A stretch of DNA of 62,828 bases, the filler included, from Malassezia furfur (lineage: Eukaryota), in assembly GCA_052055015.1 (NCBI GenBank). It is 4 parts of 4 records of this genome, joined end to end, with 100 filler letters (N's around TTAATTAATTAA, not from the genome) between each part and the next. Parts side by side here need not be neighbours in the genome. Positions count along the whole stretch, not along the records: positions 47,243 to 62,828 come from JBQJIT010000266.1; 3 more parts are not named here. One strand, 5' to 3'. The translations under genes and the position numbers were made by a program. This document shows, piece by piece, positions 1-62,828 of the stretch (position 1 is its first letter; each line of letters opens with the position of its first letter). The notes beneath the pieces were generated by a model. That model was not told the DNA's origin, searched no databases, and saw only the letters and a list, made by a program, of their open reading frames with translations.

Positions 1-1922
1 GCGGCTACGACGTCGACGCCGTGCTCCTCTTCCCCTCGCCGCGCTACCAAAACGACCTGTACCTGCAGCAGCTCCTCCGCGACGAGCTCGACCTGCCCGT
101 GTTTGCCGTCGGCGGGCCCAGCGCGCAGGGCTGGGGGGCGCCCCCGGTCCGCGCAGCGCACACCGCCGACGACGTCGCGCAGATGCGCACCTACTACCAC
201 GGCCTCGTCCACGGCACCGACGAGCACCCGGGCCTCTTTCCCGTCGTGCGCCATCTGCGCGAGCGGCACGCGGCGCGGCACGCCGAGCTCACGACGCTCG
301 CGCCGCGCACGTACGCACAGTGCTGGTGGCCGTTTACGCAGCACACGCGGTACACGCCCGACGACGTGATGGCCATCGACAGCGCGCACGGCGACGCATT
401 CGCCGTGTACGACAACGACACACTCCGCCCCATGGTCGACGGCTCCGCGTCCTGGTGGACGCAGTGCGTCGGACACGCGCACCCGCGCCTCGCGAGCGCC
501 GCGGCGTACGCGGCGGGGCGCTACGGCCACGTCCTGTTCCCGGGCGCGGCGAATGCGCCGGCACTCGAGCTCACCGAGCGCCTGCTCGGCCGCACGCCGC
601 ACTCGTTCACCGCGCCCGGCCACTGGGCCGACCGCGTGTTCTTTAGCGACGACGGCAGCACCGGCATGGAGGTCGCGCTGAAGATGGCGATCCAGTCGGC
701 CGTCCGGCGCTACGACCCGCAGCCCACCTCCGCGGCCACGCACGCACGCATCGCGCCGGGGCGCGAGGCCGGCGCGCTCGGCGGGCGCCCGCCCCGCGAG
801 TGGCAGGTGCTCGGCCTGCAGGGCAGCTACCACGGCGACACGATCGGCGCGATGGACGCGTGCGAGCCGAGCATCTATAGCGAGCACGTCGCGTGGTACC
901 GCGGCCGCGGGCAGTGGCTCGCGCCGCCGACGCTGCACACGCGCGCGGGGCACGTCGAGGTGCAGGTCCCGGCGTCGCTTCGCACGCACGGCGACGCACC
1001 GGCCACCGCGACGTACGCGTCGCTCGACGACGTGTACGACGTCGCGCACCGGCTCGAGCACGACGCGCTCGCCGCCCACTACCGCGCCGCGCTCCACGAC
1101 ACGCTCGAGCGCCTCGTCCTCGTCGAGGGGCACCGCTTTGGCGCGCTCGTCCTCGAGCCGCTCGTGATGGGCGCGGGGGGGATGGTGTTTGTCGACCCGC
1201 TCTTCCAGCGCGTGCTGATCGACGTGGTGCGCGCGCGCGAAGACCTGTTTGCGCAGCGCGACGCACCGCTGCGCACGCCGGTGCCGCACACGCCGGTGCC
1301 CACGCCGGGCGCCTGGCGCGGCCTGCCCGTCGTGTTTGACGAGGTGTTCACGGGCCTGTTCCGCCTGGGCTTTGCGAGCGCCGCCGAGGTGCTCGGCACG
1401 ACGCCCGACATTGCATGCTACGCCAAGATCCTCTCGGGCGGCCTCGTGCCGCTCTCGGTCACGCTCGCGACGGACGACATCTTTGCGACGTTTGCGTCGT
1501 CCCCGGAAAAAACGCACGCGCTCCTCCACGGGCACAGCTACACGGCGCACCCGGTGGGGTGCGCGGTCGCCAACGAGACGCTCACGATCCTCGACACGCT
1601 GCACGCCCAGGGCGCCTGGCTGCCCCACCAGCGCGCGTGGGGGCGCGCGTGGAGCTTCTGGGACCGCGCGTGGGTCGAGCAGCTGTCGCACCACGAGCGC
1701 GTCGCAAGCGCCATGGCGCTCGGCACCGTGCTCAAGATCGAGCTCGCCGACGCGCACCAGGGGTACGCGTCCAACGCCGCCGAGTCGCTGCTCGCTCAGC
1801 TGCGCACACACGGCGTGCATCTACGGCCGCTGGGCAACGTGATCTATGTGATGTGCAGCCTCACCACGCCCGCCGACGTCCTCGACGCAGTGCAGACGCG
1901 GCTCCTCGCCGCACTTTCGTAG
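1..1922 (+). CDS. BIO3-BIO1: Bifunctional dethiobiotin synthetase / 7,8-diaminopelargonate (DAPA) aminotransferase, 5'-truncated by the window edge
   Basis: Frame open from the window start. Class-III PLP aminotransferase motifs of BioA: WWPFTQH, DGSASWWT, FFSDDGSTGMEVALKMA, SYHGDTIGAM, LVLEPLVMGAGGM, FDEVFTG, AKILSGG (PLP lysine), HGHSYTAHP, RPLGNVIY. Confidence 0.93.
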   Translation, partial: GYDVDAVLLFPSPRYQNDLYLQQLLRDELDLPVFAVGGPSAQGWGAPPVRAAHTADDVAQMRTYYHGLVHGTDEHPGLFPVVRHLRERHAARHAELTTLAPRTYAQCWWPFTQHTRYTPDDVMAIDSAHGDAFAVYDNDTLRPMVDGSASWWTQCVGHAHPRLASAAAYAAGRYGHVLFPGAANAPALELTERLLGRTPHSFTAPGHWADRVFFSDDGSTGMEVALKMAIQSAVRRYDPQPTSAATHARIAPGREAGALGGRPPREWQVLGLQGSYHGDTIGAMDACEPSIYSEHVAWYRGRGQWLAPPTLHTRAGHVEVQVPASLRTHGDAPATATYASLDDVYDVAHRLEHDALAAHYRAALHDTLERLVLVEGHRFGALVLEPLVMGAGGMVFVDPLFQRVLIDVVRAREDLFAQRDAPLRTPVPHTPVPTPGAWRGLPVVFDEVFTGLFRLGFASAAEVLGTTPDIACYAKILSGGLVPLSVTLATDDIFATFASSPEKTHALLHGHSYTAHPVGCAVANETLTILDTLHAQGAWLPHQRAWGRAWSFWDRAWVEQLSHHERVASAMALGTVLKIELADAHQGYASNAAESLLAQLRTHGVHLRPLGNVIYVMCSLTTPADVLDAVQTRLLAALS

Positions 1923-1928
1923 CGTACT

Positions 1929-4504
1929 CTACAACTTCCACTGCGACGTGGACGAGGCACCGGCGCCCGGCGCCGCCGCACGGCCCTTGGCGTCGCGCTT
2001 GCCCGACACGGCCTGCTTGACGCTCTGCCGCTTGCTGTCCTTGCCGACCACCGACACGCCCTTGTTGCCCAGCAGGCTCTTGAGCGCCTCGTCTTTTTGC
2101 GCCTTGACCGCCGGCCGCGGCGCACCGCCGTTGCGCGCAATCGCCTCCTCGGCGCGCTTGATGCGCTCGTTGCGCTTCCGCTTCGCCTGCCGCAGCTGGT
2201 TGTGCTGCCGGCGCTTGTCCGCGGACGACATCTCGCTCTTGGCGCCCGCCATCGCCGGCGCGTGCGACGACGCGGCATACACCTCCTCGGGCGCCAGCAT
2301 CGTGCCGGCCGACATGGTCGTCGGCAGCGCCGACTCCATCGCGATCGACGGCGTGTTCGACACCGTCTCGATCGCCGCCTTGGGCGCCTTCGGCGTGTAG
2401 TGCGCATTGCTCAGCGCATCCAGCTTGTTGAACAGGCTCTCCAGGTCCCGCGAAATCGCCTGGTGCTCGCGCGCAAGCTTCGCATCGCTCTCGGACGCCG
2501 GCGCATCCGCCGCATCGCCGCGCGCCGCTTGGTACTCGTCCTCGTACAGCTCCGCAAGGCTCTTGTGGCTCTTGGCGTCCGACAGGTCGAGCAGCTTCGC
2601 CGAGGTGAACGGCAGCGCATCGAGATCACGCTGCCGGATCACATCGTCATAGTGCCGGTCGAGGATGCGCCGCTTGATCATCGCCTCGATGCCCTCGTTG
2701 TGCTCCTGCGTGGCCACCGGCGTGGTCTTTGCACTCCGGTCGAACTCCAGGTCCTCTTCCAGCAGGCTGTCGACGGGGCGCGCGCGGGACGACGCCTCGC
2801 CCATCAGCGTCCAGTCCTTGGCCTGCACATTTTCGTCCTCGTACCGCGCAATTTCGTCGCGCAGCTCCTGCTGTCGCCGCTCGTATGCAGAAAGGTAGTC
2901 GCCCTCGGGCTCGGGCTCGTCGGCAAACAGGTCGCCAGCCACGCGCGTCGCGGTCGCATCCGCCTGGGCGTCGTCGCTCTGCTCCGACTCGGAGGCATCC
3001 TCCTCCATCGGGTCCATCGCCGCCTCCTCTTCCTCGTGGTCCTCGTCTTCCTCGTCCTCCTCGTCCTCCTCCTCGTCTTCTTCGTCCTCGTCCTCGTCCT
3101 CCTCGTCCTCCTCGTCCTCCCCGTCCTCCCCGTCCTCCTCCTCGTCCATGTCGACACGCCCATCGGCGCCATGGTCGACGGCAATCTCGTCCTCCACCTC
3201 TTCCTCCTCGTCCTCATCGTCACTGTCGCTCTCGCTGTCGTCGTCGTCGCCCGCGCCAATTAGCCCGGAAATCTGGCCGCGTGGCCTCGCCTTCTTGATC
3301 GGACGCACACGCACTTGGTCGTGGAAGCGCACACTCGTCTTGCGCTCCGGCTCCGCAGGCGGCGCCGGCGCTGGCGCACGCTCCTTGCGCTGCGCCTTGG
3401 GCGCCTTCTTGGGGGGGTCGAAGAAGTCGGAGTACATAATGTCGGCGCCGGACATGTCCTCGTCGTCCTCCTCCTCTTCGCTCTCGTCGTCTTCGTGATC
3501 GACCGAGGCAAAGAGGTCGATCCCATCGTCGTCCTCCTCCTCGTCTTCCCCAGACAGGTTGGCACGCGACGTCGATCCCTGGCGCTCGGCCGCCTCGGTC
3601 CGCCGGTTGAACTCGTCAATGGAAAAGAAGCCGTCGTCCAGCGTCGGATGCCGCCGCTGGCGCGACGTCGACGTCTCTTCCGGCTCGTCCTCGAGCTGGT
3701 CCAAGAGACTCTTGGACGCACGGCCGTCGTCGCCGTCCTCGTCACTGTCGTCGCTGCCTTCGCCGCCGTCTTCTTGCTCCATCAGCGCCTGGAAGAGCGC
3801 AGGGTCGCTCACATTGTACATGTTCATCATTTCGGCGCGCTCCTTCTCTGCCTTGCGCTTCTGCTGCTCCTCCTCGGAGTGCAGCGGCTCATAAAACACC
3901 TCGTCGGGGTCCACGTCGCTCAGGTCCGACGCACCAGGGAAGCCCTCGTCTGCACTGTCGCTCTCTTCGTCCTCCCATTCGTCGTCGCTGCCCTCGTCGT
4001 CGGGTGCTCCCACCGAGTCCGCCAGGACATCGTCGTCCGACGACGAAGTCTCCTCGTCGTCGTCGTCGTCCTCACCCACGGCACTCGACATCACTTTTTC
4101 CAGGACTTTGGACAGCTTCGCCGTGCGCAGCTCAAGCTGCTGCCACACCTGCTCGTTCTCCATGCCGTCCAACACCAGTTGGTCCAGCGCCGTCGCTGGG
4201 AAGAGCGGATGCGCGGCATCTTCCTCGCCGCGCTTGCGCTTCTGTGCACCGCCGCTCGCCCTTGGCTCCACCGACTGGAGCAGCGACGAAATATACGGGA
4301 GCGAGCTCTTTTCTTGCGCCACGCCTGTGTCAGACGACCCAACGTACCTTGGTCAAAGAGCGCTTTGGTGGCCTGTTTCGCAGCAGCTTGCGTCTCGGCG
4401 TCGCCGATCGCGAGCACATGCGGCGCCTCTTGGATATGCTCTACAAGCGACTGCGCCTGCAGCGGAGGCTGTCGCTCTACGGCCGCCGACTCTGCTCTCG
4501 CCAT
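1929..4504 (-). CDS. MPP10: U3 snoRNP / SSU processome protein Mpp10; 2 exons, 23-nt intron at 4325-4347
   Basis: Motifs EQVWQQLELR, DDGFFSIDEFN, IMYSDFFDPP, WTLMGEASSRARPVDSLLEEDLEFD, KSLAELYEDEY, LFNKLDALSNAHYTPK, LAPEEVY. Intron GTACGTTGGGTCGTCTGACACAG joins LFDQG to VAQEK in frame. Confidence 0.95.
3028..3147 (-). repeat. Low-complexity acidic (GAG/GAC, Glu/Asp) codon repeat inside MPP10
   Basis: Runs of TCCTCGTCC on the + strand encode DEEEDGEDGEDEEDEEDEDEDEEDEEEDEEDEEDEDHEEEE. Confidence 0.8.
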
Positions 4505-4557
4505 CGCAACCGCCGTACGATCGAATCACGAACCAACGTCGCGAAATATTTTAACGG

Positions 4558-5043
4558 TCACGTGCCGGGTCCGGGGGAGGCCGACGAAGACGCTTCCTCC
4601 CAGGGCTTCTTGGGCCGCTCGAGCGTCGACGTGCTCGGCGCGCTCTCGTTGATCTTGAGAGGGATGTCGCGCACGCCAGGGATCTTGTCCTCTTGACCCG
4701 TAGCAATCAGCTCGACAATCGCATTGAAGGACGCAGGGTACTGCTCCACCGGCTCGGACGCCGCGGGCTGGGCCTCTGCTTCGCCAGGGGTTGCAGAGGC
4801 CGGTTCCGTGGATGCGGAAGCGCCCTGCGTCTGTGCTCTGCATCAGTCAACAACAACGCACTTGTGCTCGTAGTAAAACTGGCGCGCCTGCGCAACCGTC
4901 GCTTTGATCTCCTCTTCAGGCACACCTTGCTCAATCATAGGCGCAATAATGGCTTGGATACCTTGCTGCACGGTGAGACAGGGTGCATTACCTACCTGGA
5001 GCTCGGCATCGTCCGGCACACTCGTGGACCCCGCAACGCTCAT
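4558..5043 (-). CDS. PEX39: KPWE-domain protein (PEX39 / C6orf226-like peroxin); 3 exons, introns 4966-4995 (30 nt) and 4838-4861 (24 nt)
   Basis: Spliced product has the N-terminal helical motif DDAELQQGIQAII...QARQFYYEH and the C-terminal YPASFNAIVELIATGQEDKIPGVRDIP...RPKKPWE, matching the fungal KPWE-domain family as I recall it. Intron 2 carries an in-frame TGA. Confidence 0.72.
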
Positions 5044-5111
5044 TGTGCACGGCGAACGTGTGGGTGGAGGTACCACGTGCTCTCTCCTTTCGCTGCACGC
5101 CGCGCGTTGTC

Positions 5112-6650
5112 ATGAGCGAAGAGGCGGCCACGGAACGGCTGGCGCCGCCAGAGAGTGCCGCGCCTGAAATGGCCCCTGCTACAGCACAGCAGGAGCCGAG
5201 CACACACCAAAATGGCCACGGTCCAGCGACGGCGCCCGACAATGAGCATCTCCGGCGACGCGTTCTCTACGTATCGGCGAACCAACCGGCGCTCCTGCGC
5301 CTTCCTTCTGGCATGACGAAGCAGGTCGTCCTGGAGCCCGGGAAAACGGTGTCGATTGGCAAGTTTGGCTCCTTTGCTGCCGACGACGTGATTGGGCGCC
5401 CTTATGGCCCAACGTACGAAATCCAGGCCGACGGCCACCTGGAAATCATGCACCAAGACGTGGCCGAAGCACTGAGTACGTCTCCCTCTCTTACACCGCA
5501 GCCGAGAACGAGGCCACAAATGAAAACATATTTGACGATGGCGAGTCGCAGTCGCTCTCGTACGAAGACATCAAGGCGCTCAAAGAGGCGGGCGCGACTG
5601 GGCGCGTACGTTTGGCAACGCTCACACAGGAAATCATCCAAAAACAGCTCGAGGGGAACAAGAGCTACGACTTGCGGACAACGTACAGCCGCGACAAGAT
5701 CATGAAGCGCAAAGAGGCGAAACACCTGAAATTCTTTACGCCGCTGCCTCCAGACCTCAACAACGTGGCATGGTACAACTTTGAGCGGCACCCCGACAAG
5801 ATTCGCTGGCTCCGGCCCGATGCGCTCTCGCAGCTGCTGTCATTTGCAGACGTGCGTGCGGGTGGGAAGTACTTGGTCGTCGACGGCGTCGGTGGCCTGC
5901 TCACGGGTGCGATCCTCGAACGCATGGGCGGTACGTTTCGGAGGCTGACAGCAGGGAGCGGATCGGTGCATTTGATCCACGACGCAGACTCGCCCCCGGC
6001 CTTGGAGTTGCTGCCTCTATTTAATCTTACGCCATACCACACCCGCCATGTGTTGCACACGATGCACTGGGCTGCCACCGAGGGCCGCTGGACTTTGCGT
6101 ACGTCTTTTCCTTAACGCAGCGTCGCATATGGCCGACGAACTTGCGCGCGTGTACAAGACAGACCGCGAGCGCAACCGCGCGAGGAAAAAGCGTGCAGGT
6201 ATCGAAGAGTTTGTGGCCACACGCCAGCAATTCTTCGACGGCGAGTTTGACGGGTGCGTCGAAGCGACTCACGCAGCGCCATCATTGCGTGCCCCTATGA
6301 GCCCTATTCGGTAATCCACCGGTTTTTGCCTTATCTGGCTGGCTCGTCCAACATTGCTGTGCACAGCCCACAGCTGCAGGTACGTCGCCCTACTAAGACA
6401 GCCCCTGGTGGAAACCCAAGCGCGGCTGCGTGCGAATCCCAGCTTCATCAACGTCTCTATCACCGAGCCGTGGCTCCGGCGGTACCAGGTGTTGCCGGCA
6501 CGAACTCATCCAGACATGTCGACGTCGGCCAGCGGCGGGTACATCCTACATGCCGTGCGCATTCTCAGCGACGACGTTGAGATCGACGAAAAGGGCACAC
6601 CCGAGGCGCCCCCTTCGCCCCTTCCCACCGACGCTGCGCCGGAGGCCTAA
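5112..6650 (+). CDS. TRM6: tRNA (adenine(58)-N1)-methyltransferase non-catalytic subunit; 7 exons, introns 5476-5501, 5606-5629, 5931-5954, 6099-6120, 6254-6276, 6380-6401
   Basis: Motifs VSIGKFGSFAADDVIGRPYGPTYEI, NENIFDDGESQSLSYEDIKALK, LRPDALSQLLSFADV, EPWLRRYQVLPARTHPDMSTSASGGYIL. Six GT-AG introns of 22-26 nt give one continuous frame. Confidence 0.93.
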
Positions 6651-6895
6651 CCTCCACACGCCCGCAAAAATTGTCTCAGACCGCGCACGGACATCCACCT
6701 GGGTAGAAGTTACGTAGATGCTGGATCGAACAATTTTGGGACAAGCGTGCGGGATGGGTGGCACACCGTCTCTCGTTCACGACAGCATCTGCGTCGCGCG
6801 TGTACCTGGTTGCGACCCGGAGAACATCGTTGATTGAAAACTAGCTGGCTCTGTTCTGAACCACCGATTGCATCGTAAACGAGTTGGAAGCCCTG

Positions 6896-8053
6896 ATGCC
6901 CCTGCCCAGCTTGCGCCACGTCACGGGGACGTCCGATGCGGTTCTTGAGCGCATGCTCACGGCCTTTGGAACCAGTCCCCCCACTACGGACGGCACCCTG
7001 GGCGCAGAGTCAGACAGGGCTTCGCTGGTGTCGGATTCCGAGTCCCTCTCGGACGAAGACGAGTGGATGCCCGAGGCGCGTTCGACAAAGAACCCCGAAC
7101 CGTACGTTATTCACCGTCCGTTCGATTTTGCGACTTTTCACCGCAGCCTGCCGTCTTTGAAACAGTCCAATTCGCTCCGGAGGAAGCACAGTGCGAAGCG
7201 CTCGCAGCCGCCCGGCGCGGCTCGCTCGCACAGCGCCATGCCGAGTGGCACGACTCCCCCTGCGCAGGACCCGCAGGGCTCGGGGGGCAAGGTCTCACTG
7301 ATCCAGCGGCTAACCAATGGCGAGTCGCGGCGCCAGCGCCGCCGCCAGGTCAAGCTGCGCCATTTCCACGGCCGAGTCTTGGGCGTGTTGCACGGCGTGC
7401 CGGACCCGATCTGCCCTGACGAGATCGGGACACCCGCGGTATCCCGCGGTCTCGGCAAAGAGGGACTTGCCCCGTGCGAACCACCCGAGGCTCTCTCTGG
7501 CGCCACAATGAACCAGACACCGCTGGAGCGGCCCATGACGCCGCTGTGTACCAAGATCGCGCGGTCGCAATCCCTGCGGTCTATGCCGCCGCGTCGCAAG
7601 CCCGTACCGCGACTCATCTCCCACAACCGCGCCGAGAGCGAACCCACGCCCTACGGGGAAGCGAGCCATGTGCCTTCCCTTCCGCGACGCGCATCACACC
7701 AGTCGCTGACCGTGCGACCCAGTAACCAACCGCCCCCGCGGCCACCCAAGAGTGCGCTGCGGAGGATGGCCACCGTGTTCCGGCCATCGCCTGTGGTCGC
7801 CACGATGTACGACCCGTCCTGTGCCGTGGGGATCCACTCCTACGAGTTGTCTTCGTCGGCCAGCTTCGATGCACACGATTGCGAAGCGCCACCGCTGGAC
7901 TCGGACCATTCGGACACGGACGATACCGACAGTGCGCCGGACACGATGTACTCCCGCGTACCCGTGCAGTCCTTCTACGGGATGCAGAGTGCCACCAAGA
8001 ACATCGAGACGATGCCCCCCTTCCTTGCCCCGCCCATGAATGTGCCTCGGTAG
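6896..8053 (+). CDS. Hypothetical Ser/Pro/Arg-rich, probably disordered protein
   Basis: Open frame of about 385 codons from ATG 6896 filling an otherwise unexplained gap in a gene-dense genome. Pro-rich motifs RRKPVP and PPPRPPKSALR; no recognised domain. Confidence 0.6.
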   Translation: MPLPSLRHVTGTSDAVLERMLTAFGTSPPTTDGTLGAESDRASLVSDSESLSDEDEWMPEARSTKNPEPYVIHRPFDFATFHRSLPSLKQSNSLRRKHSAKRSQPPGAARSHSAMPSGTTPPAQDPQGSGGKVSLIQRLTNGESRRQRRRQVKLRHFHGRVLGVLHGVPDPICPDEIGTPAVSRGLGKEGLAPCEPPEALSGATMNQTPLERPMTPLCTKIARSQSLRSMPPRRKPVPRLISHNRAESEPTPYGEASHVPSLPRRASHQSLTVRPSNQPPPRPPKSALRRMATVFRPSPVVATMYDPSCAVGIHSYELSSSASFDAHDCEAPPLDSDHSDTDDTDSAPDTMYSRVPVQSFYGMQSATKNIETMPPFLAPPMNVPR

Positions 8054-8162
8054 AACGCGACGTGAATAGCCTCAGACAATCCCCCCTCCATGTGGTGCCT
8101 TGGTCCATGCGCACGCACTCGGCCGACGATCCCCCACGCCTGGACTCCAACGGCCGCATGCG

Positions 8163-9164
8163 ATGGCAGGGGCAACGGCACGCGTCGACGATGACGTTGA
8201 GCAGCGTTCCAATCTGATCAAGCTGGCAGCCGATGGCTACTTGGATTCACACTTGGTGGACCGAAAACCACGGCCAGACTCGGCAGGTGTGCGCGCCGCC
8301 GACGCCGCGGCGCCGAGCGCCGATGCGCGGACCCACATTGCGCTCACGGCGCAAAACTTGGACCAGATTCCCGAGGCGGAGCAGCTAGCGCCGGGGATTC
8401 GCTTGCCCGAACATGTCATGGGTGCAGCGACGACGCCGGTCGCTGGGCCCGGTCGGTCAGCACAAGTGACCGGCGGGTCAGGCACCGGCGGATTGGCGGA
8501 TGATCTGGAGCCGAGCGTCCCGCCCGAGCTCGATCCACGCACGCCCGTGTTCCGCCCGGGCCACCCGAGTGCTGGCTCCGTCTTTTCGGTGGCTGTCCAA
8601 CCCGGGTCCCCGCGAAGCATCGCGACGGCAGAGATGGACCGAGGATCGGAGCGGCCGGCGCGGGCAGCGTCCTCGGTAGATGTCTCGCTGCGTACTTCGT
8701 CCAGCGACGACTCTTCGTCCTCACGCGCTACGACACCTGTCTATTCCGGGAGAGACTCGGGCAGCATGGTGCACAATACCCAGGGTACCTCGCGCCCCGA
8801 GAGTCTCGCAGACAGCGAAGCGGGGAGTGTGCTGAGCGATGCGAGCAACGTGGCCTACTCCGCAGACGTCCACGAGCAGGAGCTTGCGATCGAGCAGCAG
8901 CGCATGCGCGAGCGCGAGCAGGTCGGCGGCGAAATTGGGATCGGTGGCCCGATCGCCGTGCCGTTTGCGCGGCTGCCGGACCATTTGGTGCAGCTGCGTG
9001 GGTCGCAGTCGCACCGCTCGATGAGCTCGGCGGCGACCGTGGCGTCGTCGCCCGCGGCGTCCGTGCGCGAGTACGACCACGACGAGCCTGCGTCGCCGAC
9101 GCGCGGCAGCGCGTGGGGGCCCCGCGAGGAAGCGGCCGAGCCCTCTCCCCCCCTGCGTCCGTAG
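8163..9164 (+). CDS. Hypothetical Ser/Ala/Pro-rich protein
   Basis: Open frame of about 333 codons from ATG 8163 with protein-like composition (short coiled stretch EQELAIEQQRMREREQ). Ends 50 nt before PGS1. Confidence 0.6.
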   Translation: MAGATARVDDDVEQRSNLIKLAADGYLDSHLVDRKPRPDSAGVRAADAAAPSADARTHIALTAQNLDQIPEAEQLAPGIRLPEHVMGAATTPVAGPGRSAQVTGGSGTGGLADDLEPSVPPELDPRTPVFRPGHPSAGSVFSVAVQPGSPRSIATAEMDRGSERPARAASSVDVSLRTSSSDDSSSSRATTPVYSGRDSGSMVHNTQGTSRPESLADSEAGSVLSDASNVAYSADVHEQELAIEQQRMREREQVGGEIGIGGPIAVPFARLPDHLVQLRGSQSHRSMSSAATVASSPAASVREYDHDEPASPTRGSAWGPREEAAEPSPPLRP

Positions 9165-9214
9165 TGCATACACGTGACCCAATCGGCGCCGGCGCGGCGC
9201 TTGTGCCCCCGACC

Positions 9215-11032
9215 ATGGCGAGCCTGCTGCGCTGGAGCACCTGCGTGGTGAGTCGCGTGCGGCCTGCGCGAGCGCCGAGCGCGCTGTGCGCGGTGCGGCA
9301 CATGAGCACGGAGCATGGGCGTGCCGACTGGCCCGCGATACCCCCCGTGTCGGTCGACGAGCCGAACCAGCTCACGAAGCTGGTGTCCGACGCGCTGCAG
9401 CTGCCGCGTTTCGCGGTCGACTCGGCGTCGGTGGTGCGTATCGAGACGCCGCGCCAGTTCTATGGGCTGCTCAAGACCAAAATCCTGCAGGCGAAGCACC
9501 GCATCTTCCTCTCGACCCTGTACGTCGGCAAGGAGGAGCGCGAGCTGGCGCGTTATCTGTGCGAGGCGCTGTCGAAGCGCCCCGAGCTGCAGGTCACCAT
9601 CCTCATGGATGCGATGCGCGCGACGCGCGAGTCGCCCAAGAGCGTGTCGAGCGCGTCGCTGCTCGTGCACCTCGCGGGGATGTTCCCGGACCAGGTGGAC
9701 ATCCGCCTGTATGCGACGCCGCTGCTGCGGCCCAACAGCACCAAGGCGCGCATCATCGGCAAGCGCTTCAACGAGGGCTTTGGGCTGCAGCACATGAAGG
9801 TGTACGGCTTCGACGACGACGTGATCATCACGGGCGCCAACCTTTCGCGCGACTACTTCACGCGCCGCAAGGACCGCTACATGATGATCCGCCGGCACGC
9901 GTTCCTCGCCGACTACCTCCATGCACTCATCCTGCTCGTGAGCCGCTTCAGCTATGCGCTGCGCTACAACGGCGACGCCGCCGAGCTGCGCAAGATGATC
10001 CAGGCGATGCCCGAGCTCGACGACTCCTCGGACGAGTACCTCGCGCTGTGCCACTCGCCGTTCCTGCTCGAGTGGGACGGCGGCGCGAACCTCTTGTCCG
10101 TCGAGGACACCGACGGGACGATCAGCTCCGCGGGCCTCTGGCACGACATCCAGTCGTTCCCGGAGCGCAACTGGGCCACCAAGGCGACCAAGGCCCTGCA
10201 CGAGTTCACCGCGCGCTGGTACGAGCGCACGCAGGACACGAGCGGCGCTCCGCCGCAGCACGCACCCCCACGCAACGCCGACACCTTCATTGTGCCTCTG
10301 CTGCAGATCGGCCAGCTGAACGTCACACAGGAGGCCGACATGATACCCTATCTCAGCCGATACCTCGGCGCCCTCCAGCGCACGGCGGAAAGCGCCGCAG
10401 AGGAGCCACCGTACGCCATCGTGGACATCACGTCCGGCTACTTTAGTCTCGCGGGGGTGTACAAGTCGCTCGTCTTCTCCCGAGAGCTCCACGCGCTCGC
10501 CCAGGACCCGGACCGCATCCCGGTCGCCTTCCGGCTCGTCGCGGCGTCGCCCGAGGCCAACGGGTTCTTTGGGAGCAAGGGGATCAGCGGGCGCATCCCG
10601 CACGCCTACACCTACCTCGAGCGCCAGTTCTGGGAGCAGGTCGTCCAGCGCGGCCTCCACAAGCCCGTGCGCAACAGCGCCGAAGCGGCCGAGGCCGACC
10701 CCACGCCGACGATCGAGCTCCGCGAGTGGCGCAAGTACGGCTGGACCTACCACCAAAAAGGTGTGTGGATCACGCCCCCGGGCACCACGCTCCCGTCCAC
10801 GACGCTCATCGGGTCGTCCAACTACGGCATGCGCTCCGAAAACTTCGATGTGGAGTGCTCGCTCCTGATGACGACCCAGTCGCGCCCGCTGCGCCGCCTG
10901 CTCGAGGCCGAAGTAGAGGACATGCGCGACGACGCCCGCGACGTGATGGACTTGCAGGCGTTCAATGCGCCGGACCGCAAGGTCGACCTCATCACGCGCA
11001 TCCTCACGCGTCTCGTCCGGTACATGCTGTAG
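9215..11032 (+). CDS. PGS1: CDP-diacylglycerol--glycerol-3-phosphate 3-phosphatidyltransferase (mitochondrial PGP synthase)
   Basis: Motifs IFLSTLYVG, RFNEGFGLQHMKVYGFDDDVIITGANLSRDYF, ASPEANGFFGSKG, GWTYHQKGVW, IGSSNYG. Basic N-terminus resembling a mitochondrial presequence. Confidence 0.95.
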   Translation: MASLLRWSTCVVSRVRPARAPSALCAVRHMSTEHGRADWPAIPPVSVDEPNQLTKLVSDALQLPRFAVDSASVVRIETPRQFYGLLKTKILQAKHRIFLSTLYVGKEERELARYLCEALSKRPELQVTILMDAMRATRESPKSVSSASLLVHLAGMFPDQVDIRLYATPLLRPNSTKARIIGKRFNEGFGLQHMKVYGFDDDVIITGANLSRDYFTRRKDRYMMIRRHAFLADYLHALILLVSRFSYALRYNGDAAELRKMIQAMPELDDSSDEYLALCHSPFLLEWDGGANLLSVEDTDGTISSAGLWHDIQSFPERNWATKATKALHEFTARWYERTQDTSGAPPQHAPPRNADTFIVPLLQIGQLNVTQEADMIPYLSRYLGALQRTAESAAEEPPYAIVDITSGYFSLAGVYKSLVFSRELHALAQDPDRIPVAFRLVAASPEANGFFGSKGISGRIPHAYTYLERQFWEQVVQRGLHKPVRNSAEAAEADPTPTIELREWRKYGWTYHQKGVWITPPGTTLPSTTLIGSSNYGMRSENFDVECSLLMTTQSRPLRRLLEAEVEDMRDDARDVMDLQAFNAPDRKVDLITRILTRLVRYML

Positions 11033-11089
11033 TGCTCCACGCCTTCCTCCACCCATCGAAATACGCCCATTTTCGCGCCGCCCTCCACC

Positions 11090-12245
11090 ATGCCGCGACG
11101 CGTGCGCCGCCGCCGGCAGCAGGAGGACGACGACGGCGAGCCGATCACCGTGTCGCAGTCGGAACGTGAGGCGTTCGATGCAGAGCTCTCCGAGCGCGTC
11201 TCGCGCTGGTCCGAGGCGTACTCAGATAGTACGTCACTCTGCTCATGCAGTCGTCGAACAGCTCCCGATGGAGCTGCTACGCACGTTTGACCTCATGAAG
11301 GAGCTCGACCGCCAGTCGGAAGGTACGCACCGCGCGCCTCACACAGACGAGAAAGCAGAGATCGACGTGCTATGGAAGCAATACTGCGCAGCGCGGCACT
11401 GCGGGCCGCTCGCCGCCGAGGCACTAGCAGAGGTCAAGCAGGAGGAAGCGCGCGACGACGCGGGCGGCTCGGGGCGCGGCGCAGCAGCAGAGGCGGCCGG
11501 CTCTTCTGAAGCTGCGGCCGACGCGGCGGCGGAGCGCCACGACCTGCTCCTGCGCCTCTCCACGCGCGCGCAAAGCACCGTGTCGATCGGCGACGAGAAA
11601 CTCGCGCTGGCCGTCGCCGCCTACGACTCGGTCGATCGGCACATCCGCCGCCTCGATGCCGACCTGCTCAAGAACGAGCGCAGCCTGCACGCGGGCCTCC
11701 GCGAGGAGCTCGCGGGCAAATCGGCCGGCGACGGCACAACGACGGCCCTGCCGCTCGCGAGCGACCGCTTCTCGCCCGACGGCCAGCTGCTCACGTTCTG
11801 GAGCGGGCTCGTGCACCTCGATACGCTCACCTGCCTGGCCTATCTCAAAGAGCACCTCGCCAAGGAGGCCGCGGCCGCCGACGCGCGGCCAGCCAAGGGG
11901 CGGCACAAGCGCACCGCGTCGCAACAGAGCACCTCGAACGCGGAGCCCGCGGGGATGACGCGCTTCGCCGAGACCGAGGTGGACCCGAGCGAGCCGCGCT
12001 ACTGCTATTGCGACCGCGTGTCGTACGGCGAGATGGTCGCGTGCGACAACGACGACTGTCCCCGCGAATGGGTACGTTTTCTACGCTCACATCAGTTCCA
12101 CTATGCGTGTGTGGGCCTCGAGCACCCCCCCAAGGGGCACTGGTACTGCCAGTTCTGTGCGCCGCCGCACTGGAAGGGGCCCGGCACGCGCGTGCCTGAC
12201 GACGCGCCGATTCGGCCCCCGAAACGCGTCGCGACGCGTGCTTAA
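11090..12245 (+). CDS. ING-family PHD-finger chromatin protein (Yng/Pho23-like); introns 11229-11250, 11323-11346, 12072-12095
   Basis: ING N-terminal motifs VEQLPMELLRTFDLMKELD and DEKLALAVAAYDSVDRHIRRLDADL. PHD finger EPRYCYCDRVSYGEMVACDNDDCPREW/FHYACVGL...WYCQFC after removing a 24-nt intron. Confidence 0.92.
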
Positions 12246-12289
12246 TAATTTGTAGAATAGACGCGCCGCGCCGCACGCGCCCCGCGACC

Positions 12290-15172
12290 ATGTCCGGCTT
12301 CATGTACCCCACGGAAGAAGCGCGGCGCGACAAGGGCGACGGAGGTACGTGTGGTGCTTATGTAGCCTCGGAGAGCAGCTTTGTGGCCTTCTTTGCGTCG
12401 CTGCCCCCGGCCGTGCCGGGGACGGTGCGCCTGTTTGACCGCCAGGACTTCTACACCGTGCATGGGCAAGACGCGCTGTTCGTGGCCGACACCGTGTTCA
12501 AGACGCAGTCGGTGCTCAAGTACCTCGGGAAGAAGGGCGACAACGGAGGGCTGCCGTCCTGCACGCTGTCCGTGTCTGCGGCCAAGAGCTTCCTGCGCGA
12601 CGCACTCACCGCGAAGCAGCTCCGCATCGAGATCTGGTCGCCGAACGAGGGCTCCGGGCGCCGCAGCGGCGCGTGGCAGATCAGCAAGCAGGCGTCGCCG
12701 GGCAACCTGCAGGACGTGGAAGATCTGCTGTTCCTTAACGCGGACGTCGTGTCGAACCCCATTGTGCTGGCGCTGCGCGTCAAGGCGCAGGACGGCCTGA
12801 ACACGGTCGGCGTCGCGTTTGCCGACGCGACCAACCGCGAGATGGGCGTCGCCGAGTACGCGGAAAACGACCTCTTCTCCAACACCGAGTCGCTGCTCAT
12901 CCAGCTGGGCGTCAAAGAGTGCCTCTTGCCGGCGGACGAGACGCAGACCGACTACGACCTCGCCAAGCTGCGCGCGGTCGTCGACCGGTGCGGGTGCATC
13001 CTGAGCGACGTGAAGAAGAGCACGTTCCACACCAAGTCGATCGAGCAGGACCTGCGCCAGCTCGTCAAGGGCGCCGGCGCCGCGCCGCCCGAGTTTGAGC
13101 ACAAGATTGCGCTCTCGTCGGCGGCGGCGCTGCTGGCCTACCTGAACCTGCTCGCCGACGAGTCGAATCTGGGCCAGTTTACGCTGCGCACGCACGACCT
13201 GTCCGAGTACCTGCGTCTGGACCACGCGGCGCTGCGCGCGCTGAGCCTGTTCCCCGAGCAGACGGGCTCGGCGGCGTCGACGAACCGCAACACGAGCGTG
13301 TTTGGCCTGCTGAACCACTGCAAGACTGCGCAGGGCACGCGCATGCTGCACCAGTGGCTCAAGCAGCCGCTCGTCAGCGTGCCCGCGATCGAGAACCGGC
13401 AGGCGCTGGTGGAAATCTTCTTTGAGGACGTCGAGGCGCGGCACGCGCTGCAGGACACCTACCTCAAGTACATGCCCGACATGCTGCGTATCAGCAAGCG
13501 CTTCCAGCGGCGCGCCGCGACGCTCGAGGACGTGGTGCGGTGCTACCAGGCGGTGGTGCGCATCCCGGACCTGATCGCGACGCTCGATGCGCTCGCCAGC
13601 ACGCCGCTGTTCCAGAGCACGTTTGTGGCGCCGCTGCGCGACCTCAACCAGCACCTCGGCAAGCTCGTCGAGATGGTCGAGATGACGATCGACCTCGAGG
13701 AGCTCGCGCACCACAACTATGTGATCAAGCCCGACTTCGACGAGAGCCTCGGCACGATCAAGACGCAGCTCGGCCAGGTGCGCGACCAGCTCGACGAGCA
13801 GCACGCGCTCGCGGGCCAGGACCTCGGCCTCGACACCGAGAAGAAGCTGCACCTCGAGAACCACACGTCGTACGGCTACTGCTTCCGCGTGACGCGCACC
13901 GACGCCGGCGTCCTCAAGAACCGCAAGGGGTACATGGACCTCGGCACGGTCAAGGGCGGCGTCTACTTCACCACGTCCGCGCTGCGCGACCTCAACGACG
14001 AGCACCGCATGCTGTCGGACAGCTACGCCCGCACGCAGAGCCGCCTGGTCAAGGACGTGATCGACATCGCATGTACGTCTTCCGCACACTCACCCAGCCT
14101 CGTACACGCCGCCGCTCGAGCAGTTCAACGTGGTGCTCGCGCACCTCGACGTGGTGATCAGCCTCGCGCACGTCGCGCACAACGCGCCGATCCCGTATAC
14201 CAAGCCGCAGATGGGCGAGCGCGGCTCGGACCTCGTGCTGCACGAGTCGCGGCACCCGTGCCTCGAGGTGCAGGACGAGGTGCACTTTATCCCCAACGAT
14301 GTACAGATGCTCCGGGACAAGTGCGACTTCCTGCTCGTCACCGGCCCCAACATGGGCGGCAAGTCGACCTACCTGCGCCAGATCGGCATCGTGACGCTCC
14401 TCGCACAGATCGGGAGCTTTGTGCCGGCGGCCGCCGGCGCGCGCGTGCCCGTGTGCGACTGCATCCTCGCGCGCGTCGGCGCGGGCGACAGCCAGCTGAA
14501 GGGCGTCAGCACGTTCATGGCCGAGATGCTCGAGACCGCCACGATCCTCAAGACGGCGTCGCGCGACTCGCTCGTGCTGATCGACGAGCTGGGGCGCGGC
14601 ACGTCGACGTACGACGGCTTCGGCCTCGCGTGGGCCATCTCGGAGTGGATCGCGACGCGCATCCACGCCAAGTGCGTGTTTGCGACGCACTTCCACGAGC
14701 TGACCAACCTGGCGCACGAGCAGCCCAACGTGCAGAACCTGCACGTCGTCGCCCACGTCGCGCCGCGCGACGGCGGCTCGCGCTTCGACAAGGACATCAC
14801 GCTCCTGTACAAGGTGGAGCCCGGCGTGAGCGACCAGAGCTACGGGATCCAGATCGCCGAGCTGGCCGACTTCCCGGAGAGCGTCATCCGTCTCGCGAAG
14901 CGCAAGGCCGAGGAGCTCGAGGGCGATCCGGAGCACGACGCCGCGCCCGCCGACGCGTCCGAGGAAGAGACGAACGCGGGCCTCGCGCTCGTCGACCAGT
15001 TCCTCGCCGCGTGGGTCGACCGCTGCGGCAAGCGCGCACGCACCGACGACGACGAGGAGGCACGCGCGGCGCTCCAGGCGTGCATGCACGAGTTCGACGA
15101 AAAGATTCGCGCAAATGTACGTACGCACCACTCACACAGCCATGGACTGCCAAGGTTCTGCAGAATTTCTAG
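12290..15172 (+). CDS. MSH2: DNA mismatch repair protein Msh2; introns 12345-12365 (21 nt, in frame), 14073-14097, 15117-15139
   Basis: Motifs [58 protein letters not shown] (Walker A), [43 protein letters not shown]. Confidence 0.97.
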
Positions 15173-15681
15173 GCGGCCGGCGGCAGCGGCTGCTCGTCGG
15201 GCACGCTCACGAAGCGCACCAGCCGCTGGAGCACCGCGCGGTCTATGTCGTAGTCGATAGCAAGCTGGTCGAGCGTCGCATTCGACGGCGCACCACGGTA
15301 CTCTTCCAGCAGGCGCACCAGCTCGGGCGCGCTCAGCCCCGCGGCCGGCGCCGCGGCGTCCTCGCCTTCGTGCTGCGCACGTGCCTGGAGAATGCCGAGC
15401 ATGGCGTCCGACTGCGCGTGAGCGGGGGTTGCGACGTACCTTGCCTGGGCGGTCCTGCAGCCCACGCACCTCGACGGCGCCGAGCGCTTGCAAGTTCTGC
15501 AGAAACTGGGGGTCGCGTGCATCCTGCAGGATGGCTGCGGTCAGCGCCACGCGCGGCGACCTACATTGGTCCTTGGTGAAGCGCGACGTCTCGTGCGCCT
15601 CGGCACCGTGCGGCGCAGCGGCCTGTGCATTCGGCGCATGCGGCGCCGCGCGCGCTCCGACGCCGGGCGCCGCGGGCTTCG
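15169..15681 (-). CDS. Conserved hypothetical protein, possibly NDUFAF4-like; 5'-truncated by the gap; introns 15535-15564 and 15412-15439
   Basis: Two canonical tiny introns give [27 protein letters not shown]...[11 protein letters not shown]...[46 protein letters not shown]. Its stop overlaps the MSH2 stop. Confidence 0.7.
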
Positions 15682-15781
15682 NNNNNNNNNNNNNNNNNNN
15701 NNNNNNNNNNNNNNNNNNNNNNNNNTTAATTAATTAANNNNNNNNNNNNNNNNNNNNNNNNNNNNNNNNNNNNNNNNNNNN
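15682..15781. other. Artificial contig-joining spacer (44 N + TTAATTAATTAA + 44 N)
   Basis: Six-frame stop linker flanked by N runs; the same 100-bp structure occurs three times. Confidence 0.97.
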
Positions 15782-16541
15782 GTCGCCTGCGCCCGCAGGC
15801 GCGGGCGCCGCACCAAAGGGTGCGCGCGAGGGCGGCACGTCGACCGCCTCCAAGTTGGCCGGCGCGCCGTTGGCCGACGGCGGCAGCGACGGCATCGGCC
15901 GGAAGAGCGACAGGTTGGGGTCCATGACGCGCGCCTTGTCCGGCGGCACAAGCGACACATCCTGCGCCGCAGGGAATTGTGGCGCCATGCCGAACTGCGA
16001 CCCCGTCGTCGGGGCGTACGCGGAGCTGAGCCGTGACGCGCTCAACGGGTCGGGCGAGAAGGTCTGGCTGCTGCCCAGGTCGTGGTCGAGGCGCGCGATG
16101 TTGACGCCCGGCGCGGGTGACACATTGAGCTCGTGCGGGTGAATCTCTTGCGCGCCGTTCGCGCCGGGCGCCTTCTGGAAGAGCGGCGGGGTGGCCATCG
16201 GCTGTGGCTCGGCGGGCTTGCGGGCATGATTACGATGCCGTGCGGCGCCGCCCGTGGGCTGTGTCACTTCATCGCGGCACAGGTGCCCAATGACACGCTT
16301 GACACTGTGTGTGAGTGGGGTCAACGTACCAGCGCTGGCATGGCCGGTTCTCGTCGCACGTCATGTGGCTCCGGCGGCAGTAGATGCACGCCATGTTAAC
16401 CTTGCGGCGCGTCGACTGCTTCTTCTTGGGCGGCGAGCCGGCCGGCTTGCTCTGGGAATCTTGCGTCTCGTCCGCCTTGCGTTTGTCTGCCTCGGACGTG
16501 CTCGGCCGTGCGGCTGGCTCGCGCTTCGCGGCGCGCGACAT
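15782..16541 (-). CDS. Zn(II)2Cys6 transcription factor of the AcuM/Rds2 gluconeogenesis-regulator family, N-terminal part (3'-truncated by the gap); intron 16305-16329
   Basis: Spliced binuclear cluster RRKVNMACIYCRRSHMTCDENRPCQRCVKRVIGHLCRDE matches the AcuM/Rds2 signature. Confidence 0.88.
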
Positions 16542-16709
16542 GGCTACCAGGCCTGGCGGAGTCGTCGCGGAGCGCTCTGGGGAAGACGTCCAAGCCACGT
16601 GGCGTTTTGCTGCGGTACCCTAGTGCCACCGGCGGCGACCCTGGTTTTTTTTTCTTCGGTTTTTTGTGCCGTACGCTTCGTTTGGGACGGGACCGCCGCG
16701 CGTTTGACC

Positions 16710-18140
16710 ATGTCCTTTGCCAGCGCTCGTGTGCTTACGCCGCCACCGGACGACGCTGAGGAGCAGGCATGCTTCCCGATCGCCAAGAGCAATCTCGGCG
16801 ACGAGATTTACGCCGGGACCACCGTGCAGCAGCTGCGCGCGGTTCTTGACACCATTGATGTCGACGCCTGCGAGGCGGATGGCGAAAACGCCTTTTTCGT
16901 GGCCGACCTCGCGCAGATTTACCGGCAGTACATGCTGTGGCGCAGCGAGCTGCCGCACATCATCCCGTTCTACGCGGTGAAGTGCAACCCTGAGCCGATG
17001 GTGCTGCAGCTTCTGGCGGCGCTCGGCACGGGCTTCGATTGTGCGTCGAACGGCGAGATTCAGCAGATGCTCGACCTCGGCCTGCCGCCCTCGCGCATCA
17101 TCTACGCGAACCCATGCAAGGCGTCGTCGTTTGTGCGCCGCGCCGCGCAGCAAAACGTCGGGCTGACGACCTTTGACAACCTCGACGAACTTGACAAAAT
17201 GAAGCGCTTCCACCCCTCGTGCAAGCTTGTCCTGCGCGTGCTCACTGACGACTCCAAGAGCGTGTGCCAGCTCGGGATCAAGTTTGGCGCCCCGCTCAAG
17301 GACGCCCGGCGGCTGCTGGAGCGGGCGAAGGAGCTCGACCTCGACGTGGTCGGCGTGTCGTTCCACGTCGGCTCCGGGTGCACGGATCCCGAGGCGTTCC
17401 GCGACGCGGTGGTGCGTGCGCGCTACGCGTTCGATGTCGGTGCCGAGCTGGGCTACCAGTTCGACCTGCTCGACGTCGGTGGCGGCTTTGAGCACGACAA
17501 CTTCACCGCGATCGCTGCCGTGCTCCGCTCGGCCATTGCTGAGCACTTCCCGGACGAGCAGTTTGCGCCGGGCGGCACGCGCGTCGCGGGCCTGCCCAAC
17601 GGCCTGCGCATCATCGCCGAGCCGGGCCGCTACTTTGTGCAGCGCGCCTTCGCGCTCGCGACCAACATCATTGCGCGGCGCGTGAGCAGCGGCGACGAAG
17701 ACAACGTGGCCGCGGTCGAGCCCAAGCCCGAGGCGATGTACTACCAGAACGACGGCACCTATGGCGCGTTCAACTGCCTCATCTTTGACCACCAGCACGT
17801 CGAGCCCAAGGTGCTGTCGCTCGGCCGAGAGATTGTGTATGGCGACGCGGCAGCGCCGGACGCGCGCCTTGCGGACCAGTGGGCGTGCAGCGTGTGGGGC
17901 CCGACGTGCGACAGCATGGACTGCATTTTGCGGATGACGCACCTGCCGCGCGCGCTCAACGTCGGCGACTGGCTCGTGTACGAGGGGATGGGCGCCTACA
18001 CGCTGTGTGCTGCGTCCAACTTCAACGGGCTTGCCTCGGCGCGCGTGCGCTACACCATTGGCGCCGACACGCTGGGCGACGGCGCCCCCGAGGTGCTTTT
18101 GGCGCGGCTGCGTGCCGCAGGGATGATTGCTGAGGCGTAA
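16710..18140 (+). CDS. SPE1: Ornithine decarboxylase
   Basis: Motifs AFFVADL, PFYAVKCN (PLP lysine), GFDCAS, IIYANPCK, GVSFHVGSG, LLDVGGGF, IIAEPGRYFV, WGPTCDSMD, MGAYT. Confidence 0.97.
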   Translation: MSFASARVLTPPPDDAEEQACFPIAKSNLGDEIYAGTTVQQLRAVLDTIDVDACEADGENAFFVADLAQIYRQYMLWRSELPHIIPFYAVKCNPEPMVLQLLAALGTGFDCASNGEIQQMLDLGLPPSRIIYANPCKASSFVRRAAQQNVGLTTFDNLDELDKMKRFHPSCKLVLRVLTDDSKSVCQLGIKFGAPLKDARRLLERAKELDLDVVGVSFHVGSGCTDPEAFRDAVVRARYAFDVGAELGYQFDLLDVGGGFEHDNFTAIAAVLRSAIAEHFPDEQFAPGGTRVAGLPNGLRIIAEPGRYFVQRAFALATNIIARRVSSGDEDNVAAVEPKPEAMYYQNDGTYGAFNCLIFDHQHVEPKVLSLGREIVYGDAAAPDARLADQWACSVWGPTCDSMDCILRMTHLPRALNVGDWLVYEGMGAYTLCAASNFNGLASARVRYTIGADTLGDGAPEVLLARLRAAGMIAEA

Positions 18141-18188
18141 TGAATAGACGGACGATGTATTGTACTGTAAAGAAACCTGTTCTCGAGA

Positions 18189-19784
18189 CTACCTGCGCCG
18201 TCGCTTGTTGCCAATCTTGTGGATGTTGATCAGGTCTGACTCCACCTCGATGTCCTTGGCACCGGTCAGCTGGCTCAGGCACTTCGCCGTGTCCCAGCGG
18301 AGGCGGCCGCCGCCCGTGCTCAGGAAGGGCGTCGTAGGCAGCGGCCCCGCGCCGGTCTGCGACTCGTCGTCGTCGGCATGCATCGTGCGCTCGGCGCTCG
18401 CAAGCACCTGCGCGTGCGACGGCTTGGCGCCCTTTTTCTTGTTCTTCGACGCGTTCATTGCCGCGTTTGCCGCCGCCGCTGCCATGGACAGATTCACACC
18501 GGCGAGCAGCGATGCATTCGATGCAAACACCTCGTGCAGCGACATGTCGACCGTCTCGCCGTTCGCAACGGTGATTGGCAGCGTGCGCACGTCGCCGCCC
18601 TGCGCACTCGCGGCGGCAATGGCCGCCGAGGCGTCCAGCTCGCTCCAATGCAGCAGCTGAGCGACGGCGGTGCTCAGCGCATGCGTGTTGCCCTCGCCCT
18701 CGTCGTCGAGGTGCAGTGCACTGTGCCGTGCGAGCGACAGCGCGGGCGCCGAGGGCGCTGCACCCTTGTTGCGCAGCTGCCGCGTGGAGTGCTGCCGCTG
18801 CGACGGCTCGAGCAAAAAGTCGGCCGCAAACTCGCCGCCCTCCTTTTCCTCGCGCAGGCGGCGCTTGCGGTCCTCGATGACGTGCAGCAGCTTGTCGCGC
18901 ACGCTGCGCTTCGCAATGCGCGCCTCGTCGTCCACCTTGGCCCGCTCCGCAGCAAAGGTATTCTGGCTGCGCTCCAGTCGGAACGCATGATACAACGCAA
19001 CCTCGCGCAGCGCCGCGTCGCGCTCCAGCGTACGGTCGGCCATCGCGATCGCAAACTCACGCACATGCGTAGGGTGCGTTAGCAGCGCGTGGTACATGGA
19101 CGTGAGCGCAACGTAGGCCTCGTGGAAGACCGCGTCGCGGTTCTCCAGCCCCTCCCAGTGCGTCCGCTCGAGGCGCTCGAGCACCTCTTTGCGTTTCCGG
19201 TCGCGCTTCGATGCCGAGGAGCTCATCATCTCGCCGTTCGGACCACCAAGCGGCACCGAGCGCCGCGGATGCGAGCGCGAGTGCACACTCGCATGCACAC
19301 GACGCGGCGACGGCGGCATGGGCACAGGCACGGGCGCGGCGTGCGCCGGCGCGCGCTCGCGTGTGCGTGGTGGCAGGTGCATCGCAGGCTCCATGTGCAT
19401 CGGCACGTCGTGCATGGGCAGCATCGGCGGGCGCGCGAGATCGTCGTGCATCGGCGGCGGCAGCACGTCGGGGGCGCCGTGGGGTCCCAGCATGTAGTCC
19501 ATCGGCTCGGGTGCGTACCGCATGGGCGGCGATGCAGGGCGAACGTTCATCGGCGGCTCATGCATTGCGTATGGCTGCGCACCGTGGGGCTCGCCGTTGG
19601 GCTGCACACGCCGGGGTCGATAAGGCGGGTAGATCGGCTCGGATGGCGGGGGTGCAGAGTATGCATAATAGGGATTGTGGGCGGGAAGCGCCGCATGCTC
19701 ACCCACGGGCGGTGGCATCGGCGGCGGATAGTCTGGGGGGTAAGCGCGGGTGGACCTACCGTGCGGCGCGTCACGCGGCATCAT
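18189..19784 (-). CDS. SDS3: Sds3-like subunit of the Sin3/Rpd3L deacetylase complex
   Basis: Pro-rich N-terminus, then an Sds3-type coiled coil (SKRDRKRKEVLERLERTH...RDKLLHVIEDRKRRLREEKE, TRQLR) and a C-terminal LSQLTGAKDIEVESDL. Confidence 0.75.
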   Translation of the reverse strand: MMPRDAPHGRSTRAYPPDYPPPMPPPVGEHAALPAHNPYYAYSAPPPSEPIYPPYRPRRVQPNGEPHGAQPYAMHEPPMNVRPASPPMRYAPEPMDYMLGPHGAPDVLPPPMHDDLARPPMLPMHDVPMHMEPAMHLPPRTRERAPAHAAPVPVPMPPSPRRVHASVHSRSHPRRSVPLGGPNGEMMSSSASKRDRKRKEVLERLERTHWEGLENRDAVFHEAYVALTSMYHALLTHPTHVREFAIAMADRTLERDAALREVALYHAFRLERSQNTFAAERAKVDDEARIAKRSVRDKLLHVIEDRKRRLREEKEGGEFAADFLLEPSQRQHSTRQLRNKGAAPSAPALSLARHSALHLDDEGEGNTHALSTAVAQLLHWSELDASAAIAAASAQGGDVRTLPITVANGETVDMSLHEVFASNASLLAGVNLSMAAAAANAAMNASKNKKKGAKPSHAQVLASAERTMHADDDESQTGAGPLPTTPFLSTGGGRLRWDTAKCLSQLTGAKDIEVESDLINIHKIGNKRRRR

Positions 19785-19936
19785 CGCCCCCAGCACCCGG
19801 ATGCAGAGCGGCTGCGTATGCACCAGAACAAAACCTCGTGCGCGCACGCCGTGTGGAGCCGCCGCGGTGGAGGTTCGGCCGAGGTTGACCGGAAGGCGAC
19901 GGCGGCGGCCGCGGCCTACCTCCTGCCCCGATCGTG

Positions 19937-20448
19937 ATGTTTGCGACTCGCCTTGTGCGCCAGGTTTCGTCCGCGGCGCAGGCCGCGCCCCTGTACTTGC
20001 GCACCAAGACCTCGACGGGTCTGGCCGGCATCGATGTCCACCCGAACCCGCTGCCTGTGCTCGAGCAAAAGTATACCCGCACGCTGCAGGTGCTCAAGGC
20101 ACTCCCGGAGTCGGCCGTGTACCGCCAGTCCGCTGAGGCCGTCACGCAGGGCCGCCTGGACATTGTCCGTGCAGCGATGAACGAGAGGTCGCAAAAGGAC
20201 CCGAGCTTCAGCGAGCACGCGATCAAGACGGTCACCGACAAGATCGACGGAGGCATCGTCGAGGAGCTCCTGATCCAGGCGGACGACGAGCTGAACCTCG
20301 CCGCCAAGATGATCGACTGGAAGCCGTACGTGAATGCGCCGAGGACGCTGTACTAACCTGCAGATACGAGCCGCTCGAAGTCCCTGCGCCGCCCGGCCAG
20401 TGGTCCGCGTTTTCGATGAAGAAGGAGGCCGGCGAGGGCGAACATTGA
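19937..20448 (+). CDS. NDUFA5: Complex I accessory subunit NDUFA5 (29.9-kDa/B13 type); intron 20326-20363 (38 nt, TACTAAC branch)
   Basis: Motifs STGLAGIDVHPNP, LPESAVYRQSAEAVT, GGIVEELLIQADDELNL, WKPYEPLEVPAPPGQW. Confidence 0.93.
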
Positions 20449-20693
20449 GCTACGTAGGAGGACACTAGTCGAGACATGCTGTGGATGCACGCGTTACGCT
20501 GGCAGCAGAGGCATAGCCGCCGCCGTCGCACCGCACGGACGACCTGGGACCTGCGCCGCGGCACCTTTTTGCTTGCTTGCAAACCGCACGGCTGGGATTT
20601 GCTGGCCCACCGCATACTTCCTCCGCAGTGCACGCCGCCGCCGCCGATCCACATAACTCCCAAACGCGCACGCACGCGCCGGCGTCGTGCACC

Positions 20694-21647
20694 ATGGCGC
20701 GGCACTCGAAGCACAATACAGCGTCCGGGCACTTTACCTATGCCGAATATCAGTATGTGTGCGTCGATTCATACATAGAATGCTCAAGGACCGCTGGGGC
20801 TCGCGCAAGCTCCGGCTGACGGTCGAAAGCATGCGCGCGTTTTACGCGTGCTGCCTGTGCTTACAGGACGCGCAGCGACCTGTGTGCTGTGCGCAGGGCC
20901 ACGTCTTCTGCAAGGTGCGTGGGTGTACTGATCGTGCAGGAGTGCATCCTGTCGGACCTCGTCACGCAAAAGACACAGCTTGCGGAACACTCCAAGCGGC
21001 GCGCCGAGCTCGCACAGCGCCAGAGCGAGCAGGAGGCCGAGGCGGCCGCGCGCGCCGAGCAGCGGCGGATCGCGGCGTTTGAAGAGGCGTCGAATGCACT
21101 GCCGCACGAGGCCGCGAAGCGCAAGCGCGACGACGATTCCGCGGACGATGCATCGAAGCACGCGCGCACCGACGCAACCAAGCAAGGCGCGGCGAACCCC
21201 GCGTTCTGGCTGCCGAGCATGGCGCCCGAGGTTGAGGCGGACGCGCTGCAGGAGCTTGCCAAAGACGACCGGCCGTCGACGACGCTGTGCATCGCCGGTT
21301 CCGAGAAGCCGCACAAACTCACGATGAAAGGATTGGTGCCGGTGCACTTTGGCACGCGGACCGTGGATACCCAGACGCAGCACTATTGTCCGAGCTGCAA
21401 AAAAGAGCTGCCGCTCACGGCGCAGGTGCATGTGCTGCGCAAGTGTGGGCATGTGCTGTGCGCCTCGTGCACCAAGGAGCTCGTCCATGCGCCACTTGCG
21501 CGGCACGACGAGGCAGTAGCATGCCCCGAGTGCAGTGAGCGCGTACGCAAGCGCGAGGACGTGATTGCGATCGTGCGCGAAGGCACGGGCTTTGCGAGTG
21601 GCGGGCGCTCCGAGGCGGAGGCCAAGGGTATTATGTTCCAGGGCTAG
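20694..21647 (+). CDS. NOSIP: NOSIP homolog (RING/U-box-like splicing-associated protein); introns 20753-20778 and 20915-20939
   Basis: Motifs MARHSKHNTASGHFTYAEY, RLTVESMRAFYACCLCLQ, AFWLPSMAP, C-terminal RING CPSC...CGHVLC..C...CPEC and EGTGFASGG. Confidence 0.88.
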
Positions 21648-21678
21648 GGGCCTCTATATTTTTGGTTCGTTTTCTAGG

Positions 21679-22212
21679 TTACCTACGGCCCCGCCGGAGG
21701 AGCGACGTGACGAGGACGCCAGCGACGGTGGCGGCGCCGCCGAGGAGCGCCATGCCGATGTATCCCTCTGTGGGTCAGCGGTGTGCACGTACCCCGTGCA
21801 ATCCCCTTTTCGATCAGGGCGTTCAGGCTCTGGGCCTGCAGGTTGTTGGGCTCGCGCTCGAGGAGCAGGCCTGGATAAGCACGTGCACGTACTGTTGAAG
21901 CGCTTGGCCTCGTCAAAGTTGGACAGTTTGTAGTGCCCGAGGGAGAGGTAGTACAGGCACTCGCGCCGCCGCGGCGGGTCGGTGCGGTAGATGTCTGGCG
22001 TGAGTGGCGTGCGCGTGCGTACCGGTGAGGAGCGCGACGCCCTGGAGCATCTGCTGGCGGTCCTGGCTCTTGATCAGCGCCCACGCATAGTTGAACTTGG
22101 TCTGGGTAGTGATGTGCCCCGAGGCTGCCTCGGTGTCGTACTGATCGTGCAGCACCTGCAACTCGGCGGGGGAGAGGCTCGTCTGTGCGTCAACGACGTA
22201 CGGCAGCGTCAT
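21679..22212 (-). CDS. FIS1: Mitochondrial/peroxisomal fission protein Fis1; introns 21995-22022, 21871-21892, 21768-21792
   Basis: Motifs [58 protein letters not shown], and a C-terminal anchor [29 protein letters not shown]. Confidence 0.96.
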
Positions 22213-22287
22213 GGTACCAAGGCGCGCACGTGGAGGCCGTCGGGGCGTTAAGCGTCCAGCGGGTCGCACCGCGTAGCGGCCGCGGCG

Positions 22288-23794
22288 ATGCACCCCGACG
22301 GCGCAGCGGGGGCCGACGGCGCCGAGGGCGCCGCGCCGGCATGGCACGGCGAGCTGCGCGTGTGCGTGTGTGATCCACGCACTGAGAAGCCTGGCGCGCA
22401 TGCCGACGGCGCGGCGGGTGCGCAGACACGCGAGACCTACGTGTCGTACGGCGTGCGCGCCGAGACGACGCTGCCCTCCTTTCGGCACGCGCGGATGCAG
22501 ACGCGGCGGCGCTTTCAGGACTTTGTCTTTTTGCACGACACGCTGGTGAAGGAGTTCCCTGCGTGCATCGTGCCGCCGCTGCCTGAGAAGCGGCGGATTG
22601 GGTACCTGATTGGCGACCGCTTCAGCGAGGCGTTTGTCCAGAAGCGCCTCGGCGAGCTGCAGCTCTTTTTGGAGCGAGTGTGCCGGCACCCGACGCTGCA
22701 GCGCGCCACGGTGCTGCGCCAGTTTCTTGCGTCGGAGGAATGGGTAGGTCTCTGCGCTGACGCAGCACATCGACATGCATACCCACACGGGGCGTCCCGT
22801 GGCGCGCGACGGCGAGGACGGTGTGCACGCGGCTGCGGCGCCGCACAGCCTGCTTGAGCAGGTGAGCGACACGGTGCTGAATGCCTTTGCGAAGGTGCGC
22901 AAGCCCGACGCACGGTTTGTCGCGATCCAGGCGGCGCTTGCGCGCGAGGACGAAGACGAGGCGCAGCTGCGGCGCGTGCTGCTGCGCAACCGCACGCACG
23001 TTTCAGGTACGTATGCGGGTCCATGGCGTGCGGCACCCTCTTCGATGCAAGAGCGAGATGACTTACGCCTGCGTGAAGTGGCTGCCTTTGACGAACTGTA
23101 CGCAACCTCCCTTGGCGCACCGACTGAAGATTTGGCGACCGACTACGACGATGTAGCGACGGCGCTCGACGAGCTCGCGGTGCTCGAGAGCGGCATGGCG
23201 CCCGCGCTGATGCACACCGCCGCGGCGCTGCGTAGCGCAGGCGCCGAGCACGCGCGCTTCACGGCGCAGTGCACCGATGCGGTGCTCACGCAGCTGCACT
23301 CGCAGCAGGCGTTTGCGCACGCGCACCAGGGCCCCCTGCGCCTGCGCGAGGGCAAGCAGCTCGACTTTGAGGGGCTCACTGACTACCTTGCGCACGAGGT
23401 GGCGGAGCGCGACCGCCTCGACGCGCTTGGGCGCGGCGCCACGCGCGGGGGCAACATCCGCGGGACGGGCGTGCGGGGCTATGTGCGCTCGACCGTGGAC
23501 AAGGTGCTGGGCGTGGACGAGGAGCAGGCGCGCATTGAGCGCCTCGAGCGCCTCGACGCGCGCATCGACGAGCTGCACGGCGCGGTGCGCGCGGCGCACG
23601 ACCAGGCGCTGGCGCTCAACGAGCACGTCCTGCAGGAGCACCGCGTCTACACGCTGGGGCGGCGGCGCGAGGTGCATGCGCTCCTGCGGCGCTACGCGCA
23701 GGGCCACGTGGACATGTACAGCGCGCAGGCCGCGCGGTGGGACGAGCTGGTGGCGGCGCTGGAGCGCGATGCGCCGGCGCCGGCACCGACGTAG
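22288..23794 (+). CDS. SNX4: Sorting nexin-4 / Atg24 (PX-BAR); intron 22744-22765 plus a probable second intron starting at 23007
   Basis: PX motifs ETYVSY, RRRFQDFVFLHDTLVKEFPACIVPPLPEK, GDRFS, RHPTLQRA. BAR motifs DTVLNAFAKVRKPDARF and REGKQLDFEGLTDYL. Confidence 0.92.
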
Positions 23795-23822
23795 GGGAAC
23801 CGTTTTGTACTACGTTCGCGAT

Positions 23823-26800
23823 CTAGGCAAAGAGGCCGCCGGTGGTGTGCACACCGACGTCGCCGCCGGTGGTGAGCAGGCGGTTCTGGAAGGCGCCCGG
23901 GCCGAGGATCGGTGCGTTCTCCTCCTCCTCGGTCTTGGCGGTGTCCTTGGCGGTGAGCTGCTCGACCTGCTTCTCGAGCGCACGGAGCTTGGCGCGCGCG
24001 TCGTACGCCTGCTGGATCTCGTACGGCTTGGTGAAGTCGTTCAGCGCGTGGCGCCAGGCGACCTCCATCACGACGTCGGGCGCGAGCAGATCGTAGCACG
24101 CAAAGAGCATCGCCGCGTAGCACTCCTTGTTGCCCGTGTCGACAAAGTACGACAGGAGCTCCTCGGCCACCTGCGGCTCGTCCGAGTGCGCGGCGGTCTC
24201 GATGGCGTCGCGGAAGAGCGCGTCGCTCTTGGACAGCGCGATGCTCTCGTCGAAGCGCCCGTTCTTGCGGTAGAGGTGCGCGGCCAGCCGGCGGAACTCG
24301 AGCAGCTCGTGGCGCTCGAGGCGCGCGGCGAGCGCGAGCGCGTCAAAGTTGTCGAAGCCGTCGATCGACGCGCGCAGCGTCTCGTAGTCCTCCTCCTCGA
24401 TGAGCAGGTCGTTGTACGCGTCGTTCACCGGCTCGAGGTTGAGGTGCTGCGTCGCGATGAGGTAGGAGCGGATCAGCGGCACATTGTCGTGGTCGCGCTT
24501 CTTGAACATGCGCACGACGCGGCCGTGGTCGATGCGCTTGCCGAGCACCGTGAGCAGGTCGTTGAGCAGCAGCGGGTGCTGCTCGAGGTAGAAGGTCAGC
24601 GCGCGGTAGTAGATCTCGACGTTGGCCACCTGCGGCAGCACCTGCTTGAACTGGTCGTGGTCCCAGGCGTCCGTGGCGTGCTCCATGATGGTGAGCGCCG
24701 CGTTGTCGAACTCGTCGTACTTCACGTAGAGGAACACGAGCTCGCGCCAGAGGTGCACCTGCGCCGCGACCTTGATGAGCTGCGGCAGGTTGCTGCGCGA
24801 CCAGTACAGCTTGAGGTGCTCCATCAGGCGCTCGGGGCGGTACTTGGCGAGCGCAATGCCCGTCTGCGTAAACACGCCCATGTGCGCGCGCTCCAGGCCG
24901 AGCGCCGCGTCGAGCAGCTGGAGCAGCTCGTCAAAGTAGCCCTGCACCTCGTACGCGCGGATCAGCGTCGGGAGGTCCTCGGCGTGCGGCACCACCGCCA
25001 GGCCGGCGATCTGCGCGAGCTTAAACTCGCGCTGGTTCAGGCACGCGGCGTGCATCTGCTTCCAGACCGACGTGTTGCCCGCCTTGCGCGCGGCCTCGAT
25101 CGCCGACTGGTAGTCGCCCAGGTACACGTAGGTCGTGGCGAGGCGCGCGTAGTTCGACACGCTGCTGAACAGCATGCGCGCCGCCTCGTACAGCCCGTCG
25201 CGGAAGCACTTTTCGCCGACGCTCAGGATGTCGGCGACGTTGGTCATGCTCAGGAACTCGTCCATGTCCGCCAAGCGGTTCGCCTTCGCGAGGCAGTACG
25301 CGTACTCGGTGTCGATGGTCGGCTCGCGCGCCTTCTTGCGCGCCATCTGCAGGAAGCGGATCAGCTCCTCCTCGCGCCCGGCGCGTTCGGCGAGCTCGAT
25401 GACCTCGGCAAAGTTGCTCGGGTCCTCGGCGCGGACGTACGAGTCGATCGCGTCCTTGATGCGCAGCCCGTCGAGCTGCGCCTTGCCGAGGCGCGACCAG
25501 AGCGCCGGCTCGTTGCGCTTCGTCGCGTACTGCTGCGCACGGTCGATCGACACGACGTGGTCCACGAGCGTGTTCATCGCGTCGAGGTGCTGCCCGGCCT
25601 TGGCGTAGATCTGGAACGCCTCCTCGTGCAGGCCGTGGTCGAGCGCAATCTTGGCGATCTCGTCGATGTCGTAGCCGTGCAGCTTGTCGATGTAGCCCAT
25701 CACCTTGTTCTTGTCCGTGCGGATCGCCGTGAGCATCAGCAGGTTCTGCAGGCTGCGGTTGTCGCTGAACGGGCTCTTCTCGAGCACGATCGGCTCAAGC
25801 ACCTTGATCAGCTCGTGCGGCAGGTCTGCGGCCATGAACGCCTTGACCGTCGCCGAGACATCGTCGGGGTTCGTCGACTCGGGCACCGCCACCGCAGTCA
25901 CCTGGTCGATCAGCGCGCGGCGGTGCACGTTGTCCTCCCGCAGCACCTTGGCCCAGAGCTCCGGGTCGCGGCGCAGCACAAGGTAGCGCGCCTGGTGCTT
26001 GTACATCGAGTTGTCGTTGGTGATCGCCACCAGCTCGTCGTCGCAGAAGCCCTTGGCGTACGCAATGTACGCCAGGTACGGGTCGCGCTTCTCGCAGTAC
26101 TTACCGACCACGCGCGGGTTGTACAGGTTGTTCTCCTTCAGGAACGCCTCGGGGTTCGCGTTGCTGTCGATCGCGATCTTGGCCATGGCGTTGTACAGCG
26201 CCTCGTCCTCGTGGCCCGCCTCGATCTGCGTGCGCAGCCACGGGAGGATGAGCTTCAGCCGGTTGCGCTTCTCCACCTCGTCCACCAGCTCGTCGACGGG
26301 GATCGGGCCGCTGACCGACGCCAGCATGTCCTTGATCACGCCCTCGTCGCAGTCCACGTCGAGCAGGCCACCGATCACCTGCGGCGTGCGCGTCGAGTTG
26401 ACCTTCTGCACGTACGTCTCGATCGCCTGGATCTGCATGTTCTGGTACAGGTACAGCACGAGGTCGTGCACGTAGTTGAAGCGGTCGCACACGATGATCA
26501 GTGGCAGCTGGTCCTGCAGCTTGGCCTCCTTGAGGAAGTTTTTGACCTTCTCGGGGTTGTACGCGTTCGACTCGCGCACGATGCGCTCCACCTCGCGGAT
26601 CTGCCCGGTGCGCGTGGCCGCCTGGATGTACTTGAAGTGCACCTCGGGGTCCTCGCTGAGGTTGACCACCGAGCCGAGGTAGTAGTACAGCCCCTCGAAC
26701 GAGCGGAACGACTCAAACATCTCGATGAGGCGCGGCGCTCCCAGCAGGTCCGAGTACTTGGTCGCGATCTGCACCACCACCTGCAGGTTCTGCCGGATGT

Positions 26801-28870
26801 TGCTGCGGAGCATCTCGCGCAGCGCCTCGAGCGACTGCTCCACGGTGAGCCGCCCAAAGTAGTCCACAAGCCACTCTTGGTTGAACAGGTTCGAGTGCAC
26901 CACCACGCGCTTGATGTCCGCCAGGTCGTCGTAGTGCTCCAGCGCACGCTGCATCAGGCCCGCCTTCTCGGCAAGGTGCGCCACACGCGCACGGTCATAG
27001 TGCGTAAACATGGCGTTGCCGAGGATCGCATCGGCCACCTGCGGCGCGTTCACGAGGTTGATCTCAAGCAGGCGCGTCTGCAGCGCACCCTGCTCGGGCT
27101 TGTTGTCCTTGAGCGCGTCCAGCAGGAACGAGGTGGCCTGCTGCACGAGGTTCTGGCTCAGGAAGATGTCCGCGACGCGCTCCACGTCCACCAGCGGGCC
27201 GTCCGCGTCGGTGACGAGGCTCGACGCAAACTCGGCGCCCTGCTCGGGGCTGCTGCGCACCACGTGGCGGAGGAGCGTCGTGTAGTCCGGCGTGTAGCCG
27301 ACCTTTTTGGCGTACAGCACAATCTTGGCGTACTGCCCGGTCTCAGCAAAGCACGCGACGACCTTGTTGGGGACGTTGGCGCGCAGGTACACGCTCAGCG
27401 CCAGGTTCATGTCGTGCTGGCGCACAATGTCGCCCAGCTCCTCGCTGCACTCGATCTTGTCCTCCTTGAGCCACTTCTCCAGGAGGTGCTTGCGTCCCTG
27501 CACCAGCACCGGCTTGGCGAGCTCAAGCGACTCGAAGCGGTTCAGCGTGCCGCTCTCGAGCAGCACGCCAAAGTACTGCAGAATCGGCGAGAGCTGCCCG
27601 GGCTGCGCAGGCACCTGCTTCAGCTGCTCGATCGTCTGCGGCGTGCGCAGGATGCCGCGCGGCGAGTTGGCCGCGACACGGATCGCGTCGTTGTACTGGC
27701 CCATGCTGAACAGCGAGTGGAACTGCTGCAGGTAGAGGTCGTCGGCGCCGGGCAGCCCGCCGCGCGACGCCAGCTTGAACGCGAGATCGGTGTTGTTCAG
27801 CGTGTGCAAAATGTACGGCACGATCGTGTTCTCGTCGACGCTCACCGACAGCACCTGGCCCTTGCGGTTCACGGCGATCAGCCCGTTGCTCGTCTTGTTC
27901 TCCGCGGCGACAAACACGGTCTCGCCCGAGACACGGTTCATGTAGATGCACGCACCCGTCTCGAGGTCGTACAGGTGGATGAAGCCGTACTTGGTGATCA
28001 AGTACACGATCCCGTACCGCCGGCTCACCTGCATCGCGACCGGGAAGTCGTTCGCCGCCTCCGCCGGGAAGAAGACGTCGACGGCCTTCTTCGCAAACAC
28101 GGGGTTCTCCGCGGCGTGGTCGATCTCGACAATGTGCAGCTTGGCGCCGGTCGCGGTGCGCACCGCAAACGTGAACAGCTTGTACGGCACGGGCGCATCC
28201 TGCGTGCGCAGCTCCGCAAACGACGCGGCATGGCCCTCGATTGGCTGCGAGACGCCGCGCTCGCGGTTGTACAGCTGCATCGAGCCGCGGATGCGGAACG
28301 CGTTCGGCGCCTCGCCCGTGTTGCTCGCAATGCCGATCAGCACCATCCACTTCTCGTCGTCGCTCGCGCGGTAGTTGATGATCTGGTGGTCGGCCAAGCT
28401 CGCGTGCCGGTCAAACATCTTTTGCGGCGGCGCGTCGCTCTCCACGTTCCAGTGGTACACGGCGGTGTCGGTGACAATGCCGAGCACCATGGGCGAGATC
28501 CAGCGCCAGAAGATGACGTCCTGGTGCATCGCGTGCGACTGCACCTTGGTCTTGGTGTCCAGGTTGAACACCTGTAGCTGGCGCTGCGACTTGAGCGCAA
28601 GGATCTTTTGCTCGGGATTCATGATCGCCGAGTCGGCACTCATTGGCCGCCGAATCCTGCACGGTGAGCTCCTGGGGCGGCGACGTACACATGCTGGATA
28701 TGGTTCAGGTCGACGATCGTGACCGAGTTGCCGCTCGCGCCGCTCTCGCGCACGCACACAAACTTTTCGGACTCGAGCGTGACGTTCGCAAACGTAATGC
28801 TCTCCGGGGCAATGCCCAGGTCCGTGAGCTGGACATGCTCCGCAAACGTGATCGGCTTGTCCGTTGCCAT
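23823..28870 (-). CDS. CHC1: Clathrin heavy chain; intron 28657-28688 (32 nt)
   Basis: N-terminus [39 protein letters not shown]; motifs [54 protein letters not shown]. Confidence 0.98.
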
Positions 28871-28974
28871 CGCACTCCCCGGATCGTAGCCGCGGCGAAG
28901 CCGCCGGGGCGCCGCCGCCGCGCCTTTCGGCCGACCCCACGTGGCCCGACCGCTCGCTGACGCGTACGACGACC

Positions 28975-30174
28975 ATGGCGGACGCGGAGCGAACGGCGGC
29001 GCTCGAGGCGTACCAGAAGGCGGTGCGCCAGCACGAAGAGCGCGCAGACGCGCTGCAGAAACGTGCGTAGCAGCTCAACTGACCCCCAGTGCGCGCAGGC
29101 ATCCGCGACTTGGAGCGCGACTACGACAAGACCGAGGACGACATCAAGGCGCTCCAATCGGTCGGCCAGATCATCGGCGAGGTGCTGCGCAAGCTCGACG
29201 ACGAGCGGTACATCGTCAAGGCCTCGTCGGGGCCGCGGTACGTCGTCGGCGTGCGCTCGACTGTGCCGCGCCACAAGCTCGAGCAGGGCGTGCGCGTGTC
29301 GCTGGACATGACGACGCTCACCATCATGCGCGTCCTGCCGCGCGAGGTCGACCCGATGGTGTACAAGATGAGCACAGAGGACCCGAGTGGCGCGTCGTTT
29401 GCGGGCATCGGCGGCCTCTCGGACCAGATCCGCGAGCTGCGCGAGGTGATTGAGCTGCCGCTCGTGAACCCCGAGCTGTTCCAGCGCGTGGGCATCAAAC
29501 CGCCCAAGGGCGTGCTGCTCTACGGGCCGCCGGGCACGGGCAAGACGCTGCTCGCGCGCGCGGTGGCGGCCACGCTCGAGACCAACTTCCTCAAGGTGGT
29601 CGCGAGCGCGATTGTGGACAAATACATCGGTGAGAGTGCCCGGCTGGTGCGCGAAATGTTTGCGTACGCCAAGAGCCAGGAGCCGTGCATCATCTTTATG
29701 GACGAGATCGACGCCATTGGCGGGCGCCGGTTCAGCGAGGGCACCAGCGCGGACCGCGAGATCCAGCGCACGCTCATGGAGCTGCTCAACCAGATGGACG
29801 GCTTCGACCAGCTCGGCAAGACCAAGGTGATCATGGCCACGAACCGGCCGGACACGCTCGACCCTGCGCTGCTGCGCCCGGGGCGCCTCGACCGCAAGAT
29901 CGAGATCCCGCTGCCGAACGAGCAGAGCCGGCTCGAGATCCTCAAGATCCACACGCGGCCGATCGCCAAGAAGGAGGAGCTGGACTACGAGGCGATCGTC
30001 AAGCTCAGCGACGGCTTCAACGGCGCCGACCTGCGCAACGTCGCGACCGAGGCGGGCATGTTTGCCATCCGCGCGGACCGCGACTACTGCATCCAGGAAG
30101 ACTTTATGAAGGCCGCACGCAAGCTGCAGGAGGCCAAGCAGCACGAGAGCAAGAGCGACTACTCGGCGGTGTGA
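28975..30174 (+). CDS. RPT4: 26S proteasome AAA-ATPase subunit Rpt4; intron 29063-29089 (27 nt, contains an in-frame TAG)
   Basis: Motifs [64 protein letters not shown]. Confidence 0.98.
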
Positions 30175-30177
30175 TCC

Positions 30178-31417
30178 CTACAGCACCCACCCCGCGGGCA
30201 CCCACGGGTCGGGGGTCATCCAAAAGTAGCGGTCAAGGAAGGTGAGGAAGCGCATGCGGTACTGGCGCGGCGTGATGATCGTGGGCTCGCCCTTGCCGCC
30301 GCCACCGAGGATCGCCGTCTCCTTGACAAAGCTCTCCACGCGTTTGTCCCATGTATAGGTGCGCAGGTAGTCGATGATGCCAATCACGAGCTCGTTGCGC
30401 TTCGCGTCGAGCACCACGATCAGCGAGTAGTCCATCACGTTCATGTCGGTCAGGAAGAGCGAGTCGTTGTACAGCGCCGCGCGCAGGATCCGCTTGGAGT
30501 ACTCGCGCACCAGGATCGGCGAGGTGCGCGACATGCGCACCAGGTTCTCGTCGAGCAGCACCTCGTACTCGCGTCCGGTTTCCTGGCGCAGCCGGTTGCG
30601 CGTGCTCCCTTTGAGGTCAAAGATCTTGTACACGTCGTGGCCGTACACCAAATTCTCCATCACCACCACGTCCAGCTTGAGGCTCTTGCCGGTGTGCGCG
30701 TTGCGGAAGCCAATGCGGAAGTAGCCAAAGATCTTGGTGAGCGTCGTGGGGCGGTCGGCCACCTTGCAGTCCGCCACGTACGCAAAGTACTGCGGCGCAA
30801 ACTTGGAGAAGCCGTCCATCTCGGCACGCGACAGCTGCTTGACCATCAGCCGGTCGTCGCGCGTCTTGAGGAACGCCGAGCCGCTCTTGCCCGCGCCCGC
30901 GTCCCACTTGTAGCACCGCGAGAGGCTCTGCACGATGGTGTCGGCGCACCCGTACATGTGGCGCAGCGCGTCAAACTGCTCCGCAAAAAAGATCTTGCAC
31001 CACATCTTGACGTTGCCCGTGTCGAACTCGTAGCCGAGGTGCGTGCCCTCGGTGGTGCGCAGCTCGTTCTCCAGGTCGCGCAAATGCTCCGCACTGGACT
31101 GCTCGTCGGCCGGCGGCACAGCGCCTTCGGCGCGCGCGCGCGCCTGCTGCGCGGCGCGCAGCTGCTCGCGGTACGCCTTGGAGTGCAGCGTAAAGGCAAT
31201 CAGCGAGCTCGGCTCGTCCTCGCGCACCACCACGCGCGAGTCGCTAAACACGTGGTCCGTACTCAAAAAGGGGTACACGAGCGGCGCCAGCTCGCCACAG
31301 TGCAGCGTCCACGCATCGCCGAGCTGCGCAAACAGCGCCGCGGTCTCCGAGGTGCGGGCGGCCATCTCGGCGGCGCTCTCGGGCGGCGCCGCCCGCGGCG
31401 CGTGCGCGTCGTCCGTG
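30178..31417 (-). CDS. FAB1: Phosphatidylinositol-3-phosphate 5-kinase Fab1/PIKfyve, C-terminal kinase domain (5'-truncated by the gap)
   Basis: Motifs VVVREDEPSSLIAFTL, FAEQFDALR, GKSGSAFLKTRDDR, FDLKGSTRNR, VMDYSL, GIIDYLRTYTWDK, PTIITPRQYRMRF. Confidence 0.96.
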
Positions 31418-31517
31418 NNNNNNNNNNNNNNNNNNNNNNNNNNNNNNNNNNNNNNNNNNNNTTAATTAATTAANNNNNNNNNNNNNNNNNNNNNNNNNNN
31501 NNNNNNNNNNNNNNNNN
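31418..31517. other. Artificial contig-joining spacer
   Basis: 44 N + TTAATTAATTAA + 44 N. Confidence 0.97.
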
Positions 31518-31600
31518 AGGCGCCGCCCGCCGACGCGCAAAACACGGCACGCTCGCGTCTGAGCTTTTTGTCTCGCAAATAGATTGGTAGAAGCTGCCAT

Positions 31601-31808
31601 CTATGCACGCTGCTGCGTCGGGAGCAGGCCGAACCGCTTCTTGATCGTGATGCGCTGGCGCGAGAACTTGTCGTCCGGCGAGAAACGCGCAGGGTGCGCG
31701 GACCGGGTCATGGTGCCCGTGGGGCTGCTCTTCTTCAGCGTGTACACGCGCTTGCCGTCCTGGGTGAGTGCAAACACGTACGGGCCCCTTGAAGTACATC
31801 AAATGCAT
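31601..31808 (-). CDS. NOP10: H/ACA snoRNP subunit Nop10; intron 31760-31781 (22 nt)
   Basis: Spliced product [61 protein letters not shown]. Confidence 0.96.
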
Positions 31809-31870
31809 GGTGGGCGACGAAAAACGGACGTGTGCTTAGTCAACATCCACACCGCCTGGCGCCTGCGACG

Positions 31871-32552
31871 ATGCGGTTGACGGCGTGGCTGCTGAGCCTC
31901 GCGGCAGGGGCCGCGGCCATCAAGTTTGAGCTGCACGCATCCAAGAACCCGACGCCGCTGTGCATCTGGAACTATGCGCTGGAAGACACGCTCGCCATCA
32001 TCTCGATCAACGTCGTGCCGCGCGACGCTCGCACCGCCGCCGACCAAAGCATCGAGGTCAAGGTCGTGGACCGCACGCACCACAACGTGTACCTCAGCAA
32101 AAAGGGGCTGACGGACGAGACGCGTCTCGCGATCAACACACACCACGACGCCGACCTCGGCGTATGCATCTCGAACCGCGGGAAACGTACGTCGCACTCA
32201 GCTCACCCAGGCGACCATCTTGTGTCCGACATCGACCTCGACGTGCACCTCGGCGGCGATGCCGTCGACTACAACGCCATCGCCAACCAGGAGTCGCTCT
32301 CGGGTATGGAGACGGAGCTCCGTAAGCTCGCGACGACCGCCGACGAAATCCTCGACGAGATGGAGTACCTCAAAACGCGCGAGCAGCGCCTCAGCTCGAC
32401 CAACAGTACGTGCGCGCGCCCCTGACCCAGACTCGACGCTCCGCCGCGTGCACGGCTTCGCGTGGTTCTCGCTGCTCGCCGTAACGGTCCTCGGCGTGTG
32501 GCAGGTGTACCACCTGCGTGGCTTCTTCAAGCGCAAATACCTCATAGACTAG
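31871..32552 (+). CDS. ERV25: p24-delta family ER-Golgi cargo receptor (Erv25/TMED10); introns 32187-32210 and 32406-32430
   Basis: Signal peptide, GOLD domain (CIWNYA), coiled coil DYNAIANQESLSGMETELRKL, TM segment and tail WQVYHLRGFFKRKYLID. Confidence 0.93.
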
Positions 32553-33877
32553 CTTTTGGACTGACTACGCCGTGCCTCGTGTTCCCGGAAAAACGCCCGG
32601 ACCGCCTCCTCATCCACGGGCTCGTGCCGCTCTGCATAGGGGCGCAGGTGCTCGTACAGCGCGTTGCGTAGCTGCTCGTACGCACGCAGCGACTCGAGCA
32701 TTTGCACGCGCGGCAGCTGTCCCAGCGCAGCGACCGCCCGGTCGTACGTCGAGCTCGTCGTCGAGACAGCATCGTCCGCCTCGGTCGGCGGCTCGTACGT
32801 CGTTTCTTCCTCGTACACGAACGGGTACTGTGCGCGCCAGGCAGCCTCGCAGTCCGCACAGCCGCACAGCCGCTGCCGGAATGCAGCATCGAGAAAGACG
32901 TCGGTTCGTGCTTGCGGGTGCAGCACACTAGGGTGGATCTCGGCTGCCGCCGTGCAAGGCGCCCGCGCACGCTTTCCGAGTGGTGCCGCATCCGAAGCGG
33001 GTGCTGCTGCGGGCGCCTCTGCTGTGGGCGCCGCTTCAGTGGCAGGCGCCGCTTCAGAGGCGGGCGCCGCGTCGGCTTCACCTGACGCGGCGCCTACACG
33101 GCCATACAGCTTCGTGCCGCTGTGTACTTCGGCCGCGACGCCGTCCCACGTATCTGGCCCATCCGGCGCCAGCAGCATCCAGTGCCGCGTGCCAGCATAG
33201 GTACGCAGCAAACGCGCGTCGGGGTGCTGGACACAAGCGTCGCATACAAGGTGCTCAAACGTGTCTGCCGAGAAAATGGGGCGGGTTCCGAGCGACGTGC
33301 ACGATTCATGGTACCACTCTTCGCACACAAGGCACTGGTACATGGTCTCCTCCTCGGTCTGTGGGTCGTACGACTTGCCGCGCTCGCAGATACAGAAGTG
33401 TCCCTGGAAATTGTGGGTATACTTGTTGTGGTTGGGCTCATCCCATCCCTTGTTGGGCTCATTTTTCCGCAGCGCACACGGCTGGGCGTCGCGCGGCCGG
33501 TCGGTGTCGGTCAGGTCGGTCCGCTCGCGGTACAGTGAGGGTGTGCCACAGTCGCACCGAAAGTCGCGCTTGTGGAACAGCTCGACGAGTTCATGCTCGC
33601 CATGGCACATGACGCTGCATGCCGCACACACGCCGCCGCCACCGCACGTCCGGCACGCGTACACCGGCTGGCGGATGGGCCCAAGGGCATGAGTGCACGT
33701 GTCGAGCTGGAAGGGGTAGGCGGCGTTCGCGTCCGCCTCGAGCTGCTCCTGCTGCTGAATCAGGTCCTGCGCCGTGAACCCAAGCTCCGGCGCGATGTTG
33801 GGCGCGGGCGCCTGCGGGTCCGGCAGCGACGGCGACGCGTCGCGCGTCGCTTCGTCCGTGCGCGCGCGTTTTGTCAT
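32549..33877 (-). CDS. UBR7: UBR7/Mlo2-type UBR-box plus PHD E3 ligase
   Basis: Motifs CTHALGPIRQPVYACRTC, CSVMCHGEHELVELFHKRDFRCDCG, YTHNFQGHFCIC, MYQCLVCEEWYHESC, LCGCADC. Confidence 0.92.
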   Translation of the reverse strand: MTKRARTDEATRDASPSLPDPQAPAPNIAPELGFTAQDLIQQQEQLEADANAAYPFQLDTCTHALGPIRQPVYACRTCGGGGVCAACSVMCHGEHELVELFHKRDFRCDCGTPSLYRERTDLTDTDRPRDAQPCALRKNEPNKGWDEPNHNKYTHNFQGHFCICERGKSYDPQTEEETMYQCLVCEEWYHESCTSLGTRPIFSADTFEHLVCDACVQHPDARLLRTYAGTRHWMLLAPDGPDTWDGVAAEVHSGTKLYGRVGAASGEADAAPASEAAPATEAAPTAEAPAAAPASDAAPLGKRARAPCTAAAEIHPSVLHPQARTDVFLDAAFRQRLCGCADCEAAWRAQYPFVYEEETTYEPPTEADDAVSTTSSTYDRAVAALGQLPRVQMLESLRAYEQLRNALYEHLRPYAERHEPVDEEAVRAFFREHEARRSQSKS

Positions 33878-33930
33878 GGCGTCAACACGAGCTCCACCCG
33901 ATCGCCCGATACTGATGGCCTGATCGCACG

Positions 33931-34659
33931 ATGTGGGGAACCACGATGCGGTGGTACGGCGCGGTGTGTGCGCTGCTGCTGTGTGCGGGCGTGTGCGCGT
34001 GGGAACACGCAGAGACAGGTACGTGACATGCTGATGCAGCCGCCAAGGATCTGCGCAAGTTGCTGGTCGACGACACGACCTTCTACGTAGCCTCGCTGGG
34101 AAGCGTCTCGCGCGACGGCGAGGTGGTGATCGGTGCCGAGTACTTTGCGCCGTGCTTCAATGCGTCGCTCACCAACAAAGTGGACGGTGCGCACGAGGGC
34201 GATCTGCTGTTCCTCGCGCTTCCCGTGTCCGAGAACTGGCGCAACGCATTGGCACCCAATGCCACGGCCTCGGTGCTGATCCACTCGAACGCGGACCCGA
34301 GCGTGGTGGATGTGCGGCACGGCATCACATCCCCCGCCGGCCGGCTGCGGTGGCCGCCCGAGCGGCCCATGTGGCGCAAGGGCATGCCGTCCAAGGCGCG
34401 CGTCAATATGCACGGCACCATGACGGTGGTGCCCAGCAAGCACGCGGCAAGCGACGAGCTCGCGGCGTGCTTCCGGCACTACCACCCCGACGCCGCCGCA
34501 TGGGCGCCAGGCTCACTATACAGCCCCCATCTGGCCAAGTGGGCGCGGTTCGCACCGACGCGCGTCTACTACGTGGGCGGCTTTGGCGACGAGCACTACA
34601 TCGGCGATATTCCGCTCGACCTGTACCGTGACGAGCCGCCCAAGCTCGTGGTCCAGTAG
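33931..34659 (+). CDS. Secreted CREG-like / pyridoxamine-oxidase-like split-barrel protein; intron 34019-34039 (21 nt); alternative start 33946
   Basis: Hydrophobic signal peptide exon (MRWYGAVCALLLCAGVCA). Motifs EYFAPC, GDLLFLALPVSENWRN, CFRHYHPDAAAWAPG, YYVGGFGDEHYIGDIPLDLY. The intron removes an in-frame TGA. Confidence 0.8.
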
Positions 34660-34663
34660 ACCG

Positions 34664-36937
34664 TTAGACTTTCTCACACCGCTGTCGCTTGGATGGACTG
34701 CGTGCGCCCATGTCCTCGACGCGCGCGAGCTCCACGGTGAGGCCGGCGCGCACCAGCACGTCGATCCACACCTTTTGCTTCTCGCTGAGGCGGTCGTTCG
34801 GCCCTTTGACCTCGGCAAAGCACACGGTGCGGTCTGCGTAGCGCCACAGGCACAGGTCGGGGAAGCCGCTCGTGCGCATCGCCCACTCTTCGCACAGCAG
34901 GCGGCACAGCAGCGCAAGCGCACGGCCACCGATGCACTCGGCAATCTCCGCGACGTCTTCTGCAGAAAAGTCGCCCCAGCGGCAGGCGACCGCCGCCGTA
35001 CGCTGCGGGCGCTCGCGGGCGTCGACAGCGCGCACGATGTCCACGCCGCCCGTCGCCTCGATCTCTGCGAGGCGTGCATCGATCGCGTCGCGACGCGCGA
35101 CGGCAAATACGTCGGTCGGCAGGTCGAGTGGCTCGCGCTGGTACGCCGTCTCAAACGCGCCATCCACCGGCGCAAACAGTACGTCCCACATGAGCAGCGT
35201 GAACAGGAAAAGCACGATGCTGCCTTCGCAGTGGGCGCCGCGGAACTGGCGCTGGGCATACGCCTCGAGGCACAGCTCCTCGACGGAGATGCTCGCGCCG
35301 CTCGCGCTGCGCCACAAGCTCCGTGTGCCGGTGCGTCCGGGCGGCGCAGCAAGCCGCGTGCCGCGGATGGTGCGGTGGTGTGCATTGCGCAGCTGGTGGT
35401 GCGCAAAGTTGTGCCGCGCGGCGGGGGGTATCTTGAGCTGGGCCTCGAGCCGCTCGATGCGCCGCTGCAGCGAAAACTGGTAGATGAGGTGTGTGTCGGG
35501 ATCGTGGAGCGCCGCCTCGCACCGTGCCAGCGCCGCGCGCCGCGCATCGGCCACGGGCACGTCGTCCTGTGGCTTGGCGGCGAGGAGCGCAAGGCGCTCG
35601 TGCCACTGCCCCCGGCGGCCGCGGCGAAAGTAGCGCTGCGACAGCAGCGCACACAGCAGGCGCTGCTCGCGGTGCCGGTGTCCGAGGCGTGCGAGGCACT
35701 CACATCCTTTGTACACGACGCGCGTGAGCACCCAGCCAGGGTGGAACTGCATGCGCACGTAGGCGTGCGGGTCGAGCGCGTCGCCCGCGGGGTATCTGGT
35801 GCGCACTTCCTGCACGGCGCGCTGCCAGTCCGGCCACGCCGCGTCGAGAACTGCGACGCCCTGGCGCGCGGCGTCCGGCGACGTGCTGAGCGCGTCGATG
35901 TGCTCGTCCATGGCCTCCTCGAGCTGCAGCGCCCGCTCAAACGCGAGCACCTGCGAGCGCGAGCCGAACAAGTCCGGCGTGCGCTGGATGCGGTACGCGG
36001 GAAAGTGCCATTTGTGCGTGCGCGCAAGCACCGCGGCAGTGAGCAGCGAGCCCCATGCGGGCCGCCCGCGGTAGTACACGAGGCCCACGCGGTCGAGCAG
36101 CCGCGCGACGTCGGGCACGACGCAGATGCAGCCCGGCGCGACGCGTGCGAGCTCGGTCTCGAGGCGCGTGTGCCACGCATGCGCATCCATGCCGAGCTCG
36201 CGCACGGCGCCCGGCGCGCCGAACGAGAGCAGCATCGCGTTCTTTGGCTTGGCCAGCAGCTCGGCGATGAGCGCCTCGCGTGTCTTGGCGCGCCGCGCGA
36301 CGCCGAGGCGCTTGGCGAGCGCCTTGAGCTCGTCGAGTAGGAGCGTCGCGAGCCGCGCCTCGATCCCGCCCGCCATTTCTACGTCCATCATCGCGAAACG
36401 GTACAGTTCGTGGTCGGAGCCGTACGGGGGTGCATCCGAGTCGCTCGGCGCCGTCGGTACGCCAAACGGCCGGCACAGCGCCGTGCACGCGGCTGGCACA
36501 TCGGCAATCTCGCCATCGTACGCGAGGCGGTCGAGGCGGTGCCATGTGCGCTTGCGTTGCACGAGCCGCACAAACAGGTAGCGCGCCTCGTACGGCAGGA
36601 GGATGATGTGCTGCAGGCACGCGCGCTCGCGCTCCGTAAAAAGGTCGCTCTCGTGTGCGAGCACGACGCAGATCATGTCCTGCACGAGCTCGACGTACAT
36701 CGACTCGCGGCCGTACCGCTGCGACACGAGACGCTCGGCGGGCGCGGGTGTGGGTGCCTCTGCGGCGCCGTCCAGCGGCGCGGCGTGCAGCAGCGTTTCG
36801 TCCAGTGACGAAAACGACGCGTCGCCGGGCTCAGGCACGAGCGACGCATCGATGTCGCCCAGCTCCGCCCACAGCTCGTCACTTGTGGGCTCGATGGCAG
36901 CGTGTGCGCTTGCGTGCGTGTCGTTCGGCTCGTGCAT
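34664..36937 (-). CDS. FAN1: Fanconi-associated nuclease 1 (VRR-NUC domain)
   Basis: Motifs SMYVELVQDMICVVL..ESDLF, LFVRLVQRK, SAP-like helix, RRGQWHERLAL, GAHCEG, GAFETAYQREPLDL, SGFPDLCLW...FAEVKGPNDRLSEKQKVW. Start codon is uncertain. Confidence 0.93.
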   Translation of the reverse strand: MHEPNDTHASAHAAIEPTSDELWAELGDIDASLVPEPGDASFSSLDETLLHAAPLDGAAEAPTPAPAERLVSQRYGRESMYVELVQDMICVVLAHESDLFTERERACLQHIILLPYEARYLFVRLVQRKRTWHRLDRLAYDGEIADVPAACTALCRPFGVPTAPSDSDAPPYGSDHELYRFAMMDVEMAGGIEARLATLLLDELKALAKRLGVARRAKTREALIAELLAKPKNAMLLSFGAPGAVRELGMDAHAWHTRLETELARVAPGCICVVPDVARLLDRVGLVYYRGRPAWGSLLTAAVLARTHKWHFPAYRIQRTPDLFGSRSQVLAFERALQLEEAMDEHIDALSTSPDAARQGVAVLDAAWPDWQRAVQEVRTRYPAGDALDPHAYVRMQFHPGWVLTRVVYKGCECLARLGHRHREQRLLCALLSQRYFRRGRRGQWHERLALLAAKPQDDVPVADARRAALARCEAALHDPDTHLIYQFSLQRRIERLEAQLKIPPAARHNFAHHQLRNAHHRTIRGTRLAAPPGRTGTRSLWRSASGASISVEELCLEAYAQRQFRGAHCEGSIVLFLFTLLMWDVLFAPVDGAFETAYQREPLDLPTDVFAVARRDAIDARLAEIEATGGVDIVRAVDARERPQRTAAVACRWGDFSAEDVAEIAECIGGRALALLCRLLCEEWAMRTSGFPDLCLWRYADRTVCFAEVKGPNDRLSEKQKVWIDVLVRAGLTVELARVEDMGARSPSKRQRCEKV

Positions 36938-37625
36938 CACGCGCGGCACGAGCCGAGGCGCGAAAAAACGGATCGGCCGCCCGTTTTGCACGGAGCTCGG
37001 CGGCACGCGCGCGCTCGTGCGCCTCGCGCTCAGCGCGCTCACTGGCCAGGGTGCGTGTGGTGCGTGGCGAGCCGGGCGCACGCACCGGTAGCGTATGTGC
37101 CGACGCTTCGCGCTCGTCCAAGTGCGCCTGAATGGACCGCAGCGGGTCGTGCCGCGACTTGAGTGCCGTGTCGCGGTAGCAGTCCTCGAGCACCTCGTCC
37201 TCATTCTTCTGCTGCTCGCGCCCGTTCCGAAGTTCTGCGTTGGCGTACCAAGGGTTCAGCTCGACGGTCGGCCTCCGCGTCGACGAAGGCCGCGTGTCGG
37301 AGGCCGTTGGCGCATCGTCGGCAGCCTGTGTGCGCCCTAGCTCGTAATCCTGCCAGAAATTGATGTGCCCCTCGCGCGTGGTGATCTGTACGTCGCGCAC
37401 CGGTGCTGCAGCGTCGCCCGACGCGCGTGCGTCGCGCTGAGCACGCAGCGTATGCAGGCGTTCCTGGCGGTCGGCGTCCGCGAGGCGCTCCTCGTCCGCG
37501 CGCTCGCGCTCGCGCGCCTCCGCCTCATCGCGGCGCACGCGCTCAATGTTCTCCCGGTTGTACGGGTCTGGGTGAGCGGCGGCTTACGTACGGTAGCTTT
37601 TGTGGTGCGCGAGATGCAGCGGCAT
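36879..37625 (-). CDS. LENG1: LENG1-like / Cir_N-domain splicing-associated protein; intron 37568-37591 (24 nt, in-frame TAA)
   Basis: Spliced N-terminus MPLHLAHHKSYHPYNRENIERVRRDEAEA (Cir_N), then GHINFW, PWY, HDPL, EREAHERARAAEL. Confidence 0.82.
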
Positions 37626-37758
37626 GTTCGCAGCACGGTGTATGTGGAGGAGGCGAGGCGCTGCCGTCGTGATTGGGTAAACAACACGCGCGTCCTGGAA
37701 ATCAACACCAGCCTCCGCCGACCCGCCCAAGCCCCCGGACGGCGCGTGTAGACACAGG

Positions 37759-40700
37759 ATGGTGTCGAACGCGGTAGAAAAAGCAGATGCGGCGCGGAAG
37801 GACGTGTGGGTGCCGGACGCGACGCAGGGCTACGTCGCCGCCTACGTCGTGTCCGAGGACGGCACCGACAGCGTGGTGTGTCTGCCCAATGGCCAGGTGC
37901 GCACCGTGCCGACGAGCACGCTGAGCGCCATGAACCCTGCCAAATTCGACAAGGTGGCCGACATTGCGGACCTGACCTTCCTGAACGAGGCGTCCGTGGT
38001 GCACAACCTGCGCCAGCGCTACTTCAGCGACCTGATCTATGTACGTCGCCGCACCGCTCACGCAGACCTACTCGGGCCTCTTTTTGGTCGCAGTGAACCC
38101 GTACCATGCTCTGCCGATCTACACGGAAGCCATCGTCGAGCAGTACCGCGGGATGCGGCGCGAGGCGAATCCGCCGCATATCTTTGCCGTGGCCGACGGC
38201 GCGATCCAAAACATGATCCATGCGCAGGAGAACCAGAGTTTGCTCATCACCGGCGAGTCGGGCGCGGGCAAGACGGAGAACACGAAGCGCGTGATCCAGT
38301 ACCTGACTGCGGTCGCGGTCGACGCGGACGCGGACGTCGACCCCGAGGTGCTGCACCACCGCCGCCTGTCGCACGAGCCGCTCGGCCTGCTTGAGCGCCA
38401 GATCCTGCAGGCCAACCCGATCCTCGAGGCGTTCGGCAATGCGCAGACGGTGCGCAACAACAACTCGAGTCGGTTCGGCAAGTTTGTGCGCATCGAGTTT
38501 ACGGCGCACGGCGCGATCGCCGGCGGCAACATCGAGTGGTACCTGCTGGAAAAGAGCCGCGTGCACAGCCGCAGCGCAAACGAGCGCAACTTCCACGTCT
38601 TTTACCAGCTGCTGCGCAGCCGCAACAAGGCGCTGCTCGACCGCTTCCAGCTGACGAACCACCCCGACCACTACCAGTTCCTGCGCGCCTCGCGCAAGGA
38701 CGTCGAGGGCGTCGACGACACGCACGAGTGGATGCAGCTGCGCACGGCGTTGCAGACGATGGGCTTCCAGGCGCACGAGGAGGAGGACCTGTTCCGCGTG
38801 GTCGCCGGCATCCTGCAGCTCGGCAACCTCGAGCTCGCCGAGGATCGCTCCGAGCAGGCGCGCATCACCAACGCCGAGCAGCTGGCGATCGTCGGCGAGG
38901 TGCTGGGTGTGGAGCCTGGGAAGCTGCAGAGTGCGCTGGTGCGCCCGACGGTGCGCGCCGGCCGCGAGATGGTGACGCAGGCGCGCAACAAGAAGCAGGT
39001 CACCGACGAGATCGCGGCGCTGTGCAAGACGATGTACGAAAAGACGTTTGGGTGGCTCGTTGACCGCATCAACCACGTGCTCGACCGCCCGACGAGCAAG
39101 TCGCGCTTCATTGGCGTGCTCGACATTGCGGGCTTTGAGATCTTTGAGACGAACTCGTTCGAGCAGCTGTGCATCAACTACACCAACGAGAAGCTGCAGC
39201 AGTTCTTCAACCACCACATGTTCATGCTGGAGCAGGAGGAGTATGCGCGCGAGCACATCCACTGGGACTATGTCAACTTTGGCCTCGACCTGCAGCCGAC
39301 GATCGACCTGATCGAGTCCACGAGCCCGATCGGGATTCTGTCGTGCCTGGACGAGGAGTGCATCATGCCGAAGGCGAGCGACCACACCTTCACCGAGAAG
39401 CTCACCACGACCTGGGCGCCGTCCAAGACAGAGACGCCCACGTCCAAGTTTGTGCCGTCGCGGCAGGTGAAGCGCTTCGTCGTGCGCCACTATGCGGCGA
39501 ACGTCGAGTACAACACCGAGCAGTGGCTCGACAAGAACCGCGACCCGCTGAACGAGAACGTGGCGCGCGTCCTGGCGTCGTCCAGCGAGCCGTTCCTTGC
39601 CTCGCTCTTTGCCGAGTTCGACACGCCCGCGGAGCCGGCATCGGCGCCGCGTGGGCGCCGCGGCGCATTCCGCACCGTCGGCCAGCGGCACAAGGAGCAG
39701 CTTGCGTCGCTCATGGCGCAGCTCGACGCGACGCAGCCGCACTTTGTGCGCTGCATTGTGCCCAACAGCGAAAAGAAGCCGAGCAAGATGGAGCTGCCGC
39801 TCGTGCTCGACCAGCTGCGGTGCAACGGTGTGCTCGAGGGCATCCGCATCGCGCGCCTCGGCTACCCCAACCGCCTGCTCTTCTCCGAGTTCTGCACGCG
39901 CTACGCCATCCTGACGCCGGACGCCGTCGACCCCGCGGGGATGGACGCGCGGCTTCTGTCGCAGCGCATCGCCGAGGCGCTCCAGCTGTCCACGGACGTG
40001 TACAAGGTGGGCCTCACCAAGATCTTCTTCAAGGCCGGCGTCCTCGCCGAGATGGAGGAGCACCGCGACGCGCGCCTCCGCGACCTGTTTGGGCGATTCA
40101 GCGCGATGGCGCGGCGCGCGATGGCGATGCGCCGCCTGCAGAAGCGCCTGCGCCGCGCGGCCGCCACCGAGACGCTGCGTGCACAGGCACGCGCGTACGC
40201 GGAGCTGCAGCACTGGCCGTGGTGGCAGCTGTACACGCGCCTGCTGCCGCTGCTCGCCGCGTCGCAGGACGACGAGGAGCGCAAGCGCCGCGAGCTGGAG
40301 ACGGCGATCGCCAAGGAGCGTGCACAACGCGACGAACAAGAGCGCGCGGCCCTCGCGATCCTCGAGGCGCAGCTCGCCGCGGAGCGCGAGCGGTTCGCCG
40401 CCGCGGCGCACGACGCCGCCGCCGCCGCCGGCGAAAAGGCCGCGCTCGAAGTGGAGGTGCATGCGCTGCGGGCCGAGGTGGAGACGCACGCCGGCGACGC
40501 GCGCGCGCATGCCGAGCAGCTCGTGGCGCTGCAGTCCGCGCACGACGCGCTCGAGCACGAGGCCGCCGAGCTGCACCGCCGCCTCGAGGACGGCACGCAG
40601 CGCGAGGCCGAGCTCGAGGCGGACCTCGGCGCGCTCTCGCAGCAGCTCGACACCGTGCTCAACGAGCGCGCCGAGCTCGAGCGCGCCAAGGAGCACGCGG

Positions 40701-41881
40701 AGCACACCCAGACACAGCTGCACGAGGCCATCTGCACGGCGCGCACCGCGCTGCGCGAGCACAGCGACGCCGCCGAGGCACATGTGCGCGACCTCGCGGC
40801 GCGGCACGAGACCGAGCTGCAGGGCGTGCGTGCAGAGCTCGAGACGGCGCGCGGCGACCTCGAGCAGACGCGTGCAGAGCTCGAGGCGGCGCGCGCGTCC
40901 ACAGAGCGCAGCGGCGCCGAGCACCACGCGCGAGTATGTGAGCTAGAGAGCGCGCTGCAGGCCGCGGACGCGGCGTTGGCCGAGCGCACCGCCGCGCACG
41001 ACGCCGCGGAGCAGCGTGCGCGCGACGCGTCCGAGGCGCACGACGCCGTGCACGCACAGCTGCAGCACGCCGAGGGCCGTGCGCAGGCACTTGCGCAGCA
41101 GCTGCGCGACCTCGAGGCGGCGCACGCCGCGCTGCAGGCGCAGCAGTCGGATACCAAGGCGCTCCACGACGCGCGCGACACCGCCGAGCGCGAGTTGGCG
41201 CGTGCGCAGCGCACGTGCAAGGAGGAGGCGGGCGCCAAGGCGGCGCTCCAGGCGCGCGTGGCGCGCCTCGAGGAGCGCGAGGCCGCCACCGCCGCCGAGC
41301 TCCAAGCCAAGACGAGCGAGCTGCTTGCCGCGCAAAAGGCCGTGCAGGCCGCCGAGGCCGAGAACCGGCGCCTGCACTCGGTGCAGAACAAGACGATCGT
41401 CGAGCACGTGCACGTACTCGAGGAGGCGAAGAAGTACACCGATCGGCAGCTCAGCGACGTGCAGGGCGAGCTGCAGGAGCTCGCGTCCTACACCAAGTCG
41501 CTGGAGCGCATGCGTGCGCGGCTGCAGCAGGACAATGAGCAGCTCACGCGCCTCGCCAACGCGCCGCCGGAGCGCGACGAGACGGCCGTGCAGGAGCGCG
41601 ACGAGGCCCGCGCGGAGCTGCGCAAGGTGAAGCAGCACGCAGATCTCACGCTGCGCCAGACGCGTGCCGAGTACGAGACGCGGATCAAGAAGCTCGAGGA
41701 GGAGATGCGCGCGGCCAACCGTGCGTCGGCGCATCTGCAGACCGAGCGCACCGTGAGCGAGCTGCGCAGCGAGCGCAAGATGAGCACGGCCGCACGCAAG
41801 GTGCTCGAAGAGCTGCGCATGGAGAACGAGCGGCTCGAAAAGGACCTCGCAGCCAAGGCGAGCGTGTTGAAGCAGAGATAG
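37759..41881 (+). CDS. MYO1: Type II myosin heavy chain (about 1365 aa); intron 38041-38065
   Basis: SH3-like N-terminus ([27 protein letters not shown]), [56 protein letters not shown], then a coiled-coil tail. Confidence 0.96.
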
Positions 41882-42007
41882 GCGATGTATGTACCATGTT
41901 GTTCCCCCCGCTACGCCTCAAGTGGAGGCGGCGCCGCGCGGTCGCCGGCCCTCCACTTGTTCACGACGCGCCGCGACGCGCACTTCCGCCAGCGAACGAC
42001 GCGAGGA

Positions 42008-43975
42008 ATGAGCGCGGCGCTCTCCCAAAAGCACGGGCATGCATCAAAAAAGACCGCGGCGGGGCGGCGGCAGCAGGGCGTGGTCAAGTCGCGCGGCATC
42101 CAGAAGGCGCCCGGGCGCGTCCAGCTGTGTGCCTTCTGCCTCGGCTCCGAAGAAGAAAACCGCGTCACGAAGCAGCCCGAGAAGCTCGTGATGTGCACCG
42201 AGTGCGGCAGCTGTGGTACGTTTTGGACACTGACACAGGCCACCCGTCATGCATGCGCTGGGACGCGGCGGGGAAAAAGGCAGCCATCGTGGAGACGTAC
42301 GACTGGCATTGCATGGAGTGCAAGACGTGTGAAGTGTGCCTTGACAAGGGCGACGACGAGCAGATCATGTTCTGCGACCAGTGCGACCGCGGCTGGCACT
42401 TGTACTGCCTGCGCCCGCCCCTCGCAAAACCTCCGCGTGGCATGTGGTATTGCCCGACATGCCAACAGGCGTCGACGCCGAAGCCGGCCAAGGGAAAGGC
42501 CGCACGTACGCCGCCTGCGCCGCGCGCAAATGAGTCGCCGCGGCCAGGCACGGTCGTGCGGCTACGCCGGCCAACGAAGGAGACGCGTCCGCGAAAGCGC
42601 ATCAAGGTTATGGAGCTGGAGGAAGAGGACGACGACGAGGAGGAAGAAGAGAGCGACGACGATGCCACAGCGGCGCCGGCTGAGGACGACGAACCATTTG
42701 CGGGGCTGCTGACCGGCGACGATGCCTTGACACACCTCAACGATCCCAACGCCGACGACATTGCGCGCTTCCGCAGTAGCAAACGCGCCGCCGAGGAGCA
42801 ATTGGGCGGCGCGGTGAGTATGCAGTCAGGCGCACTGGCGAGGCTGCCCCCGCGGGCGCAGTCGGTGGTGCGCGAGGAGCGGTTCACGAGCCCTGCGAGC
42901 ACGCACACGGACGACTCGCACGGCACGGCAACGAGCGACGCCAGCGTCGCACAGCCGGTGCGGATGATCCGATTCGGCAAGTTCGACATTGATACCTGGT
43001 TCCAGGCGCCGTTCCCCGAAGAGTACAGCTCAGTGCCCGGCGGGCGCCTGTGGATGTGCGAATTCTGCCTTAAGTACATGAAAAGCCGGTTCATGGCGAC
43101 GCGGCACCGGCTCAAATGCATCATGAGCTACCCACCCGGCCAGGAGATTTACCGCGCGGACAACATCTCGGTCTTCGAGGTGGACGGCAGCAAGGCCAAA
43201 ATCTACTGCCAAAACCTGTGCTTACTCGCCAAGCTGTTCCTCGACCACAAGACGCTCTACTATGATGTGGAACCCTTCCTGTTCTACGTGTTTGTCGAGA
43301 GCGACGCAACCGGCTCCCACTTCGTCGGCTACTTCTCAAAAGAGAAGCGCAGTCCAATGGACTACAACGTAAGCTGCATCATGACCCTGCCCGTGCACCA
43401 GCGGCGGGGATGGGGCTACTTTCTGATCGCCATGAGCTACCTGCTCTCACGCAAAGAGAAGCGGCTTGGCTCGCCGGAGAAGCCGCTGTCGGATCTCGGC
43501 TTCCTGACGTACCGCAGCTACTGGACGCTGGCAGTGTACCGCGTGCTGGCAAGTGCCTCGGATACGCTCACGCTCGAAGGTAGGTTGCGCGACTCACCCA
43601 GATCTTTGCGAGACGACGGGCATGAAAATGGAGGACGTGCTGTATACCCTGCAAGACCGCCACATGCTCGAGACCTTCCACAACGGCACGGAGCATGGGC
43701 GCCTCCCGCCTCAGTTCTTTACTGCTGCCGAGCACAATGCGAAGCCGGCGCGGCGGAGCACATCGGTGGAGCCGGTGGTGAACGACTACCGCCTCGTGTT
43801 TGACCACGCCGAGGTCCAGGCGTACGTCGACCGACACGACGCGAAAGCATACGTGCGCCTCGACCCCAGCAAGCTGCGCTGGACGCCCTTTTTGCTGACG
43901 CGACCGCGCGCAGCGCTCGACACGACCGACGCGGCCGCCTCGCTCGTAGAGCACGAGGCCAAGCCTCAGATGTAA
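42008..43975 (+). CDS. MYST histone acetyltransferase with N-terminal double PHD finger (Sas3/Mst2/KAT6-like); introns 42216-42238 and 43580-43601
   Basis: Double PHD: CAFC...[12 protein letters not shown]...[12 protein letters not shown]...[14 protein letters not shown]...[73 protein letters not shown]. Confidence 0.93.
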
Positions 43976-43990
43976 TGTATTTGTACAACC

Positions 43991-44729
43991 CTATGCATGC
44001 CGCTCTCCCTCGAGCTCCATGGCATCCGGTGCGGGCGGCGCCGGCGACGCTTGCGCCGCGTCGTCGGACGCGGCTGCGTGCGATGCCGACATGTCGACAC
44101 TCTCGTCCATCGCAGTCTCATCGTCGTCCACGGCGTCAGTCGCGACGTCGAGCGTGGTGTCGGCATCGGTCGCGACGTCGAGTGTGGTGTCGGCGTCGGC
44201 GTCGCCGGCCTTGGCACTCGCCGCCTTGGCGCGCTTCTCAGCACGATTGCGAGCCGCATTGTCTGCCTTGGCCGCCGCCGACTTTTTCTGGAGCGCGCGG
44301 TATGCCTCGAGCTGCTCGCGCAGCTCCTTGCGCATCGGTGCCGGGAAGTCGAGCTCGCGAAGCGCGTCGAGGACGTGTGCGGCCGAGATGGTCTTATTGC
44401 CGCGTGCGATGGCAACGTCGTGCGAGGCCGCGGCTGCGTTAGCCAGCATACGTACTCAGATAGCTCACGAACACGGAAGACGACTTGACGAGCGCTGCGA
44501 GCGAGTCCTTGCGCAGCTGCACCGAGTCGGGCAGCTCGCTGCGCGCGAGCTTCTGGATCGACGCCTTGGGCAACTCAAACTGGTCGATGCCCATGCCAAA
44601 GGTGCCGCCCGCAGCGTTCGTCGCGGTCATGGTCTTGGCCGAGAGCGGAATGTCTTCGCGCGGCGACTCGGCGTTGGAGTCGTGCGGCGCCGGCGCCGGC
44701 ACAGCGTCTTGCACGGGGGCCGCGTCCAT
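43991..44729 (-). CDS. DPB4: Histone-fold protein Dpb4/POLE3/CHRAC17; intron 44434-44455 (22 nt)
   Basis: Spliced histone fold GIDQFELPKASIQKLARSELPDSVQLRKDSLAALVKSSSVFVSYL/TAASHDVAIARGNKTISAAHVLDALRELDF, followed by an acidic tail. Confidence 0.9.
44131..44199 (-). repeat. About 2.3 copies of a 30-bp in-frame tandem repeat in the DPB4 acidic tail (DADTTLDVAT)
   Basis: GTCGCGACGTCGAGCGTGGTGTCGGCATCG followed by GTCGCGACGTCGAGTGTGGTGTCGGCGTCG. Confidence 0.85.
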
Positions 44730-44790
44730 CGTTGCGCGTCGCGAACGGCGCGCGCGCGTGCGTAAATCCCATGCGTGGAAGTATCGTACA

Positions 44791-46174
44791 CTATGGCGCC
44801 CACACCTTGACGCTCAGGTCCACCGACCCCGTTGCGACGACGTTGACGGATGCCGCCGTCGCCGACGGCTCCTCAGACGTCTGTACGCTGCCTCTGCCCC
44901 ATGCGACGCATGTCGCAAAGTGGCTGTGGCAGTCGACCACTTTGAGACACCGCCCGCTGCTCACGTCCCACACGCGCATGGTTTTGTCGTCGCTCACCGA
45001 CACCAGGTGCTTGCCGCTCGGCGAAAAGACCAACGCACGTACCCAATTATCGTGTCCAGACTGGGTAAGTGATACACGTACCAGCACGCGCAGGCATTGC
45101 CCTTGCTGGCTCCATAGCCGAATCGTCTTGTCCCGTGACCCCGACGCAAGAAACTGGCCGGGCTGCGTCGCAGTGGGGTCGTCCTTCGGCACGCGGATTC
45201 CCGCGAGCGCGCGGATTGCGGGATAGGCAGACACGGGCGCAAATGCAACGCACTCGACGACGTGCTCGTGCCCGCGCAGCTCGTGCCGCACTTCGCCGGT
45301 CTGTGCGTCCCAGATGCGGACGGTTTGGTCGCTCGAGCCGCTCGCAAGCGAGCGTGCGTCATCGGCCACGGCGACGGCACGCACCCAGTCATCGTGTCCG
45401 TGCAGCGTCTTGACGCAAAACCTGGGTCAGTGGTGTGCCGACGCACCCGGTCGCCGTTTCCCAGATTCGCAGGGTCTTGTCGCGGCTCGCCGATACCAAG
45501 TGTCGGTCGCCCGGGAGAAAGCGAATGCACGACACGCTGTGTTCGTGCCCGTACATGGTGCGCACGTTCTTCCAGCCTTGCGTGGCGTCCCAGAGCTTGA
45601 TGCTGAGGTCGGATGCACACGACCCTGGGTGAGTGCATTCCACGTACCGAGGTACTGTCCGCTGTGGTCGAACTCGATGTTCTGCACCGGTTTGGTATGC
45701 CCTTTGAGTGTCTGCTCCAACTCCCCCGTTTCCCAATCGTACAGCTTGATGGTGGTGTCCTCGCTGGCGGACGCCAGCTGGCTAAAGTGTGGGTGGAACG
45801 CGACGTCGGTCACCGGCTGCCGGTGCCCTGTGAGGACGTGCCGCGCGGGGTTGCGTGGGTACCAGTCCGCGACCGAGGCCCCCCGCCGCGCGCTCGGCGC
45901 ACTCTGGAGTTCCTGCTCCAGCTGGCGCACCTTGGCCTCGAGCTCAAGGTTCTGTGTGAGTGGAGGTGGTACCTGCCTTTTTCTGGAGGCGGATGGTGCT
46001 GAGCCACTTCTTCTCGAGGAGCGCCGCGTACTTGCCCTTCGGATCCGGCACGTATGACTCAAGATTGGTATCGTGTGCGAGCGCATCATACGCCGCGCGA
46101 AACTCCGACTGCGCGAAGTACTCGAGCAACGCGCGGTGCAGCTCGTCGCGCTGCCGCTCCGACAGCGCGCTCAT
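44791..46174 (-). CDS. PAC1: Dynein regulator LIS1/NudF/Pac1; introns 45952-45976 (GC-AG), 45625-45647, 45422-45446, 45061-45081
   Basis: LisH N-terminus [41 protein letters not shown], and WD40 repeats ([56 protein letters not shown]). Confidence 0.95.
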
Positions 46175-46186
46175 CGTGGAGAAGGG

Positions 46187-46206
46187 CACGTGGGTCCACG
46201 TGGACC
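46187..46206. promoter_or_regulatory. Tandem E-boxes (CACGTG at 46187 and 46197) in the 55-bp LIS1/kinesin divergent promoter
   Basis: GGGCACGTGGGTCCACGTGGACC; the second site lies in the 14-bp palindrome GGTCCACGTGGACC (46193-46206). Confidence 0.6.
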
Positions 46207-46229
46207 GCGATCCCAACACGACGCGTACC

Positions 46230-47142
46230 ATGGCAACGCCGGCGCGGAGTCGCGTGGGCGGTGTGCCCGAGGCGACGTCGACGGCCGTGCAGGTCGCCGT
46301 GCGCATCCGACCAGACTCGGTCGAGGATACGGGGCGGTCGGTGCCGCGGCCGCTGCGCACCGTTGTGAGCCAGACGTCGCCGACGACGCTTGTGGTCGAG
46401 CCGAGTGCGCTGCCCTCGACGGTGCCGCCGCGCGACCAGCGGCACGCGTTCACGTTTGACCGCGTGTTTGCGCCGCATGCACAGCAGCACGACGTGTATA
46501 CTTCGTGCGTCGAGCCGCTGCTGCACCGCTTCCTGGACGGGTACAACACGACGATCTTTGCGTACGGCCAAACGTCCAGCGGCAAGTCGTACTCGATGGG
46601 CACGTCCGAGGCGAGCGAGGCGCTCAGTCCAGATGACGCGCTGGCGAACACGCTTGATGAGAGCATCGGCATCATCCCGCGCGCAGCCGTCGAGCTGTTT
46701 GCGCTGCTCAAGGAGGACGCAGAATACACCCTGACCACGAGCTTCCTCGAGCTGTACAACGAGGACCTAATCGACCTGCTCGCCGACCCTGACGTGGATG
46801 CACCCAACCAGGTGCAAATCCGCGAGACGCGCGCGGGCGAGATCGTCTGGATGGGCCTGCGCCAGCGCCCAGCCAAGTGCGCCGCCGACGTCGTTCAGTT
46901 GCTCCAGGACGGTATGATGATCCGCCAGACGCACGAAACGGAGATGAACACACAGTCCTCACGTTCACACGCCATCTTCTCACTCACACTCACGCGGCGG
47001 CGCCCGCGGCAGGCGTCGCGCGCCGCAAGCCCCGAAAAGGTGCCAGCGACGCCCTCGACGCCGCTCGCGTCGAAGCGCAGCTCCGGGCTGCCGCTGCCCG
47101 GCCGCGGCAAGAGCCTCGCGCGCGCTGCGACACCGACGCAGC
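46230..47142 (+). CDS. Kinesin motor domain (kinesin-4/KIF21-like), 3'-truncated by the gap
   Basis: Motifs AVQVAVRIRP, FTFDRVF, GYNTTIFAYGQTSSGKSYSMG, GIIPRA, SFLELYNEDLIDLL, RQTHETEMNTQSSRSHAIF. Confidence 0.9.
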
Positions 47143-47242
47143 NNNNNNNNNNNNNNNNNNNNNNNNNNNNNNNNNNNNNNNNNNNNTTAATTAATTAANN
47201 NNNNNNNNNNNNNNNNNNNNNNNNNNNNNNNNNNNNNNNNNN
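47143..47242. other. Artificial contig-joining spacer
   Basis: 44 N + TTAATTAATTAA + 44 N. Confidence 0.97.
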
Positions 47243-48017
47243 GGCGCCGTGGCGGGCTCGGGGCGCAGCACCGGCGCCCGTCCCGAGCGAGCGGCGGCCG
47301 AGCGTGCAGATCGTCGACGCACGTGCGCCCGAGCAGGACGTGCGGCGCATCTCGGTCGCGGGCGACGCCCGCACCGTGCAGCCGCGCCCCATGCGTATGG
47401 AGCTGGATGACCGCCGCCTCGCGGTGCACGTCGGCGCCGTCGACCAGGCGGCGCTCACGACGCGCCCGCCGGAGGAGGTGATGCGCGACCTGTTCGAGGC
47501 GCTCTTCAGCATGGGTGTCGAGATGCGGCGCGCGCGTGATGCCGAGTTCCGCATCGAGTGTGTGCGTCCCAAGCGCCCGAGCGTGCTGCGCCAGCTCTTT
47601 TCGCGGAAGCGCGATCGCGACGAGCACGGCGGGCGGTGGCCCTCGCGTCTGGGGCGGCACCGCGCGCCGAGCGCGGCGGGTGCGCCGCGCGCCTCGTTCC
47701 AGCAGGAAGACGTGGACCGCGCCATGTCGCGCATGAGCATTGGCGGACTGCCGCCCAGTGGCACGGGGCTGTCGCGCCTGTCGCTGGACGAGCCGTACAT
47801 TGCGCCGCCGTCGTCCCCGCTGTACGGCGACGGCACGCGCGACGGCGGGCACGAAGTGCGCTTCTACGTCGAGCTGACCCGCATCCCGACCCTGCACGGG
47901 CTGTACAGCGTTGATATCCGCCGCATCAAGGGCAACTTGTGGTCGTACAAGTTTGTCTACCACGCGCTCCTCGAGCGCGTCGAACTCGGCGGCTCGATCG
48001 CTGCCCCACGTCGATAG
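47243..48017 (+). CDS. C-terminal KA1 domain of an AMPK-related Ser/Thr kinase (Kin4/Kin1/MARK-like), 5'-truncated by the gap
   Basis: Motifs VHVGAVDQAALTTRPPEEVM...FRIECVRPKR and EVRFYVELTRIPTLHGLYSVDIRRIKGNLWSYKFVY. Confidence 0.8.
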
Positions 48018-48170
48018 ACCTGCGCTGCGACGCACATGTAGTAGATCGGTGAAGGCGCTGCGCCACGGAGCGCAACGCACTTTTGGCCCCTGTCGCATTG
48101 CCCCTGCATTGTCTATGGATGCGTGTGCCACGGCACGGCAGTGCGGCGGCCGGCAGAACCCCTGTCCGCC

Positions 48171-49187
48171 TCACGCCGGCACATACGGCGGGCCCAACCA
48201 GCGGCGCGTCTGCTCGCTCACGGCCTCCACGACCAGTAGCAAGATGCCGCCGCCGGGCGCGAGGCGCAGCACCTTGGGCGCAAAGCCCTTGTACAGCGCA
48301 CGGAACCCCTCCTCGCGATAGATAAGCAGAATGCCCGTAAACGCGCCGCGGTACTTGGGCGTAACGCCCTTGACGCGGTCCACGTTCTGGATACGCGTCT
48401 TGACCACATCTGCGGGCGTGTTGAGCAGCGTGCCGACGAACCCGCCGACCGTGCCCGAGAGCAGGTTGTTGCGCATGCGCTCCCCGGCGGTGTGCGCCTT
48501 GGGCAGCACGCTCTGCATCTTGAAGATCGTCGCAAAGTATCCGCCGTTCCACAGGATGTGGCGCACCATGGTACTCCACAGGCCCGTGTACAGCCCCGTC
48601 CAGCCACACTGCTTCACGATTGTCCGCACCACATCCATCGGACCGTTGTAAAGGTGCGCCTGGCTGCGGTCCTGCAGGCGGATCTTGACCAGCTCAAACG
48701 GCACCACAATCAGCGACTCGGTCGCGCCCGCGGCACACCCCGTGAGCAGCGTCAGGCCCTGTGTCTTTTCTTTTTGGTTAAAGGCTTTGCGGAACGTCTT
48801 GCCCCAGAAGTCGTTCGCGCTGCACATGAGCACACACGACACCTACCCAAATTTCATCGCGCGTTTCGGCGCTTCCAGCACAAACAGCGGCCCAATTCCG
48901 CGGTACAGCCGCGAGACACTGCGTAAGCATACGATACACCCACCTCTCCTGCTGCATGATCTGCTTCAGCGTGTCCAAGGTGCCGCGATACTGCGGAGCA
49001 CTCGAATGGAGCTGCAGCTGCAGCCGCGTCTTGACCACATCTGCGATGAGCAGAGCACATACCCAGCGGATACAGACAGGCAAGCTCGACAATCCCGGCG
49101 AAAGCGCCCGCGCCGACCTGCACGTAGGTCGGGAGTGCTGCAACGTCAGTGCGTCCGGCAGCACCTACGCTTCACGTCGGTGGTCAT
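48171..49187 (-). CDS. ODC1: Mitochondrial 2-oxodicarboxylate carrier; introns 49138-49168, 49041-49062, 48919-48943, 48820-48846
   Basis: Spliced KPLPTYVQVGAGAFAGIVELACLYPLDVVKTRLQ, EAPKRAMKFG, VPFELVKIRLQ, RHILWNGGYF, NTPADVVKTRIQ, PKVLRLAPGGGILL (three carrier repeats). Confidence 0.93.
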
Positions 49188-49380
49188 CGTGCGGGCCCGA
49201 CCTGCCAATCGCCTCCACGCGCTTTCCAAACGCGATTTAACCCCACGTGGAATTTGCGCAGCGCGCGCTGCGCGTGCAGAAAAAAACCGCGTCCGGCCGA
49301 TACAACGGGCGCGCCAAGGAAAGCCCCACGGTTCGCCCCCCACCTTGCCCAGACACCGATCTATTCCATCTTGCATAGAG

Positions 49381-50922
49381 ATGGACAATCTCCTCGAACC
49401 ATACCCCAGGGAGGGTCAGGGCCGGACATGGGTCTCGCGCTTCTTCCCTAACTCGGACATCGCTGTCGCGCGCCGCGCCAAGTTCCTCGATGAGCAAGAT
49501 CAAAAGGAGATCAAAAACGTCCTCGACGATAAGGCGCCTAGCCTTCTCGGTGAGCCCGCACCGCCCGCGATCAAGCCGCCCACAACGGAGGAAGCCCTGA
49601 TCGTCGAGCAGATTAACGGAAACTTTATCGAGGAGGAAACCGAGCTGGAACCCAGCACGCTCGGCTGGATCGGCGCGTTCTGGAACATGATCGCGTACTC
49701 GATCGCGCTTGGTATCCTGAGTATCCCCCTCGTGGTCGCAACGATCGGTGTGGTGCCATTCATCCTGGTGTGTCTCTTCTTCTCGGCAATCACCTATTAC
49801 ATCGGCTACAACTACTGGCGCCTCTCGCTCATGTACCCTAACATCCATTCAATGCAGCAAGCTGGCGAACTGATCTTTGGGCGCTGGGGTGGTCTGCTGT
49901 TTACCACCATCCAAATTGTGTTCGGCGTCTTCCTCCAGGGCAACCATGCACTGCTCGGCGGCATTGCCTTCAACTACCTAGGCTGGCACTCGTGCATGGT
50001 CGCCCTGGTCGCCGTCTTCTCGGTCATCTCGTTCGTTTTTACCCTACCACGCTCCTACAAGATTTTTGCCTGGCAGGCAGCCATCTCGTTCACCTCCATT
50101 TTCACTGTGGTCATCATTGCGATGATTGCCAGTGGTGTGTCGGGGCCGGAGAACATGCAGCCGGGCGACCCGCCCAAGCGCCTGCTGGCCTTTGGCGCTA
50201 CTGAACAGGTGCCACACAACTTCCTCGATGGTATGCTGGGCGTCACCAACGTCTTTGTCAGTTTCGGCGCCACGCCGTCGTACCTTCCCGTCATGGCAGA
50301 AATGAAGGACCGGCGGTTGTTTATGCGGAGTATGAACCTGCTGGTGGGCATCTCCACCGTCCTCTACATCATCGTCGGATGCATCGTCAACTACAACCTT
50401 GGGCAATATACCAAGTCCCCGTCGCTCGGCTCACTTTCGCCCGTCATGATCAAAGTGTCTTACGGCCTGGCATTGCCCACCATCATGATCGCTGGCTGTG
50501 CCAGTGGTCAGGTCAACGCCAAGGTGCTTATGCGCAATGTGTTCAGCGGCTCTCGTCGCCGTTTGCTGAAAAAGCCCGTGATTTCCTGGACCGTGTGGAT
50601 CCTGATCAACCTCTGCACGTGGGCACTCGCGTTTGTGCTCGCCGAGGTGATTCCCTTCTTCAGCGCATTCCTGAGTCTGGAGGCCTCGCTCTTTTGGGCC
50701 TTCTTCCTGTTTCTCGCTCCTTTGTTCTACATCTGGCGCCACCAGTACGATTACTGGTCTACGATGCGCAACCGCATCGGGTTCGTGATTGCGCTCGGCG
50801 TCATTTGCGTGTCTACGTTCATGTGCATTGCCGGTACCTGGTCTGCCGCAGTCTCGATCAAGGACCAGTACAACAATGGCCAGGTTGGCCACCCCTTCTC
50901 GTGCACGGACGCGGGAGACTAA
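49381..50922 (+). CDS. Amino acid permease of the AAAP family (Mtr-like)
   Basis: About 11 hydrophobic segments; motifs LGWIGAFWNMIAYSIALGILSIP, PVMAEMKD, SPSLGSLSPVMIKVSYGLALP, LAEVIPFFSAFLSL. Confidence 0.88.
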   Translation: MDNLLEPYPREGQGRTWVSRFFPNSDIAVARRAKFLDEQDQKEIKNVLDDKAPSLLGEPAPPAIKPPTTEEALIVEQINGNFIEEETELEPSTLGWIGAFWNMIAYSIALGILSIPLVVATIGVVPFILVCLFFSAITYYIGYNYWRLSLMYPNIHSMQQAGELIFGRWGGLLFTTIQIVFGVFLQGNHALLGGIAFNYLGWHSCMVALVAVFSVISFVFTLPRSYKIFAWQAAISFTSIFTVVIIAMIASGVSGPENMQPGDPPKRLLAFGATEQVPHNFLDGMLGVTNVFVSFGATPSYLPVMAEMKDRRLFMRSMNLLVGISTVLYIIVGCIVNYNLGQYTKSPSLGSLSPVMIKVSYGLALPTIMIAGCASGQVNAKVLMRNVFSGSRRRLLKKPVISWTVWILINLCTWALAFVLAEVIPFFSAFLSLEASLFWAFFLFLAPLFYIWRHQYDYWSTMRNRIGFVIALGVICVSTFMCIAGTWSAAVSIKDQYNNGQVGHPFSCTDAGD

Positions 50923-51012
50923 ATGTCCTCATACACACCCTGTAGCCTGTTAATCTCCCCCATCGCCGCTCTTCCCCGCGGCGCTGCACCTCCACCTTTC
51001 TCCACCTTCGCC

Positions 51013-53014
51013 ATGGATGTCGGCAAGGCGGTCGCCGCATACATGGAGCGTATGGTCAAGGAGGTGCACGGCATGAAAATGCTGCTCCTTGACCAGTATA
51101 CGGTACGTTTTTTTGTTTGTTCATGAAGACGCCCACCATTTCTGCTTCGTTCACGCAGTCGGCCCTGCTGGAGAATGAAGTGTACCTCACCGACAAGCTT
51201 GAGAACGGCACGCGCGAGCGCATGCCGCATCTGCAGTGCATCGTATACGTGCGTCCGTGTGCCACGTCGATTCAGGCACTGTGTGACGAGCTGCAACACC
51301 CTCGCTACGGCTCGTACGCGCTGTGTATGTCACTCCGCTGACTCCAGACTTTAGCAACGTTGTTCCGAAGAATAGTATCGAGCAGCTCGCCGAGGCCGAC
51401 CAGCACCAACTCGTGCAGAACGTGCAGGAGTTCTTCACCGACTACGTCCCGGTCACTGCGTCGCTCTTCTCGCTGAATGAGTCGATTCCTCCGAGCGCAG
51501 TGTGGGGCAATGCCCTCACACAGTGGGACAGCGAGTCGTTTGCGCGGCACTCAGCGGGGCTCGTGTCGCTCCTGCTAAGCCTCAAGAAGAAGCCGGTAAT
51601 TCGGTATGAGCGCATGAGCGCGCTCGCCAAGAAACTCGCCGAGGACGTCACGTACCAAATGACCAACACGCAGGCGTCGCTCTTCGACTTCCGGCGCACC
51701 GATGTGCCACCGCTGCTCCTGATCCTCGACCGGCGCAACGACCCCGTGACACCGCTTCTGACGCAGTGGACGTATCAAGCGATGGTGCATGAGCTGATCG
51801 GTATCCACAACGGGCGCACGCAGCTTCCGCACGGCGAGGGCAAAGCAGAGGAGATTGTGCTGTCTGTGGACAATGACCCCTTCTTTGCGGCGAACTTGTA
51901 TGACAACTTTGGCGACCTGGGTGCGTCGATCAAGCAGTACGTCACACAATTCCAGTCGCGCTCGTCATCTGCGTCGTCGATCGAGACGATCCAAGACATG
52001 AAACGGTTCGTCGAAGAATACCCCGAGTTCCAGCGGCTGCGTGGCAACGTGTCGAAGCACGTTGCGCTCTTGGGGGAGCTCAGTCGGCTCGTGGAGGAGC
52101 GCGACCTGCTGCAGGTCAGCGAGCTCGAGCAGAGCCTCGCAAGCAACGAGAGCCACTCGTCCGACCTGCGCAACGTGCAGAACCTGCTCGGCTCGAACAA
52201 GATCGGGCATGACGCTAAGCTGCGCCTCGCCATTCTGTACGCGCTGCGCTATCAAAAGTGGTCCGGCAATCAGATTGACGCGGTGGTGCGCCAATTGATC
52301 AATGTCGGTGTCCCCGAGAACCAAGTCGTACTGGTGTATGTGATGCTCAACTTTGCGGGCGCCGAGCAGCGCCAGGACGACCTGTTTGCCAACGAGAACC
52401 TCTTTTCGCGCGGGAAGAGCGCGCTGAAGGGCCTCAAGGGGGTGGAAAACGTGTATACCCAGCACTCCCCGCATCTCCTCGAGACACTCGACCACCTGAT
52501 GCACGGTCGCTTGCGCACGTCGAGCTACCCCTTTGCCGACGTGGAGCCGACCGCGGCCGATGGTGCGCCCGCGACGCTCTTCCCTAGTGGGCCGACGACG
52601 CGGCCACAGGACGTGATTTTGTTTGTGATTGGCGGCACGACCTACGAGGAGGCGCGCAGCATCGCACTGCTCAACGGCGCGCCCTCGGGCAGCGGTGTGC
52701 CCTCGCAGCCGACCTGGCCGGGGACGCGTTTCCTCCTCGGCGGCACAACCGTCCACAACGCGCGCTCGTTTTTGGACATGGTGCAATACACCGCGTCGCG
52801 GCTGCCCACAAACATCACGCGCCCGCCGCCGTCGGTAGGCGACGCAGGCCTGCATCTGAGGCTAGGGCCAATGCAGCTCAACGTCGGTGCAGGGCATGCG
52901 CCCTCGCGCGAGCTCGGCGAAGGGCTCGGCGATGTGGCGAACAACGCGCGCGAGTTTGCCTCGGGGCTGTTTGGCCGCGTCATGCGTAGCGTCGACAACG
53001 CCTCGTTCCAATAG
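51013..53014 (+). CDS. VPS45: Sec1/Munc18 family protein Vps45; introns 51103-51128 and 51325-51347
   Basis: Motifs GMKMLLLD, TQSALLENEVYL, LSLKKKPVIRY, LLILDRRNDPVTPLLTQWTYQAMVHEL, NVSKHV, LKGVENVYTQH, IGGTTYEE. Confidence 0.96.
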
Positions 53015-53018
53015 CTAC

Positions 53019-53899
53019 CTACTCTTCTGCGGGATCTTCAAGTTGCCATGCGGGGATGGACGGCGCGGCGCGCGGCGCAGGGGGCGCCTTTTCACCCTCG
53101 TTCGTGTTCTCCGAGGAGGACGCGGGCTGCGCTGCCAGGCCGCCGCGCGACACGACCAACGAGCGCAGCGACTTGAGCTCGCCCTGCAGGTCAGTCAGTG
53201 CCGAAATCTGCGACTTGCGCGAGCGGTTCAGCATCGAGGTAAACTCTTCGCGCATCTCCTCGACCTCGGCTTTGACCTTTTCGAAGTCCTTCTCGCGCTG
53301 CTCTTCGCGAGTGCGAACCTGCTCGATCATCTCATTGACGCCTGCAACACTCTGCTGGATGGCCGTCTGGTGCTCGTCGAGGCCCTGGCGGATCGCCTCG
53401 GTGGTCTGGTCGAGCTCTTCGAGGTGGAGCGCGACCTCATCGTACTTGGCTGTAAGCTCGTCACGCTCGGCCTCGAGCACGGTCTGGTTCGGCGGCTGCA
53501 TGTGCGGGTACAGGTATCGCTGCGTGAGTTGTGCCGACATACTCGTGCGAGGCCAAAGAGACCATAACCAATCGTGCCGGACACCACGGCCATGATGAAC
53601 CAGTCACGCCAGTCGCGCCGCGGCGGTTGCACAGGTGGATATGCAGGCATCATGGGGTATGGGCTCGCGTACTGCGACGAAGAGGGCGCCCCTGGGGGGC
53701 GCGACGCCTGCGCAAGGGCCATGTCGACCTCCTGGGGCGTCAGCCCCTTGGACTCCAAGAAGCTGATCCGCTGCGAAATGGGAGAGTCTTGCACCTTGGG
53801 ATCGGCCAGGAATGACACCGCATTCTGGATCATCTCGGGACGCGGCATTGCGGGGACAGTTGCATGCCCCGGTGCGTCCGGCGCATTGGGATCCGCCAT
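53019..53899 (-). CDS. PEX14: Peroxisomal docking protein Pex14; intron 53520-53542
   Basis: Pex14_N motif AVSFLADPKVQDSPISQRISFLESKGLT, RDWRDWFIMAVVSG, coiled coil ELKSLRSL, tail PSIPAWQL. Confidence 0.95.
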
Positions 53900-54175
53900 A
53901 CTGCGTGGGTGCGAAGCCGGGGGCCGGGCACGTGACGTAGTGTCGCCGGGTGTGCAGAAGTTTTCCCCCACCGACCACGACAGCGGTACGTGTGCTTGGT
54001 GCAGACAACCACTAGGATTACACTTTTATTCACACTGTCTGAGCCTGACAAGGCGGTGACGGTGATTTCTCAAAAACTACAACGGTATATGAGTGGTTGT
54101 CTGCACCTTTCTTTGGTGTTCAGTCGCTAACTTTTTAGGTGCCACGGTTTCTGGGCTCGGCGCCCTTTTGTAGCG

Positions 54176-54664
54176 ATGGCGAACGCCCCGGACCGCTTCA
54201 ACCTCTTCCTCCTCCAGCCGGGGGAGAGGCGCATTGAGGTGCAAGAGGATATGCGTATCCCGAACGCGGCCACTTTTTACTTCAACAAGGAAGACCATAC
54301 CCTTGGCAACATGATCCGGCATGCCGTCTTGTCGCTTCCAGGCGTGCTCTTCTGTGGGTACAAGGTGCCCCACCCACTTGAGCCCCGTGTTCTGGTCAAG
54401 ATTCAGACCGACGGGAGCTTGACGCCGGCCGAGGTGCTGCAGCAAGCATGCACCAAGCTGATCGTAAACATCGGCACCCTGAAGCAGAGCTGGGCCAAGG
54501 AGCTGCGCCTCAGTGCCGACACCGGGCGCGTGGATGGCGGCGCATACGGATCACAGCTCTGGAATGCCTACGGGGGCGCGCCGGATGTCGCACCCGTTGC
54601 TGCGGACCCGTACGCTGGCGACGGAGACCGTGGAACCGGTATGGGTGGATATGTAGATATCTAA
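54176..54664 (+). CDS. RPB11: RNA polymerase II subunit Rpb11
   Basis: Motifs NAPDRF, FNKEDHTLGN, GYKVPHPL; short Gly/Tyr-rich C-terminal extension. Confidence 0.96.
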   Translation: MANAPDRFNLFLLQPGERRIEVQEDMRIPNAATFYFNKEDHTLGNMIRHAVLSLPGVLFCGYKVPHPLEPRVLVKIQTDGSLTPAEVLQQACTKLIVNIGTLKQSWAKELRLSADTGRVDGGAYGSQLWNAYGGAPDVAPVAADPYAGDGDRGTGMGGYVDI

Positions 54665-54999
54665 TGTACACTATGATGCAACACGACTTGCACGCGAGTA
54701 TGGACGCCAATGTTGCCCGGTTGTGGATTTGCGTCGTACGGGCGGGCATGCCCGCGAACGTCGTAGTGCGTCTGGCGCCTTGGCCAAAAAGTGGCCCAAA
54801 TTAGCTATACGGCCAAATACCCCTCTCGATCACAGCGTCAGGTTATGCTCACGAATCCATACGGCCAAATATGTGCTGCACTCGAGTCCTATGCGAAATG
54901 TATTACGCCTAAACCGTTACTGTCCAAAATACAACCCTATTCCGAGCCTTGACGCCGCAAGGCCATAACAATTGAGGAGTGGGAGGAAGGAATATTATA

Positions 55000-56961
55000 T
55001 TAAGCAAGGCCACTCTTTTCGTTGCCAGGGTTGGTCTCGGTCGCAAGCGTCCGCGGGGCTGCCTCGGCTTCCTCGATCTCATGACGGTGCTTCTCGTCCT
55101 CAGCGGCATCAATGTTGAAAGTGACCAGCTCGTCCGCCTTGCGGTCGAGCTTGTAGAAGGTCAACCAGAACAGCACACCACCGACGAACGACAGGCCCGC
55201 AAACACACCGTAGTTCACCACGAACAGCGGGTTGGCCGAGAGTGCGACAAAGGCCTCGCCGATCGCAGCGGCAATGGCAGTCGTAAAGGTACCGATGGCC
55301 ATCACAATCGAGCGCATGTTCTTGGGAGCCATGATCATGGCCACCTCCATCGACACGATCGAGGCAAACATCTCACTCAGCGCAACGAGCACATAGGGGC
55401 CCGCCTGCGCCCACACGTTGATCGAGGCATAAGCGTTGGAGCAATCGATCTCCGAACCATCCGGACCCGTGATGGTGATTTCATCACCCACGTGCTTGCC
55501 ACACGGGTTCTTCTGGTAAATGTAGTGCTGCAGCACCGCGGCCCAAATCATCGAGGCACACACGAAGAAGAAGCCGACCGTGATGCGCTTGATGGGGGTG
55601 AAGGGAATGCGGTAGCGGTCAACCAGCGGGTATACGACGAGGTTGAGCAGGAAGCAGAACACGATACAGAAGATTGGGTCAAGCTGGCTGACCAGCTCGT
55701 TGGGCGAGCCGTCAAGGTCCATCTGGAGGGCCTGCGTGAGAAGCGGACCGGTCATCTGGTTGTAGCAGACCCAGTACAGCGGGAAGTAGACAAAGATGGC
55801 GCACGCCTTCACACCACAGTTCAGCTCGTCGACCCAGGTATCGGTGTACTTCATCCACTTGGGCTTCTCGCCCTGCACCATCGACGGCTTGGCCACGTCC
55901 CAGTAGTGCGAACTGGCACAGTTGCGCGCAAACTGCACCGGGTTCCAGCTCCATGCTGCCTTGATCGCACGGCCCCAGGCACGGGCGGCCGTAACCAGAA
56001 CCGAGCCCTGCGGAGGCACACTGACGTAGTAGTTACGGCCGAACCAGAGCACAGGAATCGGCAGCAAGAAAACAAGCGTAGGCAGCAGGTATGCCAGCCA
56101 GTAGCCGACATTCTTCTCCGCATAGATCATACCCAGCTGGCCTGCGAGCGATCCAATGTTAATCATCGCATAGTACCACACGTAGATACGGGCAGTGGTC
56201 AGCGCGGGGTCGATAATGACCTGTTCACCGCTCTTCAGCTTCACCACCGTCTGCTCCTTGACCTTCATCTGCTCGGCGACCAGCACGGCACAACTCGACT
56301 TAAAGACACCAGTACCGGTTCCCATGACCACCAAGGCGATAATAAAGCACGCCTTTGCACCCTCGTTGTCCGCCATCACGCCCGGGATACCAGAAATCAC
56401 CAGTAGAATGTGGCCAATCTGGGCAATCAGCACACCCCAGCAAATCGTTTTGAAACGGCCCAAGTACGAGTCAGCCACCCAGGCCGCGAAAAGCGGGGTG
56501 ATGTAGCACCAGAACATGTTGAAGGTCACCAGACCCGTTGACGCACGCGATCCCATGCCGAGCGCACCAGGGTGCAGATTGTCCCCGTTGAGGTTGTTTG
56601 TCGCACCCGTACGCGACACTTTACCCGTAATGGCGTCCACCGGGCGCGAGTTCTTAATGAAGTTGTTGTAGACCTGCGTGGCACCATAGTAACTAAAGCG
56701 CTCCGCAAACTCGCAAATACCAATAGCAAAGGTGGGGAAGTTGATCTTCTCCGGGACACGACGAAGCGTGTTGCGCTCCTCTTCCGAGGGGAAGTGCCAG
56801 TCGACCACATCGTCGTCAACCTTGCGGCCATCGGTGAGGTGGGTCAGCGCAGGGGGCAGGATCTCCTCCTTGCCAGCCTCTTGGAGGTGATGGTCGTAGA
56901 TGGCATGGTCGGCGGCCATCCCGCCGACCATACCCGCGTCGTAGGTCGATTCAACAGGCAT
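55000..56961 (-). CDS. PTR2: POT/PTR family di-/tripeptide transporter
   Basis: Motifs CEFAERFSYYG (ExxER), ADSYLGRFKTI, GTGVFKS, YYAMINIGSL, YWVCYNQM, APKNMRSIV. Confidence 0.95.
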   Translation of the reverse strand: MPVESTYDAGMVGGMAADHAIYDHHLQEAGKEEILPPALTHLTDGRKVDDDVVDWHFPSEEERNTLRRVPEKINFPTFAIGICEFAERFSYYGATQVYNNFIKNSRPVDAITGKVSRTGATNNLNGDNLHPGALGMGSRASTGLVTFNMFWCYITPLFAAWVADSYLGRFKTICWGVLIAQIGHILLVISGIPGVMADNEGAKACFIIALVVMGTGTGVFKSSCAVLVAEQMKVKEQTVVKLKSGEQVIIDPALTTARIYVWYYAMINIGSLAGQLGMIYAEKNVGYWLAYLLPTLVFLLPIPVLWFGRNYYVSVPPQGSVLVTAARAWGRAIKAAWSWNPVQFARNCASSHYWDVAKPSMVQGEKPKWMKYTDTWVDELNCGVKACAIFVYFPLYWVCYNQMTGPLLTQALQMDLDGSPNELVSQLDPIFCIVFCFLLNLVVYPLVDRYRIPFTPIKRITVGFFFVCASMIWAAVLQHYIYQKNPCGKHVGDEITITGPDGSEIDCSNAYASINVWAQAGPYVLVALSEMFASIVSMEVAMIMAPKNMRSIVMAIGTFTTAIAAAIGEAFVALSANPLFVVNYGVFAGLSFVGGVLFWLTFYKLDRKADELVTFNIDAAEDEKHRHEIEEAEAAPRTLATETNPGNEKSGLA

Positions 56962-57297
56962 CGCGTGAGGAGTGACCGTGGGGAGGGAACAAAAAGGCTG
57001 AGCTATTTTAACTGCTGAGTGACAAACTGTCTATCTCAAGATGGCCATATTTGTTATCACGGCCATTACTGGACCATCTGCTGCGGCTGAGATTTAAACC
57101 ACTGGGGTGCTGCATTTCATGTTTTCAGGAGTTGTCAGCATCGTGGCCGCTTGATGCGCGTACATGCAAGTGGTTTCGATTAAGACCAATACTTGATAAG
57201 CCAAAATTGCTCGTAGCACCCTAGATAAGGGTAATACTACGAATGCGGGTGCTGGCACGGGATATATAGCTCCAATAGGGCAATATATCCAAGCGAA

Positions 57298-57406
57298 GGG
57301 CATGTGGTCTAGTGGTATGACGTCTGCTTCGCATCAAATCTGCGACTGAATCGACTTCAGTGTTCGAATCAGCAGAAGGTCCCGGGTTCAAATCCCGTCT
57401 TGTCCA
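57298..57406 (+). tRNA. tRNA-Ala(CGC) with a 37-nt intron at the canonical 37/38 position (copy 1)
   Basis: Acceptor stem GGGCATG/CTTGTCC with the G3:U70 alanine determinant, A box TGGTCTAGTGG, anticodon stem TCTGC/GCAGA around TTCGCA, B box GGTTCAAATCC. 72 + 37 = 109 nt. Confidence 0.95.
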
Positions 57407-57407
57407 C

Positions 57408-57412
57408 TTTTT
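57408..57412 (+). terminator. Pol III oligo-T terminator of tRNA copy 1
   Basis: TTTTT one base after the discriminator A. Confidence 0.75.
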
Positions 57413-57640
57413 GCCGCGCTCACATTCCTACTCCATCATCTGCGTATTTTTTCTCGTTTCAAATAGTCTCCGTCGTAGCACGGCTGCCCTGTACACTCTT
57501 TTTCTTGGCTTGGAGCCCAACCCAACATGAGAAGCAAGTGTCTTTCGCCTTTCTCACACCGTTACGTCTGCCGGACACCTTCGACGTCCGGATGGCCAAC
57601 ACACAGATGAGGCTTTTGCGGAAACGCGAATCGAGATCGG

Positions 57641-57749
57641 GGGCATGTGGTCTAGTGGTATGACGTCTGCTTCGCATCAAATCTGCGACTGAATCGACTT
57701 CAGTGTTCGAATCAGCAGAAGGTCCCGGGTTCAAATCCCGTCTTGTCCA
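57641..57749 (+). tRNA. tRNA-Ala(CGC) with a 37-nt intron (copy 2, identical to copy 1)
   Basis: 109-nt sequence identical to 57298-57406, including the intron. Confidence 0.95.
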
Positions 57750-57750
57750 C

Positions 57751-57757
57751 TTTTTTT
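57751..57757 (+). terminator. Pol III oligo-T terminator of tRNA copy 2
   Basis: TTTTTTT directly downstream of the tRNA. Confidence 0.8.
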
Positions 57758-57890
57758 GGCCCCTCGCCCAGGCGCTCTCCCGGTGTAGCTTGTCAAGGAA
57801 CTTTGCGCTACGCTGCCAATTGTCGAGAATCATACTTCTCACTTCTCTGGCATACAGAATCAATCCTTGGCCTTCATCGAAACGAATACA

Positions 57891-59376
57891 CTAGAAGCGG
57901 CTACGTTCGTCATAGTTGCGCGAACCACGCACCGGCGACCGCTCGCGGTGCCCGCCCGATCCACTGTTGGATGAGCGCCCACGCGGGTCATCTGTCTGTT
58001 GGTTCCCACCCCGGCTGCCCCATCCGGACGCATTCGAGTCGCTGCCTCCCGCAGCATTCCCGGCGCCAGCGCCGCTGTATGCGCGCATGTAGGCAGCCGC
58101 GGCGTTGTTGGCGTTGGCCCCACCTGCTGCAGCGCCGCCCATCGCGGCCGGGTTCCAGCCGCCCTTAGACGCGGCGCCACCCATATATGCCGTCATCATC
58201 TGCTGCCAAACCATTTGTGGGTTCCACGCCGAGCTGCCCCAGCCCATTTGCTGGTACATCTTGGCCATGGCCTGCGGGTCGAAACCGCCCGCGCCACCTG
58301 CAGCGCCACTGGCGCGCCCAGCGTCTGCTGCCGGTGCGCCCCAGGCACGCAAAGGTGCCTGGCCGCGCCCCGCGGCGTCGTTCGCGCCGCTGCTGAAGCG
58401 GTTCGGTTGCGCGTTGGGTGCCGGCTGACCGCGCGACTGGGCGCGCTTTACCTCGATCTGCTTCCCGTCGAGCATGAGCGGCTGATTTGCGAGCGTGCGT
58501 TCGACGCCGTCGTCACTTTCAAATGTCACAAAGCCGAACCCACGCGGCCGACCGGTGTCCTTGTCCATCATGACGGTACTGTCCAAGACGTGCCCAAACT
58601 GCTGGAAGAGCTGCTTGAACGAGTCTTGGGTGACGGTCTGCGGCAGGCCGCCGACAAAGCACTTTTGCGTCTTGGACTGTTCTGGCCGCGGGATGGCGCG
58701 CTTTGGATCGATGATCTTGCCGTCCAAGAAGTGTTCGCGGACCATCACGGCGTTGACCGATTTGGGGTCCGAGAAGGTGACGAACGCGAATCCGCGCGAG
58801 CGGCCCGTCGACCCGTCGCGCATGACGGTGCATGCACTCACTGGCCCAAACTGGCCGAAGTACTTGCGAAGGCTCTCTTCGGTGGTGTCCCAGTTGAGAC
58901 CGCCGACAAACATTTTACTTTACATGTGTTAGTCCCTGTATGCGAATCGGATGCTGTAGGATGCACACGTCTACCCTTGGATCATTGTGACGTGGGCCTA
59001 CCGATACCTCTCTGGACGCTAAGCTGCTCGCTCTCTGACTACCGACAGCGCTCGCCTGTCGTCTATCCCTGCGCGACGTGTGCATCCCTGCGGCCACTCA
59101 CCCTTCATCCGGAAGATCCTGCGGCGCCACATGCTCGCCACGCGCCGCAGCGGCCGTGCGCTCCTCGGCAGACTCCATCAGCGGCGGCGCTACGGAAGGC
59201 GTGGCTGCCACGCCGGGGATGAAGGAGCCGCTTGCCGGCGCTGCGGGCACGGATGCGGGCGCTGGCGCAGGCACAGCTGGCGCGGCGGCCGGCTGCGCCT
59301 CGGCCTTGGGCGTCGCATCGGCTTCCTCGCCGTAGAGGTCTGCGTACAAGTCGCCGGCCTCGTCTGCTTTCGACAT
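57891..59376 (-). CDS. HRP1: Two-RRM RNA-binding protein (Hrp1/Nab4, hnRNP A/D, Musashi-like); 184-nt intron at 58918-59101
   Basis: Exon 1 MSKADEAGDLYADLYG...PDEG is spliced to KMFVGGLNWDTTEE, RSRGFAFVTF, HFLDGKIIDPKRAIPR, KCFVGGL, RPRGFGFVTF, IEVKRA, then a Gly/Met/Gln-rich tail. Confidence 0.88.
58959..59087 (-). repeat. Perfect 13-bp inverted repeat inside the HRP1 intron
   Basis: GGATGCACACGTC (58959-58971) and GACGTGTGCATCC (59075-59087) on the + strand. Confidence 0.9.
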
Positions 59377-59515
59377 GGTTGTACAGAAAACGCGTGGGTC
59401 CCGTTGCGCCCGCTGACTAAACATCGGGGCGGGGGCACGGAGCCCCGATGGGGTGCGTGGGGGAGACGCTGTGTTGCGCGGCTTCGTGGCATGCTCGCGT
59501 GAACGGCGGTGCGCC

Positions 59516-62500
59516 ATGTCCCAGCCGTTGTCGCAGCCAAGCGCTGCGTCATCTGCCCAGGCGAAGCGGGGAGTGACAGATGGAGATATATACGTGTATA
59601 CGCTGCAGACTGCGTACCTCGCGCACCTCGTGGCGCAGACCCAGGCGGCCAAGGCGCCCGTGACGCGTCCGCCCGCGCCACGGCGATCGTCAGACAGCCG
59701 CATGAACCTGGCGGAGCGTGTGCGTGAGCTGAAGCTGAGTGCTGCGCCGATGCGCCAGGCGCGCTTCCCCGAAAAGTTTGTGCGTAAATTGCTCGAGCGG
59801 CTCGAGCGGATCGCCATGGGCCGCGACGCGCACTTCCACGCACCCCTCTTTCGGCAGACGATCGGCGCATTTTATGGCACGGCGATGGATTCAGCCACGG
59901 TCAAGAGCCTCAAAGAGAACCGCAGCGTTGAGGAGTTGCTGCTGCTCTTTTTCAACGACGCACAGACCTCGCTGAAGAAGAGGGTGCCCGACGAGGCGGA
60001 GCGCCGCGCGGAGCTCGAACGCGAGATCACGCTGTTTGCGCGCGTGGTGCGCGAGACGTTGGCGAGCGTCGGTGCGACGTCGCGCGAGCTGGGCGAGCGC
60101 GTGGACGAGTCGACGCAGATGCTTGTGTCATCGCTGCAACGCTCCGCGTCGGAGCCCGATTTGCCGGTCGACGTGGACGCGGCATCGTCGCCATTGGTGC
60201 AGGCCGTGGGCCACCTGTTTGGCGTACATGGCGAGCAGCTGGCGCTGGACATTGACTCCATCCGCCCACTGTCGACGCTGGCCGCCGGCATGCTCGATTT
60301 GAAGCGGTGTGTGTATCGCATCCATGCGCAGCAGGCGTGGCCCGCGGCGCCGGACGACTTTGCGTCGCCCAGTGAGTACAAGACATGGCGCTCCAGCGAA
60401 CTACATGCGCTGTCGCAGATGATGGTCGCGATGTGCGAAGCTCAGCCCGACCTGCTCAGCACGCCGACGGCCGGCGACAGTCTGGCGGCGGGGCGCATGC
60501 CGCGCGCTTCGACCGAGCTCAGCACGCCTGAACTGGGCGACGGCGACGAGGACGGCGAGATGACGTTTGTGCCGCCGGACACGCATGCCGCATACCAGCG
60601 TGTGCTGGAGCGATGCATCGACGTGGATTTGGACGCAATCCGGCAAAAGGCTGAGGACGAGGAGGTATCGCTGGCGATCCTGAGCGCTGTGCATATGCGC
60701 CTGCTGGACGTGTGTGCGGAGCGGTGGCGTATCGCGCGCCCCTTTCGTGTGCTGGCGAACCTGCGCACGATCAAGACGCGCTTCGACTGCGGCGAGGTGC
60801 CCATGGAGTGCGTGCAGCAGTCGCTCGAGCGTGTTACGCAGCTCGTGCACGAGTCTGACCCCGCGGCGTGGCGGCGGCAGGAGCGCAATGCGATGCGCCG
60901 GGCCCTCGACTCGCTCGCCGACACGCTGCTGCGTAGTGTCTATGCGCAGTTCCAGGCGGTGGACGAGGCCAACATGGACGAGCTGCGGCCGACGGTGGCC
61001 CTCGTGGAGCAGATCGAGCCGTTGGCCGCGGCGGTGGGCGGTGGGCCGCGTGCAGACGCTGCGGCGAAGCAGCTGCCCGAGCTGCATGAGGCGCTGCGCA
61101 TCAGTGCGATCCAGAGCTACACGGCCAAGACGGCCGAGGTGCTGGGCGGCGAGTCGGTGCGCCTGCTGGATGCGTGTACGCAGCTGCTTGACTTCATCCA
61201 CGCCAAGGTCAAGGAGCTCGACCGGAAGTTCACGGCGCCTATCCTGTCGGTGTCGCCGGTGGATGTGGTGATCCAAAAAGTTGTGCCGCTGTACCTTGAT
61301 GACCTCGAGTCGATGCGTGAGAGTGTGCTGGCGCAGGTGGTTGCGAGCGACGCGATCGAGGACGTGGACGATGCGCTGGCGCTGTGGGAGCGCGTGCGTG
61401 CGCTCATGGCGCTGTACGATGCGACGCGGCCCGCGCAGCCGCTTACCTTCCACGTGCGGCGGTGGTTTGCGCCGTACGTGGAGCGCTGGCTTGCGCTCAC
61501 CGAGCGCCGCGCATCGCAGTGGGTGCAGAATGCGCTGCATGTCGACACGTTTGAGCCGATGGGCGATGGCGCCGAGCACAGCACGTCGATCCGTGACCTG
61601 TCCGACGCGCTTGAGCAGCCGCTTGCGGTGCTGCAGGGCCTCGCGTGGCCAGACGCGTACGAGCAGGCGTGTTTCTATACGATGCTTGCCAAGAGCTATG
61701 GCCGGCTGATCGAGGAGTACTGCCGCGCGATCGAGGACCTGTACATGGCCGAGATGCTGCCGGCGCCCGCGGAGGCCACGTCCACGCCCGTGCTGGGCGG
61801 TCTGCTCGACACGCCGTTTGCGGCCGAGTACGTCGCGTCGCTCCCGCCCAAGCAGGCGGCGTGGGTCGCCAAGGCGAAGCAGACCATCGCCGGCGAGAAA
61901 AAGGTGCAGCCGTTCCTCTTCCAGACGCAGTCGTGCGTCAAGCTGAACAACATTGAGGCCGCGCGCCGCCTGCTCGATGCGCTCTACCGGCGCATGGACG
62001 CCGATCGGCAGGCGCGCATCGTCGCCGAGCACCTGCGCACGGCCGACGAGGCGGATGCGTCGGTGGTCAGTGTGGACGAGCGTGCGCCGCTGCACTACCT
62101 GTTCACCGTCAAGGTGGTCCAGGCGGAGTTCGACGCAGGCATGGCCGACACTCCGGGCGAGCGCATGGCCGCGCGCCTCGACACGTTCGTCACGCTCAGT
62201 GACGAGCAAGGCGAGCGGCTCGCCAAGACGCGCACGATCTACGACCGCGCTCAGCCGCGCTGGGACGAGGTGTTTGACATCCCCGCCACCGCGCTGCTGT
62301 GGGTGTCGGCGACCGTGTGGCGCCGGCAGTTTGGGCACGAGCCGAGCCTGCTGGGCCGCGCGCCGCTGCGCCTCGACCCGCGCTTGTTTTGCGACGAGAA
62401 TGCGCACGAGGTGTGGCTCTCGCTCGACAGCGGGGGCAAGCTGCTTGTGCGCATCAGCATGGAGGACGCGCACGACGACATCCTGTTCCACTTTGGCAGC

Positions 62501-62828
62501 GCGTTCCGTGTGCTGAAGCGCGCGGGCGTCGACATGGTGCGTGTGCTGGTGGACCACATCTCGCTGTTCATGCGCCAGTTCCTCTCGCGCTCCGTCGTGC
62601 GCTCGCTTGTGCGCGGCGGGCGCGTGAATTTGGACCGCGCACTGGGCAACGTCAAGGCGCTGTATGCTTCGGCGCTCGCACAGGCCAACGGCACTGCGAC
62701 GCTCATCCCACCCGTCGACACTGAGCGGCGACGCGCGGGCACACTGAGCGACCAGGAGATCGAGGCAGCGATTGTGCCGCTGCTCGACTACTTTGAGGTG
62801 ACGCTCGGCACGCTCAAGAGCAGCCTGA
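59516..62828 (+). CDS. Fungal Munc13-homology/C2-domain protein (Ync13/Git1/YOR296W-like); runs off the window end
   Basis: The frame from ATG 59516 stays open to the window end, so it is absent from the ORF track. Motifs IYVYTLQTAYLAHL, RFPEKF, HSTSIRDL, CVKLNNIEAAR, C2 domain LFTVKVVQAE..DTFVTLSDE..AKTRTIYD..PRWDEVFD, DILFHFG, PLLDYFE. Confidence 0.85.
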   Translation, partial: MSQPLSQPSAASSAQAKRGVTDGDIYVYTLQTAYLAHLVAQTQAAKAPVTRPPAPRRSSDSRMNLAERVRELKLSAAPMRQARFPEKFVRKLLERLERIAMGRDAHFHAPLFRQTIGAFYGTAMDSATVKSLKENRSVEELLLLFFNDAQTSLKKRVPDEAERRAELEREITLFARVVRETLASVGATSRELGERVDESTQMLVSSLQRSASEPDLPVDVDAASSPLVQAVGHLFGVHGEQLALDIDSIRPLSTLAAGMLDLKRCVYRIHAQQAWPAAPDDFASPSEYKTWRSSELHALSQMMVAMCEAQPDLLSTPTAGDSLAAGRMPRASTELSTPELGDGDEDGEMTFVPPDTHAAYQRVLERCIDVDLDAIRQKAEDEEVSLAILSAVHMRLLDVCAERWRIARPFRVLANLRTIKTRFDCGEVPMECVQQSLERVTQLVHESDPAAWRRQERNAMRRALDSLADTLLRSVYAQFQAVDEANMDELRPTVALVEQIEPLAAAVGGGPRADAAAKQLPELHEALRISAIQSYTAKTAEVLGGESVRLLDACTQLLDFIHAKVKELDRKFTAPILSVSPVDVVIQKVVPLYLDDLESMRESVLAQVVASDAIEDVDDALALWERVRALMALYDATRPAQPLTFHVRRWFAPYVERWLALTERRASQWVQNALHVDTFEPMGDGAEHSTSIRDLSDALEQPLAVLQGLAWPDAYEQACFYTMLAKSYGRLIEEYCRAIEDLYMAEMLPAPAEATSTPVLGGLLDTPFAAEYVASLPPKQAAWVAKAKQTIAGEKKVQPFLFQTQSCVKLNNIEAARRLLDALYRRMDADRQARIVAEHLRTADEADASVVSVDERAPLHYLFTVKVVQAEFDAGMADTPGERMAARLDTFVTLSDEQGERLAKTRTIYDRAQPRWDEVFDIPATALLWVSATVWRRQFGHEPSLLGRAPLRLDPRLFCDENAHEVWLSLDSGGKLLVRISMEDAHDDILFHFGSAFRVLKRAGVDMVRVLVDHISLFMRQFLSRSVVRSLVRGGRVNLDRALGNVKALYASALAQANGTATLIPPVDTERRRAGTLSDQEIEAAIVPLLDYFEVTLGTLKSSL

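Follow-up and report, generated by a model that had tools for sequence, protein, structure and literature searches.

The window analysed here, a 62,828-nt stretch of Malassezia furfur DNA comprising four pieces of about 15.6 kb each, carries genes for Mpp10, TRM6, MSH2, LIS1 and other proteins whose coding sequences are interrupted by very short introns. Gene models (n = 25), rebuilt independently of the intron list in a preliminary description of this DNA, contain a curated set of 48 introns of 21-38 nt (median 24, mean 24.8), with GT-AG ends in 47 and GC-AG ends in one. Three are 21 nt long, nine 22, seven 23, seven 24, nine 25 and three 26; at the longer end are three of 27 nt, two of 28, two of 30 and single introns of 31, 32 and 38 nt. 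The preliminary description had counted 49 introns, 47 of them of 21-38 nt. Its histogram for that class agrees with ours except at 27 nt, where it had two, whereas its two introns longer than 38 nt have no match in the rebuilt set; one candidate, of 45 nt, is at 7102-7146. The description of ultra-short introns as pervasive holds.

These segments are real introns: they are non-coding, occupy conserved positions, carry splice signals and obey spacing bounds, and they are presumably spliced. The frame is restored by 33 of the 48 in complete ATG-to-stop models, and five more contain an in-frame stop. Homology confirms about half of them, by way of solved-structure sequences, the continuity of Pfam profiles (unbroken over junctions in Fis1, p24, myosin and Vps45), orthologues, and orthologous loci in other Malassezia, four in number (L001-L004), where the same codon either contains a 24-34-nt intron or has exactly zero extra bases. 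Some of the segments are nevertheless translated in M. furfur protein models that have been deposited.

Introns of the individual genes

Each intron is given below with its coordinates, its donor, branch box and acceptor, and two numbers, the position of the putative branch A counted from the 5′ end and the nucleotides that follow it. GC3 denotes G or C at the third positions of an intron read as codons, for comparison with exons.

On the minus strand, the 23-nt intron of Mpp10 (4325-4347; GTACGT...CTGAC...CAG; 18/5) restores the frame; L003 has a 26-nt intron in the same codon, and L001, L002 and L004 lack exactly these bases. The small KPWE-domain gene, also on the minus strand, contains a 24-nt intron (4838-4861; GTGCGT...CTGAT...CAG; 19/5), a multiple of three that carries a stop in frame, whose exact bases are absent from L003 and L004, and a 30-nt intron (4966-4995; GTAGGT...CTCAC...CAG; 22/8), a multiple of three without a stop, which lies outside orthologue coverage and is indicated by its motif, GC3 (5/10) being a weak test here.

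TRM6 (plus strand) has the six introns of 22-26 nt previously ascribed to it. None of nine orthologues has an insertion at the six junctions, and the deposited M. brasiliensis model, of 398 aa, is identical to ours in length and junctions. Intron 1 (26 nt, 5476-5501; GTACGT...CTTAC...CAG; 18/8) has same-site counterparts of 25 nt in L003 and 32 nt in L004 and is exactly absent from L001 and L002. Intron 2 (24 nt, 5606-5629; GTACGT...CTCAC...CAG; 19/5) has no stop, and its read-through leaves a gap of exactly 8 residues against human (5ccb_B) and yeast (5eqj_A) TRM6; with the intron removed, the Gcd10p profile passes from 122 to 124 over the junction. Intron 3 (24 nt, 5931-5954; GTACGT...CTGAC...CAG; 18/6) ends at the second AG, because this junction is gap-free in nine of nine orthologues, and exactly these bases are missing from all four orthologous loci. 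Intron 4 (22 nt, 6099-6120; GTACGT...TTAAC...CAG; 17/5) agrees with the orthologues and has a 24-nt counterpart at the same site in L003. Introns 5 (23 nt, 6254-6276; GTGCGT...CTCAC...CAG; 18/5) and 6 (22 nt, 6380-6401; GTACGT...CTAAG...CAG; 17/5), likewise supported by orthologues, have same-site introns of 27 and 34 nt, respectively, in L001 and of 31 and 30 nt in L004.

In the ING-family gene (plus strand), intron 1 (22 nt, 11229-11250; GTACGT...CTCAT...CAG; 17/5) restores the frame, and L003 carries a 25-nt intron at the same site; intron 2 (24 nt, 11323-11346; GTACGC...CTCAC...CAG; 19/5) is a stop-less multiple of three whose exact bases are absent from L003. Read-through of intron 3 (24 nt, stop-less, 12072-12095; GTACGT...CTCAC...CAG; 18/6; GC3 2/8) opens, in each of the two printed alignments to solved-structure sequences, a gap of exactly 8 residues between the EW and the FH of the PHD finger, the query stretch being 8 residues longer than in 14 of the 20 listed chains and 5-9 longer than in the other six.

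The first MSH2 intron (plus strand, 21 nt, 12345-12365; GTACGT...CTTAT...TAG; 16/5) is a multiple of three without a stop. Read as codons, it has G or C in one of seven third positions, against 0.94 in the exons of the gene (P = 1.9e-7). The model of M. psittaci, the nearest relative, does not have the 7 residues, but between 1 and 6 additional residues are present here in 7 of the 8 orthologues. On the basis of composition and the nearest relative's model, this segment is likely, but not proven, to be an intron; all three 21-nt introns, of which it is one, have independent support. MSH2 intron 2 (25 nt, 14073-14097; GTACGT...CTCAC...CAG; 20/5) is gap-free in 8 of 8 orthologues, the deposited M. 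furfur model being left out; exactly these bases are absent from L003, and the MutS_V domain becomes visible solely after their removal. Six of the 8 orthologues show no gap at intron 3 (23 nt, 15117-15139; GTACGT...CTCAC...CAG; 18/5), the M. caprae model having a 9-residue insertion there and that of M. vespertilionis no last exon. The gene that the linker at 15682 truncates (minus strand) has a 28-nt intron (15412-15439; GTACGT...CTCAC...CAG; 21/7) that restores the frame and whose exact bases are absent from L003, and a 30-nt, stop-less multiple of three (15535-15564; GTAGGT...CTGAC...CAG; 24/6), indicated by its motif, with an uninformative GC3 of 8/10.

With the 25-nt intron of a Zn2Cys6 factor gene (minus strand, 16305-16329; GTACGT...CTCAC...CAG; 18/7) removed, the zinc cluster regains its C-X2-C; exon 1 corresponds to Zn_clus profile positions 2-22. 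The Sds3-like gene has a 27-nt stop-less multiple of three in proline-rich surroundings (minus strand, 19733-19759; GTAGGT...CTTAC...CAG; 19/8; GC3 6/9), again indicated by its motif. The longest intron, of 38 nt, restores the frame of an NDUFA5-like gene (plus strand, 20326-20363; GTACGT...CTAAC...CAG; 31/7). In the NOSIP-like gene (plus strand), intron 1 (26 nt, 20753-20778; GTATGT...TTCAT...TAG; 19/7) joins the conserved N-terminus; two of the 23 aligned orthologues begin just downstream. Its 20-nt form was rejected, the two columns it adds being empty in 23 of 23 orthologues. At intron 2 (25 nt, 20915-20939; GTGCGT...CTGAT...CAG; 17/8) the orthologues are gap-free save P0194, with a 9-residue insertion.

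Two of the three Fis1 introns (minus strand) restore the frame, namely intron 3 (25 nt, 21768-21792; GTACGT...CTGAC...CAG; 18/7) and intron 1 (28 nt, 21995-22022; GTACGC...CTCAC...CAG; 22/6); across intron 2 (22 nt, 21871-21892; GTACGT...CTTAT...CAG; 17/5) the Fis1_TPR_C profile runs from 24 to 27 over a split codon and one residue. Frames are also restored by the introns of a PX-domain gene (22 nt, plus strand, 22744-22765; GTAGGT...CTGAC...CAG; 17/5) and of clathrin heavy chain (32 nt, minus strand, 28657-28688; GTACGT...CTCAC...CAG; 24/8). The proteasome AAA ATPase intron (27 nt, plus strand, 29063-29089; GTGCGT...CTGAC...CAG; 20/7) contains an in-frame stop if retained; the form ending at the first AG is preferred, though not proven, over a 36-nt alternative. 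Nop10 (minus strand) has a first exon of six codons and a 22-nt intron (31760-31781; GTACGT...CTCAC...CAG; 17/5), after which Nop10p profile position 9 coincides with exon 2 residue 2. In the p24/GOLD gene (plus strand), intron 1 (24 nt, 32187-32210; GTACGT...CTCAC...CAG; 19/5) is a stop-less multiple of three with a GC3 of 4/8 against 0.89, and its removal fits the profile spacing to within one residue; at intron 2 (25 nt, 32406-32430; GTACGT...CTGAC...CAG; 20/5) the EMP24_GP25L profile passes from 148 to 150 over the split codon.

The CREG-like gene harbors a 21-nt intron (plus strand, 34019-34039; GTACGT...CTGAT...CAG; 16/5) that would place a TGA in frame if retained. Among nine aligned relatives, six are without the 7 residues, two begin downstream and one, a near-identical ORF, reads through. 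A 24-nt intron in a Cir_N-domain gene (minus strand, 37568-37591; GTACGT...CTCAC...CAG; 19/5) contains an in-frame stop if retained, and the Myosin_head profile continues from 29 to 30 across a 25-nt intron in myosin (plus strand, 38041-38065; GTACGT...CTCAC...CAG; 20/5). The frame is restored by introns 1 (23 nt, 42216-42238; GTACGT...CTGAC...CAG; 18/5) and 2 (22 nt, 43580-43601; GTAGGT...CTCAC...CAG; 17/5) of a MYST acetyltransferase gene (plus strand), and by a 22-nt intron in the gene downstream of LIS1 (minus strand, 44434-44455; GTACGT...CTAAC...CAG; 17/5).

In LIS1 itself (minus strand), all four junctions are residue-exact on human LIS1 (8pqw_B). The GC-AG intron 1 (25 nt, 45952-45976; GCAGGT...CTCAC...CAG; 20/5) falls between residues 64 and 65, and the split codons of introns 2 (23 nt, 45625-45647; GTACGT...CTCAC...CAG; 18/5) and 3 (25 nt, 45422-45446; GTGCGT...CTGAC...CAG; 20/5) take the alignment from 165 to 167 and from 223 to 225, respectively. 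Intron 4 (21 nt, 45061-45081; GTACGT...CTTAC...CAG; 16/5; GC3 2/7), a multiple of three without a stop, leaves a gap of exactly 7 residues in all printed WD40 alignments to solved-structure sequences when it is read through.

A mitochondrial carrier gene (minus strand) has four introns. Introns 1 (31 nt, 49138-49168; GTAGGT...CTGAC...CAG; 23/8) and 3 (25 nt, 48919-48943; GTGGGT...CTTAC...CAG; 20/5) restore the frame, and intron 4 (27 nt, 48820-48846; GTAGGT...CTCAT...CAG; 20/7) contains an in-frame stop if retained; at intron 2 (22 nt, 49041-49062; GTATGT...CTCAT...CAG; 16/6) the junction reads ...LYPL / D / VVKTRLQ, exon 3 beginning at Mito_carr profile position 28. In the Vps45/Sec1 gene (plus strand), removal of intron 1 (26 nt, 51103-51128; GTACGT...TTCAT...AAG; 21/5) yields an open frame of 650 codons in which Sec1 profile position 11 is exon 2 residue 2, and a 56-nt alternative would remove 10 codons; across intron 2 (23 nt, 51325-51347; GTATGT...CTGAC...CAG; 17/6) the profile passes from 72 to 75 over one residue and a split codon. 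Finally, a 23-nt intron restores the frame of Pex14 (minus strand, 53520-53542; GTATGT...CTCAC...CAG; 18/5).

Splice signals, spacing and length

The donor is GTACGT in 28 of the 48 introns, GTAGGT in seven, GTGCGT in five, GTATGT in four, GTACGC in two, and GTGGGT and GCAGGT in one each, in keeping with the donors listed earlier; G1 and G5 are invariant and T6 is present in 46. The branch box has the consensus R-C-T-N-A-C, and exactly one branch-like box occurs in 45 introns. Its A, which is probably the real branch point, stands 16 nt or more from the 5′ end and is followed by 5 nt in 29 introns and by 6-8 nt in the others, and the acceptor is the first AG past it in all introns except TRM6 intron 3, which passes over an AG placed 3 nt beyond the A, as the orthologues confirm. 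The spacer has no pyrimidine tract, because its composition (C 0.35, T 0.19) equals that of the window (C 0.33, T 0.17), nor is there room for one.

The preliminary description had noted the usual lack of such a tract, and its account of the shortest introns is equally well borne out: the three 21-nt introns stand at the coordinates it gave and have the form GTACGT...CTNAY...YAG with the A at nucleotide 16, and the A is at nucleotide 17 in eight of the nine 22-nt introns, counting the CTAAG of TRM6 intron 6. The ninth, carrier intron 2, has its A at nucleotide 16. The two-part construction of the length, with at least 16 nt as far as the putative branch A and a further 5-8 nt past it, is supported, and these bounds probably act as hard limits.

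A floor at 21 nt had also been proposed, and lengths do rise abruptly there, with 0, 3 and 9 introns at 20, 21 and 22 nt. With a permitted minimum of 8 nt, the gene finder returned no intron shorter than 21 nt in the 25 gene models. A motif scan (donor, branch box and first AG, with expectations from Markov-1 shuffles) gave 34 matches at 21-25 nt against 4.9 expected and chance numbers at 10-20 nt, 6 against 5.5; a stricter earlier scan gave 40 against 5.4 at 21-28 nt and 5 against 4.1 at 12-20 nt. Of the six motif matches of 14-20 nt, three fall inside longer introns, two are on the strand opposite a coding exon, and one is in frame within coding sequence.

A genome-wide minimum of 21 nt is suggested by these counts. 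It is possible, if somewhat doubtful, that the floor is instead a sampling effect, with right-skewed lengths, a mode near 23 nt and rare 17-20-nt introns elsewhere in the genome. The sample is small, and the absence of introns of 20 nt or less among the 48, where fits predict 3.1-4.5, is of modest significance (P = 0.009 for a normal and 0.04 for a lognormal fit). Against this stand the abrupt onset, the sharp minima on both sides of the A (16 nt before it in four introns, then 17 in ten; 5 nt after it, never less), the skipping of an AG placed 3 nt past it, the chance frequency of shorter motif matches, each of them explained, and the lengths of 24-34 nt in 12 placeable orthologous introns of other Malassezia.

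Probable compaction and the splicing machinery

We favor, with a probability of roughly 80%, the reading that the introns are ordinary ones of the major (U2-dependent) type, belonging to a yeast of the M. furfur complex and compacted almost to the smallest size that their own splicing signals permit. Each consists of three short, information-rich signals in a row: the hexamer at the 5′ end (GTACGT or close to it), the branch box, and, as acceptor, the first AG to lie 5 nt or more past the branch A. From the two-part length follow the floor of 21 nt, the mode of 22-25 nt and the lack of a pyrimidine tract. Splicing would likely proceed by intron definition, with U1/U6 reading the donor hexamer, SF1 and then U2 reading the branch box, and the 3′ site picked by branch proximity rather than by a tract. 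On the simplest view, the short length would be the end point of genome compaction by deletion bias, stopped by the minimal spacing that the spliceosome tolerates, and the splicing machinery itself is probably unmodified.

To the preliminary description, 16 + 5 nt looked like the steric limit of a modified spliceosome, with U1/U6 and U2 on almost abutting sites and U2AF-pyrimidine recognition perhaps dispensable. That the spliceosome of this lineage has been modified in this way we consider unlikely. The distance from donor hexamer to branch pentamer can indeed be as small as 6 nt, and that from pentamer to AG just 3 nt; pyrimidines are not enriched, and the main donor has C at +4. A C at this position makes for poor pairing with the 5′ end of canonical U1, and a co-adapted snRNA is thus conceivable; the window contains no snRNA genes. 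The 5 nt after the branch A are nevertheless no peculiarity requiring a Malassezia-specific change. In Stentor, whose introns of 15 or 16 nt have their A at nucleotide 10 or 11, the same 5 nt are reported to follow it (PMC9505925), and the single base between branch box and 3′ site given for Yarrowia (PMC2911113) matches this spacing. Nor can 16 nt be a universal steric limit, since Stentor manages with 10 nt to the branch A against at least 16 in this yeast. Tiny introns by themselves are also no sign that U2AF is dispensable, because Stentor and the myxozoans, which have them too, retain U2AF1 and U2AF2 homologues.

Multiple-of-three lengths (15 of 48) are not depleted, unlike in other tiny-intron genomes for which counter-selection is described (background of PMC2911113), and in 10 of the 48 the frame stays open on retention. 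Although deposited or automatic models such as P0001 (MSH2) and P0172 (CREG, from a near-identical strain) read segments as protein, it is very improbable that some of these ten are coding or facultatively retained to give isoforms 7-10 residues longer, as six are missing from orthologues or are exact gaps against solved-structure sequences, the three at 4966-4995, 15535-15564 and 19733-19759 having motif support, read-through would disrupt one blade of a WD40 domain as well as a PHD finger, and pooled G/C at "third positions" is 41 of 83 (49%) against 0.87 in exons (P = 2e-16).

The earlier remark that short introns are known in Malassezia is true but says less than the literature does: the 5350 introns of M. 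sympodialis have a mean of 30 bp, and RNA-seq supports 99% of them (PMC5389616, Table 2), and the median in M. restricta is 30 (PMC9241646). The tiny introns of this yeast are real, ordinary for the genus and at its short extreme. Very short Malassezia introns being already published, our analysis describes more sharply a trait known for the genus, rather than a new kind of intron.

Identity of the short segments as introns

Hand curation with frame views yielded 25 gene models containing 48 introns of 21-38 nt. The length histogram of the preliminary description, which had listed 49 introns, was reproduced at every length but one, 27 nt, where three introns were found rather than the two claimed; its two longer introns were not recovered in the curated set. 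The three 21-nt segments that it had singled out, in MSH2, the CREG-like gene and LIS1, have the sequence described for them. Our detailed check confirms the original observation: these are real introns of canonical type. A T-rich segment of 45 nt at 7102-7146 (+), with the form GTACGT...TTCAC...CAG, a length that is a multiple of three and no stop, lies inside a poorly conserved gene (6896-8053) and is possibly one of the two longer introns; the orthologous loci gave no alignment in this region.

Removal of the intron restores the reading frame in complete models in 33 of the 48 cases, five introns place a stop in frame when retained, and ten are stop-less with lengths that are multiples of three. 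Homology or an orthologous locus supports about half of the 48, and the introns starting at 4966, 15535 and 19733 are identified by the motif alone. The exons of the LIS1 gene align with human LIS1 (8pqw_B) at residues 2-64, 66-164, 167-223 and 225-407, the three upstream junctions being exact once split codons are counted. A 25-nt GC-AG intron of this gene at 45952-45976 (-), whose GCAGGT is the sole non-GT donor of the 48, falls exactly at human residues 64/65, and if the 21-nt segment is translated instead of removed, each of the printed WD40 alignments acquires a gap of 7 residues. For TRM6, a margin of 3 residues around each of the six junctions is free of insertions in all nine orthologues, and read-through of intron 2 creates an 8-residue gap relative to human and yeast TRM6; a gap of the same size arises within the PHD finger upon read-through of intron 3 of the ING gene. 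Removal of MSH2 introns 2 and 3 is required both for alignment with orthologues and for the MutS_V domain. In the CREG-like gene, 7 residues are absent from six relatives and retention leads to a stop, and the conserved N-terminus of the NOSIP-like protein is correctly joined by a 26-nt intron only. Continuity of Pfam profiles across the junctions is exact for Fis1, p24, myosin and Vps45, and the profiles of Nop10, the carrier and the zinc-cluster gene are consistent with the junctions.

Four orthologous loci (L001-L004), metagenome contigs of other Malassezia with a G+C content of 0.55-0.59 and conserved synteny, were compared with the window junction by junction. At the same codons, these loci contain an intron of 24-34 nt or else not a single extra base: ten junctions are interrupted by an intron in one or more of the loci, and all remaining junctions that the loci cover are precisely intron-less in them. 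When the ten stop-less segments are read as codons, the third position is G or C in 41 of 83 cases, compared with a fraction of 0.87 in exons (P 2e-16); for the MSH2 21-mer, the corresponding values are 1 of 7 and 0.94 (P 1.9e-7).

The sequence, with a G+C content of 0.60-0.68, belongs to the genus Malassezia and, judging from protein identities, to a member of the Malassezia furfur complex. Residues 1-587 of the MSH2 model share 99.7% identity with a deposited protein of M. furfur, and the TRM6 model is 94.7% identical to that of M. brasiliensis and 94.2% identical to that of M. furfur; after the best protein matches come other Malassezia and then Ustilaginomycotina. A six-frame stop linker, N44-TTAATTAATTAA-N44, at 15682-15781, 31418-31517 and 47143-47242 separates four pieces of ~15.6 kb, joined artificially, that are possibly not genomic neighbours, and genes at 15172-15681 (-), 15782-16394 (-) and 46230-47141 (+) are interrupted by it.

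Splice signals, branch geometry and the length floor

The termini are GT-AG in 47 of the 48 introns and GC-AG in the remaining one. Across the six donor positions the counts are G 48, T 47, A 42 or G 6, C 35 or G 9 or T 4, G 48 and T 46. The branch box begins with a purine (42/48), followed by C (45), T (48), any nucleotide, A (48) and C (37) or T (10). Every intron contains a [CT]TNA[CTG] box with its A located 5-8 nt from the 3′ end, and in 45 of the 48 there is exactly one such box; from the motif, we infer that this A is the putative branch point. The acceptor is CAG in 45 introns and corresponds to the first AG after the branch A in 47, with the one exception passing over an AG located 3 nt after the A. 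Counting from the 5′ end, the branch A is nucleotide 16 in four introns, nucleotide 17 in ten and nucleotide 18 in eleven, and lies further on in the rest. It is followed by 5 bases in 29 introns, 6 in six, 7 in seven and 8 in six. The spacer between the donor hexamer and the branch pentamer measures at least 6 nt and has the base composition of the window itself. On the basis of their termini and donor consensus, their branch-like box and the match to frame and homologues on removal, the 48 introns appear to be of the major U2 type. U12-type introns are marked by an [AG]TATCCTT donor and a TCCTTAAC branch box, and none of the 48 donors begins with [AG]TATCC. A search of the window for snRNA genes found none. 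Lengths that are multiples of three occur in 15 of the 48 introns, ten of which are stop-less, so that no deficit of this class is seen in this small sample.

The hexamer GTACGT occurs at 60 sites over both strands (31 + 29), many of them with CTNAC and AG within ~20 nt. A motif scan combining a donor hexamer, YTNAY and the first AG within 12 nt, with expectations derived from Markov-1 shuffles, returned 40 matches of 21-28 nt (5.4 expected) and 5 matches of 12-20 nt (4.1 expected). With a looser donor, the observed and expected numbers are 6 and 5.5 at 10-20 nt, 34 and 4.9 at 21-25 nt, 10 and 4.8 at 26-30 nt, 7 and 9.4 at 31-40 nt, and 31 and 32.9 at 41-80 nt. Every match below 21 nt can be accounted for: it sits inside a longer intron, runs antisense to an exon or belongs to in-frame coding sequence. 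For example, a 19-nt match at 22183-22201 lies inside the Fis1 reading frame, and the matches at 32126 run opposite to a coding exon. A two-strand gene finder that used splice-signal weights and allowed introns as short as 8 nt predicted 38 introns, with none below 21 nt. No intron of 20 nt or less is present among the 48, compared with 4.5 expected from a normal fit to the lengths (P 0.009) or 3.1 from a lognormal fit (P 0.04).

Several alternative boundaries and predictions were rejected. A 19-nt version of the intron starting at 15117 breaks the reading frame, a 20-nt version of the NOSIP-like intron at 20753 is rejected by orthologue comparison, a 21-nt version of the intron at 5931 is ruled out by orthologues, and a 56-nt version of the intron at 51103 would remove 10 codons. 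The intron at 29063 has two candidate lengths, 27 nt or 36 nt. At TRM6 junction 6 in L002, a heuristic 21-nt GC-AG solution was distrusted, as this stretch of the contig appears to be frameshifted. Gene finders lacking splice signals were noisy, predicting spuriously long introns in which adjacent short introns were fused with small exons. The signal-aware finder produced a false merge of 190 nt in TRM6, and its low-scoring introns at 12238-12260, 37042-37081, 45983-46031, 46877-46907 and 23007-23078 correspond to gene boundaries or open coding sequence.

Public gene models and other features of the window

Two deposited M. furfur models contain obvious errors at these introns. In that of MSH2 (P0001, 960 aa; window 12290-15172), all three short introns are read through; the protein is out of frame between introns 2 and 3, and no MutS_V domain is recorded for it. 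That of TRM6 (P0122, 360 aa; window 5313-6650) is missing stretches around five of the six junctions. Our curated TRM6 structure is matched by the M. brasiliensis model (398 aa). Insertions of 7-9 residues occur at or near intron positions in the MSH2 models of M. caprae (P0010) and Malassezia sp. (P0007), in a NOSIP relative (P0194) and in the CREG protein of a near-identical strain (P0172). From their peptides (VRCVITDLE, QCTVLTH, VRPLYLLTQ and GMWHADA), these insertions look like retained stop-less introns: V-R is compatible with a GTNCGN donor, and T-D or L-T with a CTGAC or CTAAC box. Introns this short escape callers that rely on open reading frames, and one fifth of them leave the frame intact. 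For annotation of the clade, the minimum intron length should be set below 21 nt, and RNA evidence is needed.

Two further features of the window were recorded. At 57298-57406 and 57641-57749 (+), 343 nt apart, two Rfam matches to tRNA with the same score cover 109 nt each and are probably two copies of a tRNA gene with an intron. ARAGORN, run in bacterial mode, calls neither. In the Cir_N-domain gene (37625-36879, -), the stop lies 58 nt past the point where the next open frame (36937-34664, -) has its first ATG, so that either the two genes overlap or the second one starts at a later ATG.

Relation to other Malassezia and to distant tiny-intron lineages

A review states that Malassezia genes contain 'very short introns' (PMC7426719). 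In M. sympodialis, 5350 introns with a mean of 30 bp have been described, 99% of them supported by RNA-seq (PMC5389616); the mean and median in M. restricta are 37.2 and 30.0 (PMC9241646), and annotators of that species lowered the minimum intron length to 20 and 15 (PMC9241646, PMC6473144). As far as these accounts go, both species resemble the window in having gene-dense genomes of 7-9 Mb and GT-AG introns only some tens of bases long, whereas the window introns are shorter (mean 24.8, median 24) than those of M. sympodialis (mean 30 bp) or M. restricta (median 30 bp). A survey of fungal introns covers M. sympodialis, and its available text does not name Malassezia among the extremes of intron length (PMC8476143). 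In the literature as available to us, we found no minimum intron length, branch-box consensus or branch-to-3′ spacing for Malassezia, leaving aside the values plotted in Figure S8 of PMC5389616. Given the identity of the genus and the presence of introns some tens of bases long at positions common to the window and the four orthologous loci, the window shares the short-intron architecture of Malassezia, and the set described here lies at the shortest end for a genus whose short introns were already recognised. Several window introns are missing in relatives, indicating variable presence at shared positions within the genus; conversely, MSH2 in L003 contains a 27-nt intron (9311-9337, GTACGT...TTCAC...CAG) at a codon where the window is intron-less. 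Modal intron length seems to differ among Malassezia species: the motif matches of L004 concentrate at 29-34 nt, those of L003 at 21-29 nt and those of the window at 21-25 nt.

The introns of 15 and 16 nt in the ciliate Stentor coeruleus place the branch A at nucleotides 10 and 11, respectively, and homologues of U2AF1/2 are present in this organism (PMC9505925). In the published description, Stentor shares with our fungus uniformly tiny GT-AG introns in which 5 nt follow the branch A and a pyrimidine tract has no room; it differs in the distance from the 5′ end to the branch A (10-11 nt, compared with at least 16 nt in the window), in its AU richness (76%, compared with 59% G+C here) and in a branch region that lacks a strong consensus, whereas the window introns carry a strict box. 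In the fungus Yarrowia lipolytica, the branch box and 3′ site are reported to lie about one base apart and to constitute a single combined signal (PMC2911113). In this arrangement, CTAAC-N-CAG, the A is likewise followed by 5 nt, which is the spacing of 29 of the 48 window introns, although the introns of Yarrowia as described there are much longer, are compacted in their 3′ half only and have a GTGAGT donor. Because the branch-to-3′ bound of 5 nt is identical in the window, Stentor and Yarrowia, comparison among them points to what may be a general spliceosomal minimum. The 5′-to-branch minimum of 16 nt is the lineage-specific part, and the one that merits explanation.

In a 2026 paper, the lineages singled out as exceptions with introns below ~30 bp are ciliates, Microsporidia and dicyemids, to which it adds the myxozoans (PMC13644364). 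Median intron lengths are 22 bp in two myxozoans and ~25 bp in Paramecium (PMC13644364, PMC5014332). As portrayed in these sources, such lineages resemble the window in their low-20s medians, GT-AG ends and compact genomes, but they are mostly parasites or ciliates, whereas Malassezia is a culturable, transformable basidiomycete yeast. Counter-selection on stop-less multiple-of-three introns, described for genomes of the Paramecium type, is not seen in the window (10/48). Malassezia is absent from the text of the 2026 survey of introns below 30 bp (PMC13644364) and, on that evidence, is therefore under-used as a model for tiny introns.

The set provides a clean fungal case of intron length split into two separately bounded distances. 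A more ambitious reading, to which we assign a probability of about one in four, is that the M. furfur group has the shortest introns of any free-living fungus, with a spliceosome operating at a hard limit of at least 16 plus at least 5 nt and machinery that has co-adapted to it. Were this so, co-adaptation might be found, for example, in a U1 5′ end that fits GUACGU, or in SF1/U2AF that function in the absence of a pyrimidine tract, and stop-less multiple-of-three introns would account for many of the faulty gene models in the clade. Since the yeast can be cultured and transformed, the group would then offer a tractable model for minimal intron size.

Follow-up and report, generated by a model that had tools for sequence, protein, structure and literature searches.

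A candidate zipper stem in the long intron of an HRP1-like gene of Malassezia furfur

The HRP1-like gene of Malassezia furfur contains a 184-nt intron that is predicted to be held together by a perfect 13-bp stem, formed by GGATGCACACGTC and GACGTGTGCATCC, which starts 14 nt from the donor, ends 41 nt before the acceptor and encloses a loop of 103 nt. On the basis of folding predictions and comparison with related loci, the best explanation, to which we give about an even chance of being correct, is that this helix is a zipper stem and that the intron carrying it is ancient and oversized. According to this model an ancient intron, fixed just 5' of the KMFVGGLNW motif, would have remained at about eight times the length of the surrounding introns of 22-28 nt; the 13-bp stem would work as a zipper stem, allowing a spliceosome accustomed to very short introns to bring both splice partners together dependably. 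The stem would promote splicing, and we infer that the need for it is general to long introns and not special to HRP1. A full-text literature search brought up no account of stems of this kind in Malassezia.

The DNA analysed, hereafter called the window, is a stretch of 62,828 nt composed of four pieces of approximately 15.6 kb each with N/TTAATTAATTAA linkers between them, and the intron lies in the last piece (47243-62828). Translation of exon 1 yields a low-complexity N-terminus ending in ...PQDLPDE-G(G) (codons ...CCG GAT GAA GG), and exon 2 picks up the frame with (GG)T AAA ATG TTT GTC GGC GGT CTC AAC TGG, which encodes G-KMFVGGLNW. KMFVGGLNW is the RNP2 motif of the first of the two RRMs in the HRP1-like protein, and the open reading frame after splicing comprises 433 aa. 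The nearest named proteins are all from Malassezia, with 82% identity for M. yamatoensis and 71-73% for M. vespertilionis, M. pachydermatis and M. cuniculi; the nearest by identity is M. obtusa (98%), through a partial match. Remoter matches are named 'heterogeneous nuclear ribonucleoprotein HRP1' or 'musashi/CF I complex subunit HRP1'.

Among the five Malassezia gene models read, four (M. yamatoensis, M. vespertilionis, M. cuniculi and M. pachydermatis) contain PQDLPDEGKMFVGGLNW across the inferred junction, and in these four annotated orthologues ...PQDLPDEG-KMFVGGLNW spans exactly the position at which we place it. The fifth, that of M. obtusa, has a different junction, skips about 25 residues and has a foreign C-terminus; judged from these sequences it appears to be mis-spliced and fused, as though mis-predicted around the long intron. 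Since this public model is apparently wrong, the long HRP1 intron represents a trap for annotation.

Scanning metagenomes with the RRM1-RRM2 peptide provided four related loci, L001 to L004, with 92-94% protein identity. The intron is present at the identical codon in all of them, with a length of 589 nt in L001, 157 nt in L002 and 159 nt in L003 and L004. The last two have the same intron sequence, differ at 5 positions in 3567 nt and are too alike to be informative on constraint; L004 was therefore counted as the same as L003, which gives three independent orthologues. GTGAGT...AG is found in 4/4 of these introns, and a clear CT[AG]AC branch site in L002 and L003/L004, L001 having a weak CTTAC.

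In the window the intron separates the N-terminal exon from RRM1, with the donor GTGAGT at 59101 and a 3' end of the form ACTAAC-N7-AAG, the AAG acceptor ending at 58918. It displays the features of a U2-type GT-AG intron, namely a donor consensus, a branch motif near the 3' end and an AG acceptor, and its removal restores the conserved reading frame, with the junction as in the Malassezia models. The length and signals given in the original prediction, which had been made from the sequence alone (184 nt, GTGAGT donor, GACTAAC branch and AAG acceptor), were all found as stated, on the minus strand. Sequence comparison thus supports a real, position-conserved spliceosomal intron. Its position is also old, since an acceptor AG with a nearby branch-like motif lies immediately 5' of (K)MF[IV]GGLNW in all 16 distant fungal loci that were inspected; exon 1 was looked for in distant fungi and not located.

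Table 1. Positions in the window of the HRP1-like gene, its long intron and the RPB11-like comparison case
Feature	Coordinates	Strand	Description and basis
Exon 1, HRP1-like gene	59102..59376	-	275 nt, ATG at 59376; translation, N-terminus kept in L001-L004 and in annotated Malassezia proteins
HRP1 intron	58918..59101	-	184 nt, phase-2 GT-AG; GTGAGT...ACTAAC...AAG; same codon position in L001-L004, junction in 4 annotated orthologues
Exon 2, HRP1-like gene	57891..58917	-	RRM1, RRM2, G/A/N/Q-rich tail, stop codon
Stem 5' arm	59075..59087 (intron nt 15-27)	-	perfect 13 bp; fold, shuffles
Stem 3' arm	58959..58971 (intron nt 131-143)	-	perfect 13 bp; fold, shuffles
Inner hairpin GACAG-GCGAGCG-CTGTC	59044..59060 (intron nt 42-58)	-	inside the 103-nt loop; one alternative only
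Branch-site motif ACTAAC (within GACTAAC)	58928..58933 (intron nt 169-174)	-	29 nt past the stem; 10 nt to the 3' splice junction
RPB11-like 5'UTR intron candidate	53986..54138	+	153 nt; GTACGT...GCTAAC...TAG; orthologues in L002, L001
RPB11 intron stem	53998-54013 / 54092-54107	+	perfect 16 bp; inverted-repeat scan
snR79-like box C/D snoRNA in RPB11 intron	54010-54094	+	Rfam match, C/D scan

By thermodynamic prediction the HRP1 intron is more structured than expected by chance. Its MFE is -69.5 kcal/mol, compared with -53.6 ± 3.9 kcal/mol for 200 dinucleotide shuffles (z = -4.07), none of which was as good, and a perfect long-range 13-bp repeat occurred in 0/300 shuffles, the maximum being 10. 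For each pair of the stem the predicted probability does not fall below 0.997, whether the exon flank included in the fold is 0, 60 or 150 nt long. In this predicted fold the 5' splice site is buried (unpaired probability of 0-0.22) and the branch-site motif is mostly unpaired.

The perfect stem and its distances from donor and acceptor were thus confirmed. The second hairpin that had been placed in the loop is present as sequence; as a fold, it is one alternative, the MFE structure pairing the same stretch otherwise. The repeats named in the original prediction do occur, CGCAGGGAT at nt 10 and nt 29 of the intron and GCATCC at nt 138 and nt 148; the alternative pairings extend over just 6-7 bp, whereas the 13-bp helix has an energy of -23.8 kcal/mol.

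The other introns recognised in the window are 22-28 nt long and typically follow the pattern GTACGT...CT[CGA]AC...CAG, according to a heuristic list built from reading frames and recognised protein motifs. In the curated annotation of M. sympodialis, introns average 30 bp (PMC5389616, Table 2). The estimate that the HRP1 intron has about eight times the median length is therefore fair in relation to the introns recognised here. The first long-intron calls of automatic intron finders were overcalled, with real short exons being skipped. Of four candidates inspected by eye (7102, 8443, 20753 and 21768-21892), two could be resolved: that at 20753, in a gene that we take to be NOSIP-like, turned out to be a single short intron, and that at 21768-21892, in a presumably Fis1-like gene, two short introns flanking a small exon.

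The whole window was searched for perfect inverted repeats whose arms lie 10-400 nt apart, and the result was compared with locally shuffled sequence, in which approximately 0.9 repeats of at least 13 bp and 0.025 of at least 16 bp are found per window. The two longest in the actual sequence are a 16-bp repeat (53998/54092) and the 13-bp HRP1 stem. Both fall inside the only two long introns recognised in 62.8 kb, 12-14 nt past the donor, and random placement would put both into long introns with a chance of about 3e-5.

The other long intron is a candidate 5'UTR intron of an RPB11-like gene, laid out as GTACGT, 12 nt, stem, 78-nt loop, stem, 22 nt, GCTAAC and TTTTTAG, with a fold z of -4.13. 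In Rfam its loop corresponds to snR79 (RF01184) with 34 bits and E = 8e-4, which is below the gathering score of 55, and snR79-like matches lie upstream of RPB11 in the metagenome loci as well (37.8 bits in L002 and 26.4 bits in L001). The window and L002 have almost the same snoRNA core, including UGAUUUCUCAAAAACUACAACGGUAUAUGA. The stems around it are wholly unlike and yet perfect, with 16 bp of GGTGCAGACAACCACT in the window versus 15 bp of CGTCGGCTGGCATCC in L002; L001 has a third stem, imperfect, of approximately 19 bp. Judged by this comparison, the RPB11 stem is the external stem of a putative hosted snoRNA, apparently selected for pairing only, and its complete replacement around a conserved snoRNA would make it a clean case of selection on pairing alone. 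The suggested check for similar stems in other long introns was thus positive for the sole other recognised one of the window, where the stem flanks a snoRNA, so that the two clamped long introns out of two constitute a tiny and confounded sample.

In the related species too the HRP1 intron has stayed long, and each of them has a long-range pairing whose sequence differs. In the MFE fold of every orthologue, a long-range helix connects a region just past the donor with one just before the branch site. L003 contains a perfect 11-bp stem, GCACGTCCGGG/CCCGGACGTGC, equalled or beaten in 1/300 shuffles, L002 a clamp of approximately 16 bp with G-U pairs and a bulge, and the L001 intron is nearly all one long hairpin. 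Not all of these structures are significant by themselves: the longest perfect stem of L002, 6 bp, is reached by 52% of shuffles, and the whole-intron fold z is -0.11 for L002 and -1.16 for L003 (both non-significant) and -2.62 for L001. The best duplex between the 5' and the 3' half, compared with 500 dinucleotide shuffles, gave p = 0.010 for the window, 0.078 for L002, 0.014 for L003 and 0.002 for L001, which by Fisher combination amounts to 2.4e-5, or 2.2e-4 without the window's intron.

This pairing is not accompanied by conservation of sequence. The introns of the window, L002 and L003 have no 10-mer in common, their stems show no relationship in sequence, and a multiple alignment of the four introns has a mean column identity of 37%, i.e. 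they are essentially unalignable, so that covariation analysis is not meaningful. A loose block of about 90 nt, with a branch-like GGTAGCTCAC, is common to L001 and L002 and absent from the window and L003.

For yeast, zipper stems have been defined positionally by distances of at least 10 nt and at least 20 nt and a total linker of 42-85 nt, criteria that were derived by modelling the A complex of budding yeast and need not hold in Malassezia (PMC12350175, as far as available). With 14 and 29 nt, 43 nt in total, and 13 bp, the HRP1 stem is within these limits, and so is the L003 stem (11 bp, 29 + 23 = 52 nt); the imperfect clamp of L002 is outside the linker limits (10 + 18 = 28 nt). The same source, in the portion available, describes zipper stems as poorly conserved in sequence and hosted snoRNAs as conserved (PMC12350175), a contrast that is also the one between the HRP1 and the RPB11 introns here. 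It reports in addition that variants of the RPL28 zipper stem lowered the retained-intron fraction, which indicates, for that case at least, that zipper stems do not always aid splicing. The proposal that the stem shortens the distance between donor and branch site of a long intron is in keeping with its position, but not with the MFE distances between 5' splice site and branch, which are no shorter than in shuffles (17 versus a shuffle mean of 10.1 in the window, 20 versus 12.8 in L002). Random GC-rich RNA of similar size also joins its ends, and a dedicated stem may therefore be unneeded for proximity.

This last observation equally suits the view that the stem has no selected function, the perfect repeat being a recent mutational by-product, for instance of inverted duplication or template switch, or the relic of a small inverted-repeat element, in an intron whose length has neutral or unrelated reasons. 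We regard this as unlikely, although it survives best among the alternatives. A young origin fits a perfect stem without a counterpart of similar sequence in the relatives, the 19-nt partial tandem duplication (CGCAGGGAT at nt 10 and nt 29) that overlaps the 5' arm, and the lack of a significant clamp in L002. There is, however, no second exact copy of an arm in the window, where 7 near-matches with 1-2 mismatches make a total of 9 matches versus 3.45 expected, nor any copy in 80 fetched loci, and no target-site duplication was seen. A neutral origin also accounts poorly for the excess of 5'/3' complementarity that arises independently in the orthologues, and for the occurrence of the two top inverted repeats of the window at the same place in long introns.

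As the RPB11 intron, the only other recognised long intron of the window, has exactly the architecture of a stem around an snR79-like C/D snoRNA, the HRP1 clamp could likewise be the external stem of an unrecognised intron-hosted small RNA, serving RNP assembly or processing and not splicing. In intron-poor fungi, M. sympodialis among them, the conservation of intron positions has been linked to hosted snoRNAs (PMC8476143, in the text available, which has 0 occurrences of 'HRP1' and 0 of 'secondary structure'). We nevertheless consider a hosted RNA improbable, because the HRP1 introns yielded no credible Rfam match. The check for a hosted snoRNA that had accompanied the original prediction was positive for the RPB11 intron and negative for that of HRP1, with no match at E up to 10 for the window's copy. 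At E up to 5, the L001-L003 introns gave one weak match to a lncRNA model (L003, 14.1 bits, E 0.29), which we read as chance, and 16 distant fungal loci gave none at E up to 0.05. A relaxed C/D scan (C box RUGAUGA, D box CUGA) produced 0 candidates in 4/4 HRP1 introns and recovered the RPB11 positive control. The characters of a box H/ACA RNA are not found either: by eye, the ACA past the stem occurs in the window's copy only and is absent from L002 and L003, and the 14 nt 5' of the stem leave no room for an H/ACA 5' hairpin. Finally, the HRP1 loop is not conserved, as opposed to the near-identical core of the RPB11 snoRNA in the window and L002.

The original prediction had proposed a conformational switch controlling Hrp1 levels, whereby Hrp1 or competing folds would open or close the clamp; with Hrp1 in excess, the pre-mRNA of its own gene would keep the intron or be mis-spliced, and would then be degraded. 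Several features are compatible with it. The position of the intron is very old, the predicted fold hides the 5' splice site, the duplicate CGCAGGGAT and the second GCATCC permit alternative registers, and for the HRP1 gene of budding yeast the literature, as far as available, discusses autoregulation by attenuation. The intron also stays long in all four Malassezia-like species (window and L001-L003), whose genomes shrink introns to about 25 nt; this length, maintained in all the relatives, speaks more strongly than any other remaining observation for a regulatory or hosted role. As had been stated for the retained intron and for the internal CAGs then checked, unproductive products end early: retention leads to GGG TGA, and this now extends to 21/21 internal AG sites, all of which lead to a premature stop by residue 142. 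Such stops are trivial, however, since any non-coding insert yields them. No block that might serve as a binding site is common to the window, L002 and L003. UAUA is absent from 4/4 orthologous HRP1 introns, and UAG/UAGG, taken as hnRNP-type sites, are not above dinucleotide shuffles. The preference of budding-yeast Hrp1 for (UA)n, given in the accessible part of PMC12458251, may not be the specificity of the Malassezia protein. As the competing pairings are short beside the 13-bp helix and the intron of an unrelated gene, RPB11, shows the same clamp geometry, we consider a switch of this kind improbable.

Returning to the zipper stem, a broader reading can be advanced tentatively, although it is more doubtful than the explanation proposed for HRP1. 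Malassezia introns much over 22-28 nt may need a long, near-perfect clamp, whether or not they host a snoRNA, and such clamps may be replaced wholesale between species, perhaps via inverted duplication or template switching, and not by single compensatory changes. The HRP1 intron, ancient across fungi, might then be among the few kept long for regulation, with the clamp setting splicing efficiency. If so, long introns, rare as they are, could readily be recognised by their structure, which would be a practical aid to annotation.

Unproductive splicing in hnRNP and SR genes shares with the case described here a gene for an RNA-binding protein, a long intron of conserved position, and stop codons upon retention. 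Such autoregulatory splicing is characterised by strong conservation within the intron or by motifs to which the gene's own protein binds; in HRP1 these were looked for and not found. With an intron-hosted C/D snoRNA such as that of RPB11, the HRP1 intron has in common a stem that starts 12-14 nt past the donor, closes 20-30 nt before the branch and encloses about 80-100 nt; its loop, unlike that of RPB11, is without C/D boxes, conserved guide or Rfam match and is not kept between species.

In Giardia, the longer 'Type B' introns of a likewise short-intron lineage are predicted to be stably folded, and this folding has been proposed to bring the splice partners together (PMC10711314, in the portion available). 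According to the same text, the Giardia introns have no recognisable branch motif and have been likened to trans-splicing, whereas the HRP1 intron has GTGAGT, ACTAAC and AG; the two lineages are, moreover, unrelated.

The likeness is closest with the zipper stems of Saccharomyces cerevisiae, RPS17B and others, in which a helix similarly extends from just 3' of the donor to 5' of the branch, most of the long intron is looped out, and the motif recurs with hardly any conservation of sequence (PMC12350175, as far as available). By comparison, the predicted HRP1 stem is longer and perfect (13 bp). The background introns also differ, measuring 22-28 nt in Malassezia and not 80-500 nt as in that yeast, so that the Malassezia spliceosome already handles donor-branch distances well under the yeast minimum. 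Taken together, these predicted features suggest that the HRP1 intron stem is most likely a zipper stem.

In L001, one of four related metagenome loci (L001 to L004) that carry an HRP1 orthologue with an intron at the same codon, the orthologous HRP1 intron (L001:1923-2511) is 589 nt long, in a relative of lower GC. It folds as one long imperfect hairpin nearly throughout (-206.6 kcal/mol, z = -2.62) and has a weak branch motif (CTTAC). A further motif, GGTAGCTCAC, is conserved within the HRP1 introns of L001 and L002. Many of the 22-28-nt introns recognised by reading frame in the window, of which four examples are tabulated below, contain CTCAC as branch-like motif, CTGAC and CTAAC being used as well, and GGTAGCTCAC therefore looks like a decoy or a former branch site. 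The public M. obtusa protein model of the HRP1-type gene misses about 25 residues before KMFVGG, a stretch of RRM1, and ends in an unrelated, membrane-protein-like C-terminal tail (Pfam PF00854). The long intron seems to have caused this model to be mis-spliced and fused with another gene.

Coordinates of introns, snoRNAs and tRNA matches
Feature	Position	Strand
RPB11-like gene 5'UTR intron with snR79-like box C/D snoRNA	window 53986-54138	+
snR79-like snoRNA counterpart	L002:2455-2539	-
snR79-like snoRNA counterpart	L001:4835-4921	-
Short intron	window 14073-14097	+
Short intron	window 38041-38065	+
Short intron	window 43580-43601	+
Short intron	window 21995-22022	-
tRNA match, 47.6 bits, 109 nt	window 57298-57406	+
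tRNA match, 47.6 bits, 109 nt	window 57641-57749	+

Just downstream of HRP1, both tRNA matches of the window lie inside a tandem duplication with a period of 343 bp; the corresponding place holds one tRNA each in L001, L002 and L003. Because of their length, the window matches are probably intron-containing, and neither was detected by ARAGORN in bacterial mode.

The window is a composite of four pieces of ~15.6 kb (GC 0.667, 0.662, 0.668 and 0.619) joined by N44-TTAATTAATTAA-N44 linkers at 15682-15781, 31418-31517 and 47143-47242, so that neighbourhood across these points is artificial.

The snoRNA in the second long intron of the window, that of the RPB11-like gene, has degenerate boxes (C-like AGGAUUA, D-like AUGA) and is flanked on both sides by a perfect 16-bp external stem. 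Its core is near-identical between the window and L002, where the external stem is a perfect 15-mer, wholly different from that of the window; a third external stem, at L001, is imperfect. Upstream, ~84 nt (window 53902-53986) separate the intron donor from the start codon of a divergent gene, which we take to be PEX14-like by its N-terminal motif. This very small space must hold the shared promoter of the PEX14-like and RPB11-like genes and both 5' ends.
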